DNA from: a virus
Virus genome (UHGV): UHGV-0045963
Reading direction: 5' to 3' (one strand)
Length of the DNA: 41,161 nucleotides
A program made the translations under genes and the position numbers. Below the pieces are notes generated by a model. It had not been told where the DNA came from. It was given only the letters and a program-made list of their open reading frames with translations, and did not search any database. Shown in pieces: positions 1 to 41,161 of this stretch (positions within the stretch are counted from its first letter, which is position 1; each line of letters begins with the position of its first letter).

Positions 1-237
1 ATATATCAAACAAAATAACCCTGATTAATGAATTATTACGTTTATCATGTTAACTCATCATTATTACATCATCATTGTAAATAATTAAATTAACTTTCAT
101 AACATTAAAATATGTATCAACTGACGCTTTTTTACATAACGAAGAATTGACCATTTTGTCCTGTTGTGCCTTAATGTAAGTACCGTCCACGGCGTGGGAC
201 ATACTTCAAGGAACCTTTTGTGAGTCAGGCAACCAGT

Positions 238-411
238 ATGCGAAAACGACACCGATTTAACAGTCGCATGACCCGTATCGTACTGCTCATCAGCTTTATC
301 TTCTTCTTTGGCCGTTTTATCTACTCGTCCGTCGGTGCCTGGCAGCACCATCAGAGCAAAAAAGAAGCTCAGCAATCCACACTCTCCGTCGAATCACCGG
401 TACAACGTTAG
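238..411 (+). CDS. small putative membrane protein (about 57 aa from the first in-frame ATG; the ORF-track start at 220 is GTG)
   Basis: One hydrophobic segment (IVLLISFIFFFGRFIY) followed by a polar tail; AT-rich upstream region; no recognisable family. Confidence 0.25.
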   Translation: MRKRHRFNSRMTRIVLLISFIFFFGRFIYSSVGAWQHHQSKKEAQQSTLSVESPVQR

Positions 412-721
412 CGGTTACCTTCTCCACTCTCACAGAACATAACGGCACCTCGCTGTCGGATGCTTTTGCTCTTTGAGATTATCAAAGCGGCAGATATTCT
501 TTCATCTTAAATTTTACGTCTTTGTTCTGACTGAAGTTCATCCTGTTCGGCTGCGAAATAAATACATCATTAATACATATGTTGTGATGATGTATTTTTA
601 TAAATTATTTCCCGCATGAATTTTAATAAATTTAATCTATTCCTTTATACGCAATACATTTACTTTCCTCTTTTGATGATCTTAAATGTCTCATTTTTCG
701 TAATGTGTATAACAAGGAATA

Positions 722-1240
722 GTGATGAAATTTAAAAAATGTCTTCTGCCTGTGGCAATGTTAGCGTCATTCACTCTGGCAGGATGCCAGTCAAATGCTG
801 ATGATCATGCCGCCGATGTTTATCAAACCGATCAACTGAATACCAAACAAGAAACTAAAACCGTTAATATTATTTCCATTCTTCCCGCAAAAGTTGCCGT
901 AGACAACGCCCAAAATAAACGGAACGCACAAGCCTTCGGCGCGCTTATTGGCGCTGTCGCTGGCGGTGTTATCGGCCACAACGTCGGGTCTGGCAGCAAT
1001 TCCGGAACGACGGCAGGTGCAGTTGGCGGCGGAGCTGTAGGCGCGGCAGCGGGTTCGATGGTGAATGATAAAACCTTAGTGGAAGGTGTTTCTTTAACAT
1101 ATAAGGAAGGCACCAAAGTGTATACCTCCACCCAGGTGGGTAAAGAGTGCCAGTTTACGACAGGTTTAGCCGTTGTTATTACCACGACGTATAACGAAAC
1201 GCGTATTCAGCCAAATACCAAATGTCCTGAAAAGAGCTAA
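722..1240 (+). CDS. lipoprotein with glycine-zipper-like segment (YcfJ-like), cargo or host gene
   Basis: Signal peptide ending in lipobox LAGC; Gly/Ala-rich stretch GALIGAVAGGVIGHNVGSG; RBS AAGGAA upstream of ATG. Confidence 0.7.
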   Translation: MMKFKKCLLPVAMLASFTLAGCQSNADDHAADVYQTDQLNTKQETKTVNIISILPAKVAVDNAQNKRNAQAFGALIGAVAGGVIGHNVGSGSNSGTTAGAVGGGAVGAAAGSMVNDKTLVEGVSLTYKEGTKVYTSTQVGKECQFTTGLAVVITTTYNETRIQPNTKCPEKS

Positions 1241-1255
1241 TAATCAGGAGGAGTC

Positions 1256-1795
1256 ATGAAGAAAGTTTTTCTTTGCGCCATCTTAGCCTCCTTAAGCTAT
1301 CCGGCTATCGCCTCATCATTGCAGGATCAACTCTCGGCTGTCGCAGAAGCGGAACAGCAAGGTAAAAATGAAGAGCAAAGGCAGCATGACGAATGGGTCG
1401 CGGAGCGCAACAGGGAAATCCAGCAAGAGAAGCAACGTCGCGCAAACGCCCAGGCCGCGGCTAATAAAAGAGCGGCAACGGCAGCAGCGAATAAGAAAGC
1501 TCGTCAGGATAAACTGGACGCCGAAGCCACTGCGGACAAAAAACGCGATCAAAGTTATGAAGATGAGCTACGTAGCTTAGAGATTCAGAAACAAAAACTG
1601 GCGCTGGCGAAAGAAGAAGCCCGCGTCAAGCGCGAAAACGAATTTATCGATCAGGAACTGAAGCACAAAGCTGCGCAAACCGATGTGGTGCAATCTGAAG
1701 CTGACGCAAACAGAAATATGACTGAAGGCGGTCGCGATCTGATGAAAAGCGTGGGCAAAGCAGAAGAGAACAAATCGGACAGCTGGTTTAATTAA
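1256..1795 (+). CDS. secreted coiled-coil protein, unknown function
   Basis: Strong RBS AGGAGG 6 nt upstream; N-terminal signal peptide (MKKVFLCAILASLSYPAIA); Lys/Glu/Ala/Gln-rich remainder. Confidence 0.65.
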   Translation: MKKVFLCAILASLSYPAIASSLQDQLSAVAEAEQQGKNEEQRQHDEWVAERNREIQQEKQRRANAQAAANKRAATAAANKKARQDKLDAEATADKKRDQSYEDELRSLEIQKQKLALAKEEARVKRENEFIDQELKHKAAQTDVVQSEADANRNMTEGGRDLMKSVGKAEENKSDSWFN

Positions 1796-1833
1796 TCGAT
1801 GTAAGTAACTTCAAGCCTATAATTCTTGAAGAT

Positions 1834-1866
1834 AAAAAACCCTCTGTAGTAACAGAGGGTTTTGTT
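1834..1866. terminator. bidirectional intrinsic terminator between the cargo genes and the lysis cassette
   Basis: Stem CCCTCTGT / ACAGAGGG with 4-nt loop, flanked by an A-run upstream and a T-run downstream. Confidence 0.6.
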
Positions 1867-2014
1867 CATTCATAGTGCAGGGATCAAAATCATTCCCACT
1901 CAATTATTCACGGACACCATAACCAATTGAGTGATAACATTTTTCCAAAGATGAATTTTTCCCATACCGTTTTATATACCGTCACCGGAAATCAGTACCA
2001 TGAAAAATGCCATG

Positions 2015-2497
2015 CTATCTGGTCAGGGTGTCGTACTGTTTTTCGCAGACTCTTCCGGCTTCGGCTGCCCGGTCAGCATACTCTGCCAGTTGTCTGTTTC
2101 TCTCGAGAGATTTGCTGAGCACGTCGGCAAGCAAAACTCCGGTGTCTGCGGCTGACGACCCAGCGCCGACAATGGCGTTATAGTGCCTGAGCTGCTCACG
2201 GATGGCAACGAGCTGTTGCTGCAACCGGCCAGCGCGAGCGGCAGCATCAAGAGCATCATTGCGCGCCTGGTCGATCCTCTGCTGCGATTCACGTTCATTG
2301 ATCGCTTTCTCCTGTTCGTAGTGCTGACGAACTCTCTCATCTTCAGTTTTGCGGTCTTCTTTCGCCTGAGCATACCCGGCGTCGTACTGACGACTGCCGT
2401 GCACATTCCAGGCAACAACTCCTGATGTGGCAAGAACAGCAAGCATCGCCACGATAATCAAATGTTTCCAGTATGCTTTTACGAATGCCCAGATCAT
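2015..2497 (-). CDS. Rz-like i-spanin
   Basis: N-terminal TM segment then charged coiled-coil region; start overlaps the endolysin stop (ATGA); last gene of the lysis cassette. Confidence 0.75.
2023..2259 (-). CDS. Rz1-like o-spanin embedded in the +1 frame of Rz
   Basis: Internal Met gives [13 protein letters not shown] (lipobox LAGC) followed by a Pro/Ser-rich short protein; fully embedded in Rz as in lambda Rz/Rz1. Exact start uncertain. Confidence 0.5.
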   Translation of the reverse strand: MMLLMLPLALAGCSNSSLPSVSSSGTITPLSALGRQPQTPEFCLPTCSANLSRETDNWQSMLTGQPKPEESAKNSTTP

Positions 2498-3123
2498 ACA
2501 GCCAGCACCTTACTGGCAATGATGTATCGGGCGCGGCGGTCATCAATGCCGTTCCGGCCACCATTGATAATCAGAGTTACACGTGCAATATCGCCGGTAT
2601 ACTTCATGCAGCCTTTGCTGGAGAAGAACCAGGCCGCGCTACGGGCCGCGTATTCGTCCTGTGCCAGCAGTTCAGGATTCTCCAGCAGGTCAACTTTCAG
2701 ACCGTTTCCGCAGTCACGATAGTTATTCAAGCCGGTAATCTGGATAAGTCCGCGCCCACGGTAGTTCCAGCCATCACCAGGGGCATTGTTCCCCATGCGT
2801 TTGCTGTACACCAGATTGGCGATAGCGCGCTGTCGCTCAAGTGGTAATGCTGCTTCACCAGCACGGCGACCCAGTGCATTAGCCTGCCCCTGGGTGAGAC
2901 GCCCAGCCCGAACGAAGTTAGCCAGTCCGGTGACACTGTAGTTGAAATTTTCCTGCAACCGGGTGAAGCCCCCAGACTCATGCCCGACCTGAGCAATAAA
3001 CATTGCCTGATCTTCGGGTTTGCTGATTCCAAACTCTTTCATCGCAGAAGTTATATGCAAGAACCAGCGTTCGGCCAGCGCCTCGCTAATACCAGCAGCA
3101 CGCTGGAATTGTTTAATCTCCAT
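2494..3123 (-). CDS. endolysin, glycoside hydrolase family 19 (chitinase-like lysozyme)
   Basis: GH19-type motifs ([10 protein letters not shown]; [16 protein letters not shown]; AAWFFSS); RBS GAGG; sits between holin and Rz. Confidence 0.85.
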
Positions 3124-3421
3124 GTTTAGACCTCGTTATTTTGAAAATTTGAACGACGTTACCGCGAGTTTTAAGAACCGCAGCAAGCATGACAGCGTTA
3201 ATAATGACCTCAGATAAATCCACAGCCATTGGCGTACGTAACCAGATTGCATAGGCGACTCGAACAGGAATACTGGCCGCAGCAACAATCAGGAAATAAG
3301 CAAGCCATCCTCCCCACCTTCGGTGTTGAGAGCCGTTACGCCGGAATGTGACAACGCGAATTGCTATGCCAGTGCAAATAACTGCATTGGTGATAAGCAA
3401 AAAAAACTCATGCGTTACCAT
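3113..3421 (-). CDS. holin or antiholin-like small membrane protein
   Basis: 102 aa with 2-3 predicted TM segments; RBS GGGGAG; overlaps both neighbours. Confidence 0.5.
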
Positions 3422-3812
3422 CGTCTTTTCTCCCCGGAATTAACTCGCGTGGATTATCGGAAAGGTGATAGAGCCATATACCAATACGCACAGCGACAAT
3501 TGCTGACACGAATGCGCCTGCAGAGAAAACAATCCCTTTTTCAAAAGAGTCCTGCGTGATGGTAGGGATCAGGCTAGCTATGCCGATAAGAATTGATGCT
3601 GCTGGTTTGTAAAAGAGAAGGCCGCAAAGAAAGCTGAGCATCGACATGAGCACCCGGCGACGGATGGGGTACTCTACTGCAGAGGTAACAAAAATTACCG
3701 CCCCAGCCAAAGCCCCTAAAGCAACCTCCGGAGGGACACCTGCAATAACCGCAGCAAGAGAACCAAAACTAAGCAACTGATTTAATTGCTCACTTGTTAC
3801 TTGAGCAGACAT
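3408..3812 (-). CDS. holin-like membrane protein
   Basis: 134 aa with about four hydrophobic segments and a charged C-terminus; RBS AGGAGAAAGT; first gene of the lysis cassette. Confidence 0.6.
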   Translation of the reverse strand: MSAQVTSEQLNQLLSFGSLAAVIAGVPPEVALGALAGAVIFVTSAVEYPIRRRVLMSMLSFLCGLLFYKPAASILIGIASLIPTITQDSFEKGIVFSAGAFVSAIVAVRIGIWLYHLSDNPRELIPGRKDDGNA

Positions 3813-4118
3813 ACTTTCTCCTGTTTACTATCTATAAGCCAGTCAATTATTGATGACTAAACCCGCATAGTAAACCATATATGAATCATTATTGTTCCAT
3901 ATCATATATCTCAATAAAAGTACTAATTATTTTACAGAACGAGCCAGCAGAGTGGGGGCAGTTGTACAGGAACCATAGACTTAATTTTGTATTTAATAAT
4001 GCTATGGTGTAATAAACCTGAACATGTATTTAAAATACGTACTGATTCATGATAGAATTCAAAGATAACTTTTCACCAACTCCGTTTTTGATACCCGCAA
4101 AATATTGCGGGCTTTTTT

Positions 4119-7100
4119 TTAACGTTCTTCCAGAGACTGAATCCGCTCTTTTATCTTATCCATTTCTCTGCGCTGCCATGCTGCCTCGATATAGAATAAG
4201 AGATCAGGTCTGACCCCCCATCTAGATCCTGCTGGCGTTATTTCAACGCGCTCAATGATGTCTTCCATTACCATCACTGGATTATCATCCTCATCAACAA
4301 TGATGCTCCCGTCATTATCAGTCAGCTGTATTTCCCTTTGGCCAGTAATGACGTCATCATATACTGCGGGATAATCGTCATAGCAAAGAAAGGCATAGCG
4401 GCATGTTGTGCTTTCTTCTTCCATGAGTCCGTGAGAAATAAGAACATCACGAAGTTGCTGCGCGATTACACCATGATGTATCCTCGCCCCTTCTTCTCCC
4501 TTTATAGCGACAGCGTTCAGCCATTTATAAGCGATATACCTGACGTCACCCCAGGCATCCAGCAATGCTTCGTCAGGAGAGACCGGCTCTGTCTTTAATG
4601 TTCCGTCACTGGTAACCACAGGATTGGAGCCAAGATAAACTGTCGAGAACCTGTTTCCCGGACCACCAAGAGCATTTACATTATCAAGATAAGGTTTAAC
4701 ATCTCCGTTCTCAAAAAGATGTTCGAGTGCGTTATATACCGCGCGACGTGGAGTACTGCTTCCGGAACCATGCAACGTTATCATTGCACCATCTGCTGAA
4801 GACGTTGTTTCACCGCCGCTAACGATTAATCTCTGAGCGGTAACATCATCAGACGGTACTTTCTTCGCAATAATGGCGTAATTGCCCTCCAGTTTGACTT
4901 CCGCGCGAACTTGTCCTGATGTACCTGCATGGACAGTCAGTGACTGGACGGCAACATCATCTGTGAAATCAACGGGTACAGGAACCGTCCTCACGCCGGA
5001 CGTCGACATAAAAGTAGGAAGCGTTCTGTTAGGAGTGGCTCCGTAGACAAAATCCCTTGAAACAAATTCTTCCTGTTTAATTTTCACCCTGAAACAATAC
5101 AAATCAGCCGGGTGACCATCGTGAACATAAGGATATTTTCTGTTGTTATCCCCTATGCTCCATGGGTTTAGAAAGTCTTCCCCACCGAAAATGTAGTACA
5201 GCCAGTTGTCTTTGATACAAACTGAACCAACACCAACCGCAGAGTTAACTATTCCGCCCTGATAAATCTGATCAGTAACATTAACCCACTCTACATTATC
5301 CAGACTCCACTCATTGACGTTAACTCTGGTCATAAATGTTCTTGGATAATTTCCTGCATAACGGTTATCAGGTTCTCCTCCTTCCCACTCACCAAATGCG
5401 CGCTCACTGCCAAAAATAATCAGCTCATCGCCAACTTTGGCAAAAGGAAGGTTTGAGTGATGAACATTATTTGGGAAGCGAAGAGAATTCCATGATGCAC
5501 CTAAATCAGAGCTTCTGTGCAATGAACTACCGGGTTGAGTACTTAATGTCCCCCTGGTCGTCAGATACAGAATGCCATCATAATATTTTACACATGGCTC
5601 AGATGCATTCGCCTCATATTCTGCAGGTATGCGTCTGCGAACAAAGCTACCAGGAGAACCGAAAGCATCAGAGAAATAGAGTATCCCAAGCTCGCGTGGA
5701 CCAATATCACCATTATGGTAGCCAACAGCAAAACTGTTATCGCTAATCGTCGCAAAACTGTGAATCTCAGTAACAGGAGTGCTTCCGTCAACAAAAGAAG
5801 AAATAGTTCCAAGACTGGTTTTTCTCCATGGTGACGAGTGAAATGATGTACCAAAACTCCAGTATCTACCCTCGTTATTCTGATCCACATCCTGAGTATT
5901 TTGCGTCGTAACTGTAAAAGTATTTTTATCAATAACAGTAGTCACCGTCATATTCCCGGTAACACCTGTAACACCAGAGTTTGAGAAGTTGACAAAATCA
6001 CCAGCAAATAATCCGTGATCAGTAATGCGAATATAAGCGACTTGCTGATTTGCTGCTTTCGTTATACCACCATAAACGCGAAGGCTGCGACTCATTGGAC
6101 GATCCCACAACTCTGCAACCTGCAGTTTATTTCCGCGCACGGTCCGCGTCTCAATTACAGCAAAAAGGCGATTTCTGACAACCCCCATACTCATGCAGTG
6201 ATAGTTAACTGTGGGATAGTTTTCATGTAAATCTGTAAGCCATTCCGGCGTTGTCCAGGTCTTCCCGTCATCTCCTGAGCGAACCCATGCAACATGGAGG
6301 TTATTTACACCATGGCGGTCTCCAGCCATAAAAGGCGCATAGATGACATTGTCATATACAAACGTTTTATCCTGCGTCCAGGCGTTGTACCACGGTGTAT
6401 CTGTAATTTTAAATAACTCTCCCTGGATAAAATCTTCAGAAGCATAAAAAAGAGGCTGACCCGGTATTCTCTCAAATAAAAAACGAGCATTTTTAAATCG
6501 GCTGACATCCGGAAGAGTTGATACTTTAAAAGTAAGCCCTAATCCGTCAATTTTATAACCTGGAGATGAGGCTTCAAGGCACGCGCTTATTGCAGTGGAA
6601 TCGTCATTTATACCATCACCAACAGCTCCAAAATCTTTGGGGCTAATAGCATCACGCATTTTATCCTGGAACGTTCGGTATACTGCCCCAGAACCATACT
6701 GAATAAACCAACCAAAACCACCAACAACCCCGGCGATTGCAGCATCGACATAATTACGCATTGAGCGATTATTTACAGCGTCCTGTTCAAGTGATGGATC
6801 TGCAAGGTTAGAAATTCTGTTTTGCTTTGCATCGTAATATTTTGCAAGCAAAGATGGTTTCATCAATGCACGTCTGAACCATCCAAAACATTGCTGGATC
6901 AGCATCGTCAGGTAGTCAAAGGCATCTTCATGCACTTCGGGGAAAAACTTTCCCTGATTGCGAAGGTCTGTCTCCTGCACTACATCAAGCACACGATCTA
7001 TCGTAATTCTCCATCCAGTAGCAAGCGGCGACGGAAGAACCACAGAACCGCCACTATAAGTGCCCGCCCCAGTTACCGTATAACCGGTATCCAGAACCAA

Positions 7101-7238
7101 TTCTGTTACGTTCCCGTTCAGGTCAGACACCTGAACAACCAGGTCGGATTTTCTGAAAATTCGAAAAGTATACGGAAACGATGTCGTAACGCCGTTACCG
7201 GTGTATTCGTTGTGGTCAACTTCGGTTGAGACCGTCAT
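4119..7238 (-). CDS. tailspike with sialidase-like (endo-N-acetylneuraminidase-like) central domain and C-terminal intramolecular chaperone (peptidase S74-like) domain
   Basis: 1039 aa; two Asp-box motifs (SGDDGKTW, SSDLGASW); C-terminal TSDGTLK ... GVIAQQL pattern of self-cleaving chaperone domains; phage fibre-type N-terminus (TGNGVTTSFPYTF). Confidence 0.85.
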   Translation of the reverse strand: MTVSTEVDHNEYTGNGVTTSFPYTFRIFRKSDLVVQVSDLNGNVTELVLDTGYTVTGAGTYSGGSVVLPSPLATGWRITIDRVLDVVQETDLRNQGKFFPEVHEDAFDYLTMLIQQCFGWFRRALMKPSLLAKYYDAKQNRISNLADPSLEQDAVNNRSMRNYVDAAIAGVVGGFGWFIQYGSGAVYRTFQDKMRDAISPKDFGAVGDGINDDSTAISACLEASSPGYKIDGLGLTFKVSTLPDVSRFKNARFLFERIPGQPLFYASEDFIQGELFKITDTPWYNAWTQDKTFVYDNVIYAPFMAGDRHGVNNLHVAWVRSGDDGKTWTTPEWLTDLHENYPTVNYHCMSMGVVRNRLFAVIETRTVRGNKLQVAELWDRPMSRSLRVYGGITKAANQQVAYIRITDHGLFAGDFVNFSNSGVTGVTGNMTVTTVIDKNTFTVTTQNTQDVDQNNEGRYWSFGTSFHSSPWRKTSLGTISSFVDGSTPVTEIHSFATISDNSFAVGYHNGDIGPRELGILYFSDAFGSPGSFVRRRIPAEYEANASEPCVKYYDGILYLTTRGTLSTQPGSSLHRSSDLGASWNSLRFPNNVHHSNLPFAKVGDELIIFGSERAFGEWEGGEPDNRYAGNYPRTFMTRVNVNEWSLDNVEWVNVTDQIYQGGIVNSAVGVGSVCIKDNWLYYIFGGEDFLNPWSIGDNNRKYPYVHDGHPADLYCFRVKIKQEEFVSRDFVYGATPNRTLPTFMSTSGVRTVPVPVDFTDDVAVQSLTVHAGTSGQVRAEVKLEGNYAIIAKKVPSDDVTAQRLIVSGGETTSSADGAMITLHGSGSSTPRRAVYNALEHLFENGDVKPYLDNVNALGGPGNRFSTVYLGSNPVVTSDGTLKTEPVSPDEALLDAWGDVRYIAYKWLNAVAIKGEEGARIHHGVIAQQLRDVLISHGLMEEESTTCRYAFLCYDDYPAVYDDVITGQREIQLTDNDGSIIVDEDDNPVMVMEDIIERVEITPAGSRWGVRPDLLFYIEAAWQRREMDKIKERIQSLEER

Positions 7239-7341
7239 GTTAAATCTCCAGATAGTCGCAGCACCCGTTGCGCCGCATATCTGGTCATTCTATTACCTAA
7301 AAAACCACATATGGATAGAAAGACTGTGAATACGAATAGAT

Positions 7342-7358
7342 ATTACCTTTCGGGTAAT
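7342..7358. promoter_or_regulatory. 17-bp palindromic operator-like site ATTACCTTTCGGGTAAT
   Basis: Perfect inverted repeat of the ATTACC-N5-GGTAAT family; lies in the divergent region between tailspike and the LexA-box gene. Confidence 0.6.
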
Positions 7359-7394
7359 TTGCAAAACGTGCTGGATAGCAAACAAATTATTTGC

Positions 7395-7414
7395 TACTGT
7401 ATAAATATACAGTT
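7395..7414 (+). promoter_or_regulatory. LexA (SOS) box TACTGTATAAATATACAGTT
   Basis: CTGT-N8-ACAG with AT-rich centre, 18 of 20 matches to the consensus TACTGTATATATATACAGTA; ends 6 nt before the ATG at 7420. Confidence 0.7.
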
Positions 7415-7419
7415 ATTGC

Positions 7420-7692
7420 ATGGAGAATATTAAGATGCAGCAGTATCACTATCCACTGGAAGACGGATTTACCGAAAGGATTCACACGCCGGGAGGCGTC
7501 AGGTCACTGGTGGAGGGATCGCACTTGATGAAATTACTCCGGGATCTCGATAAGGATGGATTTAATGTCGATGGCCCACTTGCCGAACTGACTGCACTGA
7601 TTAACTACGTCACCAGCTCACAGATGTCTATGCAGGATCTGCAAACACATCTCGACTATTGTGCCGAACAATTACGAAAACAAACCCGGTAA
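7420..7692 (+). CDS. small antirepressor-like protein (standalone homologue of the Ant C-terminal domain); an alternative start is ATG 7435
   Basis: Residues RIHTPGGVRSLVEGSHLMKLLRDL...ELTALINYV...DLQTHLDYC align with the C-terminus of the 8843..9529 protein (LIHSPSGVLGLTENSLLMNLLNQL...ELTTMFCYI...DIQTHAEYI). Confidence 0.6.
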   Translation: MENIKMQQYHYPLEDGFTERIHTPGGVRSLVEGSHLMKLLRDLDKDGFNVDGPLAELTALINYVTSSQMSMQDLQTHLDYCAEQLRKQTR

Positions 7693-7698
7693 ATTTAA

Positions 7699-7716
7699 AG
7701 GCCGCAAGAGCGGCCT
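7699..7716. terminator. hairpin shared by the convergent genes 7420..7692 and 7715..8443
   Basis: AGGCCGC AAGA GCGGCCT stem-loop; overlaps the stop codon of the minus-strand gene. Confidence 0.45.
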
Positions 7717-8443
7717 ATCGTTTCGCTTTGTGCTCATCCCAGCACGTTTTGCACCATGCCATTAAGCCGTCCGCATTTTGATTATTAGGGTAAAAGCTGG
7801 TTCGTTTTCTGCGGACATTACAAATTGGGCACCACTTCATATGGCGTGTATTCTTTGGGCCATCGAGACACCTTGCACACCACTTAGTCAATCCATCTGG
7901 ATTTTTTGACGATTTCCTGAATTTTTCATATGGAAGGTTTATTCTGCATCGCAAGCACTGCTTGCTACCACTTGAAACTCTGTTAGCTGATTCTTCTTTT
8001 GGCGGCGATACAGAAGGTATTCTTGCTGGCTCTGATACTGCCTGAGGTGCTTTTTTAGATGACTGAGACGATATGTCATCACCAGGGAATCTTCCATGAT
8101 ATGCCGGACGCGTTGACACTCCAGGTGGAAGCTCAGCTGTAAACGGCTTTGGCTGAATCAGTTGCCTCTCTTTTGCTAACTCCTGCTGTTTATAATATGT
8201 CTGGATTACCGCACTATCATAAGCAGGAGGTGCGGAAATATTAGGCGCATTACCTCCAGTTTTTTGAAACTGAGTAGAGGTGTGTTCTATCACCTGTGTA
8301 CGATTAATCGTTATCTCCCCATCTTCGGTCTTTATCGTTTTGTTATGATTAACGACCGTACGATCAGAGATCTTAGTCTTGTTCTGGTTGATAACGTAAA
8401 TAATCACCGCAACCACACCAACAACTATCCAGAAAACTTCCAT
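7715..8443 (-). CDS. membrane-anchored protein with C-terminal tandem Cys4 zinc-ribbon-like repeats, unknown function
   Basis: N-terminal TM (VFWIVVGVVAVIIYVI), Ser/Pro/Gln-rich linker, two repeats C-x2-C ... WC-x-x-C (CLRCR...WCARC; CPICN...WCKTC); RBS GAGGAAAAGCA. Confidence 0.6.
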   Translation of the reverse strand: MEVFWIVVGVVAVIIYVINQNKTKISDRTVVNHNKTIKTEDGEITINRTQVIEHTSTQFQKTGGNAPNISAPPAYDSAVIQTYYKQQELAKERQLIQPKPFTAELPPGVSTRPAYHGRFPGDDISSQSSKKAPQAVSEPARIPSVSPPKEESANRVSSGSKQCLRCRINLPYEKFRKSSKNPDGLTKWCARCLDGPKNTRHMKWCPICNVRRKRTSFYPNNQNADGLMAWCKTCWDEHKAKR

Positions 8444-8462
8444 TGCTTTTCCTCACAATAAC

Positions 8463-8479
8463 ATTACCTTAAAGGTAAT
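8463..8479. promoter_or_regulatory. operator-like palindrome ATTACCTTAAAGGTAAT
   Basis: Perfect 17-bp inverted repeat between divergent genes 7715..8443 and ant. Confidence 0.6.
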
Positions 8480-8555
8480 ATCTTGCTTTCAGGTGATCAA
8501 GCGTTAAACGCAATCAACCAAATACGGTTGATTTTTATATTTATCAGCGTTTATC

Positions 8556-8572
8556 ATTACCTTTGCGGTAAA
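8556..8572. promoter_or_regulatory. operator-like palindrome ATTACCTTTGCGGTAAA
   Basis: Second copy 93 bp from the first, upstream of the ant leader. Confidence 0.55.
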
Positions 8573-8662
8573 TTTACATCGCACTCCTCTTGTGCCATAG
8601 TAATCGAGCACTGGCAAAATCCAGTGCCGGGATTTGCACCCCGGATTACTAAAAGGCGCATA

Positions 8663-8684
8663 CCACGCCAGACGTGGTTTTTTT
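8663..8684 (+). terminator. intrinsic terminator inside the ant leader
   Basis: Stem CCACG / CGTGG with loop CCAGA followed by T7; about 160 nt upstream of the ant ATG. Confidence 0.55.
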
Positions 8685-8842
8685 ATGCGTATAGCACAGT
8701 CATGCCAGAATTATGGTGGGACGTGCAGGGGCACCGAAAGGTGCGCCGGGTCCTTTTAGCCGGTAGTGCAAACCCTGTACGTCTCACCACCAACGAGATT
8801 TGCACCTCAGGTGGTGATTAACCATACTAAAAGGTGATTGCC

Positions 8843-9529
8843 ATGACTGCTAACGTAACCCCATCTGTTTTTCATTTTGAATCAGAAGCAACCATTCGAG
8901 CCATTGTTATTGATGGAAATCCTTGGTTTGTTGCCAAAGACGTTATTAAAGCTCTTCAACTGACAAACCCCACCATGTCAATCAAATCTCTTGATGATGA
9001 TGAAAGGGCTAAATTTAACTTAGGTCGTCAAGGCGAAACCAATATTATCAGCGAGTCAGGCCTCTACACACTGATCCTCCGCTGCCGCGATGCGGTGACA
9101 CCAGGCACTATCCCCTACCGCTTTCGTAAATGGGTTACAGGTGAGGTTCTTCCTCAGATCCGCCGCACCGGAAGTTACATTAAAAACTCGCTCCCGCAGG
9201 AAGAACGCATAAAGATGGTTGCCGACCAGGTAGCCAACGCCACAGCATCAGCAGTGATGCAGGCGATGAAGATAGAGAACAAAACCTACAGTGCCCCACT
9301 GAAGCCCGGCTACCGCAGCCTGATTCACTCGCCGTCTGGTGTTCTCGGCCTGACGGAGAACTCACTGCTGATGAATCTGTTGAACCAGTTACAGGAAGAC
9401 GGGCACGACGTATCGGGCGCGGCGGCGGAGCTGACCACCATGTTCTGCTACATCGTCGGTGTGAGCAAATGCCTGCGTGATATCCAGACTCACGCGGAGT
9501 ACATCAACGACAAAGCAGGATTCTTCTGA
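8843..9529 (+). CDS. antirepressor (Bro-N/Ant-type N-terminal domain plus C-terminal domain shared with 7420..7692)
   Basis: N-terminal Bro-N-like sequence (FHFESEATIRAIVIDGNPWFVAKDV...); RBS AAGGTG 6 nt before ATG 8843; the track start at 8834 is GTG. Confidence 0.75.
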   Translation: MTANVTPSVFHFESEATIRAIVIDGNPWFVAKDVIKALQLTNPTMSIKSLDDDERAKFNLGRQGETNIISESGLYTLILRCRDAVTPGTIPYRFRKWVTGEVLPQIRRTGSYIKNSLPQEERIKMVADQVANATASAVMQAMKIENKTYSAPLKPGYRSLIHSPSGVLGLTENSLLMNLLNQLQEDGHDVSGAAAELTTMFCYIVGVSKCLRDIQTHAEYINDKAGFF

Positions 9530-9600
9530 CGGGCGGCGGCACAGGGATGTGCCTTTAAATAATTCTGTACAGATTGCAGACTGGGGGTGAATAGAGTACT

Positions 9601-9617
9601 ATTACCCCAAAGGTAAA
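9601..9617. promoter_or_regulatory. operator-like palindrome ATTACCCCAAAGGTAAA
   Basis: Same family; 25 nt upstream of the 9643 ATG, near a candidate TTGCAG -35 element. Confidence 0.5.
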
Positions 9618-9642
9618 CCGAGAGTTTACATGAGGGGGAAAC

Positions 9643-9831
9643 ATGGAAATCAACATCATTACATTGCTGAAGGCCATTATTGGCGGAGCGGGCTTAGGCT
9701 TTGCCCTACCAGGCGGATTATCTTTCCTGCTTCCTGCTTTTACTGTTACAGCTGGGATAGCCTATGCATTTGCTGTGGCTGGTGCTGTTGCACTCCCTGC
9801 TATCTATGCCGCAAAGAAGTTAGCCAACTAA
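9643..9831 (+). CDS. small hydrophobic Gly/Ala-rich peptide with double-glycine-leader-like N-terminus
   Basis: 62 aa; MEINIITLLKAIIGG followed by a 47-aa Gly/Ala/Leu-rich hydrophobic region ending KKLAN; RBS GAGGGGG. Confidence 0.5.
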   Translation: MEINIITLLKAIIGGAGLGFALPGGLSFLLPAFTVTAGIAYAFAVAGAVALPAIYAAKKLAN

Positions 9832-9832
9832 A

Positions 9833-10165
9833 ATGCCTGATTTATCTTGGCTTGCGCCCAGAGATGCACAGCAATTGACAAGGTTTTATTTCATACTGTG
9901 CATTGCTTATCTTGCTGTTCATCTGATATGGGATGCCGTTTGCAAAGATACGCCTCCTTTTTCTTTGGATAAGTTGCAATACAAGATGAATGAGGTTTAT
10001 TCATCATCTACTTTTGCAACCAGCGCATTCTTCATTGTTATTCTGTTCGATATGAAGAATCCACTGAGAACTTCAGATGCTTTCATATTCCCATTAATTA
10101 TTGCTGCTCTAACTGGCTTTATGATCTCATTATCAGCAATAGTGCCAAAGAAAGTAAATAACTGA
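9833..10165 (+). CDS. polytopic small membrane protein (candidate immunity or partner protein of 9643..9831)
   Basis: 110 aa, three hydrophobic segments; start 1 nt after the preceding stop; followed by a terminator. Confidence 0.5.
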   Translation: MPDLSWLAPRDAQQLTRFYFILCIAYLAVHLIWDAVCKDTPPFSLDKLQYKMNEVYSSSTFATSAFFIVILFDMKNPLRTSDAFIFPLIIAALTGFMISLSAIVPKKVNN

Positions 10166-10168
10166 ATA

Positions 10169-10190
10169 AGCCCGCGTTGCGGGCTTTTTT
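10169..10190 (+). terminator. intrinsic terminator
   Basis: Stem AGCCCGC / GCGGGCT with loop GTT followed by T6. Confidence 0.7.
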
Positions 10191-10262
10191 ATGGACGAAA
10201 CAAAAGTCAGTGCTACACTCATTGACGCCACATCGAGGTGGCTTATAGATGGAAATGTCACA

Positions 10263-10424
10263 ATGAAAAAAGCATTTGCTGCACTGTTCGTTTTGTTGTC
10301 TCTGGTAGCTTCAACTCAGGCCTTTGCCGGTCGTTGTCAGCACGACAGCGACACTGCTGCTGACGGCTCCCGCTGCGGTGGGCGTTCTGCGGATTCCCGC
10401 CCGGGTGGCGGTGGCATTCGTTAA
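10263..10424 (+). CDS. small secreted Cys-containing peptide (about 53 aa)
   Basis: Signal peptide MKKAFAALFVLLSLVASTQAFA then a Gly/Ser/Asp-rich tail with two Cys; weak RBS; the track start at 10191 directly follows a terminator. Confidence 0.35.
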   Translation: MKKAFAALFVLLSLVASTQAFAGRCQHDSDTAADGSRCGGRSADSRPGGGGIR

Positions 10425-10455
10425 AAACAAGGCCGCGAAAGCGGCCTGTGACATG

Positions 10456-10836
10456 TCACGCAACGCAATTATTACCGCGCCATGTAACATTTTTAATAAT
10501 CTTATCAGCACCAAACTCAACGTAAACAGAGCAACTGAAATGGAGTGTATAACCGCCATCAGTTGTTGCGTATGTGTTTGAATATATAGTATTACCAATT
10601 AGATTAGACGTAGTATTATACGTTGTGGTTTGTGGTACGTTATAACTACCAGAGCTTGAGTAAACATACACTCTGTTTCCATCTGGAGATGTAAGCTCTC
10701 CCTGAGGATACCCCCACTGCTGAACCATTGCGTCTATACTCTGCCCGCGCCACGTAAGCATATTTCTTTCAAACTGTGCAGCTGACTGGCATCCAACGAG
10801 AAGCATAAATCCAAAAATCAAAAATACTTTTCTCAT
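10456..10836 (-). CDS. lipoprotein, candidate superinfection-exclusion or surface moron
   Basis: MRKVFLIFGFMLLVGC lipobox; Thr/Ser/Asn/Tyr-rich mature part; AT-rich context between virion genes and ant. Start could be 10851 or 10872. Confidence 0.6.
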   Translation of the reverse strand: MRKVFLIFGFMLLVGCQSAAQFERNMLTWRGQSIDAMVQQWGYPQGELTSPDGNRVYVYSSSGSYNVPQTTTYNTTSNLIGNTIYSNTYATTDGGYTLHFSCSVYVEFGADKIIKNVTWRGNNCVA

Positions 10837-10921
10837 AATTACCCCTATCATGGAAAAACAGCACCAATCCACAAATTAACTAGTTATTTTATTATTCTTC
10901 CGAACAATACAATTCCGAATA

Positions 10922-11047
10922 CTACAAAGCCGAACCATGCCGCTGCACGCAACAGAGATTCCAATTGAAACCCATTTTTATCAAAATGTATGAATAGCAT
11001 AAAAACGCTGCACATATTAGTACAATAAAAGTTATTTGAACCATCAT
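10922..11047 (-). CDS. very small hydrophobic ORF (41 aa), frame uncertain
   Basis: Strong RBS AAAGGAG 5 nt before ATGATG; hydrophobic product MMVQITFIVLICAAFL...; the ORF-track alternative is 10884..11072 in another frame with no RBS. Confidence 0.25.
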   Translation of the reverse strand: MMVQITFIVLICAAFLCYSYILIKMGFNWNLCCVQRHGSAL

Positions 11048-11055
11048 ATCTCCTT

Positions 11056-13530
11056 TTATTGCGGAGTGACATCCTGTGGTCGCCACCAGTATGTCTGGTT
11101 AAACTCTTTCTTCGAACGTTGCTCCATTTTACGCAAATAGCCTGGTGAAAAATACTCCTGCATCTGGTTAAAGATCATGTGATCGAGAGCCGCCTTCAAG
11201 TACCAGAGATTCGCACCAGGCATCAAACCTTTCCCCAGCTTCACCAGATCACCACCAGTCTGCTCACTCTTCCCTTCCACAGCATTTAACGGTATGCCCT
11301 GAGCAATCTTCACTACGTCATCAACCAGACCAGCTACCGGGCCAAGCATCGACGCCAGCGCGCCGCTTCCGTACCTAGTGTGATCTGACAATAAAAAGTC
11401 ACCGTAAAGGCCAAGACCACCACCTTTCAGTAGAGCACCAAGCCAGAATTTTGCGGCATCTTCTCCTGTCATCTCTCGAGGATTACGACCAGACGCAAGG
11501 TCGTTAAGTTGCTGCGACAAAGCGCCAAGAATGGTCGTACTGGCAATAAACGTCGCAATATATGCCGCACGCCCACCAGCAGACGGCATACCCATAGCGC
11601 GTGACCAGTGACGCATAACAACCGAGATAGGGAACGATTTAAACAGGAAAACACTTCTCGTTAATTCACCTTTCCATGTTCCACGCTGAATACCAGAACC
11701 GGTTATCAGTTGCTCACGTGCTCCCGGTGTAATAACAGCCATATCAACTTCTTCAGTTACGGCACCGAGCAGTTTACGCATTGCCTCAAATTTCACGCGT
11801 TCAGGCTCACCAAGATGTTTAACTGCTGAATCAGGGATACGCATAATGCTTTCCGGTGTCAGCATCGTATTATTACCGTTCCCCCAGTCCTCCTGTTTCG
11901 CCAGCTTCCATACGCTCCAGTCTGTGTCAGTAATCCCTTTGCTTTTCAGGATACGAAAATCAGAGTCATCGAGGCTACGAAGGTCTGGTGTCCGTGACAC
12001 TACTTCTCCCAGGCTTCCCATCATGGTTACGCCATAGGCGCGCTTGTGCGCATCTGACCATGCTGTAAGCCCACTGGCACGCATTACCGCCGTTGCCGCC
12101 CAACGAGACACTGACGGCCCCATATTATCCATCGCCCAGCGGTTAACGCTGCCAAGTAGAGATTCCATCGCCAGACCAGCGCGGCGCGCCCGCGCAAGTT
12201 CTGTACGGTTCGTTGGGTCCATAGCTTCAAGCTGGTTGCGGAATAACTGGTTCATTGGAAGGTTGGTAACCTTCGCAGACAGATACATGGTTCCAAGATC
12301 AGAGAACGATGACAGCAACGCGGATCCGAGTCTGCTGGCAACCAGCCAGTTGCGGATATTGTCAGACCATCGCGCGATGTGCGGATTCGCTACAGGCTGT
12401 GTCTTTCCGGAAATAAAGTTGTACAGATTCTCTGTGTTGTTCGCCAGCCGCTCGACTTTACCGGTTTTACTCGGGTTAGCTGTTGCCGTTTCTGCCTTCA
12501 CCTGATCAAGAAGAGAGCGGAAAACATGATCGGGGTTTGGGCCATATGTTTCCACCAGTGCAATATCTTTACTGATACCTTCCAGGTGACCGACCATGAT
12601 TTCCCATAGAGAGCGATCGCCATAAAGTTGCTGATATTGCAGATAGGAATCTGCATCTTTGAAATGTATCTGTCGTGATGCATTACCACGGTTAGCACGT
12701 GCGCCGGAAATTCGCATTCCGGTATCAGTAAGCTTATTCAGCCCACCAGTAGCGATCGTGTTATAAGCCTCTCCAAGAAATGAAGACAACTCGGCATCGT
12801 TCATCAGTTGTCCATCGGCTCGGATATAATATTTGCGATCCAGCCTACCTATAACATCGCTAACCCACTTATCCTTTGATACTGCCCCAACCTTTTCCAT
12901 AGAATGATGTTGAGGGATCCCCCAGTTTTCGAGATAGCCAATGTCCCCACCAGCATCATTAAACCGGCGGCGCAGCAGCTCTGTAACTTCTCTCCACGCC
13001 TTAGCACCGTTTCTTGCTTTAGCATTGCCAGTAGTTTGCCCCCGCATTTCATATACCAGGTCACGTACGCCCGCTTCATCTTCAAACAGACCAAAAAAGC
13101 GAGGATCAACTGCTTCGAATGCCTCCTGCAATTGACTCAATGCATAATCACGGGTGGCTTTTGTTCTGGATTCAACAGAGAGGAAATTAGATTTACCGTC
13201 TGCATTAAAAGCTATAGTACGGTTAAGAGCGCCAAGTTTCCCATCAGCCCCTTGATAGCTATTGATAAATTTATCCAATCTCTGACGCGCGGCTATAGTG
13301 AGAGCCACACGACGTTTCTTTAATGCCGCTTCTCGCTGTAATTCTTCAGATGCCAATTGTGCTGCTCGATATAGCCGCTCTGATTCGGAAAGTTGTCGCC
13401 ACGACATAGGGTCATCACGAGCAATGGAGCGCATATTTCGATAAATGCGGTCTTCAATGTTCTGTATTTCTCGCGCCGTTAACATGCGCTGCGCCGCCTG
13501 CTGAACCGCTTGTATACATTCCTGTCTCAT
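11056..13530 (-). CDS. large virion internal/ejection protein (podovirus core protein)
   Basis: 824 aa; last large gene of the coupled virion operon before the accessory island; RBS GAGAGG. Confidence 0.65.
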   Translation of the reverse strand: MRQECIQAVQQAAQRMLTAREIQNIEDRIYRNMRSIARDDPMSWRQLSESERLYRAAQLASEELQREAALKKRRVALTIAARQRLDKFINSYQGADGKLGALNRTIAFNADGKSNFLSVESRTKATRDYALSQLQEAFEAVDPRFFGLFEDEAGVRDLVYEMRGQTTGNAKARNGAKAWREVTELLRRRFNDAGGDIGYLENWGIPQHHSMEKVGAVSKDKWVSDVIGRLDRKYYIRADGQLMNDAELSSFLGEAYNTIATGGLNKLTDTGMRISGARANRGNASRQIHFKDADSYLQYQQLYGDRSLWEIMVGHLEGISKDIALVETYGPNPDHVFRSLLDQVKAETATANPSKTGKVERLANNTENLYNFISGKTQPVANPHIARWSDNIRNWLVASRLGSALLSSFSDLGTMYLSAKVTNLPMNQLFRNQLEAMDPTNRTELARARRAGLAMESLLGSVNRWAMDNMGPSVSRWAATAVMRASGLTAWSDAHKRAYGVTMMGSLGEVVSRTPDLRSLDDSDFRILKSKGITDTDWSVWKLAKQEDWGNGNNTMLTPESIMRIPDSAVKHLGEPERVKFEAMRKLLGAVTEEVDMAVITPGAREQLITGSGIQRGTWKGELTRSVFLFKSFPISVVMRHWSRAMGMPSAGGRAAYIATFIASTTILGALSQQLNDLASGRNPREMTGEDAAKFWLGALLKGGGLGLYGDFLLSDHTRYGSGALASMLGPVAGLVDDVVKIAQGIPLNAVEGKSEQTGGDLVKLGKGLMPGANLWYLKAALDHMIFNQMQEYFSPGYLRKMEQRSKKEFNQTYWWRPQDVTPQ

Positions 13531-13535
13531 TTAAT

Positions 13536-15338
13536 TTAACCTCTCAAGAAACACGCCACAGCGACATCAAACAGGCTGGAATCCTGTATTGCCTGCTCAC
13601 TTTCCCTGTTCGCTTCATCCAGTGCTTCACGCGCACTGCGCGATTGTGGATTACCATCATCATCCAGCACGGTGATTATCATGTCAGGTGATTCAAGCAG
13701 CGAGTCTTCAGCTATGCGCAAATCAATATCTCCTGCCTGATCTGACATCATTTTTTGTTCTGCCTGTTGCAATATTTTATCAGGCTCAAAAGGAGCTACT
13801 TCGTCTGGCGTCCTGACCTCTGCTGTTTTATAGAATGAAACAGCCTGAGCATTAAGTTCACTTTCTGCCTGCTGTCTCCGAGCCAGTTCTGCTCGAGCTT
13901 CAAAAAACTGACCGCCAGGCTCATGCGGTGCCAACGCGTTACGAGAAAATTCCAGGCGTTCTTGTGCCTGCCGGATTCGTTGGTCAATATCGCGAAGTCT
14001 GGCCTGTTTATCTGATCGAGCACGAGATAAAGCCTTACCGCTACCGGCTGGATCTTCTGCAAGAATTTGTGCGCGCTGTTCAGTGAGATTTTCAATAATT
14101 CGTTGGCTATTAGCGATTTCAGACTGGTAAACCTGTCTATCGCCACGCGGCAAAAGCTGCGCGGCCTGTTCTTCAAGCAACCGATTTTCTATAGCGCGCG
14201 CCGTTACTCCATCATCTACAGATGACAGAGCCTCATTAACTGCCTGAGACAGCAGACTCTTGCGTCCAGGAATTTCACTGAAAGATGCAGACTCAACAAT
14301 GCTGGCAACGTCTACAGGTCTCCCCTGGCTAACATCAGACATGGCTTTTCGCAGAGCCTGAATGTGCGAATTACGCGAAAGCACGTTGATCGGCACGCCG
14401 GGAGCAATATCAATTTCAGCATGATGAGCGGCATTCGCCGCCAGTGCAGCATCGATATCAACTGGTGAAAAATTTGGTGCGCTTGTAGACTCGCCGCGAG
14501 AGTTAATAAATCTGCCGACACCACCAAACGCCACCCCAAGAACAGCATCAATAGCAATTGCCTGTCGATCCAACACATCATACTGGTTAGCCATTTCGCT
14601 ATAGCCACCATCACGAAGCGTTTTTGCAGTAAGCCCACGCTGTGCCATACCGAACGCAATATTTGTACCTGCGGCATAGGCAATATCTGGCGTTGCACGT
14701 ACTGCTGTTGCTGCGGCGCGTCGCACTGAACTTTCACCCGTCCGCGCAAGCTGAGCCGCCACACCTTCCGCCAGCGCACCACCAGCACGTAACCCGAGGC
14801 TCATAGGGATCAGTGTTCCGGCACCAGCAGTAATACCCTGCACTAATCCCGCTTCCTGCGCCGTCCTGAAATCAACACCCTGTGCTGTAAGCCGTTCAAA
14901 CTCAGAAAAACCCTGTAGAGAAGTTACCGCCGCAGCACCTCCGACCGGACCACCGAGCGTTGTACCGACAACAGCCTGCCCGCCCATATCGAACAACCCA
15001 TAAAGGACCTGCCCGGCGGTTCCGGTTGTCGCGGCATCAGGCGTCAGCCGCTTAACCTGCTGCTCTGCTAGTTTTCTCTGCTCAGCAATGTATGAAACTG
15101 AAGTGTCATTGATCGAGGTGTTTTCGTTAACAAACTGAGCAATCGGGGATACGATTTTATCCATCCCTGCCCATAGCAACTGATCTGGCTTTGCCACCAG
15201 CCCGGAGTACAAACCAGACAATGCCGCTCCTACAGCATTGTCGAAAAAACCAACATCGCTGTTAAAGCCAGCTGGATTTGATGCTGCTTCGTCAAGCTGC
15301 TGATTCTGGTTTACTGGATTAAGGCCAAAGTAACTCAT
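13536..15338 (-). CDS. virion internal/ejection protein
   Basis: 600 aa, Gly/Ala-rich N-terminal half; start overlaps the upstream stop (ATGA). Confidence 0.65.
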   Translation of the reverse strand: MSYFGLNPVNQNQQLDEAASNPAGFNSDVGFFDNAVGAALSGLYSGLVAKPDQLLWAGMDKIVSPIAQFVNENTSINDTSVSYIAEQRKLAEQQVKRLTPDAATTGTAGQVLYGLFDMGGQAVVGTTLGGPVGGAAAVTSLQGFSEFERLTAQGVDFRTAQEAGLVQGITAGAGTLIPMSLGLRAGGALAEGVAAQLARTGESSVRRAAATAVRATPDIAYAAGTNIAFGMAQRGLTAKTLRDGGYSEMANQYDVLDRQAIAIDAVLGVAFGGVGRFINSRGESTSAPNFSPVDIDAALAANAAHHAEIDIAPGVPINVLSRNSHIQALRKAMSDVSQGRPVDVASIVESASFSEIPGRKSLLSQAVNEALSSVDDGVTARAIENRLLEEQAAQLLPRGDRQVYQSEIANSQRIIENLTEQRAQILAEDPAGSGKALSRARSDKQARLRDIDQRIRQAQERLEFSRNALAPHEPGGQFFEARAELARRQQAESELNAQAVSFYKTAEVRTPDEVAPFEPDKILQQAEQKMMSDQAGDIDLRIAEDSLLESPDMIITVLDDDGNPQSRSAREALDEANRESEQAIQDSSLFDVAVACFLRG

Positions 15339-17848
15339 TGCGGAATATCTCCGGAGAATCTCTGACGCTTCTGTGTCAGATTAAGAACAACGGGAGAACC
15401 ATCATCTTTCAGCAGATAACCAGTACCAAGTTTAACCAGGTACTGACTATCGCCGTAACTTTGCAAACCATACTGACCAGGCGGTGTTTTTATCCCGGAG
15501 CCGACAACTTGTTCATTCCAAGCCTGATTAACCTGCTTATCGAATTGCTCTGCAGACATTCCCCACGGCAAAAGGACATTCCCCATTCCGTTATAGTCAT
15601 GCACGCCACCTGTAGCTACGTTAACAGCCTGTTTCCAGACATCATTGTCAATTTCGCCTGATACCACGCCTTTTTTCGCCATCACACCAGCGTAATAATC
15701 CTTTGCGATCTCGTATGCCATTGATGCGCCCTGAGCGTCACCAGCAAATGCATCCTTCACCATGTCAGAAAACTCAAGGCGAAGATCAGCATCTTTAGGC
15801 ATCGGAATACCTTTCGCATCATCAGTACCTTTACGAGCCGCCGCGCCAGCAAGAATTGTCTGCGCAGCGGTTTCAGGAGACACGGAAACATCCGGATTAA
15901 ACCAGTTTTTTTCTGCCAAAATACCACCAGGCTTATCCATCAGTATCCCGGCAACGGCAGCAGATGGAGCGTTGGCACTGATCTGCTGTAGTGCTGACAT
16001 ATACACCTGCCCACCACCAGTGCTCTGCCTGATGGTATCGAGATATGCTGCCTGTTGGGAAACTGGAGCATCACGAAAGAAAACACCGATCTGATTGGCC
16101 TCGTCTTTGGAAAAGAACGTCAGTGGAGTGCCATATGACTTAGCAAGGTCACTGACCTGAGCGGCACGCAAGGCAACGCTCTGTCCAAAGTTATCCTTAT
16201 TGCTCATGTCGATAGGCTTTGCCTGTCCGGAGGCAAGAGAGAACTGCACAGGATCCGACTGCCGCTGCTTTATCACCTGATTTGCAGCCGAAACAACGTT
16301 GTCATAAAGAGCTGCGCGTGCCGCATACCCCTCCCCTGTTTCACCAGTATCCGGGCGTAATTGCTCAACATATGCTGTAATGCTGCTTGTCGGCATGTTG
16401 CGGAAAGAGCCGATATACTGTCCGGCGATCTGCGTATTCTTAAACTCGGTATATCGCAGGTTTCCTTCTCTGACTCCATAAGCTGCAATAAAATCATCCT
16501 CACCAGGTGGGTTAGGAAATTCAACGCCACGCATATACGCAGCCGTCGCATCGCGAACCCGGCTGTCGAGCATCGTTTTATATTCAGCCTGCTGTTGTCT
16601 GGCTAGTGCATCAGTCTGTCGCAACACGCTGGCCTGATCTGATTCACTTAAAGCATCGAACCAGGCTACACCGGTATAACGTTTATTTTTTGTCGGTAGC
16701 TGAGAAAGCCCCAGCGCAGCACTAACACCTGCAGTTAACTGCTGATCACTGTATGGCTGGCTACCGTTTTCATGATGGATAATGGCTGCACAAAGCGCCT
16801 TCAGGGTATCAGGATTTGATGCATCGAGAGGCTCATCAGCAGAAACGCCAAGTTGTTCGCACACTGCTTTGATATACGACATAGTGTCATTTTTATCAGT
16901 AGGCGGTGCCCAGCGATTAATTATCTCGCTGACGGTATCAATACCCTGCCGCTGATACGACATCAGGTTCCGCCCTAATGCACGAATACCGTGTTCAGGG
17001 GTTTCGAATTTGGCAAAGCGACCATCATCACCAGTCTGCCCAACCCACGGATTAGTTTTGCTGTATTCAAGATTGCCGGGGTTATTGTTGCGTATACCGC
17101 GGGTACGATCGGAAGAGCCACTATCTGCTACAGCACGGCGAGATCCAGCAGCAGTATCGCTTAACTCGCCGTTTTGCTGTCTTACCTGAAGATAGTTTGC
17201 TCCAATAGCATTTTGAGCAGTTGCTTTTGCTGTTGCTTCTTTAAACTCGATTTTCTTGGCCTGGATTTGCTCGTCACTCCAGCCATGTGCAATGCCGTAA
17301 TCCTCAATTTGCTGGAAAGTTTGCTTATTAGCCAATACGTATGCGACGTTGTCGCCATACAATGCTGCGGCATTTTTACCATTGTTCAGCAGCGTAGCCT
17401 GAAACTGGCCTTCTTCGTAGGCATTTATTTGCCCTATCTCGTGCCGCCCTGCCTGCGTAGTGAACTGAATGCGCTGCTGCTGCGCCTGCTGCATGAAAGC
17501 ATTACGAGCCTGTTCATCCGGCAGCGACATAGCCAGTTGTTCGACCTGAGCATCAAACTGCTGCGTATACTCCTGACCTTTTCCAATAGCATTTTTCCCT
17601 TTCAGGTTAAGCAATCCTGTTTCAGGATTATTCAGCAGATCACTGCTTATCTGACTGAGGTTAAGAGATGCCTCCTGAGCCAGAGCGATATTGGCACGCT
17701 GTTTTGCCTGACCAAAAACATCAATTGCCTCTGTCCCTGCCCGAACAAAAGCATCACCAATACCTGGCTGAGAAAACGTCTGCAAGCCTGCTGACTGAAC
17801 TCCACGGCTCTGAACCTGACGGCCGGATACTGTTGGTACGACTGGCAT
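15335..17848 (-). CDS. virion internal/ejection protein
   Basis: Start set at the internal ATG with RBS GGAGG, which overlaps the upstream stop by 1 nt (TAATG); the longer track ORF (to 17923) would overlap the upstream gene by 76 nt. Confidence 0.65.
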   Translation of the reverse strand: MPVVPTVSGRQVQSRGVQSAGLQTFSQPGIGDAFVRAGTEAIDVFGQAKQRANIALAQEASLNLSQISSDLLNNPETGLLNLKGKNAIGKGQEYTQQFDAQVEQLAMSLPDEQARNAFMQQAQQQRIQFTTQAGRHEIGQINAYEEGQFQATLLNNGKNAAALYGDNVAYVLANKQTFQQIEDYGIAHGWSDEQIQAKKIEFKEATAKATAQNAIGANYLQVRQQNGELSDTAAGSRRAVADSGSSDRTRGIRNNNPGNLEYSKTNPWVGQTGDDGRFAKFETPEHGIRALGRNLMSYQRQGIDTVSEIINRWAPPTDKNDTMSYIKAVCEQLGVSADEPLDASNPDTLKALCAAIIHHENGSQPYSDQQLTAGVSAALGLSQLPTKNKRYTGVAWFDALSESDQASVLRQTDALARQQQAEYKTMLDSRVRDATAAYMRGVEFPNPPGEDDFIAAYGVREGNLRYTEFKNTQIAGQYIGSFRNMPTSSITAYVEQLRPDTGETGEGYAARAALYDNVVSAANQVIKQRQSDPVQFSLASGQAKPIDMSNKDNFGQSVALRAAQVSDLAKSYGTPLTFFSKDEANQIGVFFRDAPVSQQAAYLDTIRQSTGGGQVYMSALQQISANAPSAAVAGILMDKPGGILAEKNWFNPDVSVSPETAAQTILAGAAARKGTDDAKGIPMPKDADLRLEFSDMVKDAFAGDAQGASMAYEIAKDYYAGVMAKKGVVSGEIDNDVWKQAVNVATGGVHDYNGMGNVLLPWGMSAEQFDKQVNQAWNEQVVGSGIKTPPGQYGLQSYGDSQYLVKLGTGYLLKDDGSPVVLNLTQKRQRFSGDIPQ

Positions 17849-18393
17849 TATAATCCTCCGGGTAATCTGGTTCCTGCTGCTGCCCCGATTGGCGCAGGGG
17901 TGCTTTGAGTAAACGGACTCCACGTCCCACCAAACATCTGGTACGCACCGTATGCCTTCAGAGGCGCAGTGAGCAATGTTGTTGCTGCTCCCACATTCCC
18001 CTGTTTACGGGCTGAACTGGCTTCTGCTTTATAGTTGGCAGCCTGAACCTGATAACCGTAAGCCTCGCGTTGCGCGTTATTCACCGTCGTCAGCGAATCA
18101 AGAGCGCCAAACTGAGCAGTGTCACCAAATATATCCAGCGCGTTACCTGTAGATAAATCGGCGCCGGTCGCCCCCATTGTCGCCGCCTGTGTACCAAGCC
18201 GCTGTCGGGTCTCTCTGCGCCGTTGCTCAGCTTCAGCGTTACCCCTGTTTATTGCATCATTTGCCTGAGCTGTGGCTATATCTGCGTTCGCTTCTGCAAC
18301 CTTCGAGGCATACCTTACCTGTTGGTACTGGGTGTATGCCTGAATGCCACTCATGGCGAGCATTGCGCCACCAGCAATAACCGGATCGCACAT
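17848..18393 (-). CDS. small virion internal protein (T7 gp14-like position)
   Basis: 181 aa, Ala/Gln-rich; 1-nt stop/start overlaps with both neighbours. Confidence 0.55.
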   Translation of the reverse strand: MCDPVIAGGAMLAMSGIQAYTQYQQVRYASKVAEANADIATAQANDAINRGNAEAEQRRRETRQRLGTQAATMGATGADLSTGNALDIFGDTAQFGALDSLTTVNNAQREAYGYQVQAANYKAEASSARKQGNVGAATTLLTAPLKAYGAYQMFGGTWSPFTQSTPAPIGAAAGTRLPGGL

Positions 18394-18857
18394 TATTTTC
18401 TCTCCATGTGAAATCTGTGGAAATTAAGACCAAGAGCACCATAAGGCGCGGCTTCTTCAAGCCTGAATCCAAGCCAGTGCAGCCATGCTTTGGCAACATG
18501 GTTTCGCTCGTCGACGTAGTTTTCCAGGCGCGGATAAACTGCCAGCATCTGCTGCAATACAGGGCGGCAGTGGCGAAGAAATGTCTTCTGATATTTTTCA
18601 ATACGGCTGGTTCCGACCAGCCAGGGCGTACCATTGCCACCGATCATTGACGCCGGAGATACGCCAAACATGGTTACCAGTTCTCCGTTCGCAAATCCTG
18701 ACCAAGCCATAGTCGCAGTACGCAGACCAACACGCAGCGCATCTTCGGTAGTCATCAGTGATACCGCATACAGTTCGTCAATATCAGCCTGACGAACATC
18801 CGGCAAAATCATCTGAAGATGCTCTTCGGTTGCGGGAATAATTTGAACATCGATCAT
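18393..18857 (-). CDS. virion-associated protein (T7 gp13-like position)
   Basis: 154 aa; translationally coupled between the tail tube B-like gene and the internal protein genes. Confidence 0.5.
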   Translation of the reverse strand: MIDVQIIPATEEHLQMILPDVRQADIDELYAVSLMTTEDALRVGLRTATMAWSGFANGELVTMFGVSPASMIGGNGTPWLVGTSRIEKYQKTFLRHCRPVLQQMLAVYPRLENYVDERNHVAKAWLHWLGFRLEEAAPYGALGLNFHRFHMERK

Positions 18858-21328
18858 CAGAATCCCCCAACAGTAAGACGAGGAATAACGGCAAGAACAG
18901 ACAGCGGCAACGGATCAAGCTGACGGATTTTTACACGTCCGTTTTTGCCCCAGTTACTGTCTAGTTTCACTTCTACTTTTCCGGTAGCATCATCAACAGG
19001 ATCATCGTAGAACTCGAATTCACGCTGTGGATATTCGTACCATTTACCGCCGGGCGTAGTCGCCCAGATGCCGCGACTGGCATTCACAACCAGAGTAACG
19101 GAGGGGATCACCTGTTTTTTGTCCAGCAGCGTTTCCTGTCCGTTAATGTTGATATCCAGTGTTTCGAATTCAGCAGTTATTGGCAGGCCGATGTGCACTA
19201 CAGCCCCCGGAGATTCCAGCGTGACGGCACCTCCGGAAACCACTTTCTGTGGTTCCACGTTCGCATCAGAGAGAATGTTTACGGTCTGGCCTTCAAGATG
19301 AGACAGGCCTCCAAATGTCCGGCGCGCCATCTGCCAGTTCGTGGTGGCCACATTCCTGAGGGATGGCGGGACGTTCCTGTTAGCACGAACCACTACAGCG
19401 GTATTGCTGGTTACAGAAATAATGTCGCAACGTAATTCTTTTGACACTTCATCGCCAGTATCAGGATCAGTTCCGGTATAAGGGAACTGTAGTTGCGCAC
19501 CGACATCACTACTGGTGAAGTACGCACCACCAGAAACACTGATTGTATATTCCGCGCGGTAATCCCATTCGCCAGAACCACCAGTGATTGTCATCGTTCT
19601 GTCAGACGTATTTCTTCCATCATAGCTAAGGCCAGAATCAACAAAGAAAGCGTCTTCATCGCTGGTAAATAAACGGCTGGACAGCCGCTCGATGTATCTC
19701 ACTGTTTGCCCGTTAACGGTTCGGTTAACGACGAAATACACCGCATCTTCATTGCCTTCGCTGATACTGCATGTGCTTTCATATTTTCCGGTACTGGATT
19801 GTGGTGCCCATGCAAAAACCTGCTGATCACGCAAATAGGTCATCACCAGTAATTTACCGTCATCACGAATGCAGAAGGCGCTGGAGTAAGGGACAATAGA
19901 GAAGCACCAGTCAACAATGCTGTGCTTCTGAAAAAGATGATTGGCAAGGATAGTAAGGTCGTTCCCCTGATAGCCGTCAACATCGAATGAATAGGCCAGA
20001 TCACGGACAACACTGCCTTTCTCCTGGACGAACAGAGCAATATTCGCCACGGCAATTGGTGGGACGTTGCTTGAGCCATTTGATCCCTGAGAGCTGAATG
20101 CAAATGATGATGGGGTTAACACTTTGTTCTGGTCGCCGGTGATGACGTACTCACCTCCGGAAGTCAGCGCCACCAGCGAACCAACATCAATCAGGTGGCG
20201 GATCTCATTAACCTGACGCCCGGCATAGGTGTAGATAATTCTGTCGTCATCCTGCGTAGGATTGCTTTTGCCAAAATCCTTATAATCCCCGGTACGGCTG
20301 GCCCAGATAGTCTGAGGGAACGCAGTCGATGCGGCGAAGTAAAGACGTTGTTGATAATAAACAACAGTGCCAGGATAACCATTAACACTGTTCCAGGCAT
20401 ATTTAGCCCATTTATAGCTGGCATTATCCTCGCCAACGACCTGCGAAGGAATATAGGAAATCACCTCGGCAGTTGCAGTAGTTCCATTTGCAGCAGTGAT
20501 ACGGGCAATGCCAAAACCACTGTGCAGATATTCCCACTCAATGCCAGTATCATCATCACCGGATCCACCCCAGCCATCCCATGATGTGCCTTCTGTATGC
20601 GAAGGGCGCAAAGTACCTGTTTTGCCTGCTGTAACGGCGCGATAGTAGTTACTGTCTGCACGGCGAATATCGCCAATCGACGTACTCTTACTGGTTTCCC
20701 ATACCGGCACTGAATCCACTGCAGGCTGTTCCAGATAGAACAATTTGCCTACCTGCTCCGCGCCAAAAATAGAGGCGCTTGCCGTTAACGTAATTGTCCC
20801 GGTGCTGGCGCTGGCATAAACCGTCACTGACTCGTCAATATTGATATCTTCAAATGGCCCGTTCTTCGTTACCACATCAACCAGTTGCCAGTTGTCATGA
20901 GCATAGCGACGCAACTCTTTCGGCGGGTATGCCGGATGAACAAGCGTAAGCACGTCGGCGCTTTGCGTGAATTTAATTCGGAACAGATCGGCTTCAGTAT
21001 ATGGCGTGGCAATTTCATAAATAACATTGCTGCTGTTCAGCACCAACGCACCATCTTTGATAACGCGCATGTACTGGTGTCCGAACTCCAGAGCATAGGT
21101 CTGAACCGTCGAGAACTGGAACGGGATCAGGCGGCATTTCCGATTTGGGTATTTGGCGGCACCGACAAAACGCGTACCTGGTCGATTCTCAACGCCGCCA
21201 TACTGCCGCACGATAAAGTTATCGCACTTGCGCAATGCCACCTGGTACTTCGCCATGTCAATACGCCCGTACAACGACGGTCCAATCTCACCACCGGCAA
21301 AGCTGGGCTGGATCCAACTGATAGCCAT
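18857..21328 (-). CDS. tail tubular protein B-like (nozzle)
   Basis: 823 aa, immediately downstream of and coupled to the tube A-like gene; size and position as in T7-like tails. Confidence 0.55.
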   Translation of the reverse strand: MAISWIQPSFAGGEIGPSLYGRIDMAKYQVALRKCDNFIVRQYGGVENRPGTRFVGAAKYPNRKCRLIPFQFSTVQTYALEFGHQYMRVIKDGALVLNSSNVIYEIATPYTEADLFRIKFTQSADVLTLVHPAYPPKELRRYAHDNWQLVDVVTKNGPFEDINIDESVTVYASASTGTITLTASASIFGAEQVGKLFYLEQPAVDSVPVWETSKSTSIGDIRRADSNYYRAVTAGKTGTLRPSHTEGTSWDGWGGSGDDDTGIEWEYLHSGFGIARITAANGTTATAEVISYIPSQVVGEDNASYKWAKYAWNSVNGYPGTVVYYQQRLYFAASTAFPQTIWASRTGDYKDFGKSNPTQDDDRIIYTYAGRQVNEIRHLIDVGSLVALTSGGEYVITGDQNKVLTPSSFAFSSQGSNGSSNVPPIAVANIALFVQEKGSVVRDLAYSFDVDGYQGNDLTILANHLFQKHSIVDWCFSIVPYSSAFCIRDDGKLLVMTYLRDQQVFAWAPQSSTGKYESTCSISEGNEDAVYFVVNRTVNGQTVRYIERLSSRLFTSDEDAFFVDSGLSYDGRNTSDRTMTITGGSGEWDYRAEYTISVSGGAYFTSSDVGAQLQFPYTGTDPDTGDEVSKELRCDIISVTSNTAVVVRANRNVPPSLRNVATTNWQMARRTFGGLSHLEGQTVNILSDANVEPQKVVSGGAVTLESPGAVVHIGLPITAEFETLDININGQETLLDKKQVIPSVTLVVNASRGIWATTPGGKWYEYPQREFEFYDDPVDDATGKVEVKLDSNWGKNGRVKIRQLDPLPLSVLAVIPRLTVGGF

Positions 21329-21933
21329 CAGGACAACCTCGCAATGGTAAACTCGTCAACCGGTGGCTGTGGTTCCTGTGATTCATTCTGGCTATGCGAG
21401 CCAGCACTAAGAATCACGCGATTGTACATATTGAGAGCAAATGTACCGAGATCCGCATTCCCAGTCAGCGCCATGTTAATGGCTGCCGCAAGACGCCAGG
21501 CCAGCGCCTCCATAAAAATGGCATCAAACATGTTTACATCTGAAACGCGAGAGACATACTTGAGCCATGCCTGCGGCTGGTCTGTGTAGATCAATTTTCC
21601 TGTTCCGTTGGTGTCTGCACCAACTTCGTACTGAACGCGCATTGCTGCTGTTGGATTGCGTACACCAGGAAGCATAATTTCAGTAATGCGCAGACAATCG
21701 GACGGGTACTGATACGCATATTCCCAGTCAGGCGGTGGATTGCTCGTATCTGCAAGCGCCACGCGTTTGGTAGCAAAGTTCCAGTCAAAATCAGAAAGCA
21801 CAGCATCACGGCAGGCCTCAAAGTGCAGCGAACATTCCCCCGCTTCCTTGCTGGCTTCCGTCAGGCTGTTAATGCTGCGGCTGTTGCCAATATTGGACAG
21901 CGCACGATTACAGATCTCTACTACAGAGGCCAT
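21328..21933 (-). CDS. tail tubular protein A-like (gatekeeper)
   Basis: About 200 aa; N-terminal EICNRALSNIGNS...INSLTEAS pattern resembling tube A proteins; RBS GGAGGTG. Confidence 0.55.
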   Translation of the reverse strand: MASVVEICNRALSNIGNSRSINSLTEASKEAGECSLHFEACRDAVLSDFDWNFATKRVALADTSNPPPDWEYAYQYPSDCLRITEIMLPGVRNPTAAMRVQYEVGADTNGTGKLIYTDQPQAWLKYVSRVSDVNMFDAIFMEALAWRLAAAINMALTGNADLGTFALNMYNRVILSAGSHSQNESQEPQPPVDEFTIARLS

Positions 21934-22256
21934 CACTCACCTCCGTTACCGTACAGAGTTTCAGCCGCTGATTTTTCTACATCCCCGGAAACAGGAGCGA
22001 TTGCCATATCAGTGATCTGCAGATCGGCGCTGCGATTAACACCATCGTCAGTTTCTCTGGCAGACAGGCCTCGAATAACAGCCTTTGCAGTTATCATCAC
22101 TTCTGTTCCGACGCCCTGAGGTTGCGCCTTCAGCTTATTCAATGTGTCGTTATTAAGAGTGATGCACAGCCCCCACGGGTATTCATCGCGAGTTCTGGTT
22201 TCTCCGCTCTCATCCTGGTAGCTGTCAGTGCCGGTTTTGAGGTTTACGAGTTCCAT
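21933..22256 (-). CDS. small head-tail joining or structural protein
   Basis: 107 aa from ATG with RBS AGGAG; the track start is GTG. Confidence 0.45.
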   Translation of the reverse strand: MELVNLKTGTDSYQDESGETRTRDEYPWGLCITLNNDTLNKLKAQPQGVGTEVMITAKAVIRGLSARETDDGVNRSADLQITDMAIAPVSGDVEKSAAETLYGNGGE

Positions 22257-22306
22257 ATACACTCCTGCAATAAAGGGGCCGAAGCCCCTTGTCGGATTCG
22301 CGAGGC

Positions 22307-22642
22307 TTACACGCCCAGTTCTTTACGCTTATCTGCGATCTTCTCGCGGAGCGTTTCGGCTTTAGCGTTATGGTGTGGCTTCTCGTTAAAGAGCAATTCG
22401 TACTCTTCACGGAGCTTATCCAGTTCACCATCATCTGACACATCATTGATGATTTTGGTGCTGGTTGCTGCCATTGACACCTTTCCTGCAACTTTTGCTT
22501 TTGCCTGTCTGGCTGCATCGTTAACAGGTTCCAGTGCGCTACCAGGCTCACCTTCGTATTCGATTTCTGCCCCCTCCGGCCACAGAGTGTTATGGATATG
22601 AGAGAGGCGCAGAACGAGGTATCTTGGTTTCTCACCTGACAT
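22307..22642 (-). CDS. small structural-module protein, unknown function
   Basis: 111 aa from ATG with RBS AAGGTG; a hairpin (GGGGC CGAA GCCCC) follows its stop. Confidence 0.45.
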   Translation of the reverse strand: MSGEKPRYLVLRLSHIHNTLWPEGAEIEYEGEPGSALEPVNDAARQAKAKVAGKVSMAATSTKIINDVSDDGELDKLREEYELLFNEKPHHNAKAETLREKIADKRKELGV

Positions 22643-22652
22643 CGATATCACC

Positions 22653-23090
22653 TTAACCAGTTACTTTTGAGCGGATCGGATACGGCGTATTGGCATCAAC
22701 ATCAAGACTGATACCAGCAGTGAATTCGCCAGCCGTTAGTGGGCCAGTTGCGACGGAGTAGTTAACACGCAGATATCGCTGAACACCGGCAGGCACCTTT
22801 GCAGAAACAACTCGTTTACCTGCTGTCAGGGCGGTCTTTGCCAGTGCGCCACTATCATAAATAGTGGTCCATGAGCTGTTATTTTCACTCGTCTGCAACT
22901 GGATGTTTACAGTTGCATCACCACTTGCCGTGGCGGCTGTGTTAACCAGCGCCCAAAACTCAAGCGGGTAACCAACGCCGATATCACGACGTTTTCCGTC
23001 AATTGGACCGAGATCGATTACGTCAGTAGAAGCCGCGGTATCAGTTACCGCCTGTGCTTCGGAGAACATCAACAGTTTGTCGGTGATCAT
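22653..23090 (-). CDS. putative capsid decoration or minor capsid protein
   Basis: 145 aa, Thr/Ala/Ser-rich; RBS GGAGAAAG; directly downstream of the capsid gene after a stem-loop. Confidence 0.5.
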   Translation of the reverse strand: MITDKLLMFSEAQAVTDTAASTDVIDLGPIDGKRRDIGVGYPLEFWALVNTAATASGDATVNIQLQTSENNSSWTTIYDSGALAKTALTAGKRVVSAKVPAGVQRYLRVNYSVATGPLTAGEFTAGISLDVDANTPYPIRSKVTG

Positions 23091-23141
23091 CTTCTTTCTC
23101 CATTAGTGGGTCTGTTACGACCCACAGGTTAATAACAGGCG

Positions 23142-24128
23142 TTACACCACGCGGGCTTCTGTTTCCAGAAGCGCATCAGTTTCACGGATTGGTACACCAC
23201 GGAATGAAGTCCACCACTCGCCTTCTGTCTCTTTTACGCTGATAGCCAGAGATGTTTTCTCCAGAGACTGCAGATCAAGAGCCTGGCCTACAGTGCGGTT
23301 CATGTAGAACACCGGGCGGCCCATGCCACGGTTTGGAATGCGATGTAGTGCTTTAACCATCAACTTCGCAATATTTGCGGCAGAGGATGGTTCTGAAAGA
23401 TTGCTGACATCGATGTTTGCAATGCGAACAACATAACGCCAGTCACGCAGAGCAAGTCCGTTGTCCCATTTGTAATGGGTACGGTAGCCTTCGTACTTGC
23501 CGCCATTAGCATCTTCCAGTGTCACCTGGCCTTTATCTTCCATCTGGATGCCAGCCTTCTGCCCTTTCGGGAAGATGCCATGCACGGTGTTTTCGCCCCA
23601 CACCACTAACCAGATTGAGGTGTTATCTGTACCCGTGCCACCAGCATCAATGATGTTCTGAGCATTACCCGCAGACAGGCTGGAATAGCGGGAGGACAGT
23701 CCCATAAACTGCTGAGGGTTAACGCTGGAATCACCATAAAACAGCGTCTGCGCCATCTGCTGATTCATCGCTTCAATAAATGCGCGGTCTTCAGACAGGC
23801 GGAATTCGGCGGTATTGCCGTTCAGATCAGCCAGTGACTTATCGACTTCCGCATAGGTTTCCAGCATGCCAACGGAATCGGTTACCTGCACTGTGGTTGA
23901 TTTGCTTGGCTGTACGCCATAGTTCAGCAAACGCCAGGTAGCTGAAGGTAAACCAGAACGAATGGTGGTTCGGTGTCCGGTAGGAAGGTTCCCTTCGACA
24001 AAAGGCATATCCTGAAGGATCGGGTTAGTTTGACCGAGAAGCTCGATAATCTTATCGACTTTCCCGTTTGGATCGACGCGCTTACCCCAGTCAGCCAGCG
24101 TCAGCGCAGTTAAGCCTTTAACAGCCAT
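23142..24128 (-). CDS. major capsid protein
   Basis: About 330 aa directly after the scaffold gene; followed by stem-loop GTGGGTC..GACCCAC; RBS AGAGAGGAA. Confidence 0.75.
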   Translation of the reverse strand: MAVKGLTALTLADWGKRVDPNGKVDKIIELLGQTNPILQDMPFVEGNLPTGHRTTIRSGLPSATWRLLNYGVQPSKSTTVQVTDSVGMLETYAEVDKSLADLNGNTAEFRLSEDRAFIEAMNQQMAQTLFYGDSSVNPQQFMGLSSRYSSLSAGNAQNIIDAGGTGTDNTSIWLVVWGENTVHGIFPKGQKAGIQMEDKGQVTLEDANGGKYEGYRTHYKWDNGLALRDWRYVVRIANIDVSNLSEPSSAANIAKLMVKALHRIPNRGMGRPVFYMNRTVGQALDLQSLEKTSLAISVKETEGEWWTSFRGVPIRETDALLETEARVV

Positions 24129-24142
24129 TGTCATTTCCTCTC

Positions 24143-24838
24143 TTATTTGCCATAGAGCACTTCGGCCGCACTACGCTGGCCTTCATTACCACCGGTGACC
24201 ATGCCATCTTCAGACATCGCCTTTCCGATTTTCACGAACGTTTTGACCAGATCAGGGTGATTACCCAGCCCGGTGGTGTTCAGATATTCTTTGAGTTCAG
24301 GTGTCCCGAACTGGTCAAGCGCACGCTGTGCGGCGCTAAGGTTAGAAATCAACTTGTCGCCACCGATTTCTTTGTCGGCTTTTACATCCGCAGCCCACTG
24401 CTCGGTTGTTTTCTGCCAGGCTTCTGCCTGGCGCTGCTGAACACCTGCCAGAATCTTCGGATAAGCATCAACCAGCTTTTGCGCTTGCTCGTTGGTCAGG
24501 TTTAGTTCTCGCGCCACCGGCTCGAATTCCTTCAACGCTTCTGTATCCAGCTCTACGCCTTCGGCAGCCTGAAACTCGTACTTTTCAGGCGCACCCTCTG
24601 GTTTATCGCCGTCCTTTTTTTCATCCTGCTTATCGTTTTCAGGCTTTTTGTCATCAGCAGGTTTATCGCCATCAGCAACAGGTTGTGGCTTATCACCTTC
24701 CTGTTGTGATGGATCACCAACTGGAGCAGGGTTATCACCTGCAGGCGCTGACGGTTCTGACGCAGCCGGAGCTGCTCCACCATCGACTGGTTGCTCATTG
24801 CAAATACGGCGATACAGCAAACGCTCAAATAAATTCAT
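24143..24838 (-). CDS. scaffolding protein
   Basis: Acidic, Pro/Asp/Lys-rich N-terminal half and helical C-terminal half; strong RBS AGGAG; between portal and capsid. Confidence 0.7.
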   Translation of the reverse strand: MNLFERLLYRRICNEQPVDGGAAPAASEPSAPAGDNPAPVGDPSQQEGDKPQPVADGDKPADDKKPENDKQDEKKDGDKPEGAPEKYEFQAAEGVELDTEALKEFEPVARELNLTNEQAQKLVDAYPKILAGVQQRQAEAWQKTTEQWAADVKADKEIGGDKLISNLSAAQRALDQFGTPELKEYLNTTGLGNHPDLVKTFVKIGKAMSEDGMVTGGNEGQRSAAEVLYGK

Positions 24839-24840
24839 GA

Positions 24841-25137
24841 TCACTCCTGTTCACTGGCCTCTTTGGCCATCTTCAAATACTGTTCAGGGCAATGCGCCAT
24901 AACGCGCTGAAACAGTTCCAGCGCCAGATTGCGTTGCCCCTCATTAAATGCCATTGCCATAGCGTCCATCGGTGAGATAGCGGAAAACACACGGCCTTTC
25001 TCCAGCACCGACCAGACAACGCGACGCCCCTGTTCACTGCTCATGACAAAGCGAATGTCATCAATTTCACGCTGCGCCATGTCACGTTGCTTACGGGCGT
25101 TTTCTTCTTTCAGTTGATCGTCTTCGTAATCTGTCAT
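24841..25137 (-). CDS. small acidic protein between portal and scaffold
   Basis: 98 aa; ATGA overlap with the portal stop. Confidence 0.5.
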   Translation of the reverse strand: MTDYEDDQLKEENARKQRDMAQREIDDIRFVMSSEQGRRVVWSVLEKGRVFSAISPMDAMAMAFNEGQRNLALELFQRVMAHCPEQYLKMAKEASEQE

Positions 25138-26813
25138 TGTGATTGCCCACCCTGACCACTAACTGCATTCGCCATAGCTGACAAAACACTCGGATCCGAA
25201 GTTTTAGCTTCACTTAGCGTCTTGGCACCCTGTGCCGCCGCCATCCCCATCGCCATCATTTGTTGCTGCTGTTGTTGCTGTGCCCGTTGCTGGCGAGCCT
25301 GCTCAACCTGTTCCTGCGGAACAATGACGGTTGGAGACACTCCGGACATATCAGCGAATGCATCGATCGCCTGATCAACGTTGAGTTTGTCGAGAGCTTC
25401 TGGTTTCGCTTGCGCAAGTTGACCAATGAAGTTAACCGTGGACGCCAGACTGGACAGGCCGATAGACTTCTGCGCCTGAGCCATGACGGAAATGTATTCG
25501 ACCTTCAGGGGCATGCCTTCCATCGCGTCAGGCGGTGGCGGCAGCATGTTTTTACGCACCATCATCGAGAAAGAGCGATCAATGAGAGGATTAAGACATT
25601 CGTCGTTCAGGCGCTCCAGAACCGGCCCCAACATCAGAAGTTTTTCTTCTTTCATTTCGATCACCGCTTCCACAGGCATCGAGCGGGTATTGATGTTCTG
25701 CAACATCATGAACAGATCGACAAAGTAGGCGCTGTTAATGATTTGACGAGTGTCCTGAATGTCTGCCACCAAATCTGCTGTACTGGGGTTAACCAGATAA
25801 GCAGGCCTGAAACCATCCTGACCAGTAATCTGATCGATATACGTGATGTCGCCAGGAAGAAGGGAGGCGCGCTGATTCTTGAGGGAAGTCGGAGCAACCA
25901 TCGGCGGATTGGTGGCTTTATCAATCAACTGCGACTTGCGCTTCTGGAGAAGCTGCAATGCCTTAACAGGTCCAAGCGCCAGCATACCCGGGCATGATGA
26001 TCCATAAACATCTTCGCCGTTAACTTCCCAGCGCGGAGCCATAATTGGAAACTCATCGAATCCGGACTCACGCAACAACTTGTCGTTATCGCCACCAACC
26101 TCGTAATAAACCGATTTGAATGGCTTGTTCTTGCTATCCAGCTTCGATGTATCGCGGTCAATGTTCGGGTAAACCGAATGCATCACTTCAATCCACTTCT
26201 CGTAGGTGCCGCTTTCCCACATGCTTTTTACGGATTCGCTGACGTTATTTAGCCCGAACTCCTGAACAAGCTGACGAACAGTCATAGAGAACTTGCGAAA
26301 ACAGGTGTCCACACTGCCACGAGGTGAGTTAGCCAGGTAGTAACTGCCTATCGGGAATGGCATTGTGCGAATGATGTCCTCGTCATCCTCCAGCACCGCC
26401 ATTGCACCAGTGCTGTATGTGCCGAGGCTTCCGTATAACTGCGGAAGAGACTGGTAGAGATTCGACTTATTGAACATATCGTTCATGCGGTTCTGCACCG
26501 CCTCGAGCCACAACTTAACAGGACCATAATCCATCATTTCAGGATCTGGCGTAGCCAGGCGAAACCACGGACGCGCAGGGCTTGTGATGCCTGACATCAT
26601 GCCGCTGGCGAGAGTGCGCGCCGCCATAGTCCCGGTCGAATCAATAATGCGTGTATTGCGTCGATCGTTACGGTTGACTTCAGAAGTCAGAAAGCGGGAA
26701 CCACGCGGGTTGATGTAATCACTCAACTCGCGCCAGTGCGGCTCGAACGACTGACGCTCGCTTTCAAGTTGTGCGAACTGTTTGTTCAATCGCTCTTTAG
26801 TTGTTTCCGCCAT
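25134..26813 (-). CDS. portal protein
   Basis: 559 aa, Gln-rich C-terminal tail; RBS GGAG; position between terminase and scaffold. Confidence 0.8.
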   Translation of the reverse strand: MAETTKERLNKQFAQLESERQSFEPHWRELSDYINPRGSRFLTSEVNRNDRRNTRIIDSTGTMAARTLASGMMSGITSPARPWFRLATPDPEMMDYGPVKLWLEAVQNRMNDMFNKSNLYQSLPQLYGSLGTYSTGAMAVLEDDEDIIRTMPFPIGSYYLANSPRGSVDTCFRKFSMTVRQLVQEFGLNNVSESVKSMWESGTYEKWIEVMHSVYPNIDRDTSKLDSKNKPFKSVYYEVGGDNDKLLRESGFDEFPIMAPRWEVNGEDVYGSSCPGMLALGPVKALQLLQKRKSQLIDKATNPPMVAPTSLKNQRASLLPGDITYIDQITGQDGFRPAYLVNPSTADLVADIQDTRQIINSAYFVDLFMMLQNINTRSMPVEAVIEMKEEKLLMLGPVLERLNDECLNPLIDRSFSMMVRKNMLPPPPDAMEGMPLKVEYISVMAQAQKSIGLSSLASTVNFIGQLAQAKPEALDKLNVDQAIDAFADMSGVSPTVIVPQEQVEQARQQRAQQQQQQQMMAMGMAAAQGAKTLSEAKTSDPSVLSAMANAVSGQGGQSQ

Positions 26814-26827
26814 TTCAATGACTCCGG

Positions 26828-27034
26828 TTACTGACCAAGCAGCGTTTTACCGCTGGTATTAGCGGTTGATGTGTCGCCCTGAGAACCGGTAAGCAGCGTA
26901 GAACTACGACCAGCAGCAGCGCGACGGCGACGTGTTTCTTCGTCGCGGGCATCAACAACGGCGGCATCCTGCTCCTGTGGTGCTGCCTGAACTTCTGGTG
27001 TTGCAGGCACTGATGGTGAGCTACCCATGCACAT
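26828..27034 (-). CDS. small protein upstream of portal
   Basis: 68 aa, Ala/Thr/Arg-rich; RBS GGAG 9 nt upstream. Confidence 0.4.
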   Translation of the reverse strand: MCMGSSPSVPATPEVQAAPQEQDAAVVDARDEETRRRRAAAGRSSTLLTGSQGDTSTANTSGKTLLGQ

Positions 27035-27123
27035 ATCAATGACTCCGTACGCAATTAAATTATTACCAATTTAACCACATATGATTTATTTATCGTAGAA
27101 GGTTGACATTTAACGCGTTAATT

Positions 27124-27140
27124 ATTACCTTTCAGGTAAC
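27124..27140. promoter_or_regulatory. operator-like palindrome ATTACCTTTCAGGTAAC
   Basis: Same family; preceded by TTGACA (27103..27108); in the intergenic region between the portal operon and the plus-strand tRNA unit. Confidence 0.55.
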
Positions 27141-27461
27141 CAAAGGGCTCATTCTGGTTACTAACCTGACTGGCTTGTCGTTAAATTAAACAGGTGGAGT
27201 GAGCTTTTATTTTGAGCAGTACGGCGTATGGCACATGCGCCGATAGCGGTCTGGATACGTTTAAGGGGCACCCTCCCTTGCTCGGGCAAACGAACCAGGT
27301 AGCCGGAATGTGCAAGTCGAGCGGTTTTATTCCGCGCACGGGGATTCACCATCCCGGCGATTCGGTGTGACGCCTCGGAAGAGACGAGGGTACAACGATG
27401 AGAGCATTTATGGAGCCGCGACAAAGTGTGGCGCCTTAACAGGCTAAGTGCTCTCAGCGTT

Positions 27462-27538
27462 GTGGCATTAGCTCAGTTGGACAGAGCAACCGCCTTCTAA
27501 GCGGTTGGTCGCAGGTTCGAATCCTGCATGCCACGCCA
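27462..27538 (+). tRNA. tRNA-Arg (anticodon UCU, decodes AGA)
   Basis: Hand-folded cloverleaf: 7-bp acceptor stem GTGGCAT/ATGCCAC, D-stem GCTC/GAGC, anticodon stem ACCGC/GCGGT with loop CTTCTAA, T-arm GCAGG-TTCGAAT-CCTGC, discriminator G and encoded CCA. Confidence 0.9.
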
Positions 27539-27581
27539 GAATCACGCCTAAGGACCGTGATGCCAGAAGTTCCAGGTGCTT

Positions 27582-27623
27582 GGCGGGGATAGTTTCCCTT
27601 GAAGGACTATCACCGCCCTTTTT
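27582..27623 (+). terminator. intrinsic terminator downstream of the tRNA
   Basis: 12-bp stem GGCGGGGATAGT / ACTATCACCGCC (one mismatch) followed by CTTTTT. Confidence 0.65.
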
Positions 27624-27701
27624 ACAGCAGGACGCCATTGCGATGACTTCATGCTGTAAACCCGTACAGCCACGGAAGGCATAACTCATTGCTTCCAGTT
27701 C

Positions 27702-27725
27702 GCCCGGTTCGCCGGGCATTTTTTT
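27702..27725 (+). terminator. terminator or attenuator hairpin immediately upstream of the 27737 RBS
   Basis: Stem GCCCGG / CCGGGC with loop TTCG followed by T7, then RBS AAGGTG and ATG. Confidence 0.55.
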
Positions 27726-27736
27726 AAGGTGAGATT

Positions 27737-28111
27737 ATGAACGACCAGCAAATCGAAAAAGAAATCGTTGAGAAAGGCAAAACCGCTCCGCGTGTAACAC
27801 CCGAGAAAATTGAAGGCCTCATTTGCAGTGAGCATTTTTTCACTGCTGCGCAGGGTGACCACCAGGCTAAAGAAGATGACCTTATTTATAATCCGGAGCC
27901 TTATGTCGAAGCCACCCCTGATGCTCTGCACCTTCTCACTTTCTGCGTATTGGTACTGAAGAATGGCTTCACCGTTACCGGAGAGAGTGCCTGTGCAAGC
28001 CCGGAAAACTTTGATGCAGAAATTGGTCGGAAGATTGCCCGGCAGAATGCTGTAAACAAAATCTGGATGCTCGAAGGTTACTTGCTGAAGCAGAAGTTAA
28101 GCGAGCAATAA
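27737..28111 (+). CDS. hypothetical 124-aa protein (moron-type gene next to the tRNA)
   Basis: RBS AAGGTG; opposite strand to the surrounding virion genes; no family recognised. Confidence 0.6.
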   Translation: MNDQQIEKEIVEKGKTAPRVTPEKIEGLICSEHFFTAAQGDHQAKEDDLIYNPEPYVEATPDALHLLTFCVLVLKNGFTVTGESACASPENFDAEIGRKIARQNAVNKIWMLEGYLLKQKLSEQ

Positions 28112-28132
28112 CACCGTGACATGTCACAAACA

Positions 28133-28160
28133 GCCAGCCGATGAGCTGGCTTTGTTTTAT
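28133..28160. terminator. terminator in the convergent region between 27737..28111 and the terminase large subunit
   Basis: Stem GCCAGC / GCTGGC with loop CGATGA followed by TTTGTTTTAT. Confidence 0.55.
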
Positions 28161-28201
28161 CCTCACCAGAGGATATCAGCAGTATTATCCCCACCAGCGG
28201 A

Positions 28202-29677
28202 TTAAGCATAAGGGTCATAATCCGTTATGGCCCTTCCCTGCTGGCTTTGCTGTCCAGGTATATTTATGCGTTTCGAGACCGGGAAAGCAAACGTCAGCAG
28301 TAGCGCATCGCCTTTACCAGGAGAACGCCCAAGTCGCTCTTTGATATCTTCCTTCGGTTCGATAACGATTTTACCGTCCACTCGAACTTTGTACTCTGCC
28401 GCCGACAGGTCGTCTGCTGTTTCCTGGTCATCCAGCATGCCGCCCAGCCTCAGCCATGTCTTGCATGAATTGAACATCTCCCCACGCTTGTTGAGCATCT
28501 GCGGGTCAGTAGACGCGCCACCGAACGGAACAAGTTGCCATGTACGACCCCAGCCGTCACCGATTGACTTCAAACCGGTTCCGTAACCGAAGTCGATGAA
28601 CACCGCGTCAGCCTGATACTGGTCTTCAAAGTCAGCGATACGCTTCGCCATAATCAGATCGTCGGTAGTCTTGTTGCCAGTCCACAGCACCTTACTGTGT
28701 AGCCCCTGCCGCAGGTATATCACAGCGTCATCAACGCCGGAGTATGCCGGGTCAACGCCGATTATCACCGGAGCATGTGCAACCTGCGCAGCGGTTACCA
28801 CCCGTTTCATTGCCTCGTCAGTAAGACCGGTAGGGATAAACTGCAATTCAGATGCATCAGGGAATATGCCACGCACACGGATTTTAACGAAGTCGCTGTC
28901 TTCCCCGTAGTCATCAACCCATTTCTGCAACTGCTGTTTGTTAGTGCCTTCCACCGTCCGGCTGTCAATCTGCGCAGTTTTCCAGCGGTGTTTATATTTG
29001 CGGAAACATTCGCGAAAACGCCCGGTGTTACGTGTAGGGTTTCCGAACGCCACCCAGATAATCTCAGTGTCTTCGTCCGTAAGCGCACCCTCGGCAACTT
29101 CCCACACCAGATCCGCAATGTTCGACGCTTCATCAAACACCACGATGATGCGTTTGCGCTCGTTGTGTAGTCCGGCGAATGCCTCGGTGTTGTGCTCAGA
29201 CCAGGGTATTGCGTCAGCCCGCCACCGCTTGTCGTGCCCTAGGTCATTGCTGTACATCGCGGTAGCGGTACAGGTAAACCAGTCTTTCGTGATAGCAAGG
29301 TTCGACCACTTGATAATTTCCGGCCAGGTCTTCGTTCGTAGCTGGTTGTCGGTGTTGGCGGTCACCACGACCTTACAATCCTCGCAAGTGGACATGCCCC
29401 AGTTGATCAGCATTGAGATGAATGCGGATTTACCAATACCGTGACCAGAAGCGCGTGCCAGCATAAGCGGCTGATAGCGCGTCTCTGGATTCTGCAGGTG
29501 ATCACGTATCTCTCGGAACGCATCAGCCTGCCACTGACGTGGGCCGGTGGCATGTGCCAGTTCAGTCCCCTCTTCCCCCCATGGGAACGCATAGAGGGCA
29601 TAGCCAAGCGGATCGTGAGTGAACCCTGCAATATCCTCGATTAACTGCTCTTCAGGAGATAACGCTGTATCTGTCAC
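28202..29677 (-). CDS. terminase large subunit
   Basis: Walker A-like ASGHGIGKS, Walker B-like IIVVFDEAS, C-terminal nuclease-type acidic motifs; GTG start overlapping the small-subunit stop (GTGA). Confidence 0.9.
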   Translation of the reverse strand: MTDTALSPEEQLIEDIAGFTHDPLGYALYAFPWGEEGTELAHATGPRQWQADAFREIRDHLQNPETRYQPLMLARASGHGIGKSAFISMLINWGMSTCEDCKVVVTANTDNQLRTKTWPEIIKWSNLAITKDWFTCTATAMYSNDLGHDKRWRADAIPWSEHNTEAFAGLHNERKRIIVVFDEASNIADLVWEVAEGALTDEDTEIIWVAFGNPTRNTGRFRECFRKYKHRWKTAQIDSRTVEGTNKQQLQKWVDDYGEDSDFVKIRVRGIFPDASELQFIPTGLTDEAMKRVVTAAQVAHAPVIIGVDPAYSGVDDAVIYLRQGLHSKVLWTGNKTTDDLIMAKRIADFEDQYQADAVFIDFGYGTGLKSIGDGWGRTWQLVPFGGASTDPQMLNKRGEMFNSCKTWLRLGGMLDDQETADDLSAAEYKVRVDGKIVIEPKEDIKERLGRSPGKGDALLLTFAFPVSKRINIPGQQSQQGRAITDYDPYA

Positions 29678-30270
29678 TGATTGCCATCCTGACGTTCTTT
29701 CAGTCTCTTCCTGGCTGCCGCTATGCGATCAGCAATTGTCACATTCACATTAACATCCAGGCGTTCTTTGAATGCGTTGACGTCGACGTGCTTACCAATC
29801 AGTTCGAGGTTCTTCACCTTGTCAGGCCATTTAATTTTTTTGAGGATTGTCTCTATCGAATCCTCGTTCATGTTCATGATGGTCGATGACAGATCAAAGC
29901 CACTAAGCGTAGTGCGCCAGATTTTCGGCCACTCGCGGATTGGCTTAAGGCTCCCATCGTCGTTGAGGATGTCGATCACGTCCATCTGGTCGATCTCCAC
30001 CAGGCGCATGAGAACGTAATCAGCACTGACGCGCATTCGTTTGTTGCGCTCTTCCATCAGCTCGGCAATCCGTTTTTGAATGCGTTCATCGCGCATCATG
30101 AGACTGGCTTTAACTGCCGCTGTATTTGGGGAGAATCCTGCGTTAATCGCAGCCTGAGTCTGGTTTTCAGGCGTTTGGATGTATGACTGGCAATAAGCCT
30201 CCTGCATTGCTGTTAGTGGCTTAAATTGCGTTGATTTGCGTTTATAGGTTTTAGGTTCAGCAGGCATCAT
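29674..30270 (-). CDS. terminase small subunit
   Basis: About 198 aa from the first in-frame ATG (track start is TTG); basic helical N-terminal region; coupled to the large subunit. Confidence 0.65.
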   Translation of the reverse strand: MMPAEPKTYKRKSTQFKPLTAMQEAYCQSYIQTPENQTQAAINAGFSPNTAAVKASLMMRDERIQKRIAELMEERNKRMRVSADYVLMRLVEIDQMDVIDILNDDGSLKPIREWPKIWRTTLSGFDLSSTIMNMNEDSIETILKKIKWPDKVKNLELIGKHVDVNAFKERLDVNVNVTIADRIAAARKRLKERQDGNQ

Positions 30271-30344
30271 AACCACCGTGGTAATAGTTACCGTTGTGGT
30301 AATAGTACCATGCAAAATAAAGCCGCCATAGTTGGCGGCAGTAT

Positions 30345-30557
30345 TCAAAGTCCATCAAATTCATCGTAAAAACTCTCGTCAAGATACCCTTCCCATTTAC
30401 CGCGAATGAAAATTACATCCTCGCCGCAAGGGTGCTGACTGTCGATAACTATATCCCTCCTGGCGCAACCATACTTATGCATGAGAAATTTAACCTCTTT
30501 CGGAAAATTTGCTGAGTTATCTCTCATATCTTCAAGGTCGTAGCGTATTTTTGGCAT
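30345..30557 (-). CDS. hypothetical small protein
   Basis: 70 aa from the internal ATG; the track start is GTG inside the 12-bp palindrome. Confidence 0.4.
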   Translation of the reverse strand: MPKIRYDLEDMRDNSANFPKEVKFLMHKYGCARRDIVIDSQHPCGEDVIFIRGKWEGYLDESFYDEFDGL

Positions 30558-30574
30558 AACACCTTCGTGACATG

Positions 30575-30913
30575 TCACACTATTAATTTCGTTTCATGCC
30601 AGCCTTTAGTCACCCAGCATTGCGAGTCACCATTACACGGGCATGAATTAACGGGAACTCTCTCGCCGCACTTACCGCAAAGTTTTCTGCTGATCGATTT
30701 TATACGCCCGCGCACACGTGCATCATCCTGGCGGATCAGCAGCGCGATGTACTCGGCCATTTCATAGGGATCGTGACCAGGGCGCCGGGCGGCGCAGTTC
30801 CGCGCCAGCATTTCCTGCTCCTGCTTATCCAGCACCAGTTCAATTTTGCGCTCACCGGCGGCGGACTGCCGAGCGCGCTGCGCGGCTTTGCGCTCTGCTG
30901 CTGATTTAGCCAT
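30575..30913 (-). CDS. small basic protein with C-terminal Cys-rich zinc-ribbon-like motif
   Basis: N-terminal MAKSAAERKAAQRARQ; C-terminal CGKCGERVPVNSCPCNGDSQC; RBS AAGGTG. Confidence 0.5.
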   Translation of the reverse strand: MAKSAAERKAAQRARQSAAGERKIELVLDKQEQEMLARNCAARRPGHDPYEMAEYIALLIRQDDARVRGRIKSISRKLCGKCGERVPVNSCPCNGDSQCWVTKGWHETKLIV

Positions 30914-31187
30914 CAATATTCACCTTTATAGCGAACACCTTTACCGGTTTATCGCCGAAGTGCGGATGTGTGATTGTCTTGATTTCATATCCGTCATACG
31001 GGACGTCAATTCTGCGGCTGGAATCGTCGCGCTTCGGATATCCCTTTGTGATAATCAGGCGGTCATACTCGCGGAACATAATTCGCTTATTCCAGTAGTC
31101 ATTACACAGGCGATACTCTTCCGTTTTCTCTCCGCGAATCATGGCATCGAAGTATTCACCTTTAACGGCAAGTTGCAGGTTAGCCAC
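30906..31187 (-). CDS. hypothetical protein, possibly PUA/ASCH-like
   Basis: 93 aa; GTG start with strong RBS AAGGAGG; the family assignment is from memory only. Confidence 0.45.
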   Translation of the reverse strand: MANLQLAVKGEYFDAMIRGEKTEEYRLCNDYWNKRIMFREYDRLIITKGYPKRDDSSRRIDVPYDGYEIKTITHPHFGDKPVKVFAIKVNIDG

Positions 31188-31464
31188 GACCTTCCTCCTT
31201 TGGCTTGTGAATTTGTATCGTCATGCCGCTTTGAGTGGTGACTACAACGACAGAACCAGGCTGAAGACTGTTAAGATTGAATGCTTCGTAAAACGAAGCC
31301 AAGGCCAGCGCTTTTTTATTCTTTCGGTTCCACCAACGCCATCCATTGCTACAGGCTACACTGACAATCCACTGTCCACTCCTGTAAGCCATATAAAACC
31401 AGATGAGCAAAACCTGAATGAATGCTATCCAGTCAATAATCGTATATTTCGCGAAGGAGACCAT
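31180..31464 (-). CDS. small membrane protein
   Basis: N-terminal TM (IIDWIAFIQVLLIWFYMAY); ATG overlaps the upstream stop by 1 nt. Confidence 0.45.
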   Translation of the reverse strand: MVSFAKYTIIDWIAFIQVLLIWFYMAYRSGQWIVSVACSNGWRWWNRKNKKALALASFYEAFNLNSLQPGSVVVVTTQSGMTIQIHKPKEEGRG

Positions 31465-32213
31465 CAATTAACCTCCTGCGGCGGTTCCGGTAGAGGCATC
31501 CAGTACAAGGCGTTCCCTAACCACGATAAAGTGCCGTCGCTCAACTCCACGTATTCCCCTTGTACCTGTCCTGCCATATACTCGCCGTGCTTTGAATAAA
31601 TTAAAATCCAATCATCTTGAGCGGGCATTCGCTCACTACAGCTTATCCAACCATCCGGAGTTACCGGATAGTTGCCAGCCTGAACAGTAGGCATATCAGG
31701 ACCTTTGCGAATCGCCCTGGCAAGATCGATTGGGTCGTCGTACAACCAGTCACCTGTTTGCGGATGATTGGCTTCTGCCAATTGTGCAGCCCACTCCAGG
31801 CCGTCTTTGTGTCCTTGCAGATAGTCCAGCGGTAACTCATCACTATTACTTACAGGTTCGGCCTGAAGCATGGCGGCGCGGCAGGCGTTCCAGCCTCTCA
31901 CCTCTGCAATAGCGGCAACAGCATCGACCGCGTACATTTTAAGAGGGTTAGGCATTGGTTTTTCTTCAGGTACTACTGGCACTGGAGGGGCGGCATAAAC
32001 AGGAATAACGTCCGATTGCTCTTTATTGCTTTCATCCGTCAAAGCCCAGAATAATTTCCCGGCCGGATGTTTGAAAATATAAGCAACTGGATCTGCTTCC
32101 AGCGATGCCAGTGCAATTTCATAAGCCCGGCGTTCAATATTGTCTCGAACGTCCAGGCTGCTGATACGCTCTTTGATTTCTTTAATCAGTTCTTTGTCGG
32201 TAAAAGTAGTCAT
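31464..32213 (-). CDS. DUF551-like domain protein (nin-region type)
   Basis: C-terminal GWISCSERMPAQDDWILIY...WMPLPEPP resembles the DUF551 module common in lambdoid prophages; RBS GAGGA. Confidence 0.55.
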   Translation of the reverse strand: MTTFTDKELIKEIKERISSLDVRDNIERRAYEIALASLEADPVAYIFKHPAGKLFWALTDESNKEQSDVIPVYAAPPVPVVPEEKPMPNPLKMYAVDAVAAIAEVRGWNACRAAMLQAEPVSNSDELPLDYLQGHKDGLEWAAQLAEANHPQTGDWLYDDPIDLARAIRKGPDMPTVQAGNYPVTPDGWISCSERMPAQDDWILIYSKHGEYMAGQVQGEYVELSDGTLSWLGNALYWMPLPEPPQEVN

Positions 32214-32216
32214 GTG

Positions 32217-32504
32217 TTAGTCCTCATCCACTTCAACGCCATCTTTCAGCGTGATGCCGTGCCAATCATCAGCCCAACTGGTTAGCCCTGGCGCATCAAT
32301 GCTAGGCATATAAACGCTTGCAGTGTGGTAGCCCTTATCGTTATCAATGCTGGCAACGTGCTCGCCGTTGTATGCGCTCAGCGTGTCCAGGACGCTATAA
32401 AACTTTCCTCCGGCTGCCCTGAAATCCTTTACAGCCTTCACAAGGCGATTCCACGCTTTTTCCTGTTCTGGCGTCAGGTCGATTAATTCCTGCAAAGTTG
32501 CCAT
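32217..32504 (-). CDS. hypothetical protein
   Basis: 95 aa from the ATG with strong RBS AAGGAG; the track start is TTG. Confidence 0.45.
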   Translation of the reverse strand: MATLQELIDLTPEQEKAWNRLVKAVKDFRAAGGKFYSVLDTLSAYNGEHVASIDNDKGYHTASVYMPSIDAPGLTSWADDWHGITLKDGVEVDED

Positions 32505-32505
32505 A

Positions 32506-33162
32506 TCACTCTCCTTTGATGCCAATGTTTACAGCCTGACAAGCCTCTTTGAGCACCCAGTCAACAGCGTCTTTCCATGCTCCGGTTTCGACTGGCGGAT
32601 TTTCACGCTTAACCTGTTCATAGAAGCGCACTGCTTTAACCAGTCCTTCCGGTACTACTGGCGATGGTTGTTTAGCTTCTAAATCAGCAATTCTGTCAAC
32701 CACGACATCTACGGCATCTGAAAAGCCGAACCAGTTACTCCACTCCGGCCTATCCCCGGTTGCTGCAAAGTACATATCAGCTAAAGCAGACTCAGCATGG
32801 TCACGCTCATCGATGAGTTGCTCTTCGCTTTTCTCCAGTTCAGCAATACGCTTACTCCCATCCGAGATAACACCTTCGTAATACTCACGCTGCTCGTTGA
32901 GTTTTGATTTTGTCTCCTCAAGCTCAACTCTCAGCTTCCCTACCGTTAGCGCAATATCCTCGTTCTCCTGGTCGCGGCGTTTGATGTATTGCTGGTTTCT
33001 TTCCAGTTCATCCAGCAGTGCCAGCGCGATATCTGGCGAAAAGTGCTTCATAAAATCGTTAAGCGCATTAATTCGCTGATCGAAGGGCATTACAGGTGCT
33101 TCACCAGCAATTTTTGTTTTTTCAGCGATTTCACGAAGCTTTTGATAATCAATCTTGCTCAC
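32506..33162 (-). CDS. coiled-coil protein, possibly Ea22-like
   Basis: 218 aa, charged helical central region; GTG start with strong RBS AAGGAGG overlapping the upstream stop. Confidence 0.45.
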   Translation of the reverse strand: MSKIDYQKLREIAEKTKIAGEAPVMPFDQRINALNDFMKHFSPDIALALLDELERNQQYIKRRDQENEDIALTVGKLRVELEETKSKLNEQREYYEGVISDGSKRIAELEKSEEQLIDERDHAESALADMYFAATGDRPEWSNWFGFSDAVDVVVDRIADLEAKQPSPVVPEGLVKAVRFYEQVKRENPPVETGAWKDAVDWVLKEACQAVNIGIKGE

Positions 33163-33677
33163 TGGTTGCCTCCTTTGCGAAGCTGGGCAGCAAAGTCAAC
33201 TAACCACTCAGTCATTTCAACCTTCCCTACCAGGTCTGAACCAGGGTGCATACAGCAATCACTCTGCGCCGCTTTGAAATCCTTATACTCATATTCTTGG
33301 GCCACCAGATTTTTTGCAGCTTCTATAGCAGCATCCACCCCCTGCGCCCGCACTTCAGACAGGAAAGCATCGGTGGCTGGCATATTTCCTGTTGCCTTCA
33401 TTGCCTCCAAAATAACCAGAACGCCATCTCGCCCAATCTCCTCGCAGATAACCTCGGTGCTGTCGCCAACAACATCGCAAAATGCCTGAACTGCTTTACG
33501 AGCCAGCGCATTCTCCGCAGCCAGCGCATTAGCACGCACCAGTTGCACTTCCAGTTGCGTTGCCAAATAGCTGATCAGCTTTGCCACACTGCGCATATCA
33601 ACGGCACCACATTCTGCTTTCAGTTCCGAAGCCATCTCATGCCCGGCGGCAACTAACCCTTTGATATTACTTTCCAT
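33159..33677 (-). CDS. hypothetical helical protein
   Basis: 172 aa; RBS GAGGG. Confidence 0.45.
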   Translation of the reverse strand: MESNIKGLVAAGHEMASELKAECGAVDMRSVAKLISYLATQLEVQLVRANALAAENALARKAVQAFCDVVGDSTEVICEEIGRDGVLVILEAMKATGNMPATDAFLSEVRAQGVDAAIEAAKNLVAQEYEYKDFKAAQSDCCMHPGSDLVGKVEMTEWLVDFAAQLRKGGNQ

Positions 33678-33738
33678 CTTTACCCTCGCTTATCCACATA
33701 ACTTATTGATTACATTGATAACTAAAAAGATCGTCGAT

Positions 33739-34086
33739 TCAGAACTCTTCGATGTTCCAGCCACCACCTGCTTTCTTTGGCTTAACCGTTACCCCGATGA
33801 TTCGGAACGGATACTGATCTGCGGCGACTTTGGTTTTCACTCTGGCGTCATCGGTCCAGAATCCCCCTTTCACTTCGTGCAGTTCCATCTCGCCGGTGGC
33901 GAGCATCACAGCAAAATCTGGCGTATAGAACGTGTTGTCAGCTAACCGCAGCTTGATACCCTCAAATCGATACCAGACGATTTCTCCTGCACGTTTACGC
34001 AGCTCAAGGTGCTGGCAATACGCAGATTCTGTTTTGTTCATCTGGCCTGTTTTGAGTCGACCAAGAGCCTGCATCTGTTTTCTCAT
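33739..34086 (-). CDS. putative PD-(D/E)XK-type nuclease (VRR-NUC/DUF1064-like)
   Basis: Motifs TPDF ... ELHEVKG consistent with a PD-(D/E)XK core; first gene after the terminator that follows the P-like gene. Confidence 0.5.
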   Translation of the reverse strand: MRKQMQALGRLKTGQMNKTESAYCQHLELRKRAGEIVWYRFEGIKLRLADNTFYTPDFAVMLATGEMELHEVKGGFWTDDARVKTKVAADQYPFRIIGVTVKPKKAGGGWNIEEF

Positions 34087-34088
34087 GA

Positions 34089-34105
34089 TTTACCCCTTAG
34101 GTAAT
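34089..34105. promoter_or_regulatory. operator-like palindrome TTTACCCCTTAGGTAAT
   Basis: TTACC-N5-GGTAA directly upstream of the 34086 start codon. Confidence 0.5.
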
Positions 34106-34150
34106 TAAAAACCACATAAGACACGAAATCAATAGATTTTAGAATATTTT

Positions 34151-34167
34151 ATTACCTCTAAGGTAAT
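34151..34167. promoter_or_regulatory. operator-like palindrome ATTACCTCTAAGGTAAT
   Basis: Perfect inverted repeat 46 bp from the previous site. Confidence 0.6.
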
Positions 34168-34203
34168 TATCGAGACGTAAAAAAATGCGCTATCGCGCTG
34201 GTA

Positions 34204-34986
34204 TTACTTGATAAATCCTGACGCCTTTCCCCGCCTGTATTCCTCCATCAGCCACTGCGCCGGTGTTATTCCCCCAAGGGTGGCGGCGTTAGGCATGCAC
34301 CCGAAACTTCGCCCTGGTGGATGGTAAACGTCTCTCCCTGTGTCCGGAGGCGTACTCATGGGTTCTGGCTTTGCCTGTATGCTGATCACCGGATCGGGTA
34401 TCTGCTGTCCGGAAGCCACCTTTTTCGCCCAATCATCGAGCAGCCTGCGCGCGTGTTTCTCAACCTCAATCTCGCTAAGCTGGCGCTGATACATTGCACG
34501 GCGGGTATCACATACGACCCAGTACATAACCGGATGTCGCCACGGGAATCTTTCGGGACCACCAGGATATAAACTTTTTTCCTTGCTGTACCGGTGAAAC
34601 TCCGCCATCACATCGTCAATGGTGACGCCAAGAACCATCTTGCTGTCTTTACACCACTTGATGAATTGCCCTGGCGACGGCCAGAACGGAGACTCACTGG
34701 CGCGGGCGTGGCGCATACCAGCGTTAACCTGTTCCATTGTTGTGATCCCATTCTCCAGAAACGCAAGCATCCATTGTTTTCGAAATTCGTTTAGCTTTCC
34801 TTGCTCGCTGATAGCAGCGATGCTGCCTGGAAATGCAGCCTGTAACTGGACAAACATTTCGTTGAAAATTCTTGCAACCTGCTCCTTCTTTGCCCTTTCA
34901 TCGTCAGCAGAAGCAACCGCCGTCGAGTGGTCATGCCCACCACGAAAGCGATCGTACTCATTAAGAAGTTCTGGAGTTGATTTCAT
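34204..34986 (-). CDS. replication protein P-like (replicative helicase loader)
   Basis: Clear similarity to lambda P in the region FRKQWMLAFLENGITTMEQVNAGMRHARA...PFWPSPGQFIKWCKD; follows the O-like gene; the longer track ORF starts at 34998. Confidence 0.85.
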   Translation of the reverse strand: MKSTPELLNEYDRFRGGHDHSTAVASADDERAKKEQVARIFNEMFVQLQAAFPGSIAAISEQGKLNEFRKQWMLAFLENGITTMEQVNAGMRHARASESPFWPSPGQFIKWCKDSKMVLGVTIDDVMAEFHRYSKEKSLYPGGPERFPWRHPVMYWVVCDTRRAMYQRQLSEIEVEKHARRLLDDWAKKVASGQQIPDPVISIQAKPEPMSTPPDTGRDVYHPPGRSFGCMPNAATLGGITPAQWLMEEYRRGKASGFIK

Positions 34987-35794
34987 CCCACACCTCATCT
35001 ATCCAGTCAGTGTTATGCCAGTCAAGGCTCTTTCTGACTTCACCTGATTTCTGTCTACAGAACTGGATGCGCCTTGCCAGCTTCTGCTCCCACTGTGCCT
35101 GATGGTATGCCTTACCCTCAGCCATCCAGTAAATTCTGAACTCTGCAAGTTCCTGTGCCGTTGGCAGACTGTCCAGGTAGATTCCCTGCAATGAGCTTTT
35201 CCGAAGAAAGTCATCTGATGGCTGCCATTGTTCATGCATGACAAATTTGCCTAATTGCCCTGGCCCACCAGGAGGAACAAAGTTATTCATCACGGCGTTG
35301 TTTGCGCCGGGGTCATGAGGCACAGAATCCCCGGTTTTTGTCCTGCTCTCCCTCTCTTGGTTAAATGACTGGTTATATGACTGGTTCTGGATCCCGTTTT
35401 TGGGATCATTCAACATCCCGTTTTTGGGATCATTCAACATCCCGTTTTTGGGTATATTCCCGTTTTCGGTAACATTACCGTTTTCGGGTTCATTGCCCCC
35501 CTCCCGGTTGCCTTTAATGTTCCCGTTTTTGGTTATATTAAGAGAGAAAACCCGCACTCTTTTTGTCGCTCCCTTTCTCTCTCCGGTATCTGAAATAAGC
35601 CCCATTTTCATGAGCGATATAAGCCCGGCCTGCACGGTTTTTTTATTCAGGCAAGTGTCTTTAACGAGGCGTTCTATGCTGGGGTAGCAGAGGTTATATT
35701 CATCGGCTCTGTCAGCCATCGAGAGCAGTATGAGCTTTAATGATGAGCTACCTGGATCTGTCTCCCAGGCCCAATCTGTTGCATGTCTGCTCAT
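34961..35794 (-). CDS. replication initiator (lambda O-like role) with iterons inside the gene
   Basis: N-terminal winged-helix-like DNA-binding region; Asn/Gly/Pro-rich repetitive linker encoded by the iterons; followed by the P-like gene. Confidence 0.75.
   Translation of the reverse strand: MSRHATDWAWETDPGSSSLKLILLSMADRADEYNLCYPSIERLVKDTCLNKKTVQAGLISLMKMGLISDTGERKGATKRVRVFSLNITKNGNIKGNREGGNEPENGNVTENGNIPKNGMLNDPKNGMLNDPKNGIQNQSYNQSFNQERESRTKTGDSVPHDPGANNAVMNNFVPPGGPGQLGKFVMHEQWQPSDDFLRKSSLQGIYLDSLPTAQELAEFRIYWMAEGKAYHQAQWEQKLARRIQFCRQKSGEVRKSLDWHNTDWIDEVWDEINSRTS
35391..35539. repeat. origin-type iterons (at least six copies of the core CCCGTTTT(T/C)GG)
   Basis: Three 24-bp-phased copies of ATCCCGTTTTTGGGATCATTCAAC-like units, then shorter 18-19-bp-phased copies, followed by a lower-GC stretch; all inside the initiator gene as in ori-lambda. 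Confidence 0.7.
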
Positions 35795-35809
35795 GATTAA
35801 TCTCCGCTA

Positions 35810-36010
35810 TCAGCTTGAGTGTTGTGGGGAGGAATTAATCATGATCTGCTTAATCTCTGCCCTGATGCGACGGTTTGATTCCATGGTGCACTCAACACAG
35901 TGTCCGTTGTAAACCCAGCGTTCACTGTCATGTCCATGCTTACATGGTTTTCCGGTGTAGTAGCGTTTAAGTCCGCGCTTTGCGGCATCAATACGTGTAA
36001 TGATTTCCAT
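35810..36010 (-). CDS. small Cys/His-containing protein in the cII-equivalent position, unknown function
   Basis: 66 aa from the ATG with RBS; contains C-x-H-G-H ... C-V-E-C; the longer track ORF runs to 36073. Confidence 0.4.
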   Translation of the reverse strand: MEIITRIDAAKRGLKRYYTGKPCKHGHDSERWVYNGHCVECTMESNRRIRAEIKQIMINSSPQHSS

Positions 36011-36089
36011 GGTAAGCCCTGTTATTAGTATTGGGATTACGGTCATTTTGTGCTGACACAAAAAAAAGATCAACCAGATTTGGTTTTTT

Positions 36090-36106
36090 ATTACCTTTGA
36101 GGTACG
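36090..36106. promoter_or_regulatory. operator-like site ATTACCTTTGAGGTACG
   Basis: Left half perfect, right half GGTAC; lies 19 bp from the artificial homopolymer/gap. Confidence 0.4.
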
Positions 36107-36124
36107 AATAGATATGAAAAGAAA

Positions 36125-36232
<108 letters not shown>

Positions 36233-36256
36233 TCTACAGAGGGTTGTAGCTGGATA

Positions 36257-36487
36257 TCATGAGTAGAAGAAGTATGCCAGTTCTGCTTTTGAGCGCAGCC
36301 ATTGTCTTGTTTTACAGGCTTTAAAAAGCCCATTCATCAATACCTTACCTGGCATTTTGCGCTTACCTGTTAAGTGAGTCTGGATATAGTGACTCGTCGT
36401 TCCGGCTTCCTGTGCGAAGGCTTCACGCTCATCCGGAGTAAGTGCAAGCCAGTGCTTTTTGAAATCGAAATGTCCGTTATCGCTCAT
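36257..36487 (-). CDS. Cro-like small HTH regulator
   Basis: 76 aa with HTH-like segment LTPDEREAFAQEAGTTSHYIQTHL; divergent from the repressor gene with operator-like sites between them. Confidence 0.6.
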   Translation of the reverse strand: MSDNGHFDFKKHWLALTPDEREAFAQEAGTTSHYIQTHLTGKRKMPGKVLMNGLFKACKTRQWLRSKAELAYFFYS

Positions 36488-36570
36488 AGCTATTGCCTGA
36501 TATTTATTTCAGATAATAAATATTCACCCATAAGGTAACAAAAATCAAGGATAGTTACCTACGGGGTGCA

Positions 36571-36587
36571 TTTACCTGTTGGGTAAT
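36571..36587. promoter_or_regulatory. operator-like site TTTACCTGTTGGGTAAT in the cro/cI divergent region
   Basis: TTACC-N5-GGTAA; additional half-sites GGTAAC (36534..36539) and GTTACC (36554..36559) nearby. Confidence 0.55.
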
Positions 36588-36641
36588 ATTGCTTTAAATT
36601 GAATCATCTACTGATTCATATATGAGGCGATTTTCCAGAAA

Positions 36642-37226
36642 ATGAAAAGTATCCAGGACGTCCGCAGGCAAAATCTCAACGACTTGATCGACCGTGAATT
36701 CAATGGTGTTCAGACGCGGATGGCAGAAAAACTTGGAACTCAGGCAAATCTGGTAAACCGCTGGGCTCTTGGCAAGAAGGTTATCGGCGACCAGGTTGCA
36801 CGAAAAATTGAAGCTGCCGCCAATAAACCCCGTAACTGGCTTGATATTGATCGTTCGCTTTCTCAGGAGGGTTTTCAGCCTGTCGGCCCGAGCGATATAG
36901 GTCAGCTGGCGGCTCACAACCTGGAACGCTGGATGAGCGAAAGCCGCGACCTTTCAACACAGGGAAAACTTCACCGCGCATCCGGCGTCGCCCAGGTGAC
37001 AATCAGCCGCCTGTTAAACAATGAGGTCAGCGTTTCCATTTCCACTCTGGAGAATGTTGCATCCGCATTCGGGCGTCACGGATATGAACTACTGATTCAC
37101 CCGCACGACCCTGCGACTATCAACTATGACCGCTCACGCTACGCATTGTTACCCGAAACCGAGAAAGCAAAGATCGAAAGTTACATTGAATTTGTCATCA
37201 ACCAGAACGAAAAAAGCAAACAATAA
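36642..37226 (+). CDS. CI-like repressor with two XRE-type HTH regions and no recognisable LexA-like autocleavage domain
   Basis: 194 aa; HTH-like segments near residues 25-45 and 115-135; no Ala-Gly/Cys-Gly plus Ser/Lys S24 motifs seen; no SD sequence before the ATG; followed by a terminator and OL-like operators. Confidence 0.65.
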   Translation: MKSIQDVRRQNLNDLIDREFNGVQTRMAEKLGTQANLVNRWALGKKVIGDQVARKIEAAANKPRNWLDIDRSLSQEGFQPVGPSDIGQLAAHNLERWMSESRDLSTQGKLHRASGVAQVTISRLLNNEVSVSISTLENVASAFGRHGYELLIHPHDPATINYDRSRYALLPETEKAKIESYIEFVINQNEKSKQ

Positions 37227-37248
37227 AACTATAGTTTTCAGTAAGTAA

Positions 37249-37269
37249 GCCGCCTCATGCGGCTTTTTT
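37249..37269 (+). terminator. intrinsic terminator after the repressor gene
   Basis: Stem GCCGC / GCGGC with loop CTCAT followed by T6. Confidence 0.7.
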
Positions 37270-37282
37270 ATTGCCAGATAGA

Positions 37283-37299
37283 TTACCTTACGGGTAATT
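37283..37299. promoter_or_regulatory. operator-like palindrome ATTACCTTACGGGTAAT (OL-like)
   Basis: Perfect inverted repeat just after the repressor terminator. Confidence 0.6.
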
Positions 37300-37343
37300 T
37301 TTTTAACTCATATCTATTGACACCAAACCAAATAAGCATAATT

Positions 37344-37360
37344 ATTACCTCAACGGTAAC
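37344..37360. promoter_or_regulatory. operator-like palindrome ATTACCTCAACGGTAAC overlapping a pL-like promoter
   Basis: TTGACA at 37317..37322, a -10-like CATAATTAT about 15 nt downstream, operator overlapping and just downstream; precedes the leftward early genes. Confidence 0.6.
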
Positions 37361-37378
37361 AGACCGAGGTAACAAGTT

Positions 37379-37531
37379 ATGCAGTGGAAAATCATCAACG
37401 GTTGGTACTGCGTTACTGCATGCGGATTCATGAGCTGGAAGTTCCGCACCTTACAGGAAGGCATTAAGTGGGCTTTCGTCAGCAAAGAAGCTCGCGATGT
37501 AGCCAACGATAACGAGATATGGGAGGGCTGA
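37379..37531 (+). CDS. small ORF (50 aa), first gene of the leftward operon
   Basis: RBS GAGGT 9 nt upstream; stop overlaps the RBS of the next gene; below the 60-aa ORF-track cutoff. Confidence 0.3.
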   Translation: MQWKIINGWYCVTACGFMSWKFRTLQEGIKWAFVSKEARDVANDNEIWEG

Positions 37532-37533
37532 TA

Positions 37534-37833
37534 ATGAACGTTAATCAGCAGAAAAATCTTCAAAAAATCATGCTGGCATTCGACAAGGACTACCGCCTGT
37601 CAGAACAGCTATATGACCGACAAGTTGAACTGATTGAGAGCATCCGACTTCATCAACTGTCCTCAACTTTCGACGTTGTAACAGGCAAAGGCGTTCGTCA
37701 GGAAGTGCTGGAGGCTGCTAAAGACAGCCCTGAGTTCGAAGAACTGATAGATTCCTACCGGCGCGAGGCAATGGCAATTATCGCCCGCTGGGATCTGGCG
37801 GATCGGATTGATGGGCAGAGGGAAGCGGCATGA
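37534..37833 (+). CDS. hypothetical early protein
   Basis: 99 aa from the ATG preceded by RBS GGGAGGG; the track start is 37519. Confidence 0.45.
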   Translation: MNVNQQKNLQKIMLAFDKDYRLSEQLYDRQVELIESIRLHQLSSTFDVVTGKGVRQEVLEAAKDSPEFEELIDSYRREAMAIIARWDLADRIDGQREAA

Positions 37834-38729
37834 TGCAGAACGCTGGAATCATGGATAGAACAAAATACATCGGAGGAAGCGATGTTGCAGGGATTCTTGG
37901 AATTAGCCCATGGCGCACCCCGCTTGAGGTTTATCTGGATAAGGTCCAGCCACGTGTCAAACCAGTAGACCAAAGCAAGCAGAAAGTTTTCACGCGTGGC
38001 CAGCGTATGGAGCCATACGTAATAGACCTGCTTTCTGAGGAAACAGGGATGGAAATCGTTCATCGCGGAAACCGCTATATCCACCGTGATTACGATTTTA
38101 TTGCAGCTGAGATCGATGCAGAAGCAGCGTCAGGCGAGAACATTGAGATCAAAACAGTTAGTCCGTTCAAAGCCAAAGAATGGGGAGAAATCCAGACAGA
38201 TGCAATTCCTGTGCATTACACGGCCCAGGCCATGCACGGGTTGATGGTTACAAACAAACAGGTATGCGTTTTCGGTGTGCTTATCGGTGGCGACGACTTC
38301 CGAATCTATCGGGTTGAGCGTGATGAAGAAACTATCCAGGCGATCTTAGAAAAAGAAATCGCTTTCTGGGACCGAGTGAAAAATCTTAACCCGCCGGAAG
38401 CTACCAGCGTAAGCGATGTATCGCTGATGTTTGAGAAAGATGCCGGGACAAGTATCGAGGCTGACGGAAAGGCACTCGCACTATTCAACGATCTACGAGA
38501 CATGAAGTCACGCAGAAAATCACTGGAAGAAGAAATAGCTATATCAGAAGAGAAGCTGAAGATGTACATGCAAGAGCACTCAGTCCTGACCCTGGACGGA
38601 AAGCCGCTCTGCACATGGAAATCTCAGATCAGCAACAGATTCGACCAGAAGCTATTCCAGTCAGTACACCCTGAGTTATTCGAAAAATTCAAAACAACAA
38701 CGACACAACGCGTCTTCAGAATGAAGTAA
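37830..38729 (+). CDS. YqaJ-type recombination exonuclease (lambda Exo-like)
   Basis: N-terminal YIGGSDVAGILGISPWRTPLEVYLDK signature of YqaJ viral recombinase domains; directly upstream of recT. Confidence 0.8.
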   Translation: MMQNAGIMDRTKYIGGSDVAGILGISPWRTPLEVYLDKVQPRVKPVDQSKQKVFTRGQRMEPYVIDLLSEETGMEIVHRGNRYIHRDYDFIAAEIDAEAASGENIEIKTVSPFKAKEWGEIQTDAIPVHYTAQAMHGLMVTNKQVCVFGVLIGGDDFRIYRVERDEETIQAILEKEIAFWDRVKNLNPPEATSVSDVSLMFEKDAGTSIEADGKALALFNDLRDMKSRRKSLEEEIAISEEKLKMYMQEHSVLTLDGKPLCTWKSQISNRFDQKLFQSVHPELFEKFKTTTTQRVFRMK

Positions 38730-38738
38730 GGAGAAAAA

Positions 38739-39761
38739 ATGTCTATCAATGCACTTAAGGCAGCGGCTACCGGTAACCAAGTTGCACATCATAATGAGAA
38801 ACCAACAACTCTGGCCGGACTTCTGGCAGACCCAAAAATTAAAGCTCAGATGGCTTTGGCACTTCCAAAGCACATGACAGCAGACCGTCTGGCGCGCATA
38901 GCAACCACAGAGATCCGAAAGGTTCCAAAACTTGCATCATGCGACCAAGCCAGCTTCCTGGGGGCAATTATGCAATGTGCCCAATTGGGTCTTGAACCAG
39001 GCGGAGCTCTTGGACACGCTTACCTGATACCGTTCGACAAACGCCAGAAAGTAAATGGAAGATGGGAAACCGTATCTACAGAAGCACAGCTGATTATCGG
39101 CTATCGCGGAATGATTGACCTTGCCCGCCGCTCTGGGCAGATCCTGAGTATCTCGGCTCGTACCGTACATACAAACGACAAATTCAGCTACTCATACGGC
39201 CTGGAAGAAACGCTCGAGCATTTACCTTGCGAAACAGGTGACCGCGGAGAATTAACGCACGTTTACGCCGTTGCACGACTGAAAGATGGCGGAGTCCAAT
39301 TTGAAGTTATGAGCCGGGCAGACATTGAGAAAGTTCGTGCACTGAGCAAAGCCGGTAGCAGTGGCCCATGGGTTGATCACTTCGATGAGATGGCTAAAAA
39401 AACAGTAATTCGCCGACTATTCAAATATCTTCCTGTTTCTATTGAAATGCAGAAGGCTGTTGTTATGGATGAGCGCGCTGAAGCTGGACTTAGCCAAGAT
39501 AACGCAGCTGTTATCACTGGTGAATATTCCGTAGTTGACGATGAGCGTCAACACCTGTCGCCAATTTCAGATTCAGAACGAGAAGAAGCTCGAGAATATA
39601 TCATCGCGATACTTAATAGCCTGGATCCATCTGCTGAAGATGCAAAAACGATGTTCAAGCGCGCTGAAAATGAGATTAACACCATGGCTGAAAAGCTCGG
39701 TGATGAATATCACCAAAAATTCATGATGACGCTTAACGATATGCGTCCAGAATTCGAGTAA
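38739..39761 (+). CDS. recT: RecT-family single-strand annealing recombinase
   Basis: Strong similarity to E. coli RecT in ALPKHMTADRLARIATTEIRKVP ... GHAYLIPF ... LIIGYRGMIDLARRSGQI ... THVYAVARLKDGG ... AIRRLFKYLPVSIEMQ; RBS TAAGGAG. Confidence 0.9.
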   Translation: MSINALKAAATGNQVAHHNEKPTTLAGLLADPKIKAQMALALPKHMTADRLARIATTEIRKVPKLASCDQASFLGAIMQCAQLGLEPGGALGHAYLIPFDKRQKVNGRWETVSTEAQLIIGYRGMIDLARRSGQILSISARTVHTNDKFSYSYGLEETLEHLPCETGDRGELTHVYAVARLKDGGVQFEVMSRADIEKVRALSKAGSSGPWVDHFDEMAKKTVIRRLFKYLPVSIEMQKAVVMDERAEAGLSQDNAAVITGEYSVVDDERQHLSPISDSEREEAREYIIAILNSLDPSAEDAKTMFKRAENEINTMAEKLGDEYHQKFMMTLNDMRPEFE

Positions 39762-39810
39762 CCACCACCGCGGTGCCACACGCGCCGCACTGCAACCAAG
39801 AGAGGTATTT

Positions 39811-40059
39811 ATGAAAGGTGCATTAGGTAAGAAGGAACTCCTGGCGGTGGTGCCACTGTCATGGAGCACTATCGACCGTATGGAGCGCGCAGGGGAATTT
39901 CCTAAACGCTGGTATATCACTGACAAACGCTGCGCATGGAACCGTGACGAAGTTGAGCGTTGGCTTGATGAACGTCAGGCAGCAAGCCCGGCAGAGTTCC
40001 AGGGTAAAAAACCTCCTGTTCAGCAACGTGTATATCGTCCCGTGAGCAACGCTGCATGA
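39811..40059 (+). CDS. AlpA-family small DNA-binding protein (possible excisionase or regulator)
   Basis: AlpA-like HTH pattern LLAVVPLSWSTIDRMERAGEFPKRWYITDKRCAWNRDEVERWL; RBS AGAGAGG. Confidence 0.6.
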   Translation: MKGALGKKELLAVVPLSWSTIDRMERAGEFPKRWYITDKRCAWNRDEVERWLDERQAASPAEFQGKKPPVQQRVYRPVSNAA

Positions 40060-40168
40060 GTGCGCTGCTAAGGAACTGGATCAAATGGTCAGGATGGTAC
40101 TTATTCCTGGCCTCTGTTTCAGCATGGCTTTATCTGCTGGCATTAATTTTCAGAGAGGGTTGGATTAA

Positions 40169-40468
40169 GTGAGAAAGTTAAGCCGACTTGAAAAATATCA
40201 CATGAATAAGGTTTCAATGCGCAGTCCGTCAAAGATTGTCGCCGTTACTCCTGCGGCGATAGAGATCGAAAAACGCGCGATTGAAAGAGAGAAAAAAGGG
40301 CAGTTCCGCATTGCCGCTCACCTTTGGCTTCAGTGTATGGATGTTGCTTCTGGTGATGTTGAGCGTGCAAGGATCGCGGTTCGCAGGGACCAATGTATCA
40401 CAAAAGGTAACGGCCTTCGCCGTGGAGACTATAGCGGTATAGGATGTTGCGGGGTGGTTTATGACTAA
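40169..40468 (+). CDS. small regulator-like protein, possibly PerC/ANR-like
   Basis: 99 aa, GTG start with RBS GAGAGGG; weak resemblance to small PerC/ANR-type regulators (FRIAAHLWLQCM). Confidence 0.35.
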   Translation: MRKLSRLEKYHMNKVSMRSPSKIVAVTPAAIEIEKRAIEREKKGQFRIAAHLWLQCMDVASGDVERARIAVRRDQCITKGNGLRRGDYSGIGCCGVVYD

Positions 40469-41111
40469 GAAATACACACTAATCTATGCAGATCCACCCT
40501 GGGTATACCGGGACAAAGCCGCAGATGGTAATCGCGGTGCCGGTTTTAAATATCCGGTTATGAGTGTGCTGGATATCTGCCGCCTTCCTGTGTGGGATTT
40601 GGCCGATGAAAACTGTCTGTTGGCCATGTGGTGGGTGCCAACACAACCACTCGAAGCACTAAAAGTTGTTGAAGCCTGGGGATTCCGTCTGATGACGATG
40701 AAGGGCTTCACGTGGATAAAATGTGGTAGTCGACAACCAGATAAACTGGTTATGGGTATGGGACACATGACTCGCGCCAATAGTGAAGATTGCCTGTTTG
40801 CGGTAAAGGGAAAACTACCTACGCGCATTAATGCAGGGATCGTTCAGTCATTTACCGCACCGCGGCTTGAGCATTCAAGAAAGCCAGATATCGTTCGTGA
40901 AAAACTTGTGCAATTATTAGGCGATGTTTCTCGCATTGAACTGTTCGCCCGCCAGACGTCTCATGGCTTCGATGTTTGGGGTAATCAGTGCGAAGACCCG
41001 GCAGTGCAACTACACCCTGGATACGCGTTGGATATTGGCGGATTAACAAATGCATTCAGCAATGCTCCGCTGTCACCAACAGACAACCAGGGGCGGGAGC
41101 GTGCTGCATGA
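40461..41111 (+). CDS. MT-A70-family N6-adenine DNA methyltransferase
   Basis: Catalytic DPPW motif in LIYADPPWVY near the N-terminus; RBS GGGGTGG; overlaps the upstream stop. Confidence 0.85.
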   Translation: MTKKYTLIYADPPWVYRDKAADGNRGAGFKYPVMSVLDICRLPVWDLADENCLLAMWWVPTQPLEALKVVEAWGFRLMTMKGFTWIKCGSRQPDKLVMGMGHMTRANSEDCLFAVKGKLPTRINAGIVQSFTAPRLEHSRKPDIVREKLVQLLGDVSRIELFARQTSHGFDVWGNQCEDPAVQLHPGYALDIGGLTNAFSNAPLSPTDNQGRERAA

Positions 41112-41161
41112 ACAGGGCATCACCAGCAGATTTAAGAAAATGCCTTGAAACTGCAAACATG
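41108..41161 (+). CDS. 5-prime end of an ORF truncated by the window edge
   Basis: ATG overlaps the methyltransferase stop (ATGA); only 18 codons visible. Confidence 0.3.
   Translation, partial: MNRASPADLRKCLETANM

Follow-up and report, generated by a model that had tools for sequence, protein, structure and literature searches.

Two linked small genes in an epsilon15-like Escherichia coli prophage encode a predicted two-helix membrane hairpin and a three-helix membrane partner

Small-membrane-protein genes are already a familiar kind of cargo in temperate phages, and several described systems can be set beside the gene pair reported here. Among these are the pinholins and class II holins, such as S21 of phage 21, with their antiholins: like the first product of our pair they are phage-encoded, ~60-70 aa long, with two transmembrane helices and glycine-zipper motifs, and a likely lytic expression is common to both. 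Our peptide differs in having no charged C-terminal tail, in lying outside the lysis cassette and in showing no sequence or HMM relation to these proteins, and its partner is a separate three-helix protein rather than an N-terminally extended isoform. The toxins of the Hok, TisB and GhoT type are likewise short, very hydrophobic peptides and potential membrane depolarisers; type I toxins are controlled by antisense RNA, whereas here there is a protein partner, there is no homology, and frameshifts in the partner are tolerated. The partner itself recalls the three-helix immunity proteins of E1-type pore-forming colicins, which are also inner-membrane proteins of ~110 aa, and it might similarly act as a neutraliser. 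P22 SieA and T4 Imm offer a further parallel as inner-membrane proteins whose genes occupy the accessory region that separates tail from ejection genes in a temperate podovirus, but they are not homologous to our pair, each is one protein rather than two, and the operator described below predicts no expression of the pair in the lysogen.

Two other comparisons concern the peptide in particular. The double-glycine microcins and bacteriocins with their immunity proteins, for example colicin V (CvaC/Cvi), share with it a small Gly/Ala-rich peptide, a GG near residue 15 and a small membrane protein encoded next door. Double-glycine leaders are ~15-25 aa long, end in GG (or GA/GS), and are amphipathic and charged, with hydrophobic residues at -4, -7, -12 and -15 and an acidic residue at -8. 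The corresponding segment here is hydrophobic rather than amphipathic and charged and has neither the acidic -8 nor Leu at -12; no HMM matches, the gene tables and annotations obtained show no exporter, and the prediction places the entire peptide within the membrane. The c-subunit of F-type ATPases, as a structural analogy only, shares the two-helix hairpin and a G-x-G-x-G-rich helix 1 that would suit tight packing in a ring; the peptide lacks its conserved carboxylate and operon context, and c-subunits appear only among weak Foldseek matches (E>1). The architecture found here, a two-helix peptide with a three-helix partner and a promoter-operator that travels with them, corresponds to no described system.

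The window, by which we mean the whole 41,161-nt stretch of UHGV virus genome UHGV-0045963 that was analysed, is an epsilon15/phiV10-like (Uetakevirus-type) E. coli prophage. Downstream of its Bro-N antirepressor gene lie two open reading frames, the second beginning 1 nt past the stop codon of the first (Table 1), both of which are hypothetical proteins in the RefSeq annotation of an identical prophage. Together with a promoter, a repressor operator and a terminator, these two translationally coupled genes make up a self-contained accessory ('moron') cassette. On one side of the cassette are the tailspike/antirepressor genes, on the other those for the ejection proteins. A sequence-only reading of this DNA had described a gene for a 62-aa Gly/Ala-rich hydrophobic peptide under operator control, a three-helix membrane protein gene 1 nt downstream and a bounding terminator, and each of these elements was recovered in our analysis.

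Table 1. Positions in the window of the cassette, its elements and the other features discussed in the text
Feature	Position	Strand	Remarks
Lysis cassette	2015-3812		complete; two holin-family genes; 5.8 kb from the pair
Bro-N promoter, -10	8552-8557		TATCAT; overlaps operator
Bro-N operator	8556-8572		same -10/operator overlap as at the cassette
Bro-N antirepressor gene	8834-9529		upstream of the pair
Accessory cassette	9574-10193		promoter, operator, two genes, terminator
Sigma-70-like promoter	9574-9602	+	-35 TTGCAG 9574-9579; 17-nt spacer; -10 TACTAT 9597-9602
Palindromic operator, 17 bp	9601-9617		ATTACCCCAAAGGTAAA; predicted epsilon15-type repressor site, 1 mismatch; overlaps -10 and expected start
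Candidate 5'-UTR hairpin	9613-9629	+	GTAAAC-CGAGA-GTTTAC; just 5' of Shine-Dalgarno GAGGGGG 9633-9639; weak evidence
Peptide gene	9643-9831	+	ORF, 62 aa; phrog_13406
Partner gene	9833-10165	+	ORF, 110 aa; phrog_36716
Intrinsic terminator	10168-10193	+	hairpin and T-run 10168-10186; 8-bp stem, 6 G-C pairs
HTH repressor gene	36642-37226		flanked by operator-motif sites

The peptide (MEINIITLLKAIIGGAGLGFALPGG...KKLAN) contains 15 Ala and 8 Gly and has a GRAVY of +1.33. It matches a single PHROG (E 2.5e-38), to which no function is assigned, and its homologues fall into 46 clusters whose named members are all Enterobacterales. An AlphaFold2 model built with a 31-sequence alignment (mean pLDDT 88.6) places helices at residues 5-29 and 37-61, with a turn at 30-36 (LPAFTVT) between them. 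G14-G15, after which a double-glycine leader would be cut, falls in the middle of helix 1, which is unbroken there (mean pLDDT 94 over residues 11-20), and a second GG follows at 24-25. The most conserved stretch, K10-T36 (K10-A-x-I-G-G-A-G-x-G-F-A-x-x-G-G-L-S-x-x-x-P-x-x-T-V-T), also spans the supposed cleavage site. Because the predicted helix continues through G14-G15, and because the strongest conservation crosses the point of supposed cleavage, we read the peptide as a hairpin rather than as a leader followed by a core: as modelled, it is a hairpin that looks uncleaved, with many small-xxx-small (glycine-zipper) motifs in its two transmembrane helices. Fold searches returned generic helical matches only, and a search of the peptide-family profile against PDB sequences gave no meaningful match.

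For the partner, hydropathy gives three hydrophobic segments and the AlphaFold2 model (pLDDT 73.8) three long helices at residues 12-36, 52-72 and 82-103, in agreement with each other and with the three-helix membrane protein first described; the predicted product is thus a three-helix inner-membrane protein. The motifs HLIWD and FDxKNPLRTSDAFIFP are nearly invariant. The protein matches one PHROG alone (E 2.5e-40), again with no assigned function. When its profile was searched against 1.84 billion cluster representatives, 83 were found at E<=1e-3, many only 25-35% identical, and by these matches the partner family extends beyond the Enterobacterales. The genomic contexts of distant homologues cover five loci only, and in all five, each with a distinct homologue, a small ORF with two hydrophobic segments lies directly 5' of the partner. 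At least four of these five small ORFs carry a related motif, K-x-x-I-(A/G)-G-x-x-L-G, at the start of the first segment (instances are KGAIAGIGLGMA, KAGIGGAGLGIA and KGAIAGVSLLLA, with the related VAGAGAGLALTG and SIIAGVALGM); Ala-Gly replaces Gly-Gly in four of the five, and their N-terminal extensions run from 8 to ~30 residues and differ in character. In hhalign comparisons the three distant small ORFs tested gave E values of 1.4e-4, 2.2e-3 and 0.32. This modest sequence support, to which the position 5' of a clear partner homologue adds weight, makes it probable that the distant small ORFs are homologous to the peptide.

Neither protein has a characterised relative in Pfam, NCBIfam, the PHROGs annotation, PADLOC or the PDB, and neither is similar to a characterised holin, toxin, immunity or defence protein. 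PADLOC-DB contains no defence model matching the pair, the neighbouring genes or the alternative cargos of the slot. The source names of more than 80 cluster members are all 'hypothetical' or 'uncharacterised membrane protein', and our literature searches returned no paper naming the RefSeq accessions of the pair and, by keyword, none on this family.

That both genes are real, and under strong purifying selection, is indicated by pN values far below pS: between the E. coli and Klebsiella copies pN and pS are 0.05 and 0.61 for the peptide and 0.08 and 0.89 for the partner, and other sequence pairs behave likewise for both genes. No complete locus of the close family lacked either gene (~50 loci were fetched, with some redundancy among them), and the stop-1 nt-start junction is kept in E. 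coli, in Klebsiella (from an in-register ATG), in Serratia, in Yersinia and in a lambdoid phage. Judged by sequence, then, the two genes form a cassette with strict linkage and translational coupling, and these adjacent, co-directional small genes, which always co-occur and would be co-translated, have the layout expected of a toxin and its antidote. Three copies, two from Serratia and one from a phage, have a frameshifted partner beside an intact peptide.

The promoter, with 7 of 12 matches, falls below the level of our consensus scan and was not listed by it. Nevertheless, 12 diverged copies of the cassette, drawn from three phage contexts, keep TTGnnn-N17-TAnnAT in register on their 5' side, and the overlap of -10 and operator recurs at the Bro-N promoter. 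The operator motif ATTACC-N5-GGTAAT occurs at 15 places in the window, where 1.5 would be expected; its sites flank the HTH repressor gene and occur also at the early, antirepressor and tailspike promoter regions, and the identical motif is tagged 'protein_bind, repressor, lysogeny' seven times in the epsilon15 record AY150271.2. The promoter-operator unit is present in the slot of phages with other cargo too. It also accompanies the cassette into lambdoid phages, where the -35, the -10 and the operator half-sites are fixed and the 5-nt spacer varies. We considered an anti-Shine-Dalgarno role, in which CCCC of the operator spacer would pair with GGGGG of the ribosome-binding site, and rejected it, as a freely varying spacer between fixed half-sites is the pattern of protein binding. 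In the stretches of the lambdoid hosts that were read there is neither an epsilon15-type repressor nor a further operator site, and expression of the cassette there may be constitutive or late. Most copies can form a hairpin of 6-7 bp in the 5'-UTR, with three different stem sequences (GTAAAC/GTTTAC, TTCAAC/GTTGAA and CCGG.../...CCGG), at modest energies of -4 to -8 kcal/mol. In other phage contexts, too, the partner gene ends in an equivalent terminator, a hairpin with a T-run just 3' of it.

The operator and terminator had been taken to mean probable expression in the lysogen. That conclusion is unwarranted, since the operator is the annotated repressor site of epsilon15 and overlaps the -10 and start region; because of that overlap we predict repression, and the likelier state of the pair in an epsilon15-type lysogen is off, with expression on infection or induction. 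Where an operator adjoins a prophage gene, it speaks for silencing of that gene in the lysogen and not for its expression.

The nearest phages lack the pair and have in common with this locus only ~60 nt of upstream flank, and so the peptide is not the conserved structural or holin-like protein of related phages that the sequence-only reading had named as a refutation of its proposal. The same slot has no insert in phiV10; its occupants elsewhere are a YafO-family toxin pair (TL-2011b), two other hypothetical genes (EC.W1-9) and a DUF4760 gene (other prophages). GC content is 42% in the cassette and 37.5% in the partner gene as against 49% in the window. The cassette thus has the marks of a moron: its own promoter and terminator, a position between conserved genes, absence from close relatives and atypical composition. 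In lambdoid phages it occupies two further slots, between the Q antiterminator and holin genes and between Rz and the small terminase gene, in each case adjacent to the lysis cassette but outside it. In Serratia fonticola, Kosakonia and a Klebsiella sp. it adjoins guaA, which is the epsilon15-type attachment site (PMC9782041).

Of 5426 complete E. coli genomes, only 19 carry the pair. Among prophages of Klebsiella and E. coli it is common, and in Yersinia enterocolitica, of which more than 1000 contigs have it, its presence is core-like. In nine Yersinia species and Sodalis sp. RH21 it lies at a fixed chromosomal site, in the order ttcA, a zntB-like corA, the pair, an mppA-like binding protein gene and an mpaA-like peptidase gene. 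Outside Yersinia its distribution is patchy and tied to mobile elements.

What might such a pair do? Pinholins, small hydrophobic toxins and c-subunit rings all oligomerise in membranes, and because the hairpin resembles them we favour a pore- or ion-leak-forming hairpin restrained by its three-helix partner and serving exclusion or host manipulation during lytic growth, and give this reading, which is argued by analogy, a probability of roughly 40%. The peptide and partner would form an inner-membrane complex of fixed stoichiometry, in which the hairpin would assemble, much as a pinholin or small hydrophobic toxin does, into an oligomeric pore that leaks ions, and the partner would restrain or gate it. 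In an epsilon15-like prophage the operator would hold the cassette off or low while repressor is present, so that the pair would be made on infection or induction. The output would be an altered integrity or potential of the inner membrane, by which competing phages might be excluded or the infected cell modulated. The sequence-only reading had offered, as its second choice, a non-exported membrane-active exclusion or abortive-infection peptide, and such a peptide with a membrane partner is compatible with all our findings. Frameshifted partners beside intact peptides are awkward for an indispensable antidote and count mildly against this role, and could be explained by repression or internal restarts. 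The long-lived chromosomal copies likewise speak against a strict toxin-antidote relationship. Alternatively, the partner may be the effector and the peptide an accessory, since the partner has the better-conserved polar motifs of the two.

We also weighed a non-toxic exclusion complex that, like P22 SieA or T4 Imm, would block DNA entry by related phages without permeabilising the cell. Both products are predicted integral membrane proteins, the phage-borne copies are cargo of temperate phages only and are missing from close relatives, and the place of the cassette between tailspike/antirepressor and ejection-protein genes is one that we take to be the positional equivalent of the P22 immI-sieA region. 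The operator, however, predicts silence in the lysogen, which is where exclusion is normally needed; neither protein is similar to any annotated exclusion protein, and long-term fixed chromosomal copies, as in Yersinia and Sodalis, would be unusual for an exclusion gene. We consider this explanation unlikely.

Those same chromosomal copies, in a syntenic and apparently vertically inherited locus, speak for a benign membrane pair with a cellular role, for instance as an accessory or regulatory subunit in the envelope or in transport, which phages would have acquired as a lysogenic-conversion or host-tuning gene. The many Y. enterocolitica contigs with the pair, the strong purifying selection on both genes and the tolerance of partner frameshifts all point the same way, and the fixed Yersinia/Sodalis site by itself suits a toxic role no better than a benign physiological one. 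Against this, nothing links the pair to a known family, its patchy, mobile-element-tied distribution outside Yersinia is typical of conflict genes, and the same slot in the sister phage TL-2011b is occupied by a toxin-antitoxin pair. On balance a benign role, too, seems to us improbable.

An auxiliary lysis-timing module, with the hairpin as a pinholin-like depolariser and the partner as an antiholin beside the phage's own lysis cassette, is a distinctly poor prospect. A 62-aa two-helix glycine-zipper peptide does look like a class II holin or pinholin, the cassette abuts lysis genes on either side in lambdoid phages, and either the operator or a late-operon position would imply expression in lytic growth. 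There is no holin HMM match, however, and the C-terminal tail is KKLAN only, with none of the highly charged, hydrophilic character of the long holin tail. The complete lysis cassette of the window already has its two holin-family genes, the positions beside lysis genes receive morons of all kinds, and the chromosomal copies lie without any endolysin.

The first proposal for the locus had been a class II bacteriocin or microcin core with the second gene as its immunity partner, a reading that would require cleavage of a double-glycine precursor behind G15, and its export by a peptidase-domain ABC transporter whose gene lies elsewhere. The order of a structural gene and then a small membrane protein gene is indeed that of a bacteriocin-immunity operon, and the GG at -2/-1 and the hydrophobic residues at -4 (Ile) and -7 (Leu) are literally present, as had been claimed; they are uninformative, however, because the peptide is hydrophobic almost throughout and has its second GG. 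Against an approximate set of 17 leaders, the position-weight score of 11.3 is low yet within the leave-one-out range (mean 19.3, minimum 5.6). Most of that score is supplied by the GG itself. The comparison with the leader profile otherwise goes against the proposal: relative to these 17 leaders, the N-terminal 15 aa are far too hydrophobic (GRAVY +1.43, as against -0.40 +/- 0.40, maximum 0.38), position -8, mostly Glu or Asp in the leaders, is Leu, and position -12, Leu in the leaders, is polar across the family (Asn in most copies). Within the close family G14 is invariant and G15 nearly so, one sequence having a two-residue gap at 15-16.

The remaining evidence is no kinder to it. No bacteriocin or microcin model, nor any other family, in Pfam or NCBIfam matches the peptide at E<=1, four of the five probable distant homologues have Ala-Gly and very different N-terminal extensions, and the 47-aa 'core' (GRAVY +1.30) is implausible as a diffusible toxin. 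The gene tables and record annotations obtained hold no ABC, C39 or accessory-protein gene: a C39 ABC exporter is missing from the gene and Pfam tables of those related loci that have them, from the annotation of the identical prophage and from the epsilon15 map, the viral and genome-scan loci having been checked against a gene panel without ABC genes. The earlier remark that no dedicated exporter is nearby therefore stands for the identical prophage neighbourhood, the epsilon15 gene map and the gene tables of related loci. With its composition, the HMM results, a predicted helix through the GG, the Ala-Gly of probable distant homologues and the missing exporter all contrary, a secreted microcin with a cleavable leader is very unlikely, and a GG near residue 15 of a Gly-rich hydrophobic peptide is no evidence for a double-glycine leader.

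As it stands, this cassette is one among the many uncharacterised small-membrane-protein cargo genes of temperate phages. We would tentatively entertain, as a possibility with the odds against it, that the pair founds an undescribed two-component inner-membrane family, mobile in phages with its own promoter and operator and domesticated in Yersinia and Sodalis, that might work by membrane depolarisation in phage exclusion or abortive infection, or might match the small hydrophobic toxins under RNA control but with a protein as antidote. If the hairpin is a pore former curbed by its partner, the pair would make a compact module, for exclusion or as toxin and antidote, whose type is missing from the present catalogues of defence and toxin-antitoxin systems.

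The slot downstream of the Bro-N antirepressor gene, filled in the window by the genes for a 62-aa hairpin peptide and its 110-aa three-helix membrane partner (the pair, or cassette), behaves as a cargo hotspot. In the compared phages the cargo that follows the antirepressor gene is variable and in every case lies behind a common promoter-operator (see table); PADLOC gave no matches for the YafO-family pair, the DUF4760 protein or the other hypotheticals found there. The operator belongs to a wider set, since epsilon15-type sites are borne by almost all transcription-unit boundaries in the window as well as by those flanking the repressor gene, and from the placement of these sites the antirepressor, tailspike, replication and structural promoters appear to be directly silenced by the repressor. 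Within the immunity region, and adjoining an operator-like site at 36090, positions 36125-36233 hold some 34 consecutive G, followed by some 50 N and by poly-A, C and G. This stretch resembles an assembly gap or artefact, and genes there, at the start of the leftward early operon, hence cannot be read reliably.

Positions of features discussed (coordinates in fetched loci are local to each locus)
Feature	Locus	Position	Strand	Remarks
Operators, ATTACC-N5-GGTAAT	window	7342, 8463, 8556, 9601, 27124, 30269, 30287, 34089, 34151, 36571, 37282, 37344		<=1 mismatch
Endosialidase beta-propeller protein gene	window	4119-7238	-	domain from RefSeq annotation of identical protein
242-aa protein gene	window	7715-8443	-	hydrophobic N-terminal helix; two Cys-rich zinc-ribbon motifs at C-terminal end
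Promoter-like matches, two, overlapping	window	10121-10158	-	inside 3' end of partner gene
Conserved 53-aa ORF	window	10263-10424	+	directly 3' of cassette terminator
138-aa ORF	window	10456-10872	-	lipoprotein-like signal (LLVGC); phrog_3716, function unknown
Slot cargo, YafO-family toxin pair	TL-2011b (L001)	3785-4484
Slot cargo, two other hypothetical genes	L002	3030-3831
Slot cargo, DUF4760 protein	L004	2464-3003
Slot cargo, almost nothing	phiV10 (L066)	3862-3951
Pair	Yersinia spp. (L051-L059), Sodalis sp. RH21 (L055)	~7790-8340 in each
ABM-domain monooxygenase gene	Serratia fonticola (L005-L008)	5324-5620		directly 5' of pair
ABM-domain monooxygenase gene	metagenomic (L061)	2700-2993		directly 5' of distant homologue

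Downstream, the 53-aa ORF is kept regardless of the slot's cargo. Its signal-peptide-like N-terminus (MKKAFAALFVLLSLVASTQAFA) precedes a Gly/Asp/Ser-rich tail of 31 aa with two Cys; its PHROG match is phrog_14503, a moron-category family annotated “membrane associated protein”, and there is a weak match to HxsA3 (E 0.006). The place of the 138-aa ORF, which could encode an exclusion lipoprotein, is taken in related prophages by a second Bro-N gene or by hypotheticals of 98-204 aa, and is thus a second variable cargo position. The minus-strand promoter-like matches could give an antisense transcript over the cassette or could be due to chance.

Upstream, the gene for the 242-aa protein and the antirepressor gene are divergently oriented, with operator-bearing DNA between them, and the 242-aa product has weak PHROG matches to Stc1 and to endonuclease VII/HNH-like proteins. 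Avian-pathogenic O1:K1:H7 strains and one ExPEC strain are among the genomes in which the cassette is identical, and the epsilon15-like prophage of the window appears to target the K1 capsule.

An ABM-domain monooxygenase gene adjoins the pair in Serratia fonticola and its distant homologue in an unrelated metagenomic locus, where the homologue also adjoins an integrase; the two occurrences may share an insertion context or be coincidental. In nine Yersinia species and one Sodalis the pair occupies one common site, with a zntB/corA-like gene on one side and an mppA-like binding-protein gene on the other, and identity to the phage copy is just 39-61% for the peptide, against 64-71% for the partner. 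This common site suggests that the chromosomal residence of the pair is old.

Follow-up and report, generated by a model that had tools for sequence, protein, structure and literature searches.

Convergent genes for an exported two-cysteine peptide and a lipoprotein at the end of the ejection-protein operon of an epsilon15-like Escherichia coli K1 prophage

The stretch of DNA analysed here (UHGV-0045963, 41,161 nucleotides; hereafter the window) is an epsilon15/phiV10-like (Uetakevirus) E. coli K1 prophage that encodes an endosialidase tailspike. Its minus strand carries an internal-virion (ejection) block at 17848–11056 encoding proteins of 862, 600, and 824 residues, a label that is supported by the membership of its first gene, a 181-residue ORF (17848–18393, minus strand), in the T7 gp14 internal virion protein family (T7_gp14). 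The last large gene of this block (11056–13530, minus strand) encodes the 824-residue protein, which was assigned to phrog_684 (virion structural protein) and is 98.7% identical to phiV10 p20. A Bro-N/ant-type gene occupies 8834–9529. Between the ejection block and the Bro-N/ant unit we identified two convergent genes, one for a 53-residue pre-peptide with a signal peptide and two cysteines (10263–10424, plus strand) and one for a 126-residue prolipoprotein (10456–10836, minus strand), with a hairpin and a 12-bp palindrome between them; all these elements had been recognised in a preliminary description of the locus. The position between the ejection genes and ant, also part of that description, proved on comparison with relatives to be a hypervariable slot whose occupants are mostly other small envelope proteins, including a 98-residue multi-pass membrane protein and phiV10 p21. 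Both the peptide and the lipoprotein genes are accessory and envelope-targeted, and both are missing from phiV10 despite the near identity of the flanking 824-residue protein. Both products belong to uncharacterised PHROG families, and both genes are real and under purifying selection.

An unannotated 41-residue ORF (MMVQITFIVLICAAFLCYSYILIK...; 10922–11047, minus strand) lies directly past the stop codon of the 824-residue gene. This ORF has a strong AAGGAG Shine-Dalgarno sequence, encodes one hydrophobic helix and takes the place of phiV10 p21, a 46-residue membrane protein. PGAP annotation is absent for 10922–11047, and it is uncertain whether the ORF is a gene. We considered and rejected a frameshifted two-helix membrane gene lying between those for the 824-residue protein and the lipoprotein, since phage records show only the same split frame and no intact version.

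The pre-peptide (phrog_14503, E = 2e-40; annotated by PGAP) reads MKKAFAALFVLLSLVASTQAFA up to the predicted signal cleavage site and GRCQHDSDTAADGSRCGGRSADSRPGGGGIR beyond it. Its signal peptide spans residues 1–22 (10263–10328) and is composed of an MKK n-region, 13 hydrophobic residues and the sequence TQAFA, followed by G; on a rule-based reading only, this is the n-h-c organisation of signal peptidase I substrates. The −1 position is Ala in all full-length homologues, and the −3 position is Ala, Ser or Val. The predicted mature peptide comprises 31 residues (G23–R53; 3.06 kDa). Residues C25 and C38 are invariant in 23 homologues, and the core DGSRCGGRSxDSRPGG is likewise invariant. The preliminary description had tied its proposal to conservation of this small ORF, and we identified 57 clusters of homologues in Escherichia, Klebsiella, Cronobacter, Pectobacterium, Dickeya, Salmonella, and Citrobacter; compared with the Cronobacter gene, the mature part shows 19 synonymous and two non-synonymous differences. 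A 77-residue frame beginning at ATG 10191 was discarded, as its N-terminal extension is not conserved and homologues begin at MKK. AF2 returned no confident fold for the mature peptide (pLDDT 45–62), and a PDB profile search with this part returned no match. A possible resemblance of the segment CQHDSDTAADGSRC to a calcium-binding “Excalibur”-like or EF-hand-like motif found no support in a Pfam search and was set aside. The PGAP name “transmembrane anchored protein” assumes an uncleaved signal and is probably misleading; literature searches on this database name gave no match.

Upstream, the peptide gene is isolated from transcription by an intrinsic terminator identified in a terminator scan (10168–10192, plus strand; AAGCCCGC-GTT-GCGGGCTT and a T-run). 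This element folds with −15.4 kcal/mol (z = −3.4; none of 200 shuffled sequences was as good) and closes a unit encoding membrane proteins of 62 and 110 residues. A candidate sigma-70 promoter at 10192–10219 (plus strand), found by scanning as a consensus match only, combines TGGACG (10192–10197), a 16-nt spacing and the extended −10 element TGcTACACT (10211–10219); a TAnnnT −10-like element is retained in six aligned loci from four genera. Approximately 20 nt 5′ of the start codon lies the inverted repeat GCCAC-N6-GTGGC (10227–10242, plus strand), which is retained in six loci with two both-sided changes (GCCGC/GCGG in Pectobacterium and A-T at the outer pair in Cronobacter) and is missing from two other lineages. 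Its fold energy is ordinary (z = −0.87). The repeat may be a 5′-leader hairpin or a protein-binding site.

Of 5426 complete E. coli genomes, 445 (~8%) carry the peptide gene, and in other phages at least four further kinds of gene lie opposite it. Prophages of Pectobacterium and Dickeya carry it antisense between the gene for a MuF_C polyvalent protein and tail genes, and in another E. coli element it follows a lysis cassette and RelB/YafQ, with unrelated DNA upstream. It is missing from phiV10, has terminators on both sides, deviates in GC content and is preceded by the promoter-like site (consensus only); it thus looks like a self-contained moron that also resides in unrelated phage types.

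Common to both convergent genes is the GC-rich hairpin GGCCGC-GAAA-GCGGCC (10430–10447), which has a 7-bp stem and a GAAA/UUUC loop. On the minus strand it is followed by TTGTTTTT (10429–10422) and so forms the intrinsic terminator at which the late operon and the lipoprotein gene end; on the plus strand an A-tract precedes the hairpin, which for the peptide gene is therefore probably a weaker terminator working in both directions. The E. coli and Klebsiella loci retain this hairpin, and a different one takes its place in Cronobacter and Pectobacterium. Directly abutting it, the perfect 12-bp palindrome GTGACATGTCAC (10448–10459) overlaps the lipoprotein stop codon, such that bases 2–4 of its minus strand are TGA. 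The window contains three exact copies of this palindrome against 0.15 expected, phiV10 has two at equivalent places, and in 19 related loci the palindrome sits where the late operon ends.

The lipoprotein gene and its LLVGC lipobox stand as first described, whereas the end at 10872 given previously corresponds to an upstream GTG and the true start is the ATG at 10836. This codon is preceded by a Shine-Dalgarno-like AGGGG (10842–10846, minus strand; 5 nt 5′ of the ATG, as read from the sequence), all homologues begin there with MKK or MRK, and PGAP agrees; we therefore rejected the 138-residue frame from GTG 10872, whose extension is not conserved. The signal covers residues 1–15 (MRK-VFLIFGFML-LVG, followed by C16) and, read from the sequence, has the make-up of a signal peptidase II substrate, with the lipobox LLVG-C16 in agreement with the consensus [LVI][ASTVI][GAS]C. 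C16 is conserved without exception in 20 close homologues and almost without exception in 35 distant ones, and the protein has a weak LPAM_1 match. The residue at +2 is Gln, as in all enterobacterial homologues, is Ala in distant ones and is never Asp; under the Lol-avoidance rule of Enterobacteria (no Asp at +2), we infer sorting to the outer membrane. The mature lipoprotein (111 residues, 12.3 kDa) consists of two helices and a five- to six-stranded antiparallel sheet, with C102 and C124 invariant. The Thr/Asn/Tyr-rich character ascribed to it earlier is borne out by contents of 11.7% Thr, 9.0% Asn, and 8.1% Tyr, in addition to 9.9% Ser, concentrated in residues 58–96.

A standard promoter scan upstream of the lipoprotein gene found none, and the candidates (AATAAT at 10896 and TAAAAT at 10891, each with a 3/6 match to the −35 element) are weak. 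In its absence from phiV10, its 40% GC content and its terminator, the gene otherwise resembles a moron. The label “moron-type” applied to the locus as a whole thus suits the peptide gene, with its terminators and promoter-like site, but not fully the lipoprotein gene, which has no convincing separate promoter and in most relatives is coupled to the virion operon.

In composition, the “AT-rich pocket” of the preliminary description is made up of the lipoprotein gene (40.2% GC, the 4th percentile of same-size windows) and the spacer at 10837–11055 (33.8%), but excludes the peptide gene, which has 57.4% GC overall and 66.7% in its mature part against 48.5% for the whole window. The entire span first described is unremarkable (45.7% GC, 20th percentile), and the region 9600–11100 has 42.7% GC (0.6th percentile). 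Both genes differ in composition from the neighbouring virion genes, a comparison that had been proposed at the outset.

By fold class the lipoprotein appears to be BamE/BLIP-like, with no Foldseek match at E ≤ 1e-3. Inhibitors and immunity proteins that bind other proteins fall into this class, with BLIP-like proteins, BtiO (a T6SS immunity protein), and BamE as examples. Membership of the BamE/OsmE families by sequence was ruled out: the lipoprotein has no Pfam match, including to SmpA_OmlA/BamE (PF04355), and hhalign gives a probability of 3% for BamE and of less than 1% for OsmE. Its Thr/Asn/Tyr-rich sheet is longer than that of BamE, OsmE, and YfeY and of BLIP-like, CAP_assoc_N (PF14504), and DUF4309 domains, and it differs from all of these in that two cysteines, with a GNNC motif, are conserved at its C-terminus. 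The domain family to which it belongs comprises 3702 clusters at E ≤ 1e-3 and lacks a Pfam or NCBIfam model. Its members are mostly chromosomal, with no phage genes nearby, and come from diverse Gram-negatives (Glaciecola, Nitrospirota, Campylobacterota, and Azospirillum-like MAGs); we identified no conserved gene neighbour of these chromosomal homologues except for synteny among closely related Azospirillum-like MAGs.

In all relatives compared, the lipoprotein gene is the terminal gene of the ejection block, and in most it abuts or overlaps the preceding gene of the virion operon. The distance to this gene is 0 bp in one related locus (L020), 1 bp in Enterobacter kobei (L053), 10 bp in Salmonella, 142 bp in Klebsiella, and 220 bp in the window, and in two further loci (L013 and L018) the lipoprotein gene overlaps by 4 bp a gene for a ~100-residue membrane protein. 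Such an arrangement could mean that the lipoprotein works in the envelope for the phage’s own lytic cycle, helping to handle ejection proteins, release virions or time lysis: its place as the last gene of the internal-virion operon is fixed, the frequent abutting or overlap suggests translational coupling, and a ~100-residue two-helix membrane protein whose gene precedes it in two lineages would complete an inner- and outer-membrane pair. We nevertheless consider this role improbable. The gene is dispensable, being missing from phiV10 and also from phiv142-3, TL-2011b, BUCT711, and Cronobacter prophages with near-identical virion genes, and its sequence history is decoupled from that of the adjacent ejection proteins, since phages that share only 27–28% identity in the adjacent ejection proteins share 60–79% in the lipoprotein (28% against 79% at the extreme). 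Conversely, the Salmonella lipoprotein is only 68% identical, compared with 93% for the 824-residue protein. In the relative phiV10, moreover, spanin genes are already present where expected in the lysis cassette, an Rz/Rz1-like pair following the endolysin gene. A two-component spanin role for the lipoprotein was rejected on account of its folded 111-residue mature domain, where an o-spanin would be short, Pro-rich and unstructured, and of the ~7 kb between its gene and the holin/endolysin ORFs (2015–3812). The lipoprotein also co-occurs with at least four types of tailspike (endosialidase, GDSL lipase, P22-tail, and Phage_tail_beta), and its gene is a horizontally mobile cassette. Literature searches on Uetakevirus lipoproteins gave no match, and the paper on vB_EcoP_ZX5 does not mention the gene.

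The pairing of peptide and lipoprotein that the preliminary description implied is contradicted by their distribution, as each is widespread without the other. The lipoprotein gene occurs in 34 of the 5426 complete E. coli genomes, against 445 for the peptide gene. Some 410 E. coli genomes and other phage types have the peptide without the lipoprotein, and prophages of Salmonella (for which the index lists the lipoprotein in 930 collection blocks), Klebsiella, Enterobacter, and Raoultella have the lipoprotein without the peptide. A functional pair, either ligand and binder or toxin and immunity protein, with its genes convergent for co-regulation, would account for their adjacency at a common terminator in the window and in ~34 E. 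coli genomes, for the periplasm being the destination of both products, and for the presence of immunity and inhibitor proteins in the fold class of the lipoprotein. The unequal counts, the lipoprotein-only prophages and the variety of genes that face the peptide gene elsewhere largely refute this idea, and we give it hardly any credence. The two genes are independent.

Our preferred reading, held tentatively and with less than even confidence, is that these independent genes are cargo and that the lipoprotein, and more weakly the peptide, blocks an envelope step of infection. Two accessory genes would simply happen to meet at one terminator, at the hypervariable boundary where the late virion operon gives way to the Bro-N/ant unit. 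The peptide would cross the inner membrane by the Sec route and be processed after AFA by signal peptidase I, and its mature 31 residues would be oxidised in the periplasm to form a single C25–C38 loop; since phages of at least six genera and of several types share a nearly unchanged mature sequence, its most likely target is a conserved component of the host envelope. The lipoprotein gene would probably be read through from the late promoter, with transcription ending at the hairpin terminator, and the BamE/BLIP-like domain would be a module that binds a conserved host protein in the outer membrane or periplasm. We count the decoupling of the lipoprotein from both ejection-protein identity and tailspike type in favour of such a host-side target.

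For the lipoprotein we favour superinfection exclusion and/or the sparing of progeny from wasteful adsorption to debris, as with Llp, Rtp45, and Cor, and for the peptide we favour the same function more weakly. Small periplasm-facing outer-membrane lipoproteins encoded beside entry-apparatus genes, namely Llp and Rtp45, act as exclusion factors (PMC9586334, PMC12685063), and by this analogy an exclusion or receptor-blocking role for the lipoprotein is plausible. Against exclusion, the mature lipoprotein is, at 12.3 kDa, about twice the size of the known exclusion lipoproteins, and its gene adjoins ejection genes rather than a receptor-binding protein gene; expression from the virion operon, if late only, would not protect a lysogen. 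Neither the lipoprotein nor the peptide resembles Llp, Rtp45, Cor or exclusion-annotated PHROGs in sequence or fold, and PADLOC-DB gave no match at E ≤ 0.1 for either protein or four neighbours.

The products could instead serve the host. The Enterobacter quasihormaechei chromosome carries an intact lipoprotein copy in a ~1.6-kb prophage remnant beside guaA, an observation that host benefit explains no less well than exclusion does, and the spread of the huge domain family through the chromosomes of free-living bacteria, away from any phage context, points to a general role in the envelope. On this view the lipoprotein, perhaps together with the peptide, would be a lysogenic-conversion factor rather than an anti-phage one, conferring for example envelope robustness, resistance to serum or antimicrobial peptides, or colonisation, as lambda Bor/Iss do. 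The presence of E. coli lipoprotein copies in ExPEC/K1-type strains, such as APEC O1 and CE10, and the frequency of the peptide in E. coli are in line with such a role. However, the lipoprotein gene has no convincing independent promoter, and its coupling to late virion genes in most relatives implies lytic expression, when a benefit to the host would be irrelevant. The product also shows no likeness to the Bor/Iss or Lom families, and the remnant is a single case. On balance, we regard host benefit as rather unlikely.

The preferred reading, a block to infection at the envelope, also has a more specific and more daring form, which we rate as quite improbable. Here the lipoprotein would be a phage-borne branch of an unnamed BamE-like family, shuttled between otherwise unrelated genomes, and would clamp a conserved outer-membrane machine (BAM, LptDE or a porin) from the periplasmic side, shutting the route of the ejection proteins. 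Exclusion would then act at the penetration step and not at the receptor and could be effective across genera, and the disulfide-looped peptide would be a second blocker that independently obstructs a conserved entry factor in the periplasm.

Should either product block phage entry, it would represent a new, structurally distinct exclusion factor from temperate podophages and would point to the envelope component that epsilon15-like phages need after binding to capsule or O-antigen. The peptide matters because ~8% of complete E. coli genomes encode it, as do prophages from several pathogens of plants and humans, and the lipoprotein flags a large domain family of thousands of clusters outside Pfam and NCBIfam models. 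Overall, we regard the two genes as ordinary prophage cargo, with a probable role in the envelope.

Morons are extra genes lying between genes that are adjacent in relatives; they have their own terminator and promoter and an atypical composition and often encode an envelope protein. Those of temperate phages, including HK97 gp15 and lambda bor and lom, were reportedly described by Juhala and colleagues in 2000 and by Cumby and colleagues in 2012. The peptide gene matches this pattern closely, whereas the lipoprotein gene has no recognisable promoter of its own and is coupled to an operon in most relatives; neither product is homologous to gp15, Bor or Lom. The immI region of P22 carries sieA-mnt-arc-ant between ejection gene 16 and tailspike gene 9. 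The locus described here has the same genomic niche in a temperate podophage, as a variable accessory stretch that separates the ejection-protein genes from the tailspike gene and contains ant/Bro-type genes. SieA, the inner-membrane exclusion protein of P22 (PMC10883804), is unrelated to both products, and the phage lineage differs. Like Llp of T5 and Rtp45 of Rtp, our lipoprotein is an accessory phage lipoprotein encoded beside entry-apparatus genes, with a residue other than Asp at +2 and a predicted periplasm-facing outer-membrane location. Llp and Rtp45, and also Cor of phi80/T1/N15, bind a host outer-membrane protein (PMC9586334, PMC12685063). These proteins are of ~6–8 kDa, compared with 12.3 kDa here, and their genes adjoin the receptor-binding protein gene in lytic siphophages, whereas the lipoprotein gene of the window comes last in the ejection-protein operon of a temperate podophage and shows no association with the type of tailspike.

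Gene order and protein identities place the window phage in the epsilon15/phiV10 group (Uetakevirus). The 824-residue virion protein encoded at 11056–13530(-), the last large gene of the internal-virion block, shares 98.7% identity with phiV10 p20. Three E. coli chromosomes (FDAARGOS_1303, TUM13773, and MS 57-2) match region 9600–11100 at 100% identity, and parts of the region are 99.5–99.7% identical to phage vB_EcoP_ZX5. The tailspike at 4119–7238(-) is a full-length endosialidase composed of an N-terminal extension, beta-propeller, beta-barrel, stalk, and S74 chaperone. Based on this, the phage is a temperate podophage specific for the K1 capsule, like the previously described vB_EcoP_ZX5 (PMC9782041), from which a full endosialidase on an epsilon15-type temperate podophage is also known. 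The first gene of the block (17848–18393(-)) scores above the Pfam cut-off for the T7 gp14 internal virion protein family and the 824-residue gene belongs to phrog_684 (“virion structural protein”), so that the label “ejection genes” used in the preliminary description is reasonable.

The peptide gene at 10263–10424(+) encodes a pre-protein of 53 residues, in which a classical Sec signal, made up of MKK, a hydrophobic core of 13 residues, and TQAFA/G, precedes a mature part of 31 residues, GRCQHDSDTAADGSRCGGRSADSRPGGGGIR. PGAP names the product “transmembrane anchored protein,” which presumes an uncleaved signal; we argue for cleavage because the small residues at −3/−1 are conserved. The peptide matches phrog_14503 (E 2e-40), a family without known function, and its homologues form 57 clusters from Escherichia, Klebsiella, Cronobacter, Franconibacter, Citrobacter, Salmonella, Pectobacterium, and Dickeya. 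Residues C25, D30, A32, G35-S36-R37-C38, G40-R41-S42, and S45-R46-P47-G48-G49 are invariant, and the signal peptide part is free to vary. The mature peptide of the Cronobacter copy differs from that of the window by 2 non-synonymous versus 19 synonymous changes. We found no relatives in PDB, Pfam, or NCBIfam, and prediction gave no confident fold for the mature part (pLDDT 45–62).

Directly 5′ of the peptide gene lies a strong terminator (10168–10192; z = −3.4). Its promoter-like site features an extended −10 (TGGACG-16-TGcTACACT), with a TAnnnT element kept in six loci, and the unit ends at the hairpin common to both convergent genes. Outside Uetakevirus, Pectobacterium and Dickeya prophages carry the gene in antisense orientation, with a giant MuF_C polyvalent protein gene on one side and tail genes on the other; another E. 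coli element has it after a lysis cassette and RelB/YafQ module. In two of the non-Uetakevirus lineages, the DNA upstream of the gene is unrelated. The gene behaves as a textbook moron. An inverted repeat, GCCAC-N6-GTGGC (10227–10242(+)), precedes its start codon; the repeat is conserved, with two both-sided changes, in the Pectobacterium and Cronobacter copies and is missing from two other lineages. Two genes for small hydrophobic proteins, of 62 residues (9643–9831(+), phrog_13406) and 110 residues (9833–10165(+), phrog_36716), lie between the Bro-N and peptide genes. Other prophages carry DUF2335, DUF4760, or YafO-toxin genes in their place, and the combination seen in the window occurs in only 3 of 5,426 E. 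coli genomes.

Convergent on the peptide gene, the (-) strand ORF at 10456–10836 encodes a 126-residue prolipoprotein with lipobox LVG/C16. The span given in the preliminary description reaches 10872, an upstream GTG; we placed the start at ATG 10836, the codon used by all homologues and in the PGAP annotation, with AGGGG 5 nt before it. The product matches phrog_3716 (E 5e-64), a family without known function. Comparisons gave dN of 0.15–0.47 with saturated dS, and C16, C102, C124, the WGYP motif, and the C-terminal GNNC motif are invariant. Both ORFs are thus real genes.

The AF2 model of the lipoprotein (pLDDT 84) is composed of two short helices packed on a 5–6-stranded antiparallel sheet. 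Foldseek returned no significant match to this model, sequence comparison did not relate the protein to BamE or OsmE, and the profile match to the CAP-associated domain of 4h0a was marginal (E 0.017). Against 1.84 billion representatives, the profile matched 3,702 clusters at E ≤ 1e-3, with 1,095 at E ≤ 1e-10. Members are mostly lipoproteins of 115–150 residues sharing the motifs SW.G, WGYP, PNGNKVY.Y, and GN.C, with fusions to MORN, SH3, or SHOCT domains in some; neither Pfam nor NCBIfam holds a model of the core domain. This very large family is spread across many Gram-negative phyla: genome matches include Glaciecola, Nitrospirota, Bacteriovoracaceae, Desulfobacterales, Campylobacterota, and Azospirillum-like MAGs, with no neighbour genes common to these matches.

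In every related prophage examined, the lipoprotein gene is the last of the internal-virion block. The gap to the preceding gene is 0 bp in related locus L020, 1 bp in Enterobacter kobei, 10 bp in Salmonella, 142 bp in Klebsiella, and 220 bp in the window. In two divergent lineages, a gene for a predicted two-helix membrane protein of ~100 residues (L013 5705–6004, L018 5675–6004) overlaps the downstream lipoprotein gene by 4 bp, and the two products could form an inner-membrane/outer-membrane pair. A scan found no convincing promoter upstream of the lipoprotein gene in the window; late-operon read-through is therefore the simplest expectation.

The lipoprotein gene is absent from phiV10, phiv142-3, TL-2011b, BUCT711, and Cronobacter prophages and is not core; together with the moron-like peptide gene, this bears out the earlier reading as accessory cargo. 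Its product is 79% identical in Klebsiella and 60–67% identical in Raoultella and Enterobacter, where the adjacent large virion proteins reach merely 27–28%. In Salmonella, the lipoprotein is 68% identical whereas the 824-residue protein is 93% identical. Its history is decoupled from that of its neighbours, and at least four different tailspike types accompany it. Decoupled identities, non-core status, and varied tailspikes therefore mark the gene as a mobile cassette whose landing slot is fixed. A helper role in the phage’s own lytic cycle, which dispensability and decoupled evolution weaken, seems improbable. The lipoprotein is unlikely to target the primary glycan receptor or the phage’s own ejection proteins; a conserved host envelope component would be the more economical candidate. 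Beside guaA in Enterobacter quasihormaechei, an intact copy lies in a ~1.6-kb prophage remnant with a large virion gene fragment (L022 4500–5400) and may reflect domestication.

The preliminary description implied that the two genes are a pair, which their distribution contradicts. The peptide gene is present in 445 of 5,426 complete E. coli genomes, the lipoprotein gene in 34, and the full 1.5-kb window arrangement in only three. Prophages of Salmonella (where the index lists the protein in 930 collection blocks), Klebsiella, Enterobacter, and Raoultella have the lipoprotein but not the peptide; there, the gene convergent on the lipoprotein gene is a Bro-N, DUF2335, or DUF4760 gene. In other phages, the peptide gene lies opposite a gene for a 98-residue multi-pass membrane protein or a 204-residue cytoplasmic protein, or an Ant/Arc module. 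Each belongs to an uncharacterised family, and together they make up ordinary, if tidy, prophage cargo.

The hairpin and palindrome described earlier are present, as are both ORFs and the lipobox. The interval between the two stops contains a GC hairpin with a 7-bp stem (10430–10447), followed on the (-) strand by TTGTTTTT, and the perfect 12-bp palindrome GTGACATGTCAC (10448–10459), whose bases 2–4 form the TGA stop where the lipoprotein gene is terminal. The palindrome has exactly three copies in the window (10448–10459, 28116–28127, and 30567–30578) versus 0.15 expected. All mark transcription-unit ends (3′ of the terminase-large gene terminator, 5′ of the terminase-small gene, and at the late-operon end), and those at 10448 and 28116 adjoin a terminator hairpin. 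In phiV10, copies occupy equivalent places, after the terminase-large terminator and between p21, a 46-residue membrane protein gene, and the late terminator (2262–2273 and 19493–19504). The palindrome marks the late-operon end in 19 related loci, among them those of Klebsiella and Enterobacter phages whose virion proteins are only ~27% identical. The palindrome may be a termination-linked protein-binding site or a module junction.

Composition measured against the window (48.5% GC) upheld the proposed AT-rich pocket for the lipoprotein gene (40.2%, 4th percentile), the spacer 10837–11055 (33.8%), and the upstream 110-residue ORF (37.5%), but not for the peptide gene (57.4%; mature part 66.7%). 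Directly 3′ of the 824-residue gene, an unannotated 41-residue ORF (10922–11047(-)) with a strong AAGGAG Shine-Dalgarno and one hydrophobic helix sits where phiV10 has p21; another helix-like segment is encoded in a second frame (to 10884), and no intact fused version was found. A 242-residue hypothetical ORF (7715–8443(-)), on the opposite strand between the gp19-like and Bro-N genes, has only a sub-threshold Stc1 match and no counterpart in phiV10, and looks like further cargo.

We tentatively favour a reading in which both products act on conserved envelope proteins and hinder an entry step. Location signals, accessory status, the slot beside entry-apparatus genes, and the protein-binding fold class argue for this, as does the occupancy of the slot in relatives, mostly by other small envelope proteins. 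Against it count the lack of homology of either product to known exclusion or defence proteins and the probable late expression of the lipoprotein. The wide chromosomal family of the lipoprotein also counts against entry interference; the main rival, a host-benefit conversion factor, is itself rather unlikely. The lipoprotein is about twice the size of known exclusion lipoproteins, a further point against entry interference. If entry interference holds, the lipoprotein would act at the outer membrane from its periplasmic face, in the manner of the phage exclusion lipoproteins Llp and Rtp45, which act on FhuA and LptDE, respectively (PMC9586334, PMC12685063).

Follow-up and report, generated by a model that had tools for sequence, protein, structure and literature searches.

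A 12-bp palindrome at transcription-unit ends of an epsilon15-like prophage and its candidate binding protein

Described systems with similar sites or proteins

The matS site recognised by MatP is defined as GTGAC[AG]N[TC]GTCAC, a 13-bp sequence that is avoided by prophages (PMC3603311). The window analysed here, a stretch of 41,161 nucleotides in all, contains three copies of the palindrome GTGACATGTCAC, whose general form is GTGAC-NN-GTCAC; it shares its half-sites with matS but has them one base closer together, and since all three sites in the window are 12-mers with a 2-bp centre instead of 13-mers, they do not belong to matS. In Ter, to which matS is confined, one site is found per 35 kb, whereas the phage sites have a density of about one per 13 kb and those of the window prophage are presumably located outside Ter. 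The proteins differ as well: the 112-aa protein linked to the palindrome is phage-encoded and its site is linked to its gene, it lacks the four-helix bundle and the C-terminal coiled coil of MatP and has a predicted Zn ribbon instead, a comparison with MatP by hhalign gave nothing significant (E 0.3), and the phage pair is also present in Pseudomonas prophages. SlmA, a TetR-family host protein, uses the site GTGAGTACTCAC, which is likewise a 12-bp palindrome with the same outer 4 + 4 bases, but its central four bases are GTAC and not CATG, and positions 5 and 8 are G and C where the phage site has an invariant C and G; because of the different central bases the palindrome is not a SlmA site.

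The arrangement around the palindrome is similar to that of Q and qut in phage lambda: the gene of the putative regulator is the last one of the early operon, the site is located directly downstream, a terminator and the first late genes come next, and gene and site move together across mosaic phages. Unlike in lambda, further sites are found elsewhere, also inside genes, and N15 and AH07 encode a true Q protein in addition. The window protein and 54 family members had no similarity to the Q families PF03589, PF06530 and PF06323 in Pfam, and inspection by eye revealed no conserved promoter or pause element beside the site. GTGACA matches the -35 hexamer TTGACA at five of six positions, but a suitable -10 (TAAATT) is present only in the epsilon15 type and, therefore, a -35 role is not a conserved feature.

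With ribbon-helix-helix (RHH) repressors (Arc, Mnt, CopG, MetJ and the ParD/TacA antitoxins) the phage protein shares a small size, a predicted strand-helix-helix core and a short palindromic target centred on the dyad, which is consistent with an RHH dimer placing paired beta-strands in the major groove; the GAC/GTC core of the site recalls the MetJ box AGACGTCT. The phage sites, however, are located at gene 3' ends or inside genes and not in the protein's own promoter, the protein has an additional N-terminal basic helix and a C-terminal Zn ribbon in its model, and no Pfam RHH family assigns it. The C-terminal half faintly resembles DksA/TraR-type proteins (TraR, YbiI) in its long helix, a predicted Zn ribbon of the pattern C-x2-C-G-x2-(I/L)-P-E...F-x-G...C and a short C-terminal helix. 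Searched against PDB sequences, the family profile found TraR and YbiI at E 0.044-0.063, and hhalign against TraR gave a probability of 63%. In DksA/TraR the C4 ribbon is CxxC-x17-CxxC whereas only the first CxxC pair is invariant in the phage family, and PF01258 was not found among the Pfam matches of any family member. Since the TraR-aligned helix is buried in the RHH unit of the model, a TraR-like insertion into the secondary channel of RNA polymerase appears doubtful. Protein roadblocks such as LacI at O2, PurR in purB and CodY or CcpA inside genes also use operators in transcribed paths, far from promoters, but the phage sites would be single 12-bp sites of a phage-encoded factor, and their pairing with intrinsic terminators is peculiar to Uetakeviruses. 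The 12-mer was not found in the literature searched; beyond Bobay 2013 nothing turned up there on matS-like sites in phages, and nothing on a late regulator combining RHH and Zn ribbon.

The palindrome in the prophage and its close relatives

An E. coli prophage of the epsilon15/phiV10 type (Uetakevirus) makes up the window; it adjoins yfgG-yfgH-yfgI in the host chromosome, a neighbourhood which we take from the K-12 map to lie outside Ter. Exact copies of GTGACATGTCAC are located at 30567..30578 (copy A, the third in the first-pass annotation), 28116..28127 (copy B, the second) and 10448..10459 (copy C, the first) and nowhere else in the window. Not even one copy appeared in any of 100 dinucleotide-preserving shuffles, which confirms the claim of the first-pass annotation that three identical 12-bp palindromes are not due to chance. 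Allowing up to two mismatches added a single site in the window (25074), probably by chance. The 14-mer CGTGACATGTCACA is common to all three copies, with the copy at 10448 on the minus strand. A scan with this 14-mer also matched coding coincidences in other phages, namely Q proteins with 'MRDMSQ' and 'VTCHSC' and cII-like proteins with 'RDMS', as well as iteron-like GTGACA arrays.

The three palindromes mark the 3' ends of three consecutive leftward units, i.e. early-right, terminase and structural, and each is positioned in a 3' untranslated place between a stop codon and an intrinsic terminator. Copy A is where the early-right operon ends, and it contains the TGA stop of the gene encoding the 112-aa protein (30575..30913, minus strand). 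It is 9 nt upstream of the ATG of a variable cargo ORF (30345..30557, minus strand; 70 aa, phrog_1541) that is inserted between copy A and the terminator of the unit (30322..30339, minus strand), which itself precedes the small terminase gene with its repressor operators (30270, 30288). Copy B is found 4 nt after the stop of a convergent accessory gene (27737..28111, plus strand), a variable cargo gene of PF13876 (Sf6 gp66 / N4 gp49 family) whose 3' end abuts the palindrome; after another 4 nt follows a bidirectional terminator (28132..28151, plus strand) that ends the terminase operon with the large terminase gene. Copy C is located at the end of the structural (late) operon, between a secreted-peptide ORF of 77 aa (10191..10424, plus strand) and the last gene of the operon, a variable cargo encoding a predicted lipoprotein of 138 aa (10456..10872, minus strand; phrog_3716) whose TGA stop is inside the palindrome; a terminator (10430..10447, minus strand) abuts copy C with a gap of 0 nt and is shared with the convergent 77-aa gene. 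Thus, the ORFs, hairpin and terminator that the first-pass annotation had placed beside the copies are indeed there, as are the minus-strand TGA stops in copies C and A, and copies A and B do bracket the terminase genes. Its extended flank common to copies A and B, ATAACACC, is present at both but 3 nt out of register: at copy B it contains a TAA stop, at copy A it reads, on the opposite strand, as a Shine-Dalgarno sequence plus ATG.

Prophage-repressor operators of the epsilon15 type (TTACC-N5-GGTAA) occur 14 times in the window, compared to 0.7 expected, and stand ahead of the terminase, portal and tailspike genes, which therefore puts the palindromes at unit ends. None of the 14 copies coincides with a palindrome and a function as prophage-repressor operator was rejected. 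By inspection, the palindrome is neither a LexA box, since the flanks give only a half match of the type CTGT-N8-ACGC, nor a CRP box, for which the spacing (TGTGA-N4-TCACA) is wrong. Real LexA boxes are present downstream of copy A in relatives.

The first-pass annotation had raised the corresponding junctions of related phages as a place to look for the 12-mer, and it is present there in epsilon15, phiV10, SPN1S and Tyrion. Exactly three copies of GTGACATGTCAC are found at syntenic places in the window, epsilon15 and SPN1S; Tyrion and phiV10 have the same three places, but the third copy of Tyrion spans the record end and that of phiV10 reads GTGACATGTTAC across the record ends. Copies B and C are syntenic in five Uetakeviruses and 100% identical among relatives, whereas their ±30-nt flanks have only 33-60% ungapped identity. 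The terminator hairpins beside the palindromes vary with compensatory changes, the palindrome is invariant. An invariant palindrome between diverged flanks and compensating hairpins points to a constraint that is sequence-specific and not structural. Copy B was found in 56 of 76 loci of relatives; it is absent from about 26%, lost where the cargo was replaced, and is therefore dispensable.

At all three places conserved DNA gives way to variable DNA right beside the palindrome, with variable cargo on one side of each copy, so that the 12-mer does mark mosaic breakpoints, as had been suspected. At least five downstream types border copy A and at least six cargo 3' ends copy B, and at least eight different upstream cargo 3' ends were found at copy C in IMG/VR. 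The 70-aa ORF at copy A is missing in phiV10 and epsilon15, and other relatives have cassettes with LexA boxes in its place. Different cargo genes borrow the palindrome's own TGA as stop codon. A general host motif, the explanation that the first-pass annotation had regarded as damaging to its view, does not fit: the 12-mer is absent from 100 kb of sampled host chromosome. The same 100 kb contained one true matS, only in its Ter-proximal part.

The linked protein and its site in unrelated phages

The 112-aa protein (phrog_536) is a homologue of epsilon15 gp49, phiV10 gp55 and N15 gp46. An AlphaFold2 model (pLDDT 92) has an N-terminal basic helix and an RHH-like strand-helix-helix, followed by a long helix and a Zn ribbon at the C-terminus; the nearest structural matches of the N-terminal half are RHH proteins. 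These matches are weak, and RHH-like plus Zn ribbon is a predicted fold class. The basic-helix motif A-x-R-K-x-x-Q-R-x-R is conserved, and R8 and R13 of this helix as well as the CxxC are nearly invariant, whereas the strand residues that would face the DNA vary; C79, C82 and C99 are invariant or nearly so in the family alignment and the fourth Zn ligand is not fixed. No Pfam or NCBIfam family was found for the protein, neither the window protein nor 54 family members had a match in Pfam, and searches in PADLOC and BFVD gave nothing. A protein search returned 775 sequence clusters, of which the best 120 listed were all more than about 78% identical to the window protein and all from Enterobacterales. 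More distant members were found in Yersinia, Vibrio, Salinivibrio, Pseudoalteromonas and Pseudomonas, and tblastn also hit Aeromonas phage records. Almost everywhere the members are annotated as hypothetical, and in many phages the gene is the last of an early operon.

Among 80 IMG/VR loci picked by the protein alone and not by the site, the exact 12-mer was located 6 nt or less from the stop codon in 77, and homologues down to 29% identical carry GTGAC-NN-GTCAC at or near the end of their own gene. This pairing was seen in N15-like and P2-like phages, in ZF40 and in Pantoea, Vibrio, Pseudoalteromonas and Pseudomonas phages. The stop codon of the homologue is inside GTGACTGGTCAC in N15 and Klebsiella 48ST307 and inside GTGACGCGTCAC in a Yersinia P2-like phage, and in the Pectobacterium myovirus ZF40 the site begins 3 nt past the stop. 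The site at the homologue is GTGACCTGTCAC in Pantoea AH07, GTGACAGGTCAC in Pseudoalteromonas and GTGACTGGTCAC in Pseudomonas, where a second lineage has GTGACGGGTAAC with one mismatch. In one metagenomic member the start codon carries the site instead, in Vibrio and Salinivibrio phages it follows 138-226 nt downstream of the gene, one lineage (L215/L216) has 11-mers in place of 12-mers, and none lies within 10 kb in the P2-like member L210.

In 16 homologue-bearing genomes or loci, 34 sites of the form GTGAC-NN-GTCAC were counted versus 0.47 expected, an enrichment of ~70-fold; lambda and 100 kb of host chromosome have none. Lambda has two GTGAC-N-GTCAC 11-mers, which are coding coincidences (Val-Thr-Val-Thr). 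The centre is 2 bp in 34 of the 37 sites of homologue-bearing genomes and other spacings are essentially absent; the sole 13-mer is a perfect 13-bp matS in Vibrio phage K303. Centres (AT, TG, GC, AC, AG, CT) differ between genomes and also within a genome, as in K303 and L211, but the half-sites are fixed, which fits a dimeric protein and argues against RNA-RNA pairing; since the centres are often asymmetric, they are unlikely to be read by a symmetric dimer.

Further sites are located inside genes. N15 has sites at 28.5, 33.2 and 39.3 kb, at positions conserved in 48ST307, and in both phages one of them is inside repA/primase, roughly 0.6-0.7 kb from the gene start; in ZF40, both cII and gp08 contain sites. 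Three Vibrio-type cos/HNH phages have a site 23-55 nt ahead of the small terminase start, and a ribosome-binding site is all that separates the two. A terminator is adjacent in Uetakeviruses only (8 of the 34 sites), and terminator adjacency was rejected as a general rule.

Candidate function and alternative explanations

The three palindromes are most likely docking sites of the small uncharacterised phage protein. The linkage of gene and site is the decisive line for this assignment, which is built on co-occurrence and adjacency and describes a new, candidate regulator-operator pair. A regulator binding site had been among the candidates of the first-pass annotation and is the best supported one, given a site that is linked to the 3' end of the gene of a predicted DNA-binding protein and ~70-fold enriched. 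In our proposal, to which we give slightly better than even chances, the palindrome is the operator of the 112-aa protein, which would likely act on RNA polymerase passing the unit boundaries. A dimer would sit on the dyad, its invariant basic helices reading the invariant GTGAC half-sites and its variable beta-ribbon positioned above the 2 bp in the centre, which are unconstrained. As the final product encoded by the early-right operon, the protein would act at the 3' ends of the three leftward units, probably not at promoters: sites inside repA, cII and gp08, closely ahead of the small terminase gene in Vibrio-type phages, or in 3' untranslated positions suggest an action on elongation rather than initiation. 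The bound protein may serve as a boundary or roadblock to the travelling polymerase and limit transcription that runs from one unit to the next or enters or leaves accessory genes. Strict conservation in the hypervariable regions is confined to the sites, which would therefore appear as junctions of module exchange. The data show the sites with their conservation, gene linkage and enrichment and the predicted fold class; from these we infer binding by the 112-aa protein and likewise the direction and nature of the effect on transcription. Against this proposal, autoregulators do not usually have their operator at the 3' end of the gene, a roadblock seems superfluous where a good terminator follows directly (copies A and C), copy B is dispensable, L210 and L215/L216 depart from the usual site, and with terminator adjacency found in Uetakeviruses alone, a role as boundary may not generalise.

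The layout of palindrome and terminator would also fit an antitermination loading site, at which the same protein is loaded onto RNA polymerase and renders it resistant to the next terminator, as in lambda Q/qut or RfaH/ops; early transcription could then reach the terminase genes, and late transcription could continue beyond the structural operon in the direction of the tailspike and lysis genes. The order gene-site-terminator-late genes at copy A mirrors Q-qut-tR'-late genes, copies A and C have a terminator 0-227 nt further downstream, the N15 site at 28550 has one ~110 nt downstream towards the ant operon, the Yersinia phage possibly, by eye, has one ~60 nt downstream, and both the likeness of the C-terminal half to the polymerase-binding proteins TraR and YbiI and the frequent position of the gene at the end of the early operon would agree. 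Nevertheless, we consider antitermination rather unlikely, since each late unit has its own repressor-controlled start and does not need it, copy B is downstream of the terminator in the late direction and antitermination in the other direction would yield RNA antisense to the terminase genes, a Q-type antiterminator is already present in N15 and AH07, and the helix that aligns with the one TraR inserts into the channel forms helix B of the RHH unit in the model and is not free. Unlikely, too, is a phage-borne analogue of MatP/matS, a site-specific DNA organiser in place of an ordinary transcription factor. Its 12-mers, one base shorter than matS, would be orthogonal to host MatP, and the protein would bridge or insulate the genome into loops, A-B around the terminase operon and B-C around the structural operon, or interfere with host SMC-type machinery (MukBEF or a Wadjet-like defence) or with the control of cell division; in a second variant, a DNA-tethered TraR-like factor would plug the secondary channel of polymerases reaching the site. 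The host proteins themselves as binders, which would tie the phage DNA into chromosome organisation or cell-division control, are highly improbable. Most hosts of the family (Enterobacterales, Vibrio, Aeromonas) have MatP and K303 also carries a perfect matS, but a spacing of 2 instead of 3 in 34 of 37 sites contradicts MatP, the gene-site pair persists in Pseudomonas prophages, which to our knowledge have no MatP, and a host protein leaves the co-travel of the site with one phage gene unexplained. The outer 5 + 5 bases are those of matS, and length and outer 4 + 4 bases those of the SlmA site (PMC3603311, PMC8669397, PMC3116907); however, positions 5 and 8 have the opposite base pair to SlmA, and prophages avoid true matS (PMC3603311), the window prophage near yfgG-yfgI being outside Ter.

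Module exchange, another candidate of the first-pass annotation, would make the palindrome a dedicated recombination site, used by a site-specific activity or as homology linker (12-14 bases plus terminator) for RecE/RecT. Breakpoints do abut the palindrome at A, B and C, its TGA serves as stop of different cargo genes, the flank GGTGTTAT common to copies A and B hints at exchange between sites, and RecE/RecT-like proteins are encoded by the prophage. Yet no recombinase is tied to the motif, the linked protein has no catalytic domain, copy B is lost in about a quarter of the relatives, the palindrome bounds cargo on one side only, sites in N15-like phages and ZF40 are inside conserved genes (repA, cII) away from any mosaic boundary, and selection for evolvability fails to explain 12 perfect bases across phages whose linked proteins are 29-45% identical. 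Breakpoints are expected beside any conserved functional island; more simply, the module junctions are a consequence of such an island in a variable region and not its purpose, and a recombination site appears quite unlikely. A function as RNA, i.e. a small hairpin GUGA-CAUG-UCAC or a self-complementary 3'-UTR seed for mRNA stability, processing or pairing, would suit the position of the three window copies between stop codon and terminator hairpin, a typical place for seeds of 3'-UTR-derived small RNAs; the variable centre could form the loop, and the N15 copy on the repA strand is complementary to RNA from the other two N15 copies. The stem, however, has just 4 bp and is invariant without compensatory change, although the linked proteins are down to 29% identical and the adjoining terminators do compensate, differing centres in one genome (K303, L211) break the complementarity, Rfam has no match at the palindrome sites, terminator adjacency is not general, and the tie to one protein family would be unexplained, so that we regard an RNA element as very unlikely. 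Not supported and extremely unlikely is a pac- or cos-related packaging signal for the terminase, which had also been suggested: copies A and B flank the terminase genes, the cos/HNH phages have a copy upstream of the small terminase gene and the records of phiV10 and Tyrion open at copy A, but record starts are an annotation convention and epsilon15 and SPN1S begin elsewhere, the cos phage N15 has its cohesive ends annotated where its record begins and ends, far away from all three sites, the sites of P2-like phages, ZF40 and AH07 are unrelated to terminase genes, and headful packaging would have no use for three identical pac sites spaced 2.4 and 20 kb.

In sum, a widespread unannotated protein family may have a testable function with a precise candidate DNA target. 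The 12-mer offers an easy way to recognise operon ends and insertion points of accessory genes ('morons') in epsilon15/phiV10-like prophages, whose cargo in E. coli O157 and Salmonella includes genes for O-antigen modification and other conversion functions. Phages that avoid true matS yet keep a motif differing by one central base raise the question of orthogonality or cross-talk between phage factors and MatP or SlmA. If the protein does act on elongating polymerase at unit boundaries, it would add an extra control point to the early-to-late switch in several groups of temperate phages.

Palindrome copies and transcription units of the prophage

An exact search of the whole 41,161 bases found the 12-bp palindrome GTGACATGTCAC only at 10448, 28116 and 30567, as the first-pass annotation had claimed; its description of the three surroundings was correct on inspection. 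Not even one 12-mer was present in any of 100 dinucleotide-preserving shuffles of the window (100/100 with zero copies), so three identical copies are indeed beyond chance. With up to two mismatches allowed, a single extra palindrome-like site was seen at 25074, a probable chance match. The 14-mer CGTGACATGTCACA is common to copy A (30567..30578), copy B (28116..28127) and copy C (10448..10459), the last of which carries it on the minus strand.

The window, a prophage of E. coli, is of the epsilon15/phiV10-like (Uetakevirus) type; over its first 2 kb it matches E. coli MS 57-2 at 100% identity, beside yfgG-yfgH-yfgI, and its late genes are on the minus strand. A pattern count of the prophage-repressor operator TTACC-N5-GGTAA gave 14 sites (7343, 8464, 8557, 9602, 27125, 30270, 30288, 34090, 34152, 36091, 36524, 36572, 37283 and 37345), compared to 0.7 expected, and the epsilon15 record annotates such operators likewise. 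Among them, those at 30270 and 30288 directly precede the small terminase gene, that at 27125 the portal operon and that at 7343 the tailspike gene. Since operators precede late genes, three consecutive leftward units were distinguished (early-right, terminase and structural), and every leftward unit ends at one palindrome beside an intrinsic terminator. The terminator at 10447..10430 abuts copy C and that at 28132..28151 is 4 nt from copy B, while copy A is located 227 nt upstream of the terminator at 30339..30322, with a 70-aa ORF (30345..30557 (-)) in between. Because operators stand directly before these late genes, the repressor appears, from their positions, to hold every late unit directly and not via a single late-gene switch.

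The long ORF of the small terminase (29674..30348) starts within the terminator hairpin 30322..30339, as does the annotated phiV10 gene; translation probably begins instead at the ATG that closely follows the terminator, near 30313 (30313..30348 (-)), which is the start annotated in epsilon15. Rfam matches to isrK (8608..8684) and C4 antisense RNA (8709..8794 (+)) are located just upstream of the ORF 8834..9529 and are accompanied by the repressor operators at 8464 and 8557. By analogy, the region 8608..8794 (+) looks like the immI-type antisense-RNA control region of P1/P7, which governs the antirepressor in these phages. A putative tRNA-Arg gene (anticodon TCT, 27462..27538 (+)) lies opposite the late operon, upstream of a Sf6-gp66-like gene, and is overlapped by the mechanical ORF 27468..27719 (-), a full-length match to phrog_4647 (E 2e-53).

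Conservation of the palindrome at mosaic junctions

At the corresponding junctions of phiV10, epsilon15, SPN1S and Tyrion the 12-mer was found at the same three places and at no others in each genome. The GenBank records of Tyrion and phiV10 both have their ends midway through palindrome A: in Tyrion the third copy spans the record end (L209 41755..41760), and in phiV10 it reads GTGACATGTTAC across the ends (L001 39099..39104 plus 1..6), with one mismatch that could reflect genuine variation or an error at the end of the assembly. In the Uetakevirus comparison the 12 bases of copies B and C were 100% identical and their ±30-nt flanks had 33-60% ungapped identity. In a set of 80 IMG/VR loci, picked solely by the 112-aa protein whose gene ends in copy A, copy A was present in 77 of 80 and copy B in 56 of 76 (one mismatch allowed); the ~10 kb early region upstream contained no exact 12-mer, the outlier L176 being the sole exception. 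Copy B was lost wherever other cargo had taken the place of the sequence that follows the large terminase gene and is, therefore, dispensable.

Each copy has variable DNA on one side, and the breakpoint abuts the palindrome. Copy A is followed by nothing in phiV10, by the 70-aa ORF in the window or by LexA-box cassettes whose products are UmuD-like or other small proteins. At least six different 3' ends of reverse-oriented genes lie beyond copy B and at least eight different 3' ends upstream of copy C, and the TGA of the palindrome is the stop codon for several unrelated cargo genes. In the relatives L174, L175, L004, L201, L005, L022, L114 and L120 a -35 element is found 6-21 nt after palindrome A together with a LexA box that matches CTGT-N8-ACAG perfectly; the cargo is a UmuD-like protein, an ORF of 106 aa or a small 'MGSKNPNC...' ORF. 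Since LexA boxes drive different cargo there, the junction at palindrome A would be an SOS-controlled accessory slot.

The linked protein and its sites in other phages

Copy A holds the stop codon of the gene for the 112-aa protein (30575..30913 (-)), a homologue of epsilon15 gp49, phiV10 gp55 and N15 gp46 (phrog_536). It had no match in Pfam, NCBIfam or PADLOC and is labelled 'hypothetical' in all named database entries found; the family is uncharacterised but widespread in phages. An AlphaFold2 model, built from 54 aligned representatives with identities as low as 25%, had a mean pLDDT of 92 and contained helices 5-18, 30-42, 52-74 and 100-108 plus a Zn ribbon. R8 and R13 in the N-terminal basic helix as well as C79, C82 and C99 vary hardly or not at all in this alignment, and the presumed strand is variable at those residues expected to face DNA, a pattern which, in the model, fits basic helices reading invariant half-sites with the ribbon over an unconstrained centre. 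The C-terminal half aligns with the DksA-type Zn fingers TraR and YbiI (E ~0.05, hhalign probability 63%), a tentative likeness.

Homologues in quite different phages have the general form GTGAC-NN-GTCAC at the end of their own gene. In the Pectobacterium myovirus ZF40, GTGACATGTCAC follows the homologue stop by 3 nt. The stop lies within the site in N15 and Klebsiella 48ST307 (GTGACTGGTCAC), a Yersinia P2-like phage (GTGACGCGTCAC), Pantoea AH07 (GTGACCTGTCAC), a Pseudoalteromonas prophage (GTGACAGGTCAC) and the Pseudomonas prophages L214 (GTGACTGGTCAC) and L220 (GTGACGGGTAAC, one mismatch). In the metagenomic member L212, GTGACAGGTCAC is on the start codon, and in Vibrio K303 and Salinivibrio L211 the site (GTGACACGTCAC / GTGACGCGTCAC) is 138-226 nt downstream of the gene. 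Altogether, 16 homologue-bearing genomes or loci contained 34 such sites versus 0.47 expected; other spacings were nearly absent, the exceptions being one 13-mer and, in a single lineage, two 11-mers. Although their flanks have diverged, the three sites of N15 and 48ST307 occupy equivalent positions: one precedes the antirepressor operon, one is within repA/primase and one is at the homologue stop. Lambda, which is without a homologue, had zero sites. So did 100 kb of host chromosome, and the 12-mer is thus not supported as a general host motif; the one true 13-bp matS there (GTGACAACGTCAC, L223 45019..45031, E. coli MS 57-2 chromosome 2,045,019), inside the yebS ORF 44354..45637 of the Ter-proximal sample, served as sanity control for the motif scan.

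A 35%-identical member in the Salmonella prophage L217/L218 has no palindrome at the homologue stop; its two palindromes GTGACACGTCAC and GTGACGTGTCAC, with 11 nt between them and 23 bp from one centre to the other (14923..14957), are in an intergenic region ~1 kb upstream of the holin genes. The motif ATTTTTAYRCG(A/T)GACAAATAAGGANCTTTTTTT is common to three Vibrio-type HNH/Terminase_4 phages, where it lies ~4-27 nt upstream of the palindrome preceding the small terminase gene (L206 35830..35941, L211 12915..13025, L215 16016..16055); this motif may belong to a cos region or a late promoter. The exact palindrome was also found within the 3' part of cII-like genes in several other phages (L018, L027, L034, L053, L116, L026; L203 7622), at the same position as the ZF40 site; there it encodes a conserved '(R/C)-D-M-S-(H/Q)', and a protein or a DNA constraint are both possible. 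Iteron-like arrays of GTGACA/GTCACG half-sites surround a full palindrome in the IMG/VR phages L107, L069, L021, L040 and L050, so further phage DNA-binding systems may use the GTGAC half-site.

A candidate operator in the path of RNA polymerase

The earlier suggestion of a regulator binding site agrees with the gene-site linkage and the enrichment, and we propose the 112-aa protein as the regulator: the palindrome is probably its operator. Relatives have sites inside early-operon genes (repA in N15-like phages, cII and gp08 in ZF40) or, in the three Vibrio-type phages, shortly before the ribosome-binding site of the small terminase gene, and all three sites of the window are in 3' UTRs. Judged by these positions, the operator lies where elongating polymerase passes and not at promoters. 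The bound protein could then act as a boundary or roadblock to RNA polymerase, a role that we favour tentatively. The main alternative, a loading site for Q-like antitermination, would match the succession of gene, site, terminator and late genes, but the late units have their own repressor-controlled starts, the order is reversed at copy B, and N15 and AH07 already have a true Q; we consider it improbable. The adjacency to terminators is peculiar to Uetakeviruses. The adjoining hairpins differ among relatives with compensatory substitutions; since the palindrome is invariant, its constraint is on sequence and not on structure, and an RNA-level element is a weaker reading. The module-junction proposal held in that breakpoints abut all three copies, but as a recombination site the palindrome is less well explained than as an operator; a packaging signal is likewise a weaker reading.

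Occupation by a host factor was also considered. MatP binds matS, GTGAC[AG]N[TC]GTCAC, whose E. coli consensus GTGACATTGTCAC (PMC3603311, PMC8669397) less one central base is the phage 12-mer, and the site of the nucleoid protein SlmA, GTGAGTACTCAC (PMC3116907), has the same length and the same outer 4+4 bases as the phage motif. Bobay et al. found zero true matS among ~500 prophages (PMC3603311). The 112-aa protein family has no significant sequence similarity to MatP. The gene-site pair is present in Pseudomonas prophages, and Pseudomonas is not known to have MatP, which makes occupation by a host factor unlikely.

In sum, the palindrome is real, non-random and conserved and, judged by its genomic distribution, functionally linked to the 112-aa protein family, with which it makes up a putative new regulator-operator pair. 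This pair would be unusual in having its operator at the 3' end of the regulator's own gene and at unit boundaries, and in the likeness of the candidate operator to matS.

Follow-up and report, generated by a model that had tools for sequence, protein, structure and literature searches.

A conserved pseudoknotted RNA precedes a tRNA-Arg and an Acb4-family gene in an apparently repressor-controlled unit of a Uetakevirus prophage

Introduction

What is a short plus-strand unit doing among the packaging and head genes of a temperate phage? The DNA analysed here (the window, 41,161 nucleotides in its full length) is a phiV10/epsilon15-like (Uetakevirus) prophage of the temperate podovirus type. 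The unit is bordered on one side by the TerL and TerS genes, TerL being identified through the phiV10 annotation and having no Pfam hit, and on the other side by a small gp3-like ORF and the portal gene. All these flanking genes lie on the minus strand, as an earlier note, made from the sequence alone, had recognized in describing an accessory cassette that lies between terminase and portal and is read in the opposite direction. The same note had taken the cassette for a self-contained moron inserted at this place, carrying a tRNA and a silent or attenuated ORF.

The explanation that we favour, and to which we give as a whole somewhat better than even confidence, is that the interval is a single early accessory transcription unit running in the direction opposite to the late genes. 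It contains a tRNA-Arg(UCU), a gene of the PF13876 family, three terminator-like hairpins and a conserved RNA of about 240 nt. The protein and the tRNA are ordinary, and the RNA is a new family.

Results

A putative promoter under a repressor-type operator

The upstream end of the unit comprises the following features.

27103..27131, plus strand: putative sigma-70 promoter, inferred by reading the sequence (-35 TTGACA at 27103-27108, 17-nt spacer, -10 TACCTT at 27126-27131)
27124..27140, no strand: 17-bp palindromic repressor operator, ATTACCTTTCAGGTAAC, overlapping the -10
27138..27221, plus strand: Uetakevirus-specific leader, from the alignment with epsilon15

The TTGACA that had been reported beside an operator is thus present, and the promoter to which it would belong is kept in epsilon15 and SPN9TCW. 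A consensus promoter scan did not call it, because its -10 fits just three of the six consensus positions; the weak -10 and the missing call count against our explanation. The operator motif occurs at 14 sites in the window against 1.3 expected, and the corresponding site of epsilon15 is annotated ‘repressor, lysogeny’. The -10 of the sole plausible promoter of the unit is covered by a putative repressor operator of the phage, and for this reason we take the unit for an accessory operon that is early and derepressible, apparently controlled by the repressor, and not for a moron expressed in the lysogen. This arrangement predicts that the unit is silent in a lysogen and expressed early upon induction or infection, when it would be transcribed from about 27138 into a primary transcript carrying the leader, the structured RNA and the tRNA in this order. 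The leader is the counterpart of the 3′ half of a long hairpin that is an RNase III site in the epsilon15 annotation; the fold of its copy in the window is not better than those of shuffles (z -0.73).

The tRNA and the terminators

Downstream of the structured RNA, the unit carries a tRNA, three hairpins and a palindrome.

27462..27538, plus strand: tRNA-Arg(UCU) with an encoded 3′ CCA (it ends GCCA), from ARAGORN and Rfam
27582..27623, plus strand: T1, terminator-like hairpin (27582-27617, dG -18.3) whose loop carries UUUCCCUUGA, with U5 at 27619-27623
27702..27725, plus strand: T2, canonical intrinsic terminator, GCCCGG-UUCG-CCGGGC at 27702-27717 (6-bp GC stem), then U7, dG -12.7
28116..28127, no strand: 12-bp palindrome, GTGACATGTCAC
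28132..28160, plus strand: T3, terminator-like hairpin closing the unit (28132-28151), then UUGUUUUAU

Both ARAGORN and Rfam call the tRNA-Arg(UCU) that had been proposed. It is the one tRNA that ARAGORN finds in the whole window (anticodon tct at position 35), and the Rfam model RF00005 scores it at 73.3 bits (E 2.5e-14, gathering score 29). The annotations of O157 typing phage 9 and SPN9TCW also list this gene as tRNA-Arg. The phage uses AGA, the codon to which the earlier note had tied this tRNA, at 93 of 12565 codons, or 7.4 per 1000; the largest number in one gene is 18, in the tailspike gene, and the head genes have none. In E. coli, AGA makes up about 2 per 1000 codons. The tRNA would help to decode this codon, which the phage uses about 3.5 times as much as its host.

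The three terminators of the earlier description are all found as hairpins with a U run. At the place of T1, SPN9TCW has a hairpin of other sequence with the same loop. The stem of T2 is kept in epsilon15 through a double compensatory change (GCCCAC/GUGGGC), and is annotated there as a rho-independent terminator. T3, which is annotated as a terminator on the minus strand in the phiV10 record, follows the 12-bp palindrome just as had been noted; a 51-nt stretch that holds this hairpin together with that of the palindrome folds at -15.5 kcal/mol. The palindrome itself is present in three copies in the window against 0.15 expected. T2 and T3 were picked up by a simple terminator scan, in which terminator-like sites were not in excess of shuffles (2 found against 3.6 +/- 1.9 expected); it is because of their placement and conservation that we count the three hairpins as terminator-like. 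T1 and T2 look efficient, and this counts against our explanation.

A gene of the Acb4 family

The single ORF of the unit lies between T2 and the palindrome.

27737..28111, plus strand: acb4-family gene (PF13876, Phage_gp49_66), 124 aa, with the RBS AAGGTGAG at 27726-27733, 4 nt before the ATG

This is the plus-strand ORF of 124 aa that the earlier note had pointed out as a possible conditionally expressed effector. It matches Pfam PF13876 over the whole profile (E 2.4e-34, 118.1 bits against a cutoff of 27) and, by phmmer, the PDB entry 9e4w (Acb4) over residues 56-109 (E 0.0039). Published work has equated PF13876 with the Acb4 family of anti-CBASS cyclic-nucleotide sponges, and the published list of Acb4 proteins (Table S3, 1,331 homologues) includes proteins of phiV10, epsilon15, Sf6 and N4. 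Because of the Pfam match, the PDB match and this table, we regard membership of the Acb4 sponge family as settled at the level of sequence. PADLOC reported nothing on the ORF, and PHROGs lists it under ‘unknown function’.

For Acb4 of the Bacillus phage SPO1 and eight homologues, a homotetramer that binds 3′3′-cGAMP or related signals and blocks CBASS has been published. We compared the contacts of the SPO1 protein (K36, F48, E49, V56, Y57, F62, N63, I66, T70 and K81) with the ORF. The counterparts of the ligand contacts F48, F62 and I66 are retained, as is the ENFxxEIGR block, whereas K36, E49, Y57 and T70 are replaced by D, T, A and I. N63, a backbone contact, is D in the ORF, and K81 falls outside the aligned stretch. 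K36 and E49 are the residues that read guanine in the SPO1 protein, and their loss counts against our explanation. The product of the ORF could nevertheless be a sponge soaking up the cyclic-nucleotide alarm signals of CBASS, and a conditionally expressed effector is thus plausible from its family.

T2 lies 8 nt upstream of the RBS, so that the earlier claim of a terminator right before it holds, and neither inspection by eye nor a scan revealed a promoter for acb4 between T1 and T2. For these two reasons, expression of acb4 would have to come from read-through: T1 would stop most of the transcripts, and the fraction passing both T1 and T2 would serve as sponge mRNA.

A conserved structured RNA upstream of the tRNA

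Between the leader and the tRNA, positions 27222-27461 hold a conserved pseudoknotted RNA of about 240 nt, made of five covarying helices (the pseudoknot included) and a long terminal hairpin.

27222..27389, plus strand: core of the structured RNA (MAFFT alignment, coordinates mapped from the alignment)
27222-27230 with 27234-27242, plus strand: helix H1
27246-27247 and 27250-27253 with 27296-27299 and 27302-27303, plus strand: helix H2, closing a variable hairpin that bears a UCCCUU loop motif
27298..27316, plus strand: invariant 19-mer, GGUAGCCGGAAUGUGCAAG, one copy in the window
about 27320-27338, plus strand: H3, a variable hairpin
27341-27344 with 27352-27355, plus strand: helix H4
27347-27350 with 27364-27367, plus strand: pseudoknot
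27373-27377 with 27385-27389, plus strand: helix H5
27393..27461, plus strand: P6, terminal hairpin (CAACGAUGAGAGC... ...GCUCUCAGCGUUG) with a variable tip, from its fold and the covariation of its arms

In a MAFFT alignment of 45 representatives with less than 90% identity, 97.1% of the cells of the core helices are paired, against at most 52.6% when the partners are slid. Compensatory changes occur at 12 core pairs spread over five helices, U-G pairs are retained, and the covariation score of the core was reached by none of 500 shuffles. With the covariance model R1, the copy in the window reaches 150.7 bits. The 19-mer is found exactly in at least 120 IMG/VR contigs and in 20 of 21 genomes that had been chosen by a different pattern. 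P6 folds at dG -34.4 (z -5.9); its arms covary over 35 distinct copies with tips of 44 to 205 nt, and its final predicted pair involves G27462, which is the first base of the tRNA. The element measures 170-240 nt and takes up about a fifth of the interval. The conserved UCC(C)UU loop is its sole seed-like feature.

Could this conservation instead mark a site that acts as DNA, where recombination occurs or a protein binds, or else a gene for a small protein? Both strands carry ORFs of 45-87 aa that overlap the element, the mEp460 record has a hypothetical protein here, and 36 of the 45 copies have some stop-free frame on the minus strand. The compensatory changes in five helices speak against both possibilities, as do G-U pairs that are workable on the plus strand only. 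Furthermore, indels are confined to the hairpin tips and the spacing of the conserved blocks is not kept modulo 3 (17/14/14 and 13/10/22); no reading frame is kept, on which ground we rejected a protein-coding function. We regard a DNA site or protein gene as extremely improbable. Because of the compensatory pairs, the retained U-G pairs, the covariation of the P6 arms and the lack of a kept frame, we conclude that the element acts as RNA, on the plus strand.

The RNA belongs to no Rfam family that we could find. Rfam 15 gave nothing at the gathering score for 27139-27461; in a scan of the window at E <= 5, the lone overlap was a 14-bit lncRNA match on the minus strand of the leader, which we take as chance, and at E <= 1 no match covered the element in P1, mEp460, mEp390 or BUCT708. 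A full-text literature search found no description of the element's sequence or of related topics. We also considered mimicry of rRNA, given identities of 13/13 to 23S positions 1822-1834 and of 11/11 to 16S, and dropped it since the nhmmer E values (0.1-0.2 on 5.8 kb) fall short of significance.

Distribution and neighbourhoods of the RNA

The structured RNA has matches in 1064 of 5426 complete E. coli genomes (about 20%) and is unannotated among the matches listed. It is present in phage P1, in Stx2c-converting and other lambdoid prophages and in epsilon15-like phages, and its known range is confined to phages of Enterobacterales and one phage recorded on Stenotrophomonas. It is a portable module found in unrelated phages, with one copy per phage and none after PR. 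In many lambdoid prophages it lies in the PL leader and is the first element transcribed from the early-left promoter; mEp460 and mEp390 show the order cI terminator, operators/promoter and RNA. CPS-53, a cryptic prophage of K-12 that is related to the early-left operon of mEp460, is without it. In P1 the RNA lies between trnI and ban, 2.4 kb into the operon and directly after the tRNA (tRNA-Ile2), and in SopranoGao it follows the lysis genes.

Of 153 loci, 28 have a tRNA-Arg that starts exactly where P6 ends and 18 have a tRNA-Ile2 that ends about 19 nt before H1; a flanking tRNA is missing from the other 107, which counts against our explanation. Long hairpins, one of which is the RNase III site of the epsilon15 record, flank the core, and sRNA-like leader modules neighbour it in relatives. 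One of these modules is RprA-like (seed and terminator) and follows the RNA in two relatives. The slot 3′ of the RNA or tRNA is occupied by Acb4-like genes in 11 loci and by Tad2-like genes in eight.

These data bear on the earlier reading of a self-contained moron in which 27140-27460 would be mere spacer or leader. Its tRNA, ORF and terminators are real, and 27734-28104, the ORF half of the unit, is a separately mobile piece with about 90% identity to Sf6 gene 66. However, the supposed spacer is contradicted by the conservation of 27222-27461 and its sharing with P1 and lambdoid phages; no other non-coding element of the interval is as well conserved. The sole plausible promoter, with its -10 apparently inside the repressor operator, does not suit a self-contained moron either. 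Nor does an insertion fit, as the promoter, leader, T2 and ORF are common to epsilon15. The latter is a deletion derivative, having lost the tRNA and most of the RNA and retained T2 and the ORF, and the frame of the unit is ancestral in Uetakevirus. We consider this reading very improbable. Cassette, effector and control by terminators survive from the earlier interpretation, while moron and insertion do not, and the RNA had been missed.

The main rival to our explanation is that the RNA is a cis-acting processive antiterminator, put-like in action but unrelated to HK022 put. The nascent RNA would modify RNA polymerase and so allow read-through of T1 and T2 into acb4 or, in the lambdoid relatives, of leader terminators into the early-left operon. 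The position of the RNA is suggestive here: 58 of 130 distinct loci have it 139-158 nt behind a CI-type (S24) repressor gene of the same strand, about 40-50 nt past a PL-type promoter (about +40 to +50 behind the operators/promoter of mEp460 and mEp390), which counts against our explanation. Cis-acting elongation elements classically stand just after such a promoter. The early-left operons of mEp460 and mEp390 open with genes unlike N, terminator-like hairpins separate the RNA from the first gene both in the window and in mEp390, acb4 lacks its own promoter, and the extreme invariance of the sequence would suit an RNA that binds a conserved machine, for example RNA polymerase. Against this stand the single copy per phage, absent after PR, the P1 and SopranoGao locations and the canonical boxA that directly follows the RNA in some relatives. 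Terminator-like sites are only slightly enriched downstream (1.12 against 0.78 per kb, with 1.23 per kb upstream), just 64 of the 130 loci show such a site within 800 nt, and epsilon15 retains T2 and the ORF though it has lost the RNA. Homology to put was rejected, R1 having no hit in HK022, immunity region included, and the putL sequence being unlike that of the RNA. A 14-nt identity to HK022 lies within the nun coding sequence and is not collinear, and is for that reason taken as chance. We see cis-acting antitermination as a serious though rather unlikely explanation.

Alternatively, the RNA could be a sensor, a riboswitch or thermosensor that responds to a metabolite or immune signal and sets the downstream early or anti-defence genes. 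Its pseudoknotted core, invariant junction nucleotides and variable peripheral hairpins are aptamer-like, and in 19 loci the genes that it precedes are Acb4-like or Tad2-like. Yet the loci share no common expression platform and their downstream genes are heterogeneous; in the window, a tRNA and about 170 nt separate the RNA from the first terminator that could matter. The P1 copy follows a tRNA and precedes ban, and no Rfam aptamer matches. All this makes a sensor very improbable.

Discussion

Our best guess, and the most likely role for the RNA, is that of an early RNA which is processed, stable and directed at a conserved component of the host. Its flanks (tRNAs, long hairpins and sRNA-like neighbours) suggest excision as a discrete RNA, and a cut by RNase P at the 5′ end of the tRNA (27461/27462) would free its 3′ end. 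Growth in the laboratory, at least, does not require the RNA, since epsilon15 is viable though most of the RNA and the tRNA are lost; this counts against our explanation. It is tempting to go further and suggest, as a tentative possibility that we rate well short of even, that the RNA represents a new functional class among the immediate-early RNAs of phages, one engaging a host machine that is universally conserved. Such an RNA could be a processive antiterminator made of RNA alone and without relation to put, or it could serve as a decoy and, alongside the sponge genes that so often follow it, blind a defence that senses RNA or targets tRNAs (for instance a CD-NTase of CBASS).

Existing knowledge accounts for the protein and the tRNA, the former apparently adding one more anti-CBASS sponge gene, placed behind two terminators and an operator-covered promoter. 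The novelty lies in the structured RNA, which has no Rfam family, occurs in about 20% of complete E. coli genomes and is repeatedly associated with rare-codon tRNAs and anti-defence genes. It likely bears on how temperate phages start the lytic cycle or evade defence, and can be tested directly in P1 and phiV10.

Several known systems resemble parts of this unit. The Acb4 of SPO1 has 96 aa against 124 for the ORF, whose N-terminal half is longer. Like the structured RNA, putL/putR of HK022 are structured and stand at the start of the PL transcript of an early-left operon whose first gene is not N-like, and the analogy goes no further than position; HK022 put is about 70 nt long with two stems, whereas our element reaches 170-240 nt and is also found in mid-operon in P1 and beside tRNAs. 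ROOL, GOLLD and the stable species 1 and 2 RNAs of the T4 tRNA cluster are ornate non-coding RNAs borne by phages and often adjacent to tRNAs. The structured RNA is smaller than ROOL and GOLLD and matches neither Rfam model. Rare-codon tRNAs are carried by other phages, such as the tRNA-Arg(UCU) and tRNA-Ile2 of Stx phages and P1, and the tRNA-Ile2 of P1 adjoins the same structured RNA; the tRNA of the window differs from these in being fused head-to-tail to the structured RNA, under a promoter apparently covered by an operator. Finally, DicF, the dicF-like region of the P1 ban operon and RprA-like modules are likewise non-coding RNAs of repressor-controlled early operons that are released by processing, and compared with such DicF-type sRNAs the structured RNA is much larger and is pseudoknotted.

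Organization of the insert and its neighbourhood

Nucleotides 27050-28200 align at 96-97% identity with Escherichia phage phiV10 and related phages (Uetakevirus, epsilon15-like podoviruses). The gene order, TerS and TerL followed by the insert, a small gp3-like ORF and the portal gene, is common to phiV10, O157 typing phage 9, Salmonella phage SPN9TCW and epsilon15. The insert lies on the plus strand, whereas TerS, TerL, the gp3-like ORF and the portal gene all lie on the minus strand. The portal and TerS match Pfam families PF12236 and PF03592; TerL has no Pfam match and takes its name from the phiV10 annotation only. The promoter hexamer, tRNA, ORF, palindrome and three terminator-like hairpins described in the earlier note are all present. 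That note had overlooked a further component, nucleotides 27222-27461, which distant BLAST and covariation identify as a conserved structured RNA.

Features of the insert (plus strand)
27103-27108: TTGACA, with a weak putative -10 (TACCTT) 17 nt on
27124-27140: palindrome ATTACCTTTCAGGTAAC, enclosing this -10
27222-27461: structured RNA, ending in the long hairpin P6 (27393-27461)
27462-27538: tRNA-Arg (anticodon tct)
27582-27617, then U5: terminator-like hairpin T1, dG -18.3 kcal/mol
27702-27717, then U7: terminator-like hairpin T2, dG -12.7 kcal/mol
27737-28111: 124-aa ORF, AAGGTGAG directly upstream
28116-28127: 12-bp palindrome GTGACATGTCAC
28132-28151: terminator-like hairpin T3, dG about -15 kcal/mol

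Between the gp3-like ORF and TTGACA (27035-27100), the window, epsilon15 and SPN9TCW are identical save for 4-5 positions beside the gp3-like start, a conservation far above that of the flanks; this stretch may contain the minus-strand promoter for the gp3-portal late genes. The 83-aa ORF PhiV10p04 of phiV10 (window 27468-27719, minus strand) lies opposite the tRNA and T1 and is unlikely to be a genuine gene.

A widespread structured RNA

In a distant BLAST search with 27035-27461, the segment 27221-27461 showed about 80% identity to non-coding DNA of unrelated phages: lambdoid mEp460, cdtI, twelve Stx2c-converting phages, Ayreon and 2H10, as well as P1, P7, D6, SJ46, RCS47, Klebsiella phage SopranoGao and a phage isolated on Stenotrophomonas. 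The 19-mer GGTAGCCGGAATGTGCAAG (27298-27316) occurs exactly in at least 120 IMG/VR contigs and in 20 of the 21 members of a genome set picked by another pattern. A covariance model built from the alignment found one copy in the window (150.7 bits) and others across about a dozen Enterobacterales genera, including Klebsiella, Citrobacter, Kosakonia, Phytobacter, Kluyvera and Erwinia. The element is present in 1064 of 5426 complete E. coli genomes (965 chromosomal places, 276 on plasmids), where, among the matches listed, nothing is annotated under it save the adjacent tRNA. Rfam 15 holds no family for it, and we found no description of its sequence strings in the full-text literature.

We extracted 129 copies, 108 of them distinct, and reduced these to 45 representatives below 90% identity. 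Their plain MAFFT alignment backs five helices: H1, H2, H4, H5 and a pseudoknot in which CACC of the H4 loop pairs with a GGUG further downstream. Paired cells amount to 97.1%, against at most 52.6% with the partners slid; twelve pairs changed on both sides (one pseudoknot pair went from C-G to A-U alongside a loop change from CACC to AACC), and none of 500 shuffles reached the covariation score. P6, which follows this core (dG -34.4, z -5.9), has covarying arms and a tip of 44-205 nt. An anti-SD-like UCC(C)UU apical loop is found in 30 of the 45 representatives, compared with 2.2 in shuffles. The spacing of the conserved blocks is not kept modulo 3, so that no protein is encoded through the element. 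Together with the covariation and the heterogeneous contexts described below, this makes a riboswitch-like sensor, an inert spacer or a DNA or protein-coding element less likely, or leads us to reject it. A likeness to 23S rRNA is no more than a lead: window 27363-27375 equals E. coli 23S positions 1822-1834 (13/13, CGGUGUGACGCCU) at a non-significant nhmmer E of 0.1. The family consensus has AUACGGUGUGAC in common with this 23S stretch.

Epsilon15 retains only H1 and half of H2; at positions 2797-2880 of its locus (L007), most of the RNA is missing, along with the tRNA and half of T1. The junction lies within a 13-nt direct repeat, TTCCCTTGATGCT, found in SPN9TCW (L003) in the H2 loop (about 3150) and the T1 loop (about 3545). 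Epsilon15 thus derives from a longer form by a deletion that removed these parts.

Genomic contexts and possible function of the RNA

Among 153 loci, 28 share the junction seen in the window, with tRNA-Arg(UCU) beginning where P6 ends; 18 have the arrangement of P1, where the RNA begins 19 nt past trnI (tRNA-Ile2), ahead of ban and within the C1-controlled ban operon, and in the other 107 no tRNA adjoins the RNA. In 58 of 130 distinct loci, the next gene upstream encodes a CI-type S24 repressor; it lies 139-158 nt away and is read from the same strand. In mEp460 and mEp390, the gap between cI and the RNA is occupied by the cI terminator, repeats resembling operators, and a promoter, so that the early-left (PL) transcript reaches the RNA after about 40-50 nt.

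This position recalls the cis-acting antiterminator RNAs of HK022, putL and putR. An analogous role would suit the terminators to be crossed before the ORF and the PL operons concerned, which have no N-like first gene. However, there is one RNA copy per phage, its positions in P1 and SopranoGao fit poorly, a boxA lies directly 3' of it in some phages, enrichment of downstream terminators is weak, and epsilon15 retains T2 and the ORF without the RNA. We rate such an antiterminator as the main rival explanation, though at low probability.

We rather favour, at roughly even confidence, a discrete RNA, processed and stable, with a conserved host component as its target in trans. The module is portable and works at different operon positions; it is flanked by tRNAs or long hairpins, one of them an annotated RNase III site in the epsilon15 record; sRNA-like modules adjoin it in related leaders; its sequence invariance across hosts suggests a conserved partner; and its anti-SD-like apical loop is conserved. 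It is possible, though doubtful, that the RNA is an antiterminator of a new, RNA-only class, or else a decoy RNA that counters defence.

The related early-left leaders with hairpin modules are gene-free over 300-600 nt. P6-like long hairpins (CACAAC..GA(A/G)AGCGC ... GCGCU(U/C)CCAGUUGUG) recur in them: mEp390 (L010) 2805-2890 and 2970-3052, mEp460 (L005) about 2930-3035 and epsilon15 about 2716-2815. In the PL leader of Stenotrophomonas phage BUCT708 (L009 2631-2750), an RprA-like sRNA module with seed AAUUGCUGUGUGUAGUCUU and a terminator lies directly 3' of the RNA (Rfam RF00034, 50.2 bits, E 2e-5, below the gathering score of 70); mEp390 (about 2908-2978) has the same 15-nt seed and a terminator.

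Regulation of the insert

The site matching 27124-27140 is annotated as a repressor operator in epsilon15. The window contains 14 operator-type sites (1.3 expected); those matching ATTACCT-N3-AGGTAAT with at most two mismatches are at 7342, 8463, 8556, 9601, 27124, 34089, 34151, 36090, 36571, 37282 and 37344. Taken together, these sites appear to outline the phage's repressor regulon. Two pairs (34089/34151 and 37282/37344) have a 62-nt spacing. The copies at 8463 and 8556 precede isrK (67 bits) and C4 antisense RNA (78 bits) in tandem (8463-8794), a pair that also adjoins the antirepressor gene of mEp460 (L005 206-394); the window segment appears to be an antirepressor control module of the P1 immI type, here carried by an epsilon15-like phage. 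GTGACATGTCAC has three copies (0.15 expected), all at gene boundaries (10448-10459, 28116-28127, 30567-30578), two of them preceded by AACACC, and may be a regulator binding site.

The bare terminator-like pattern is no commoner than in shuffles (2 found, 3.6 in shuffles), and T1-T3 owe their credibility to where they lie and to being conserved. The epsilon15 record marks T2 as a terminator, and its stem is retained there through a double compensatory change; SPN9TCW has a hairpin of different sequence in place of T1, and T3 is annotated in phiV10. A CU-rich, anti-Shine-Dalgarno-like UCCCUUG occurs in the H2 apical region (27281-27286) and the T1 loop (27594-27602), complementary to UUAAGG of the ORF's ribosome-binding site.

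The operator over the -10 suggests that the unit would be silent in the lysogen and switched on early. One transcript would then carry leader, RNA and tRNA; the cut by which RNase P matures the tRNA 5' end would fall precisely at the P6 3' end. Most transcripts would stop at T1, and those that pass both T1 and T2 would provide the mRNA of the ORF.

The tRNA and the Acb4-family gene

The tRNA-Arg is the sole tRNA detected by ARAGORN in 41 kb (Rfam, 73 bits), with an encoded CCA end. The earlier note had proposed comparing AGA use in late genes with the host. Phage-wide, AGA is frequent (7.4 per 1000 codons and 12% of Arg codons in 52 non-overlapping ORFs; E. coli averages about 2 per 1000), with 18 in the tailspike gene (4119-7238) and more in large virion genes and some early genes; it is absent from the portal, capsid, protease and TerL genes. 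A role in codon supply is plausible, and one against tRNA-targeting defences possible.

The ORF protein matches PF13876 (Phage_gp49_66; E 2.4e-34), and its sole PDB relative is 9E4W, 'anti-CBASS 4 (Acb4)' (E 0.0039). In two papers PF13876 is treated as the Acb4 family, whose members are tetramers that act as sponges for 3'3'-cGAMP and related CBASS signals (10.1101/2024.12.30.630793; 10.1101/2025.07.12.664507). The homologues in Table S3 include proteins of phiV10, epsilon15, Sf6 (gene 66) and N4 (gp49) (10.1101/2024.12.30.630793), and the window protein matches the Sf6 entry without a single difference over its last 59 residues. Compared with Acb4 of Bacillus phage SPO1, it keeps the ENFxxEIGR block and counterparts of F48, F62 and I66, but not the guanine-reading K36 and E49, nor Y57 and T70. 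Given the Pfam, PDB and Table S3 evidence, family membership is solid at the sequence level. The ORF half (27734-28104) is about 90% identical to Sf6, IME10 and other phages and is separately mobile.

The first ORF 3' of the RNA is Acb4-like in 11 loci, Tad2-like (PF11195) in 8, Ban in 8 and RdgC in 3, the others being unassigned. The slot behaves as an anti-defence hot spot; in the 8 Tad2 loci (IMG/VR, L085 and L074 clusters) a Tad2-like anti-Thoeris sponge stands in place of Acb4 after the RNA or tRNA.

Comparison with known systems

A tRNA and an Acb4-family gene are of known kinds, and the phiV10 homologue of the gene is already in the literature; a sponge gene behind two terminators and an operator-covered putative promoter is a modest addition. 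The significance of the finding rests almost wholly on the structured RNA. Identity with HK022 put is ruled out, the sequence being unlike putL and the covariance model giving no match in the HK022 immunity region. In kind, the RNA resembles ROOL, GOLLD and the T4 stable RNAs, ornate phage RNAs adjacent to tRNAs, and the sRNAs processed from prophage early operons.
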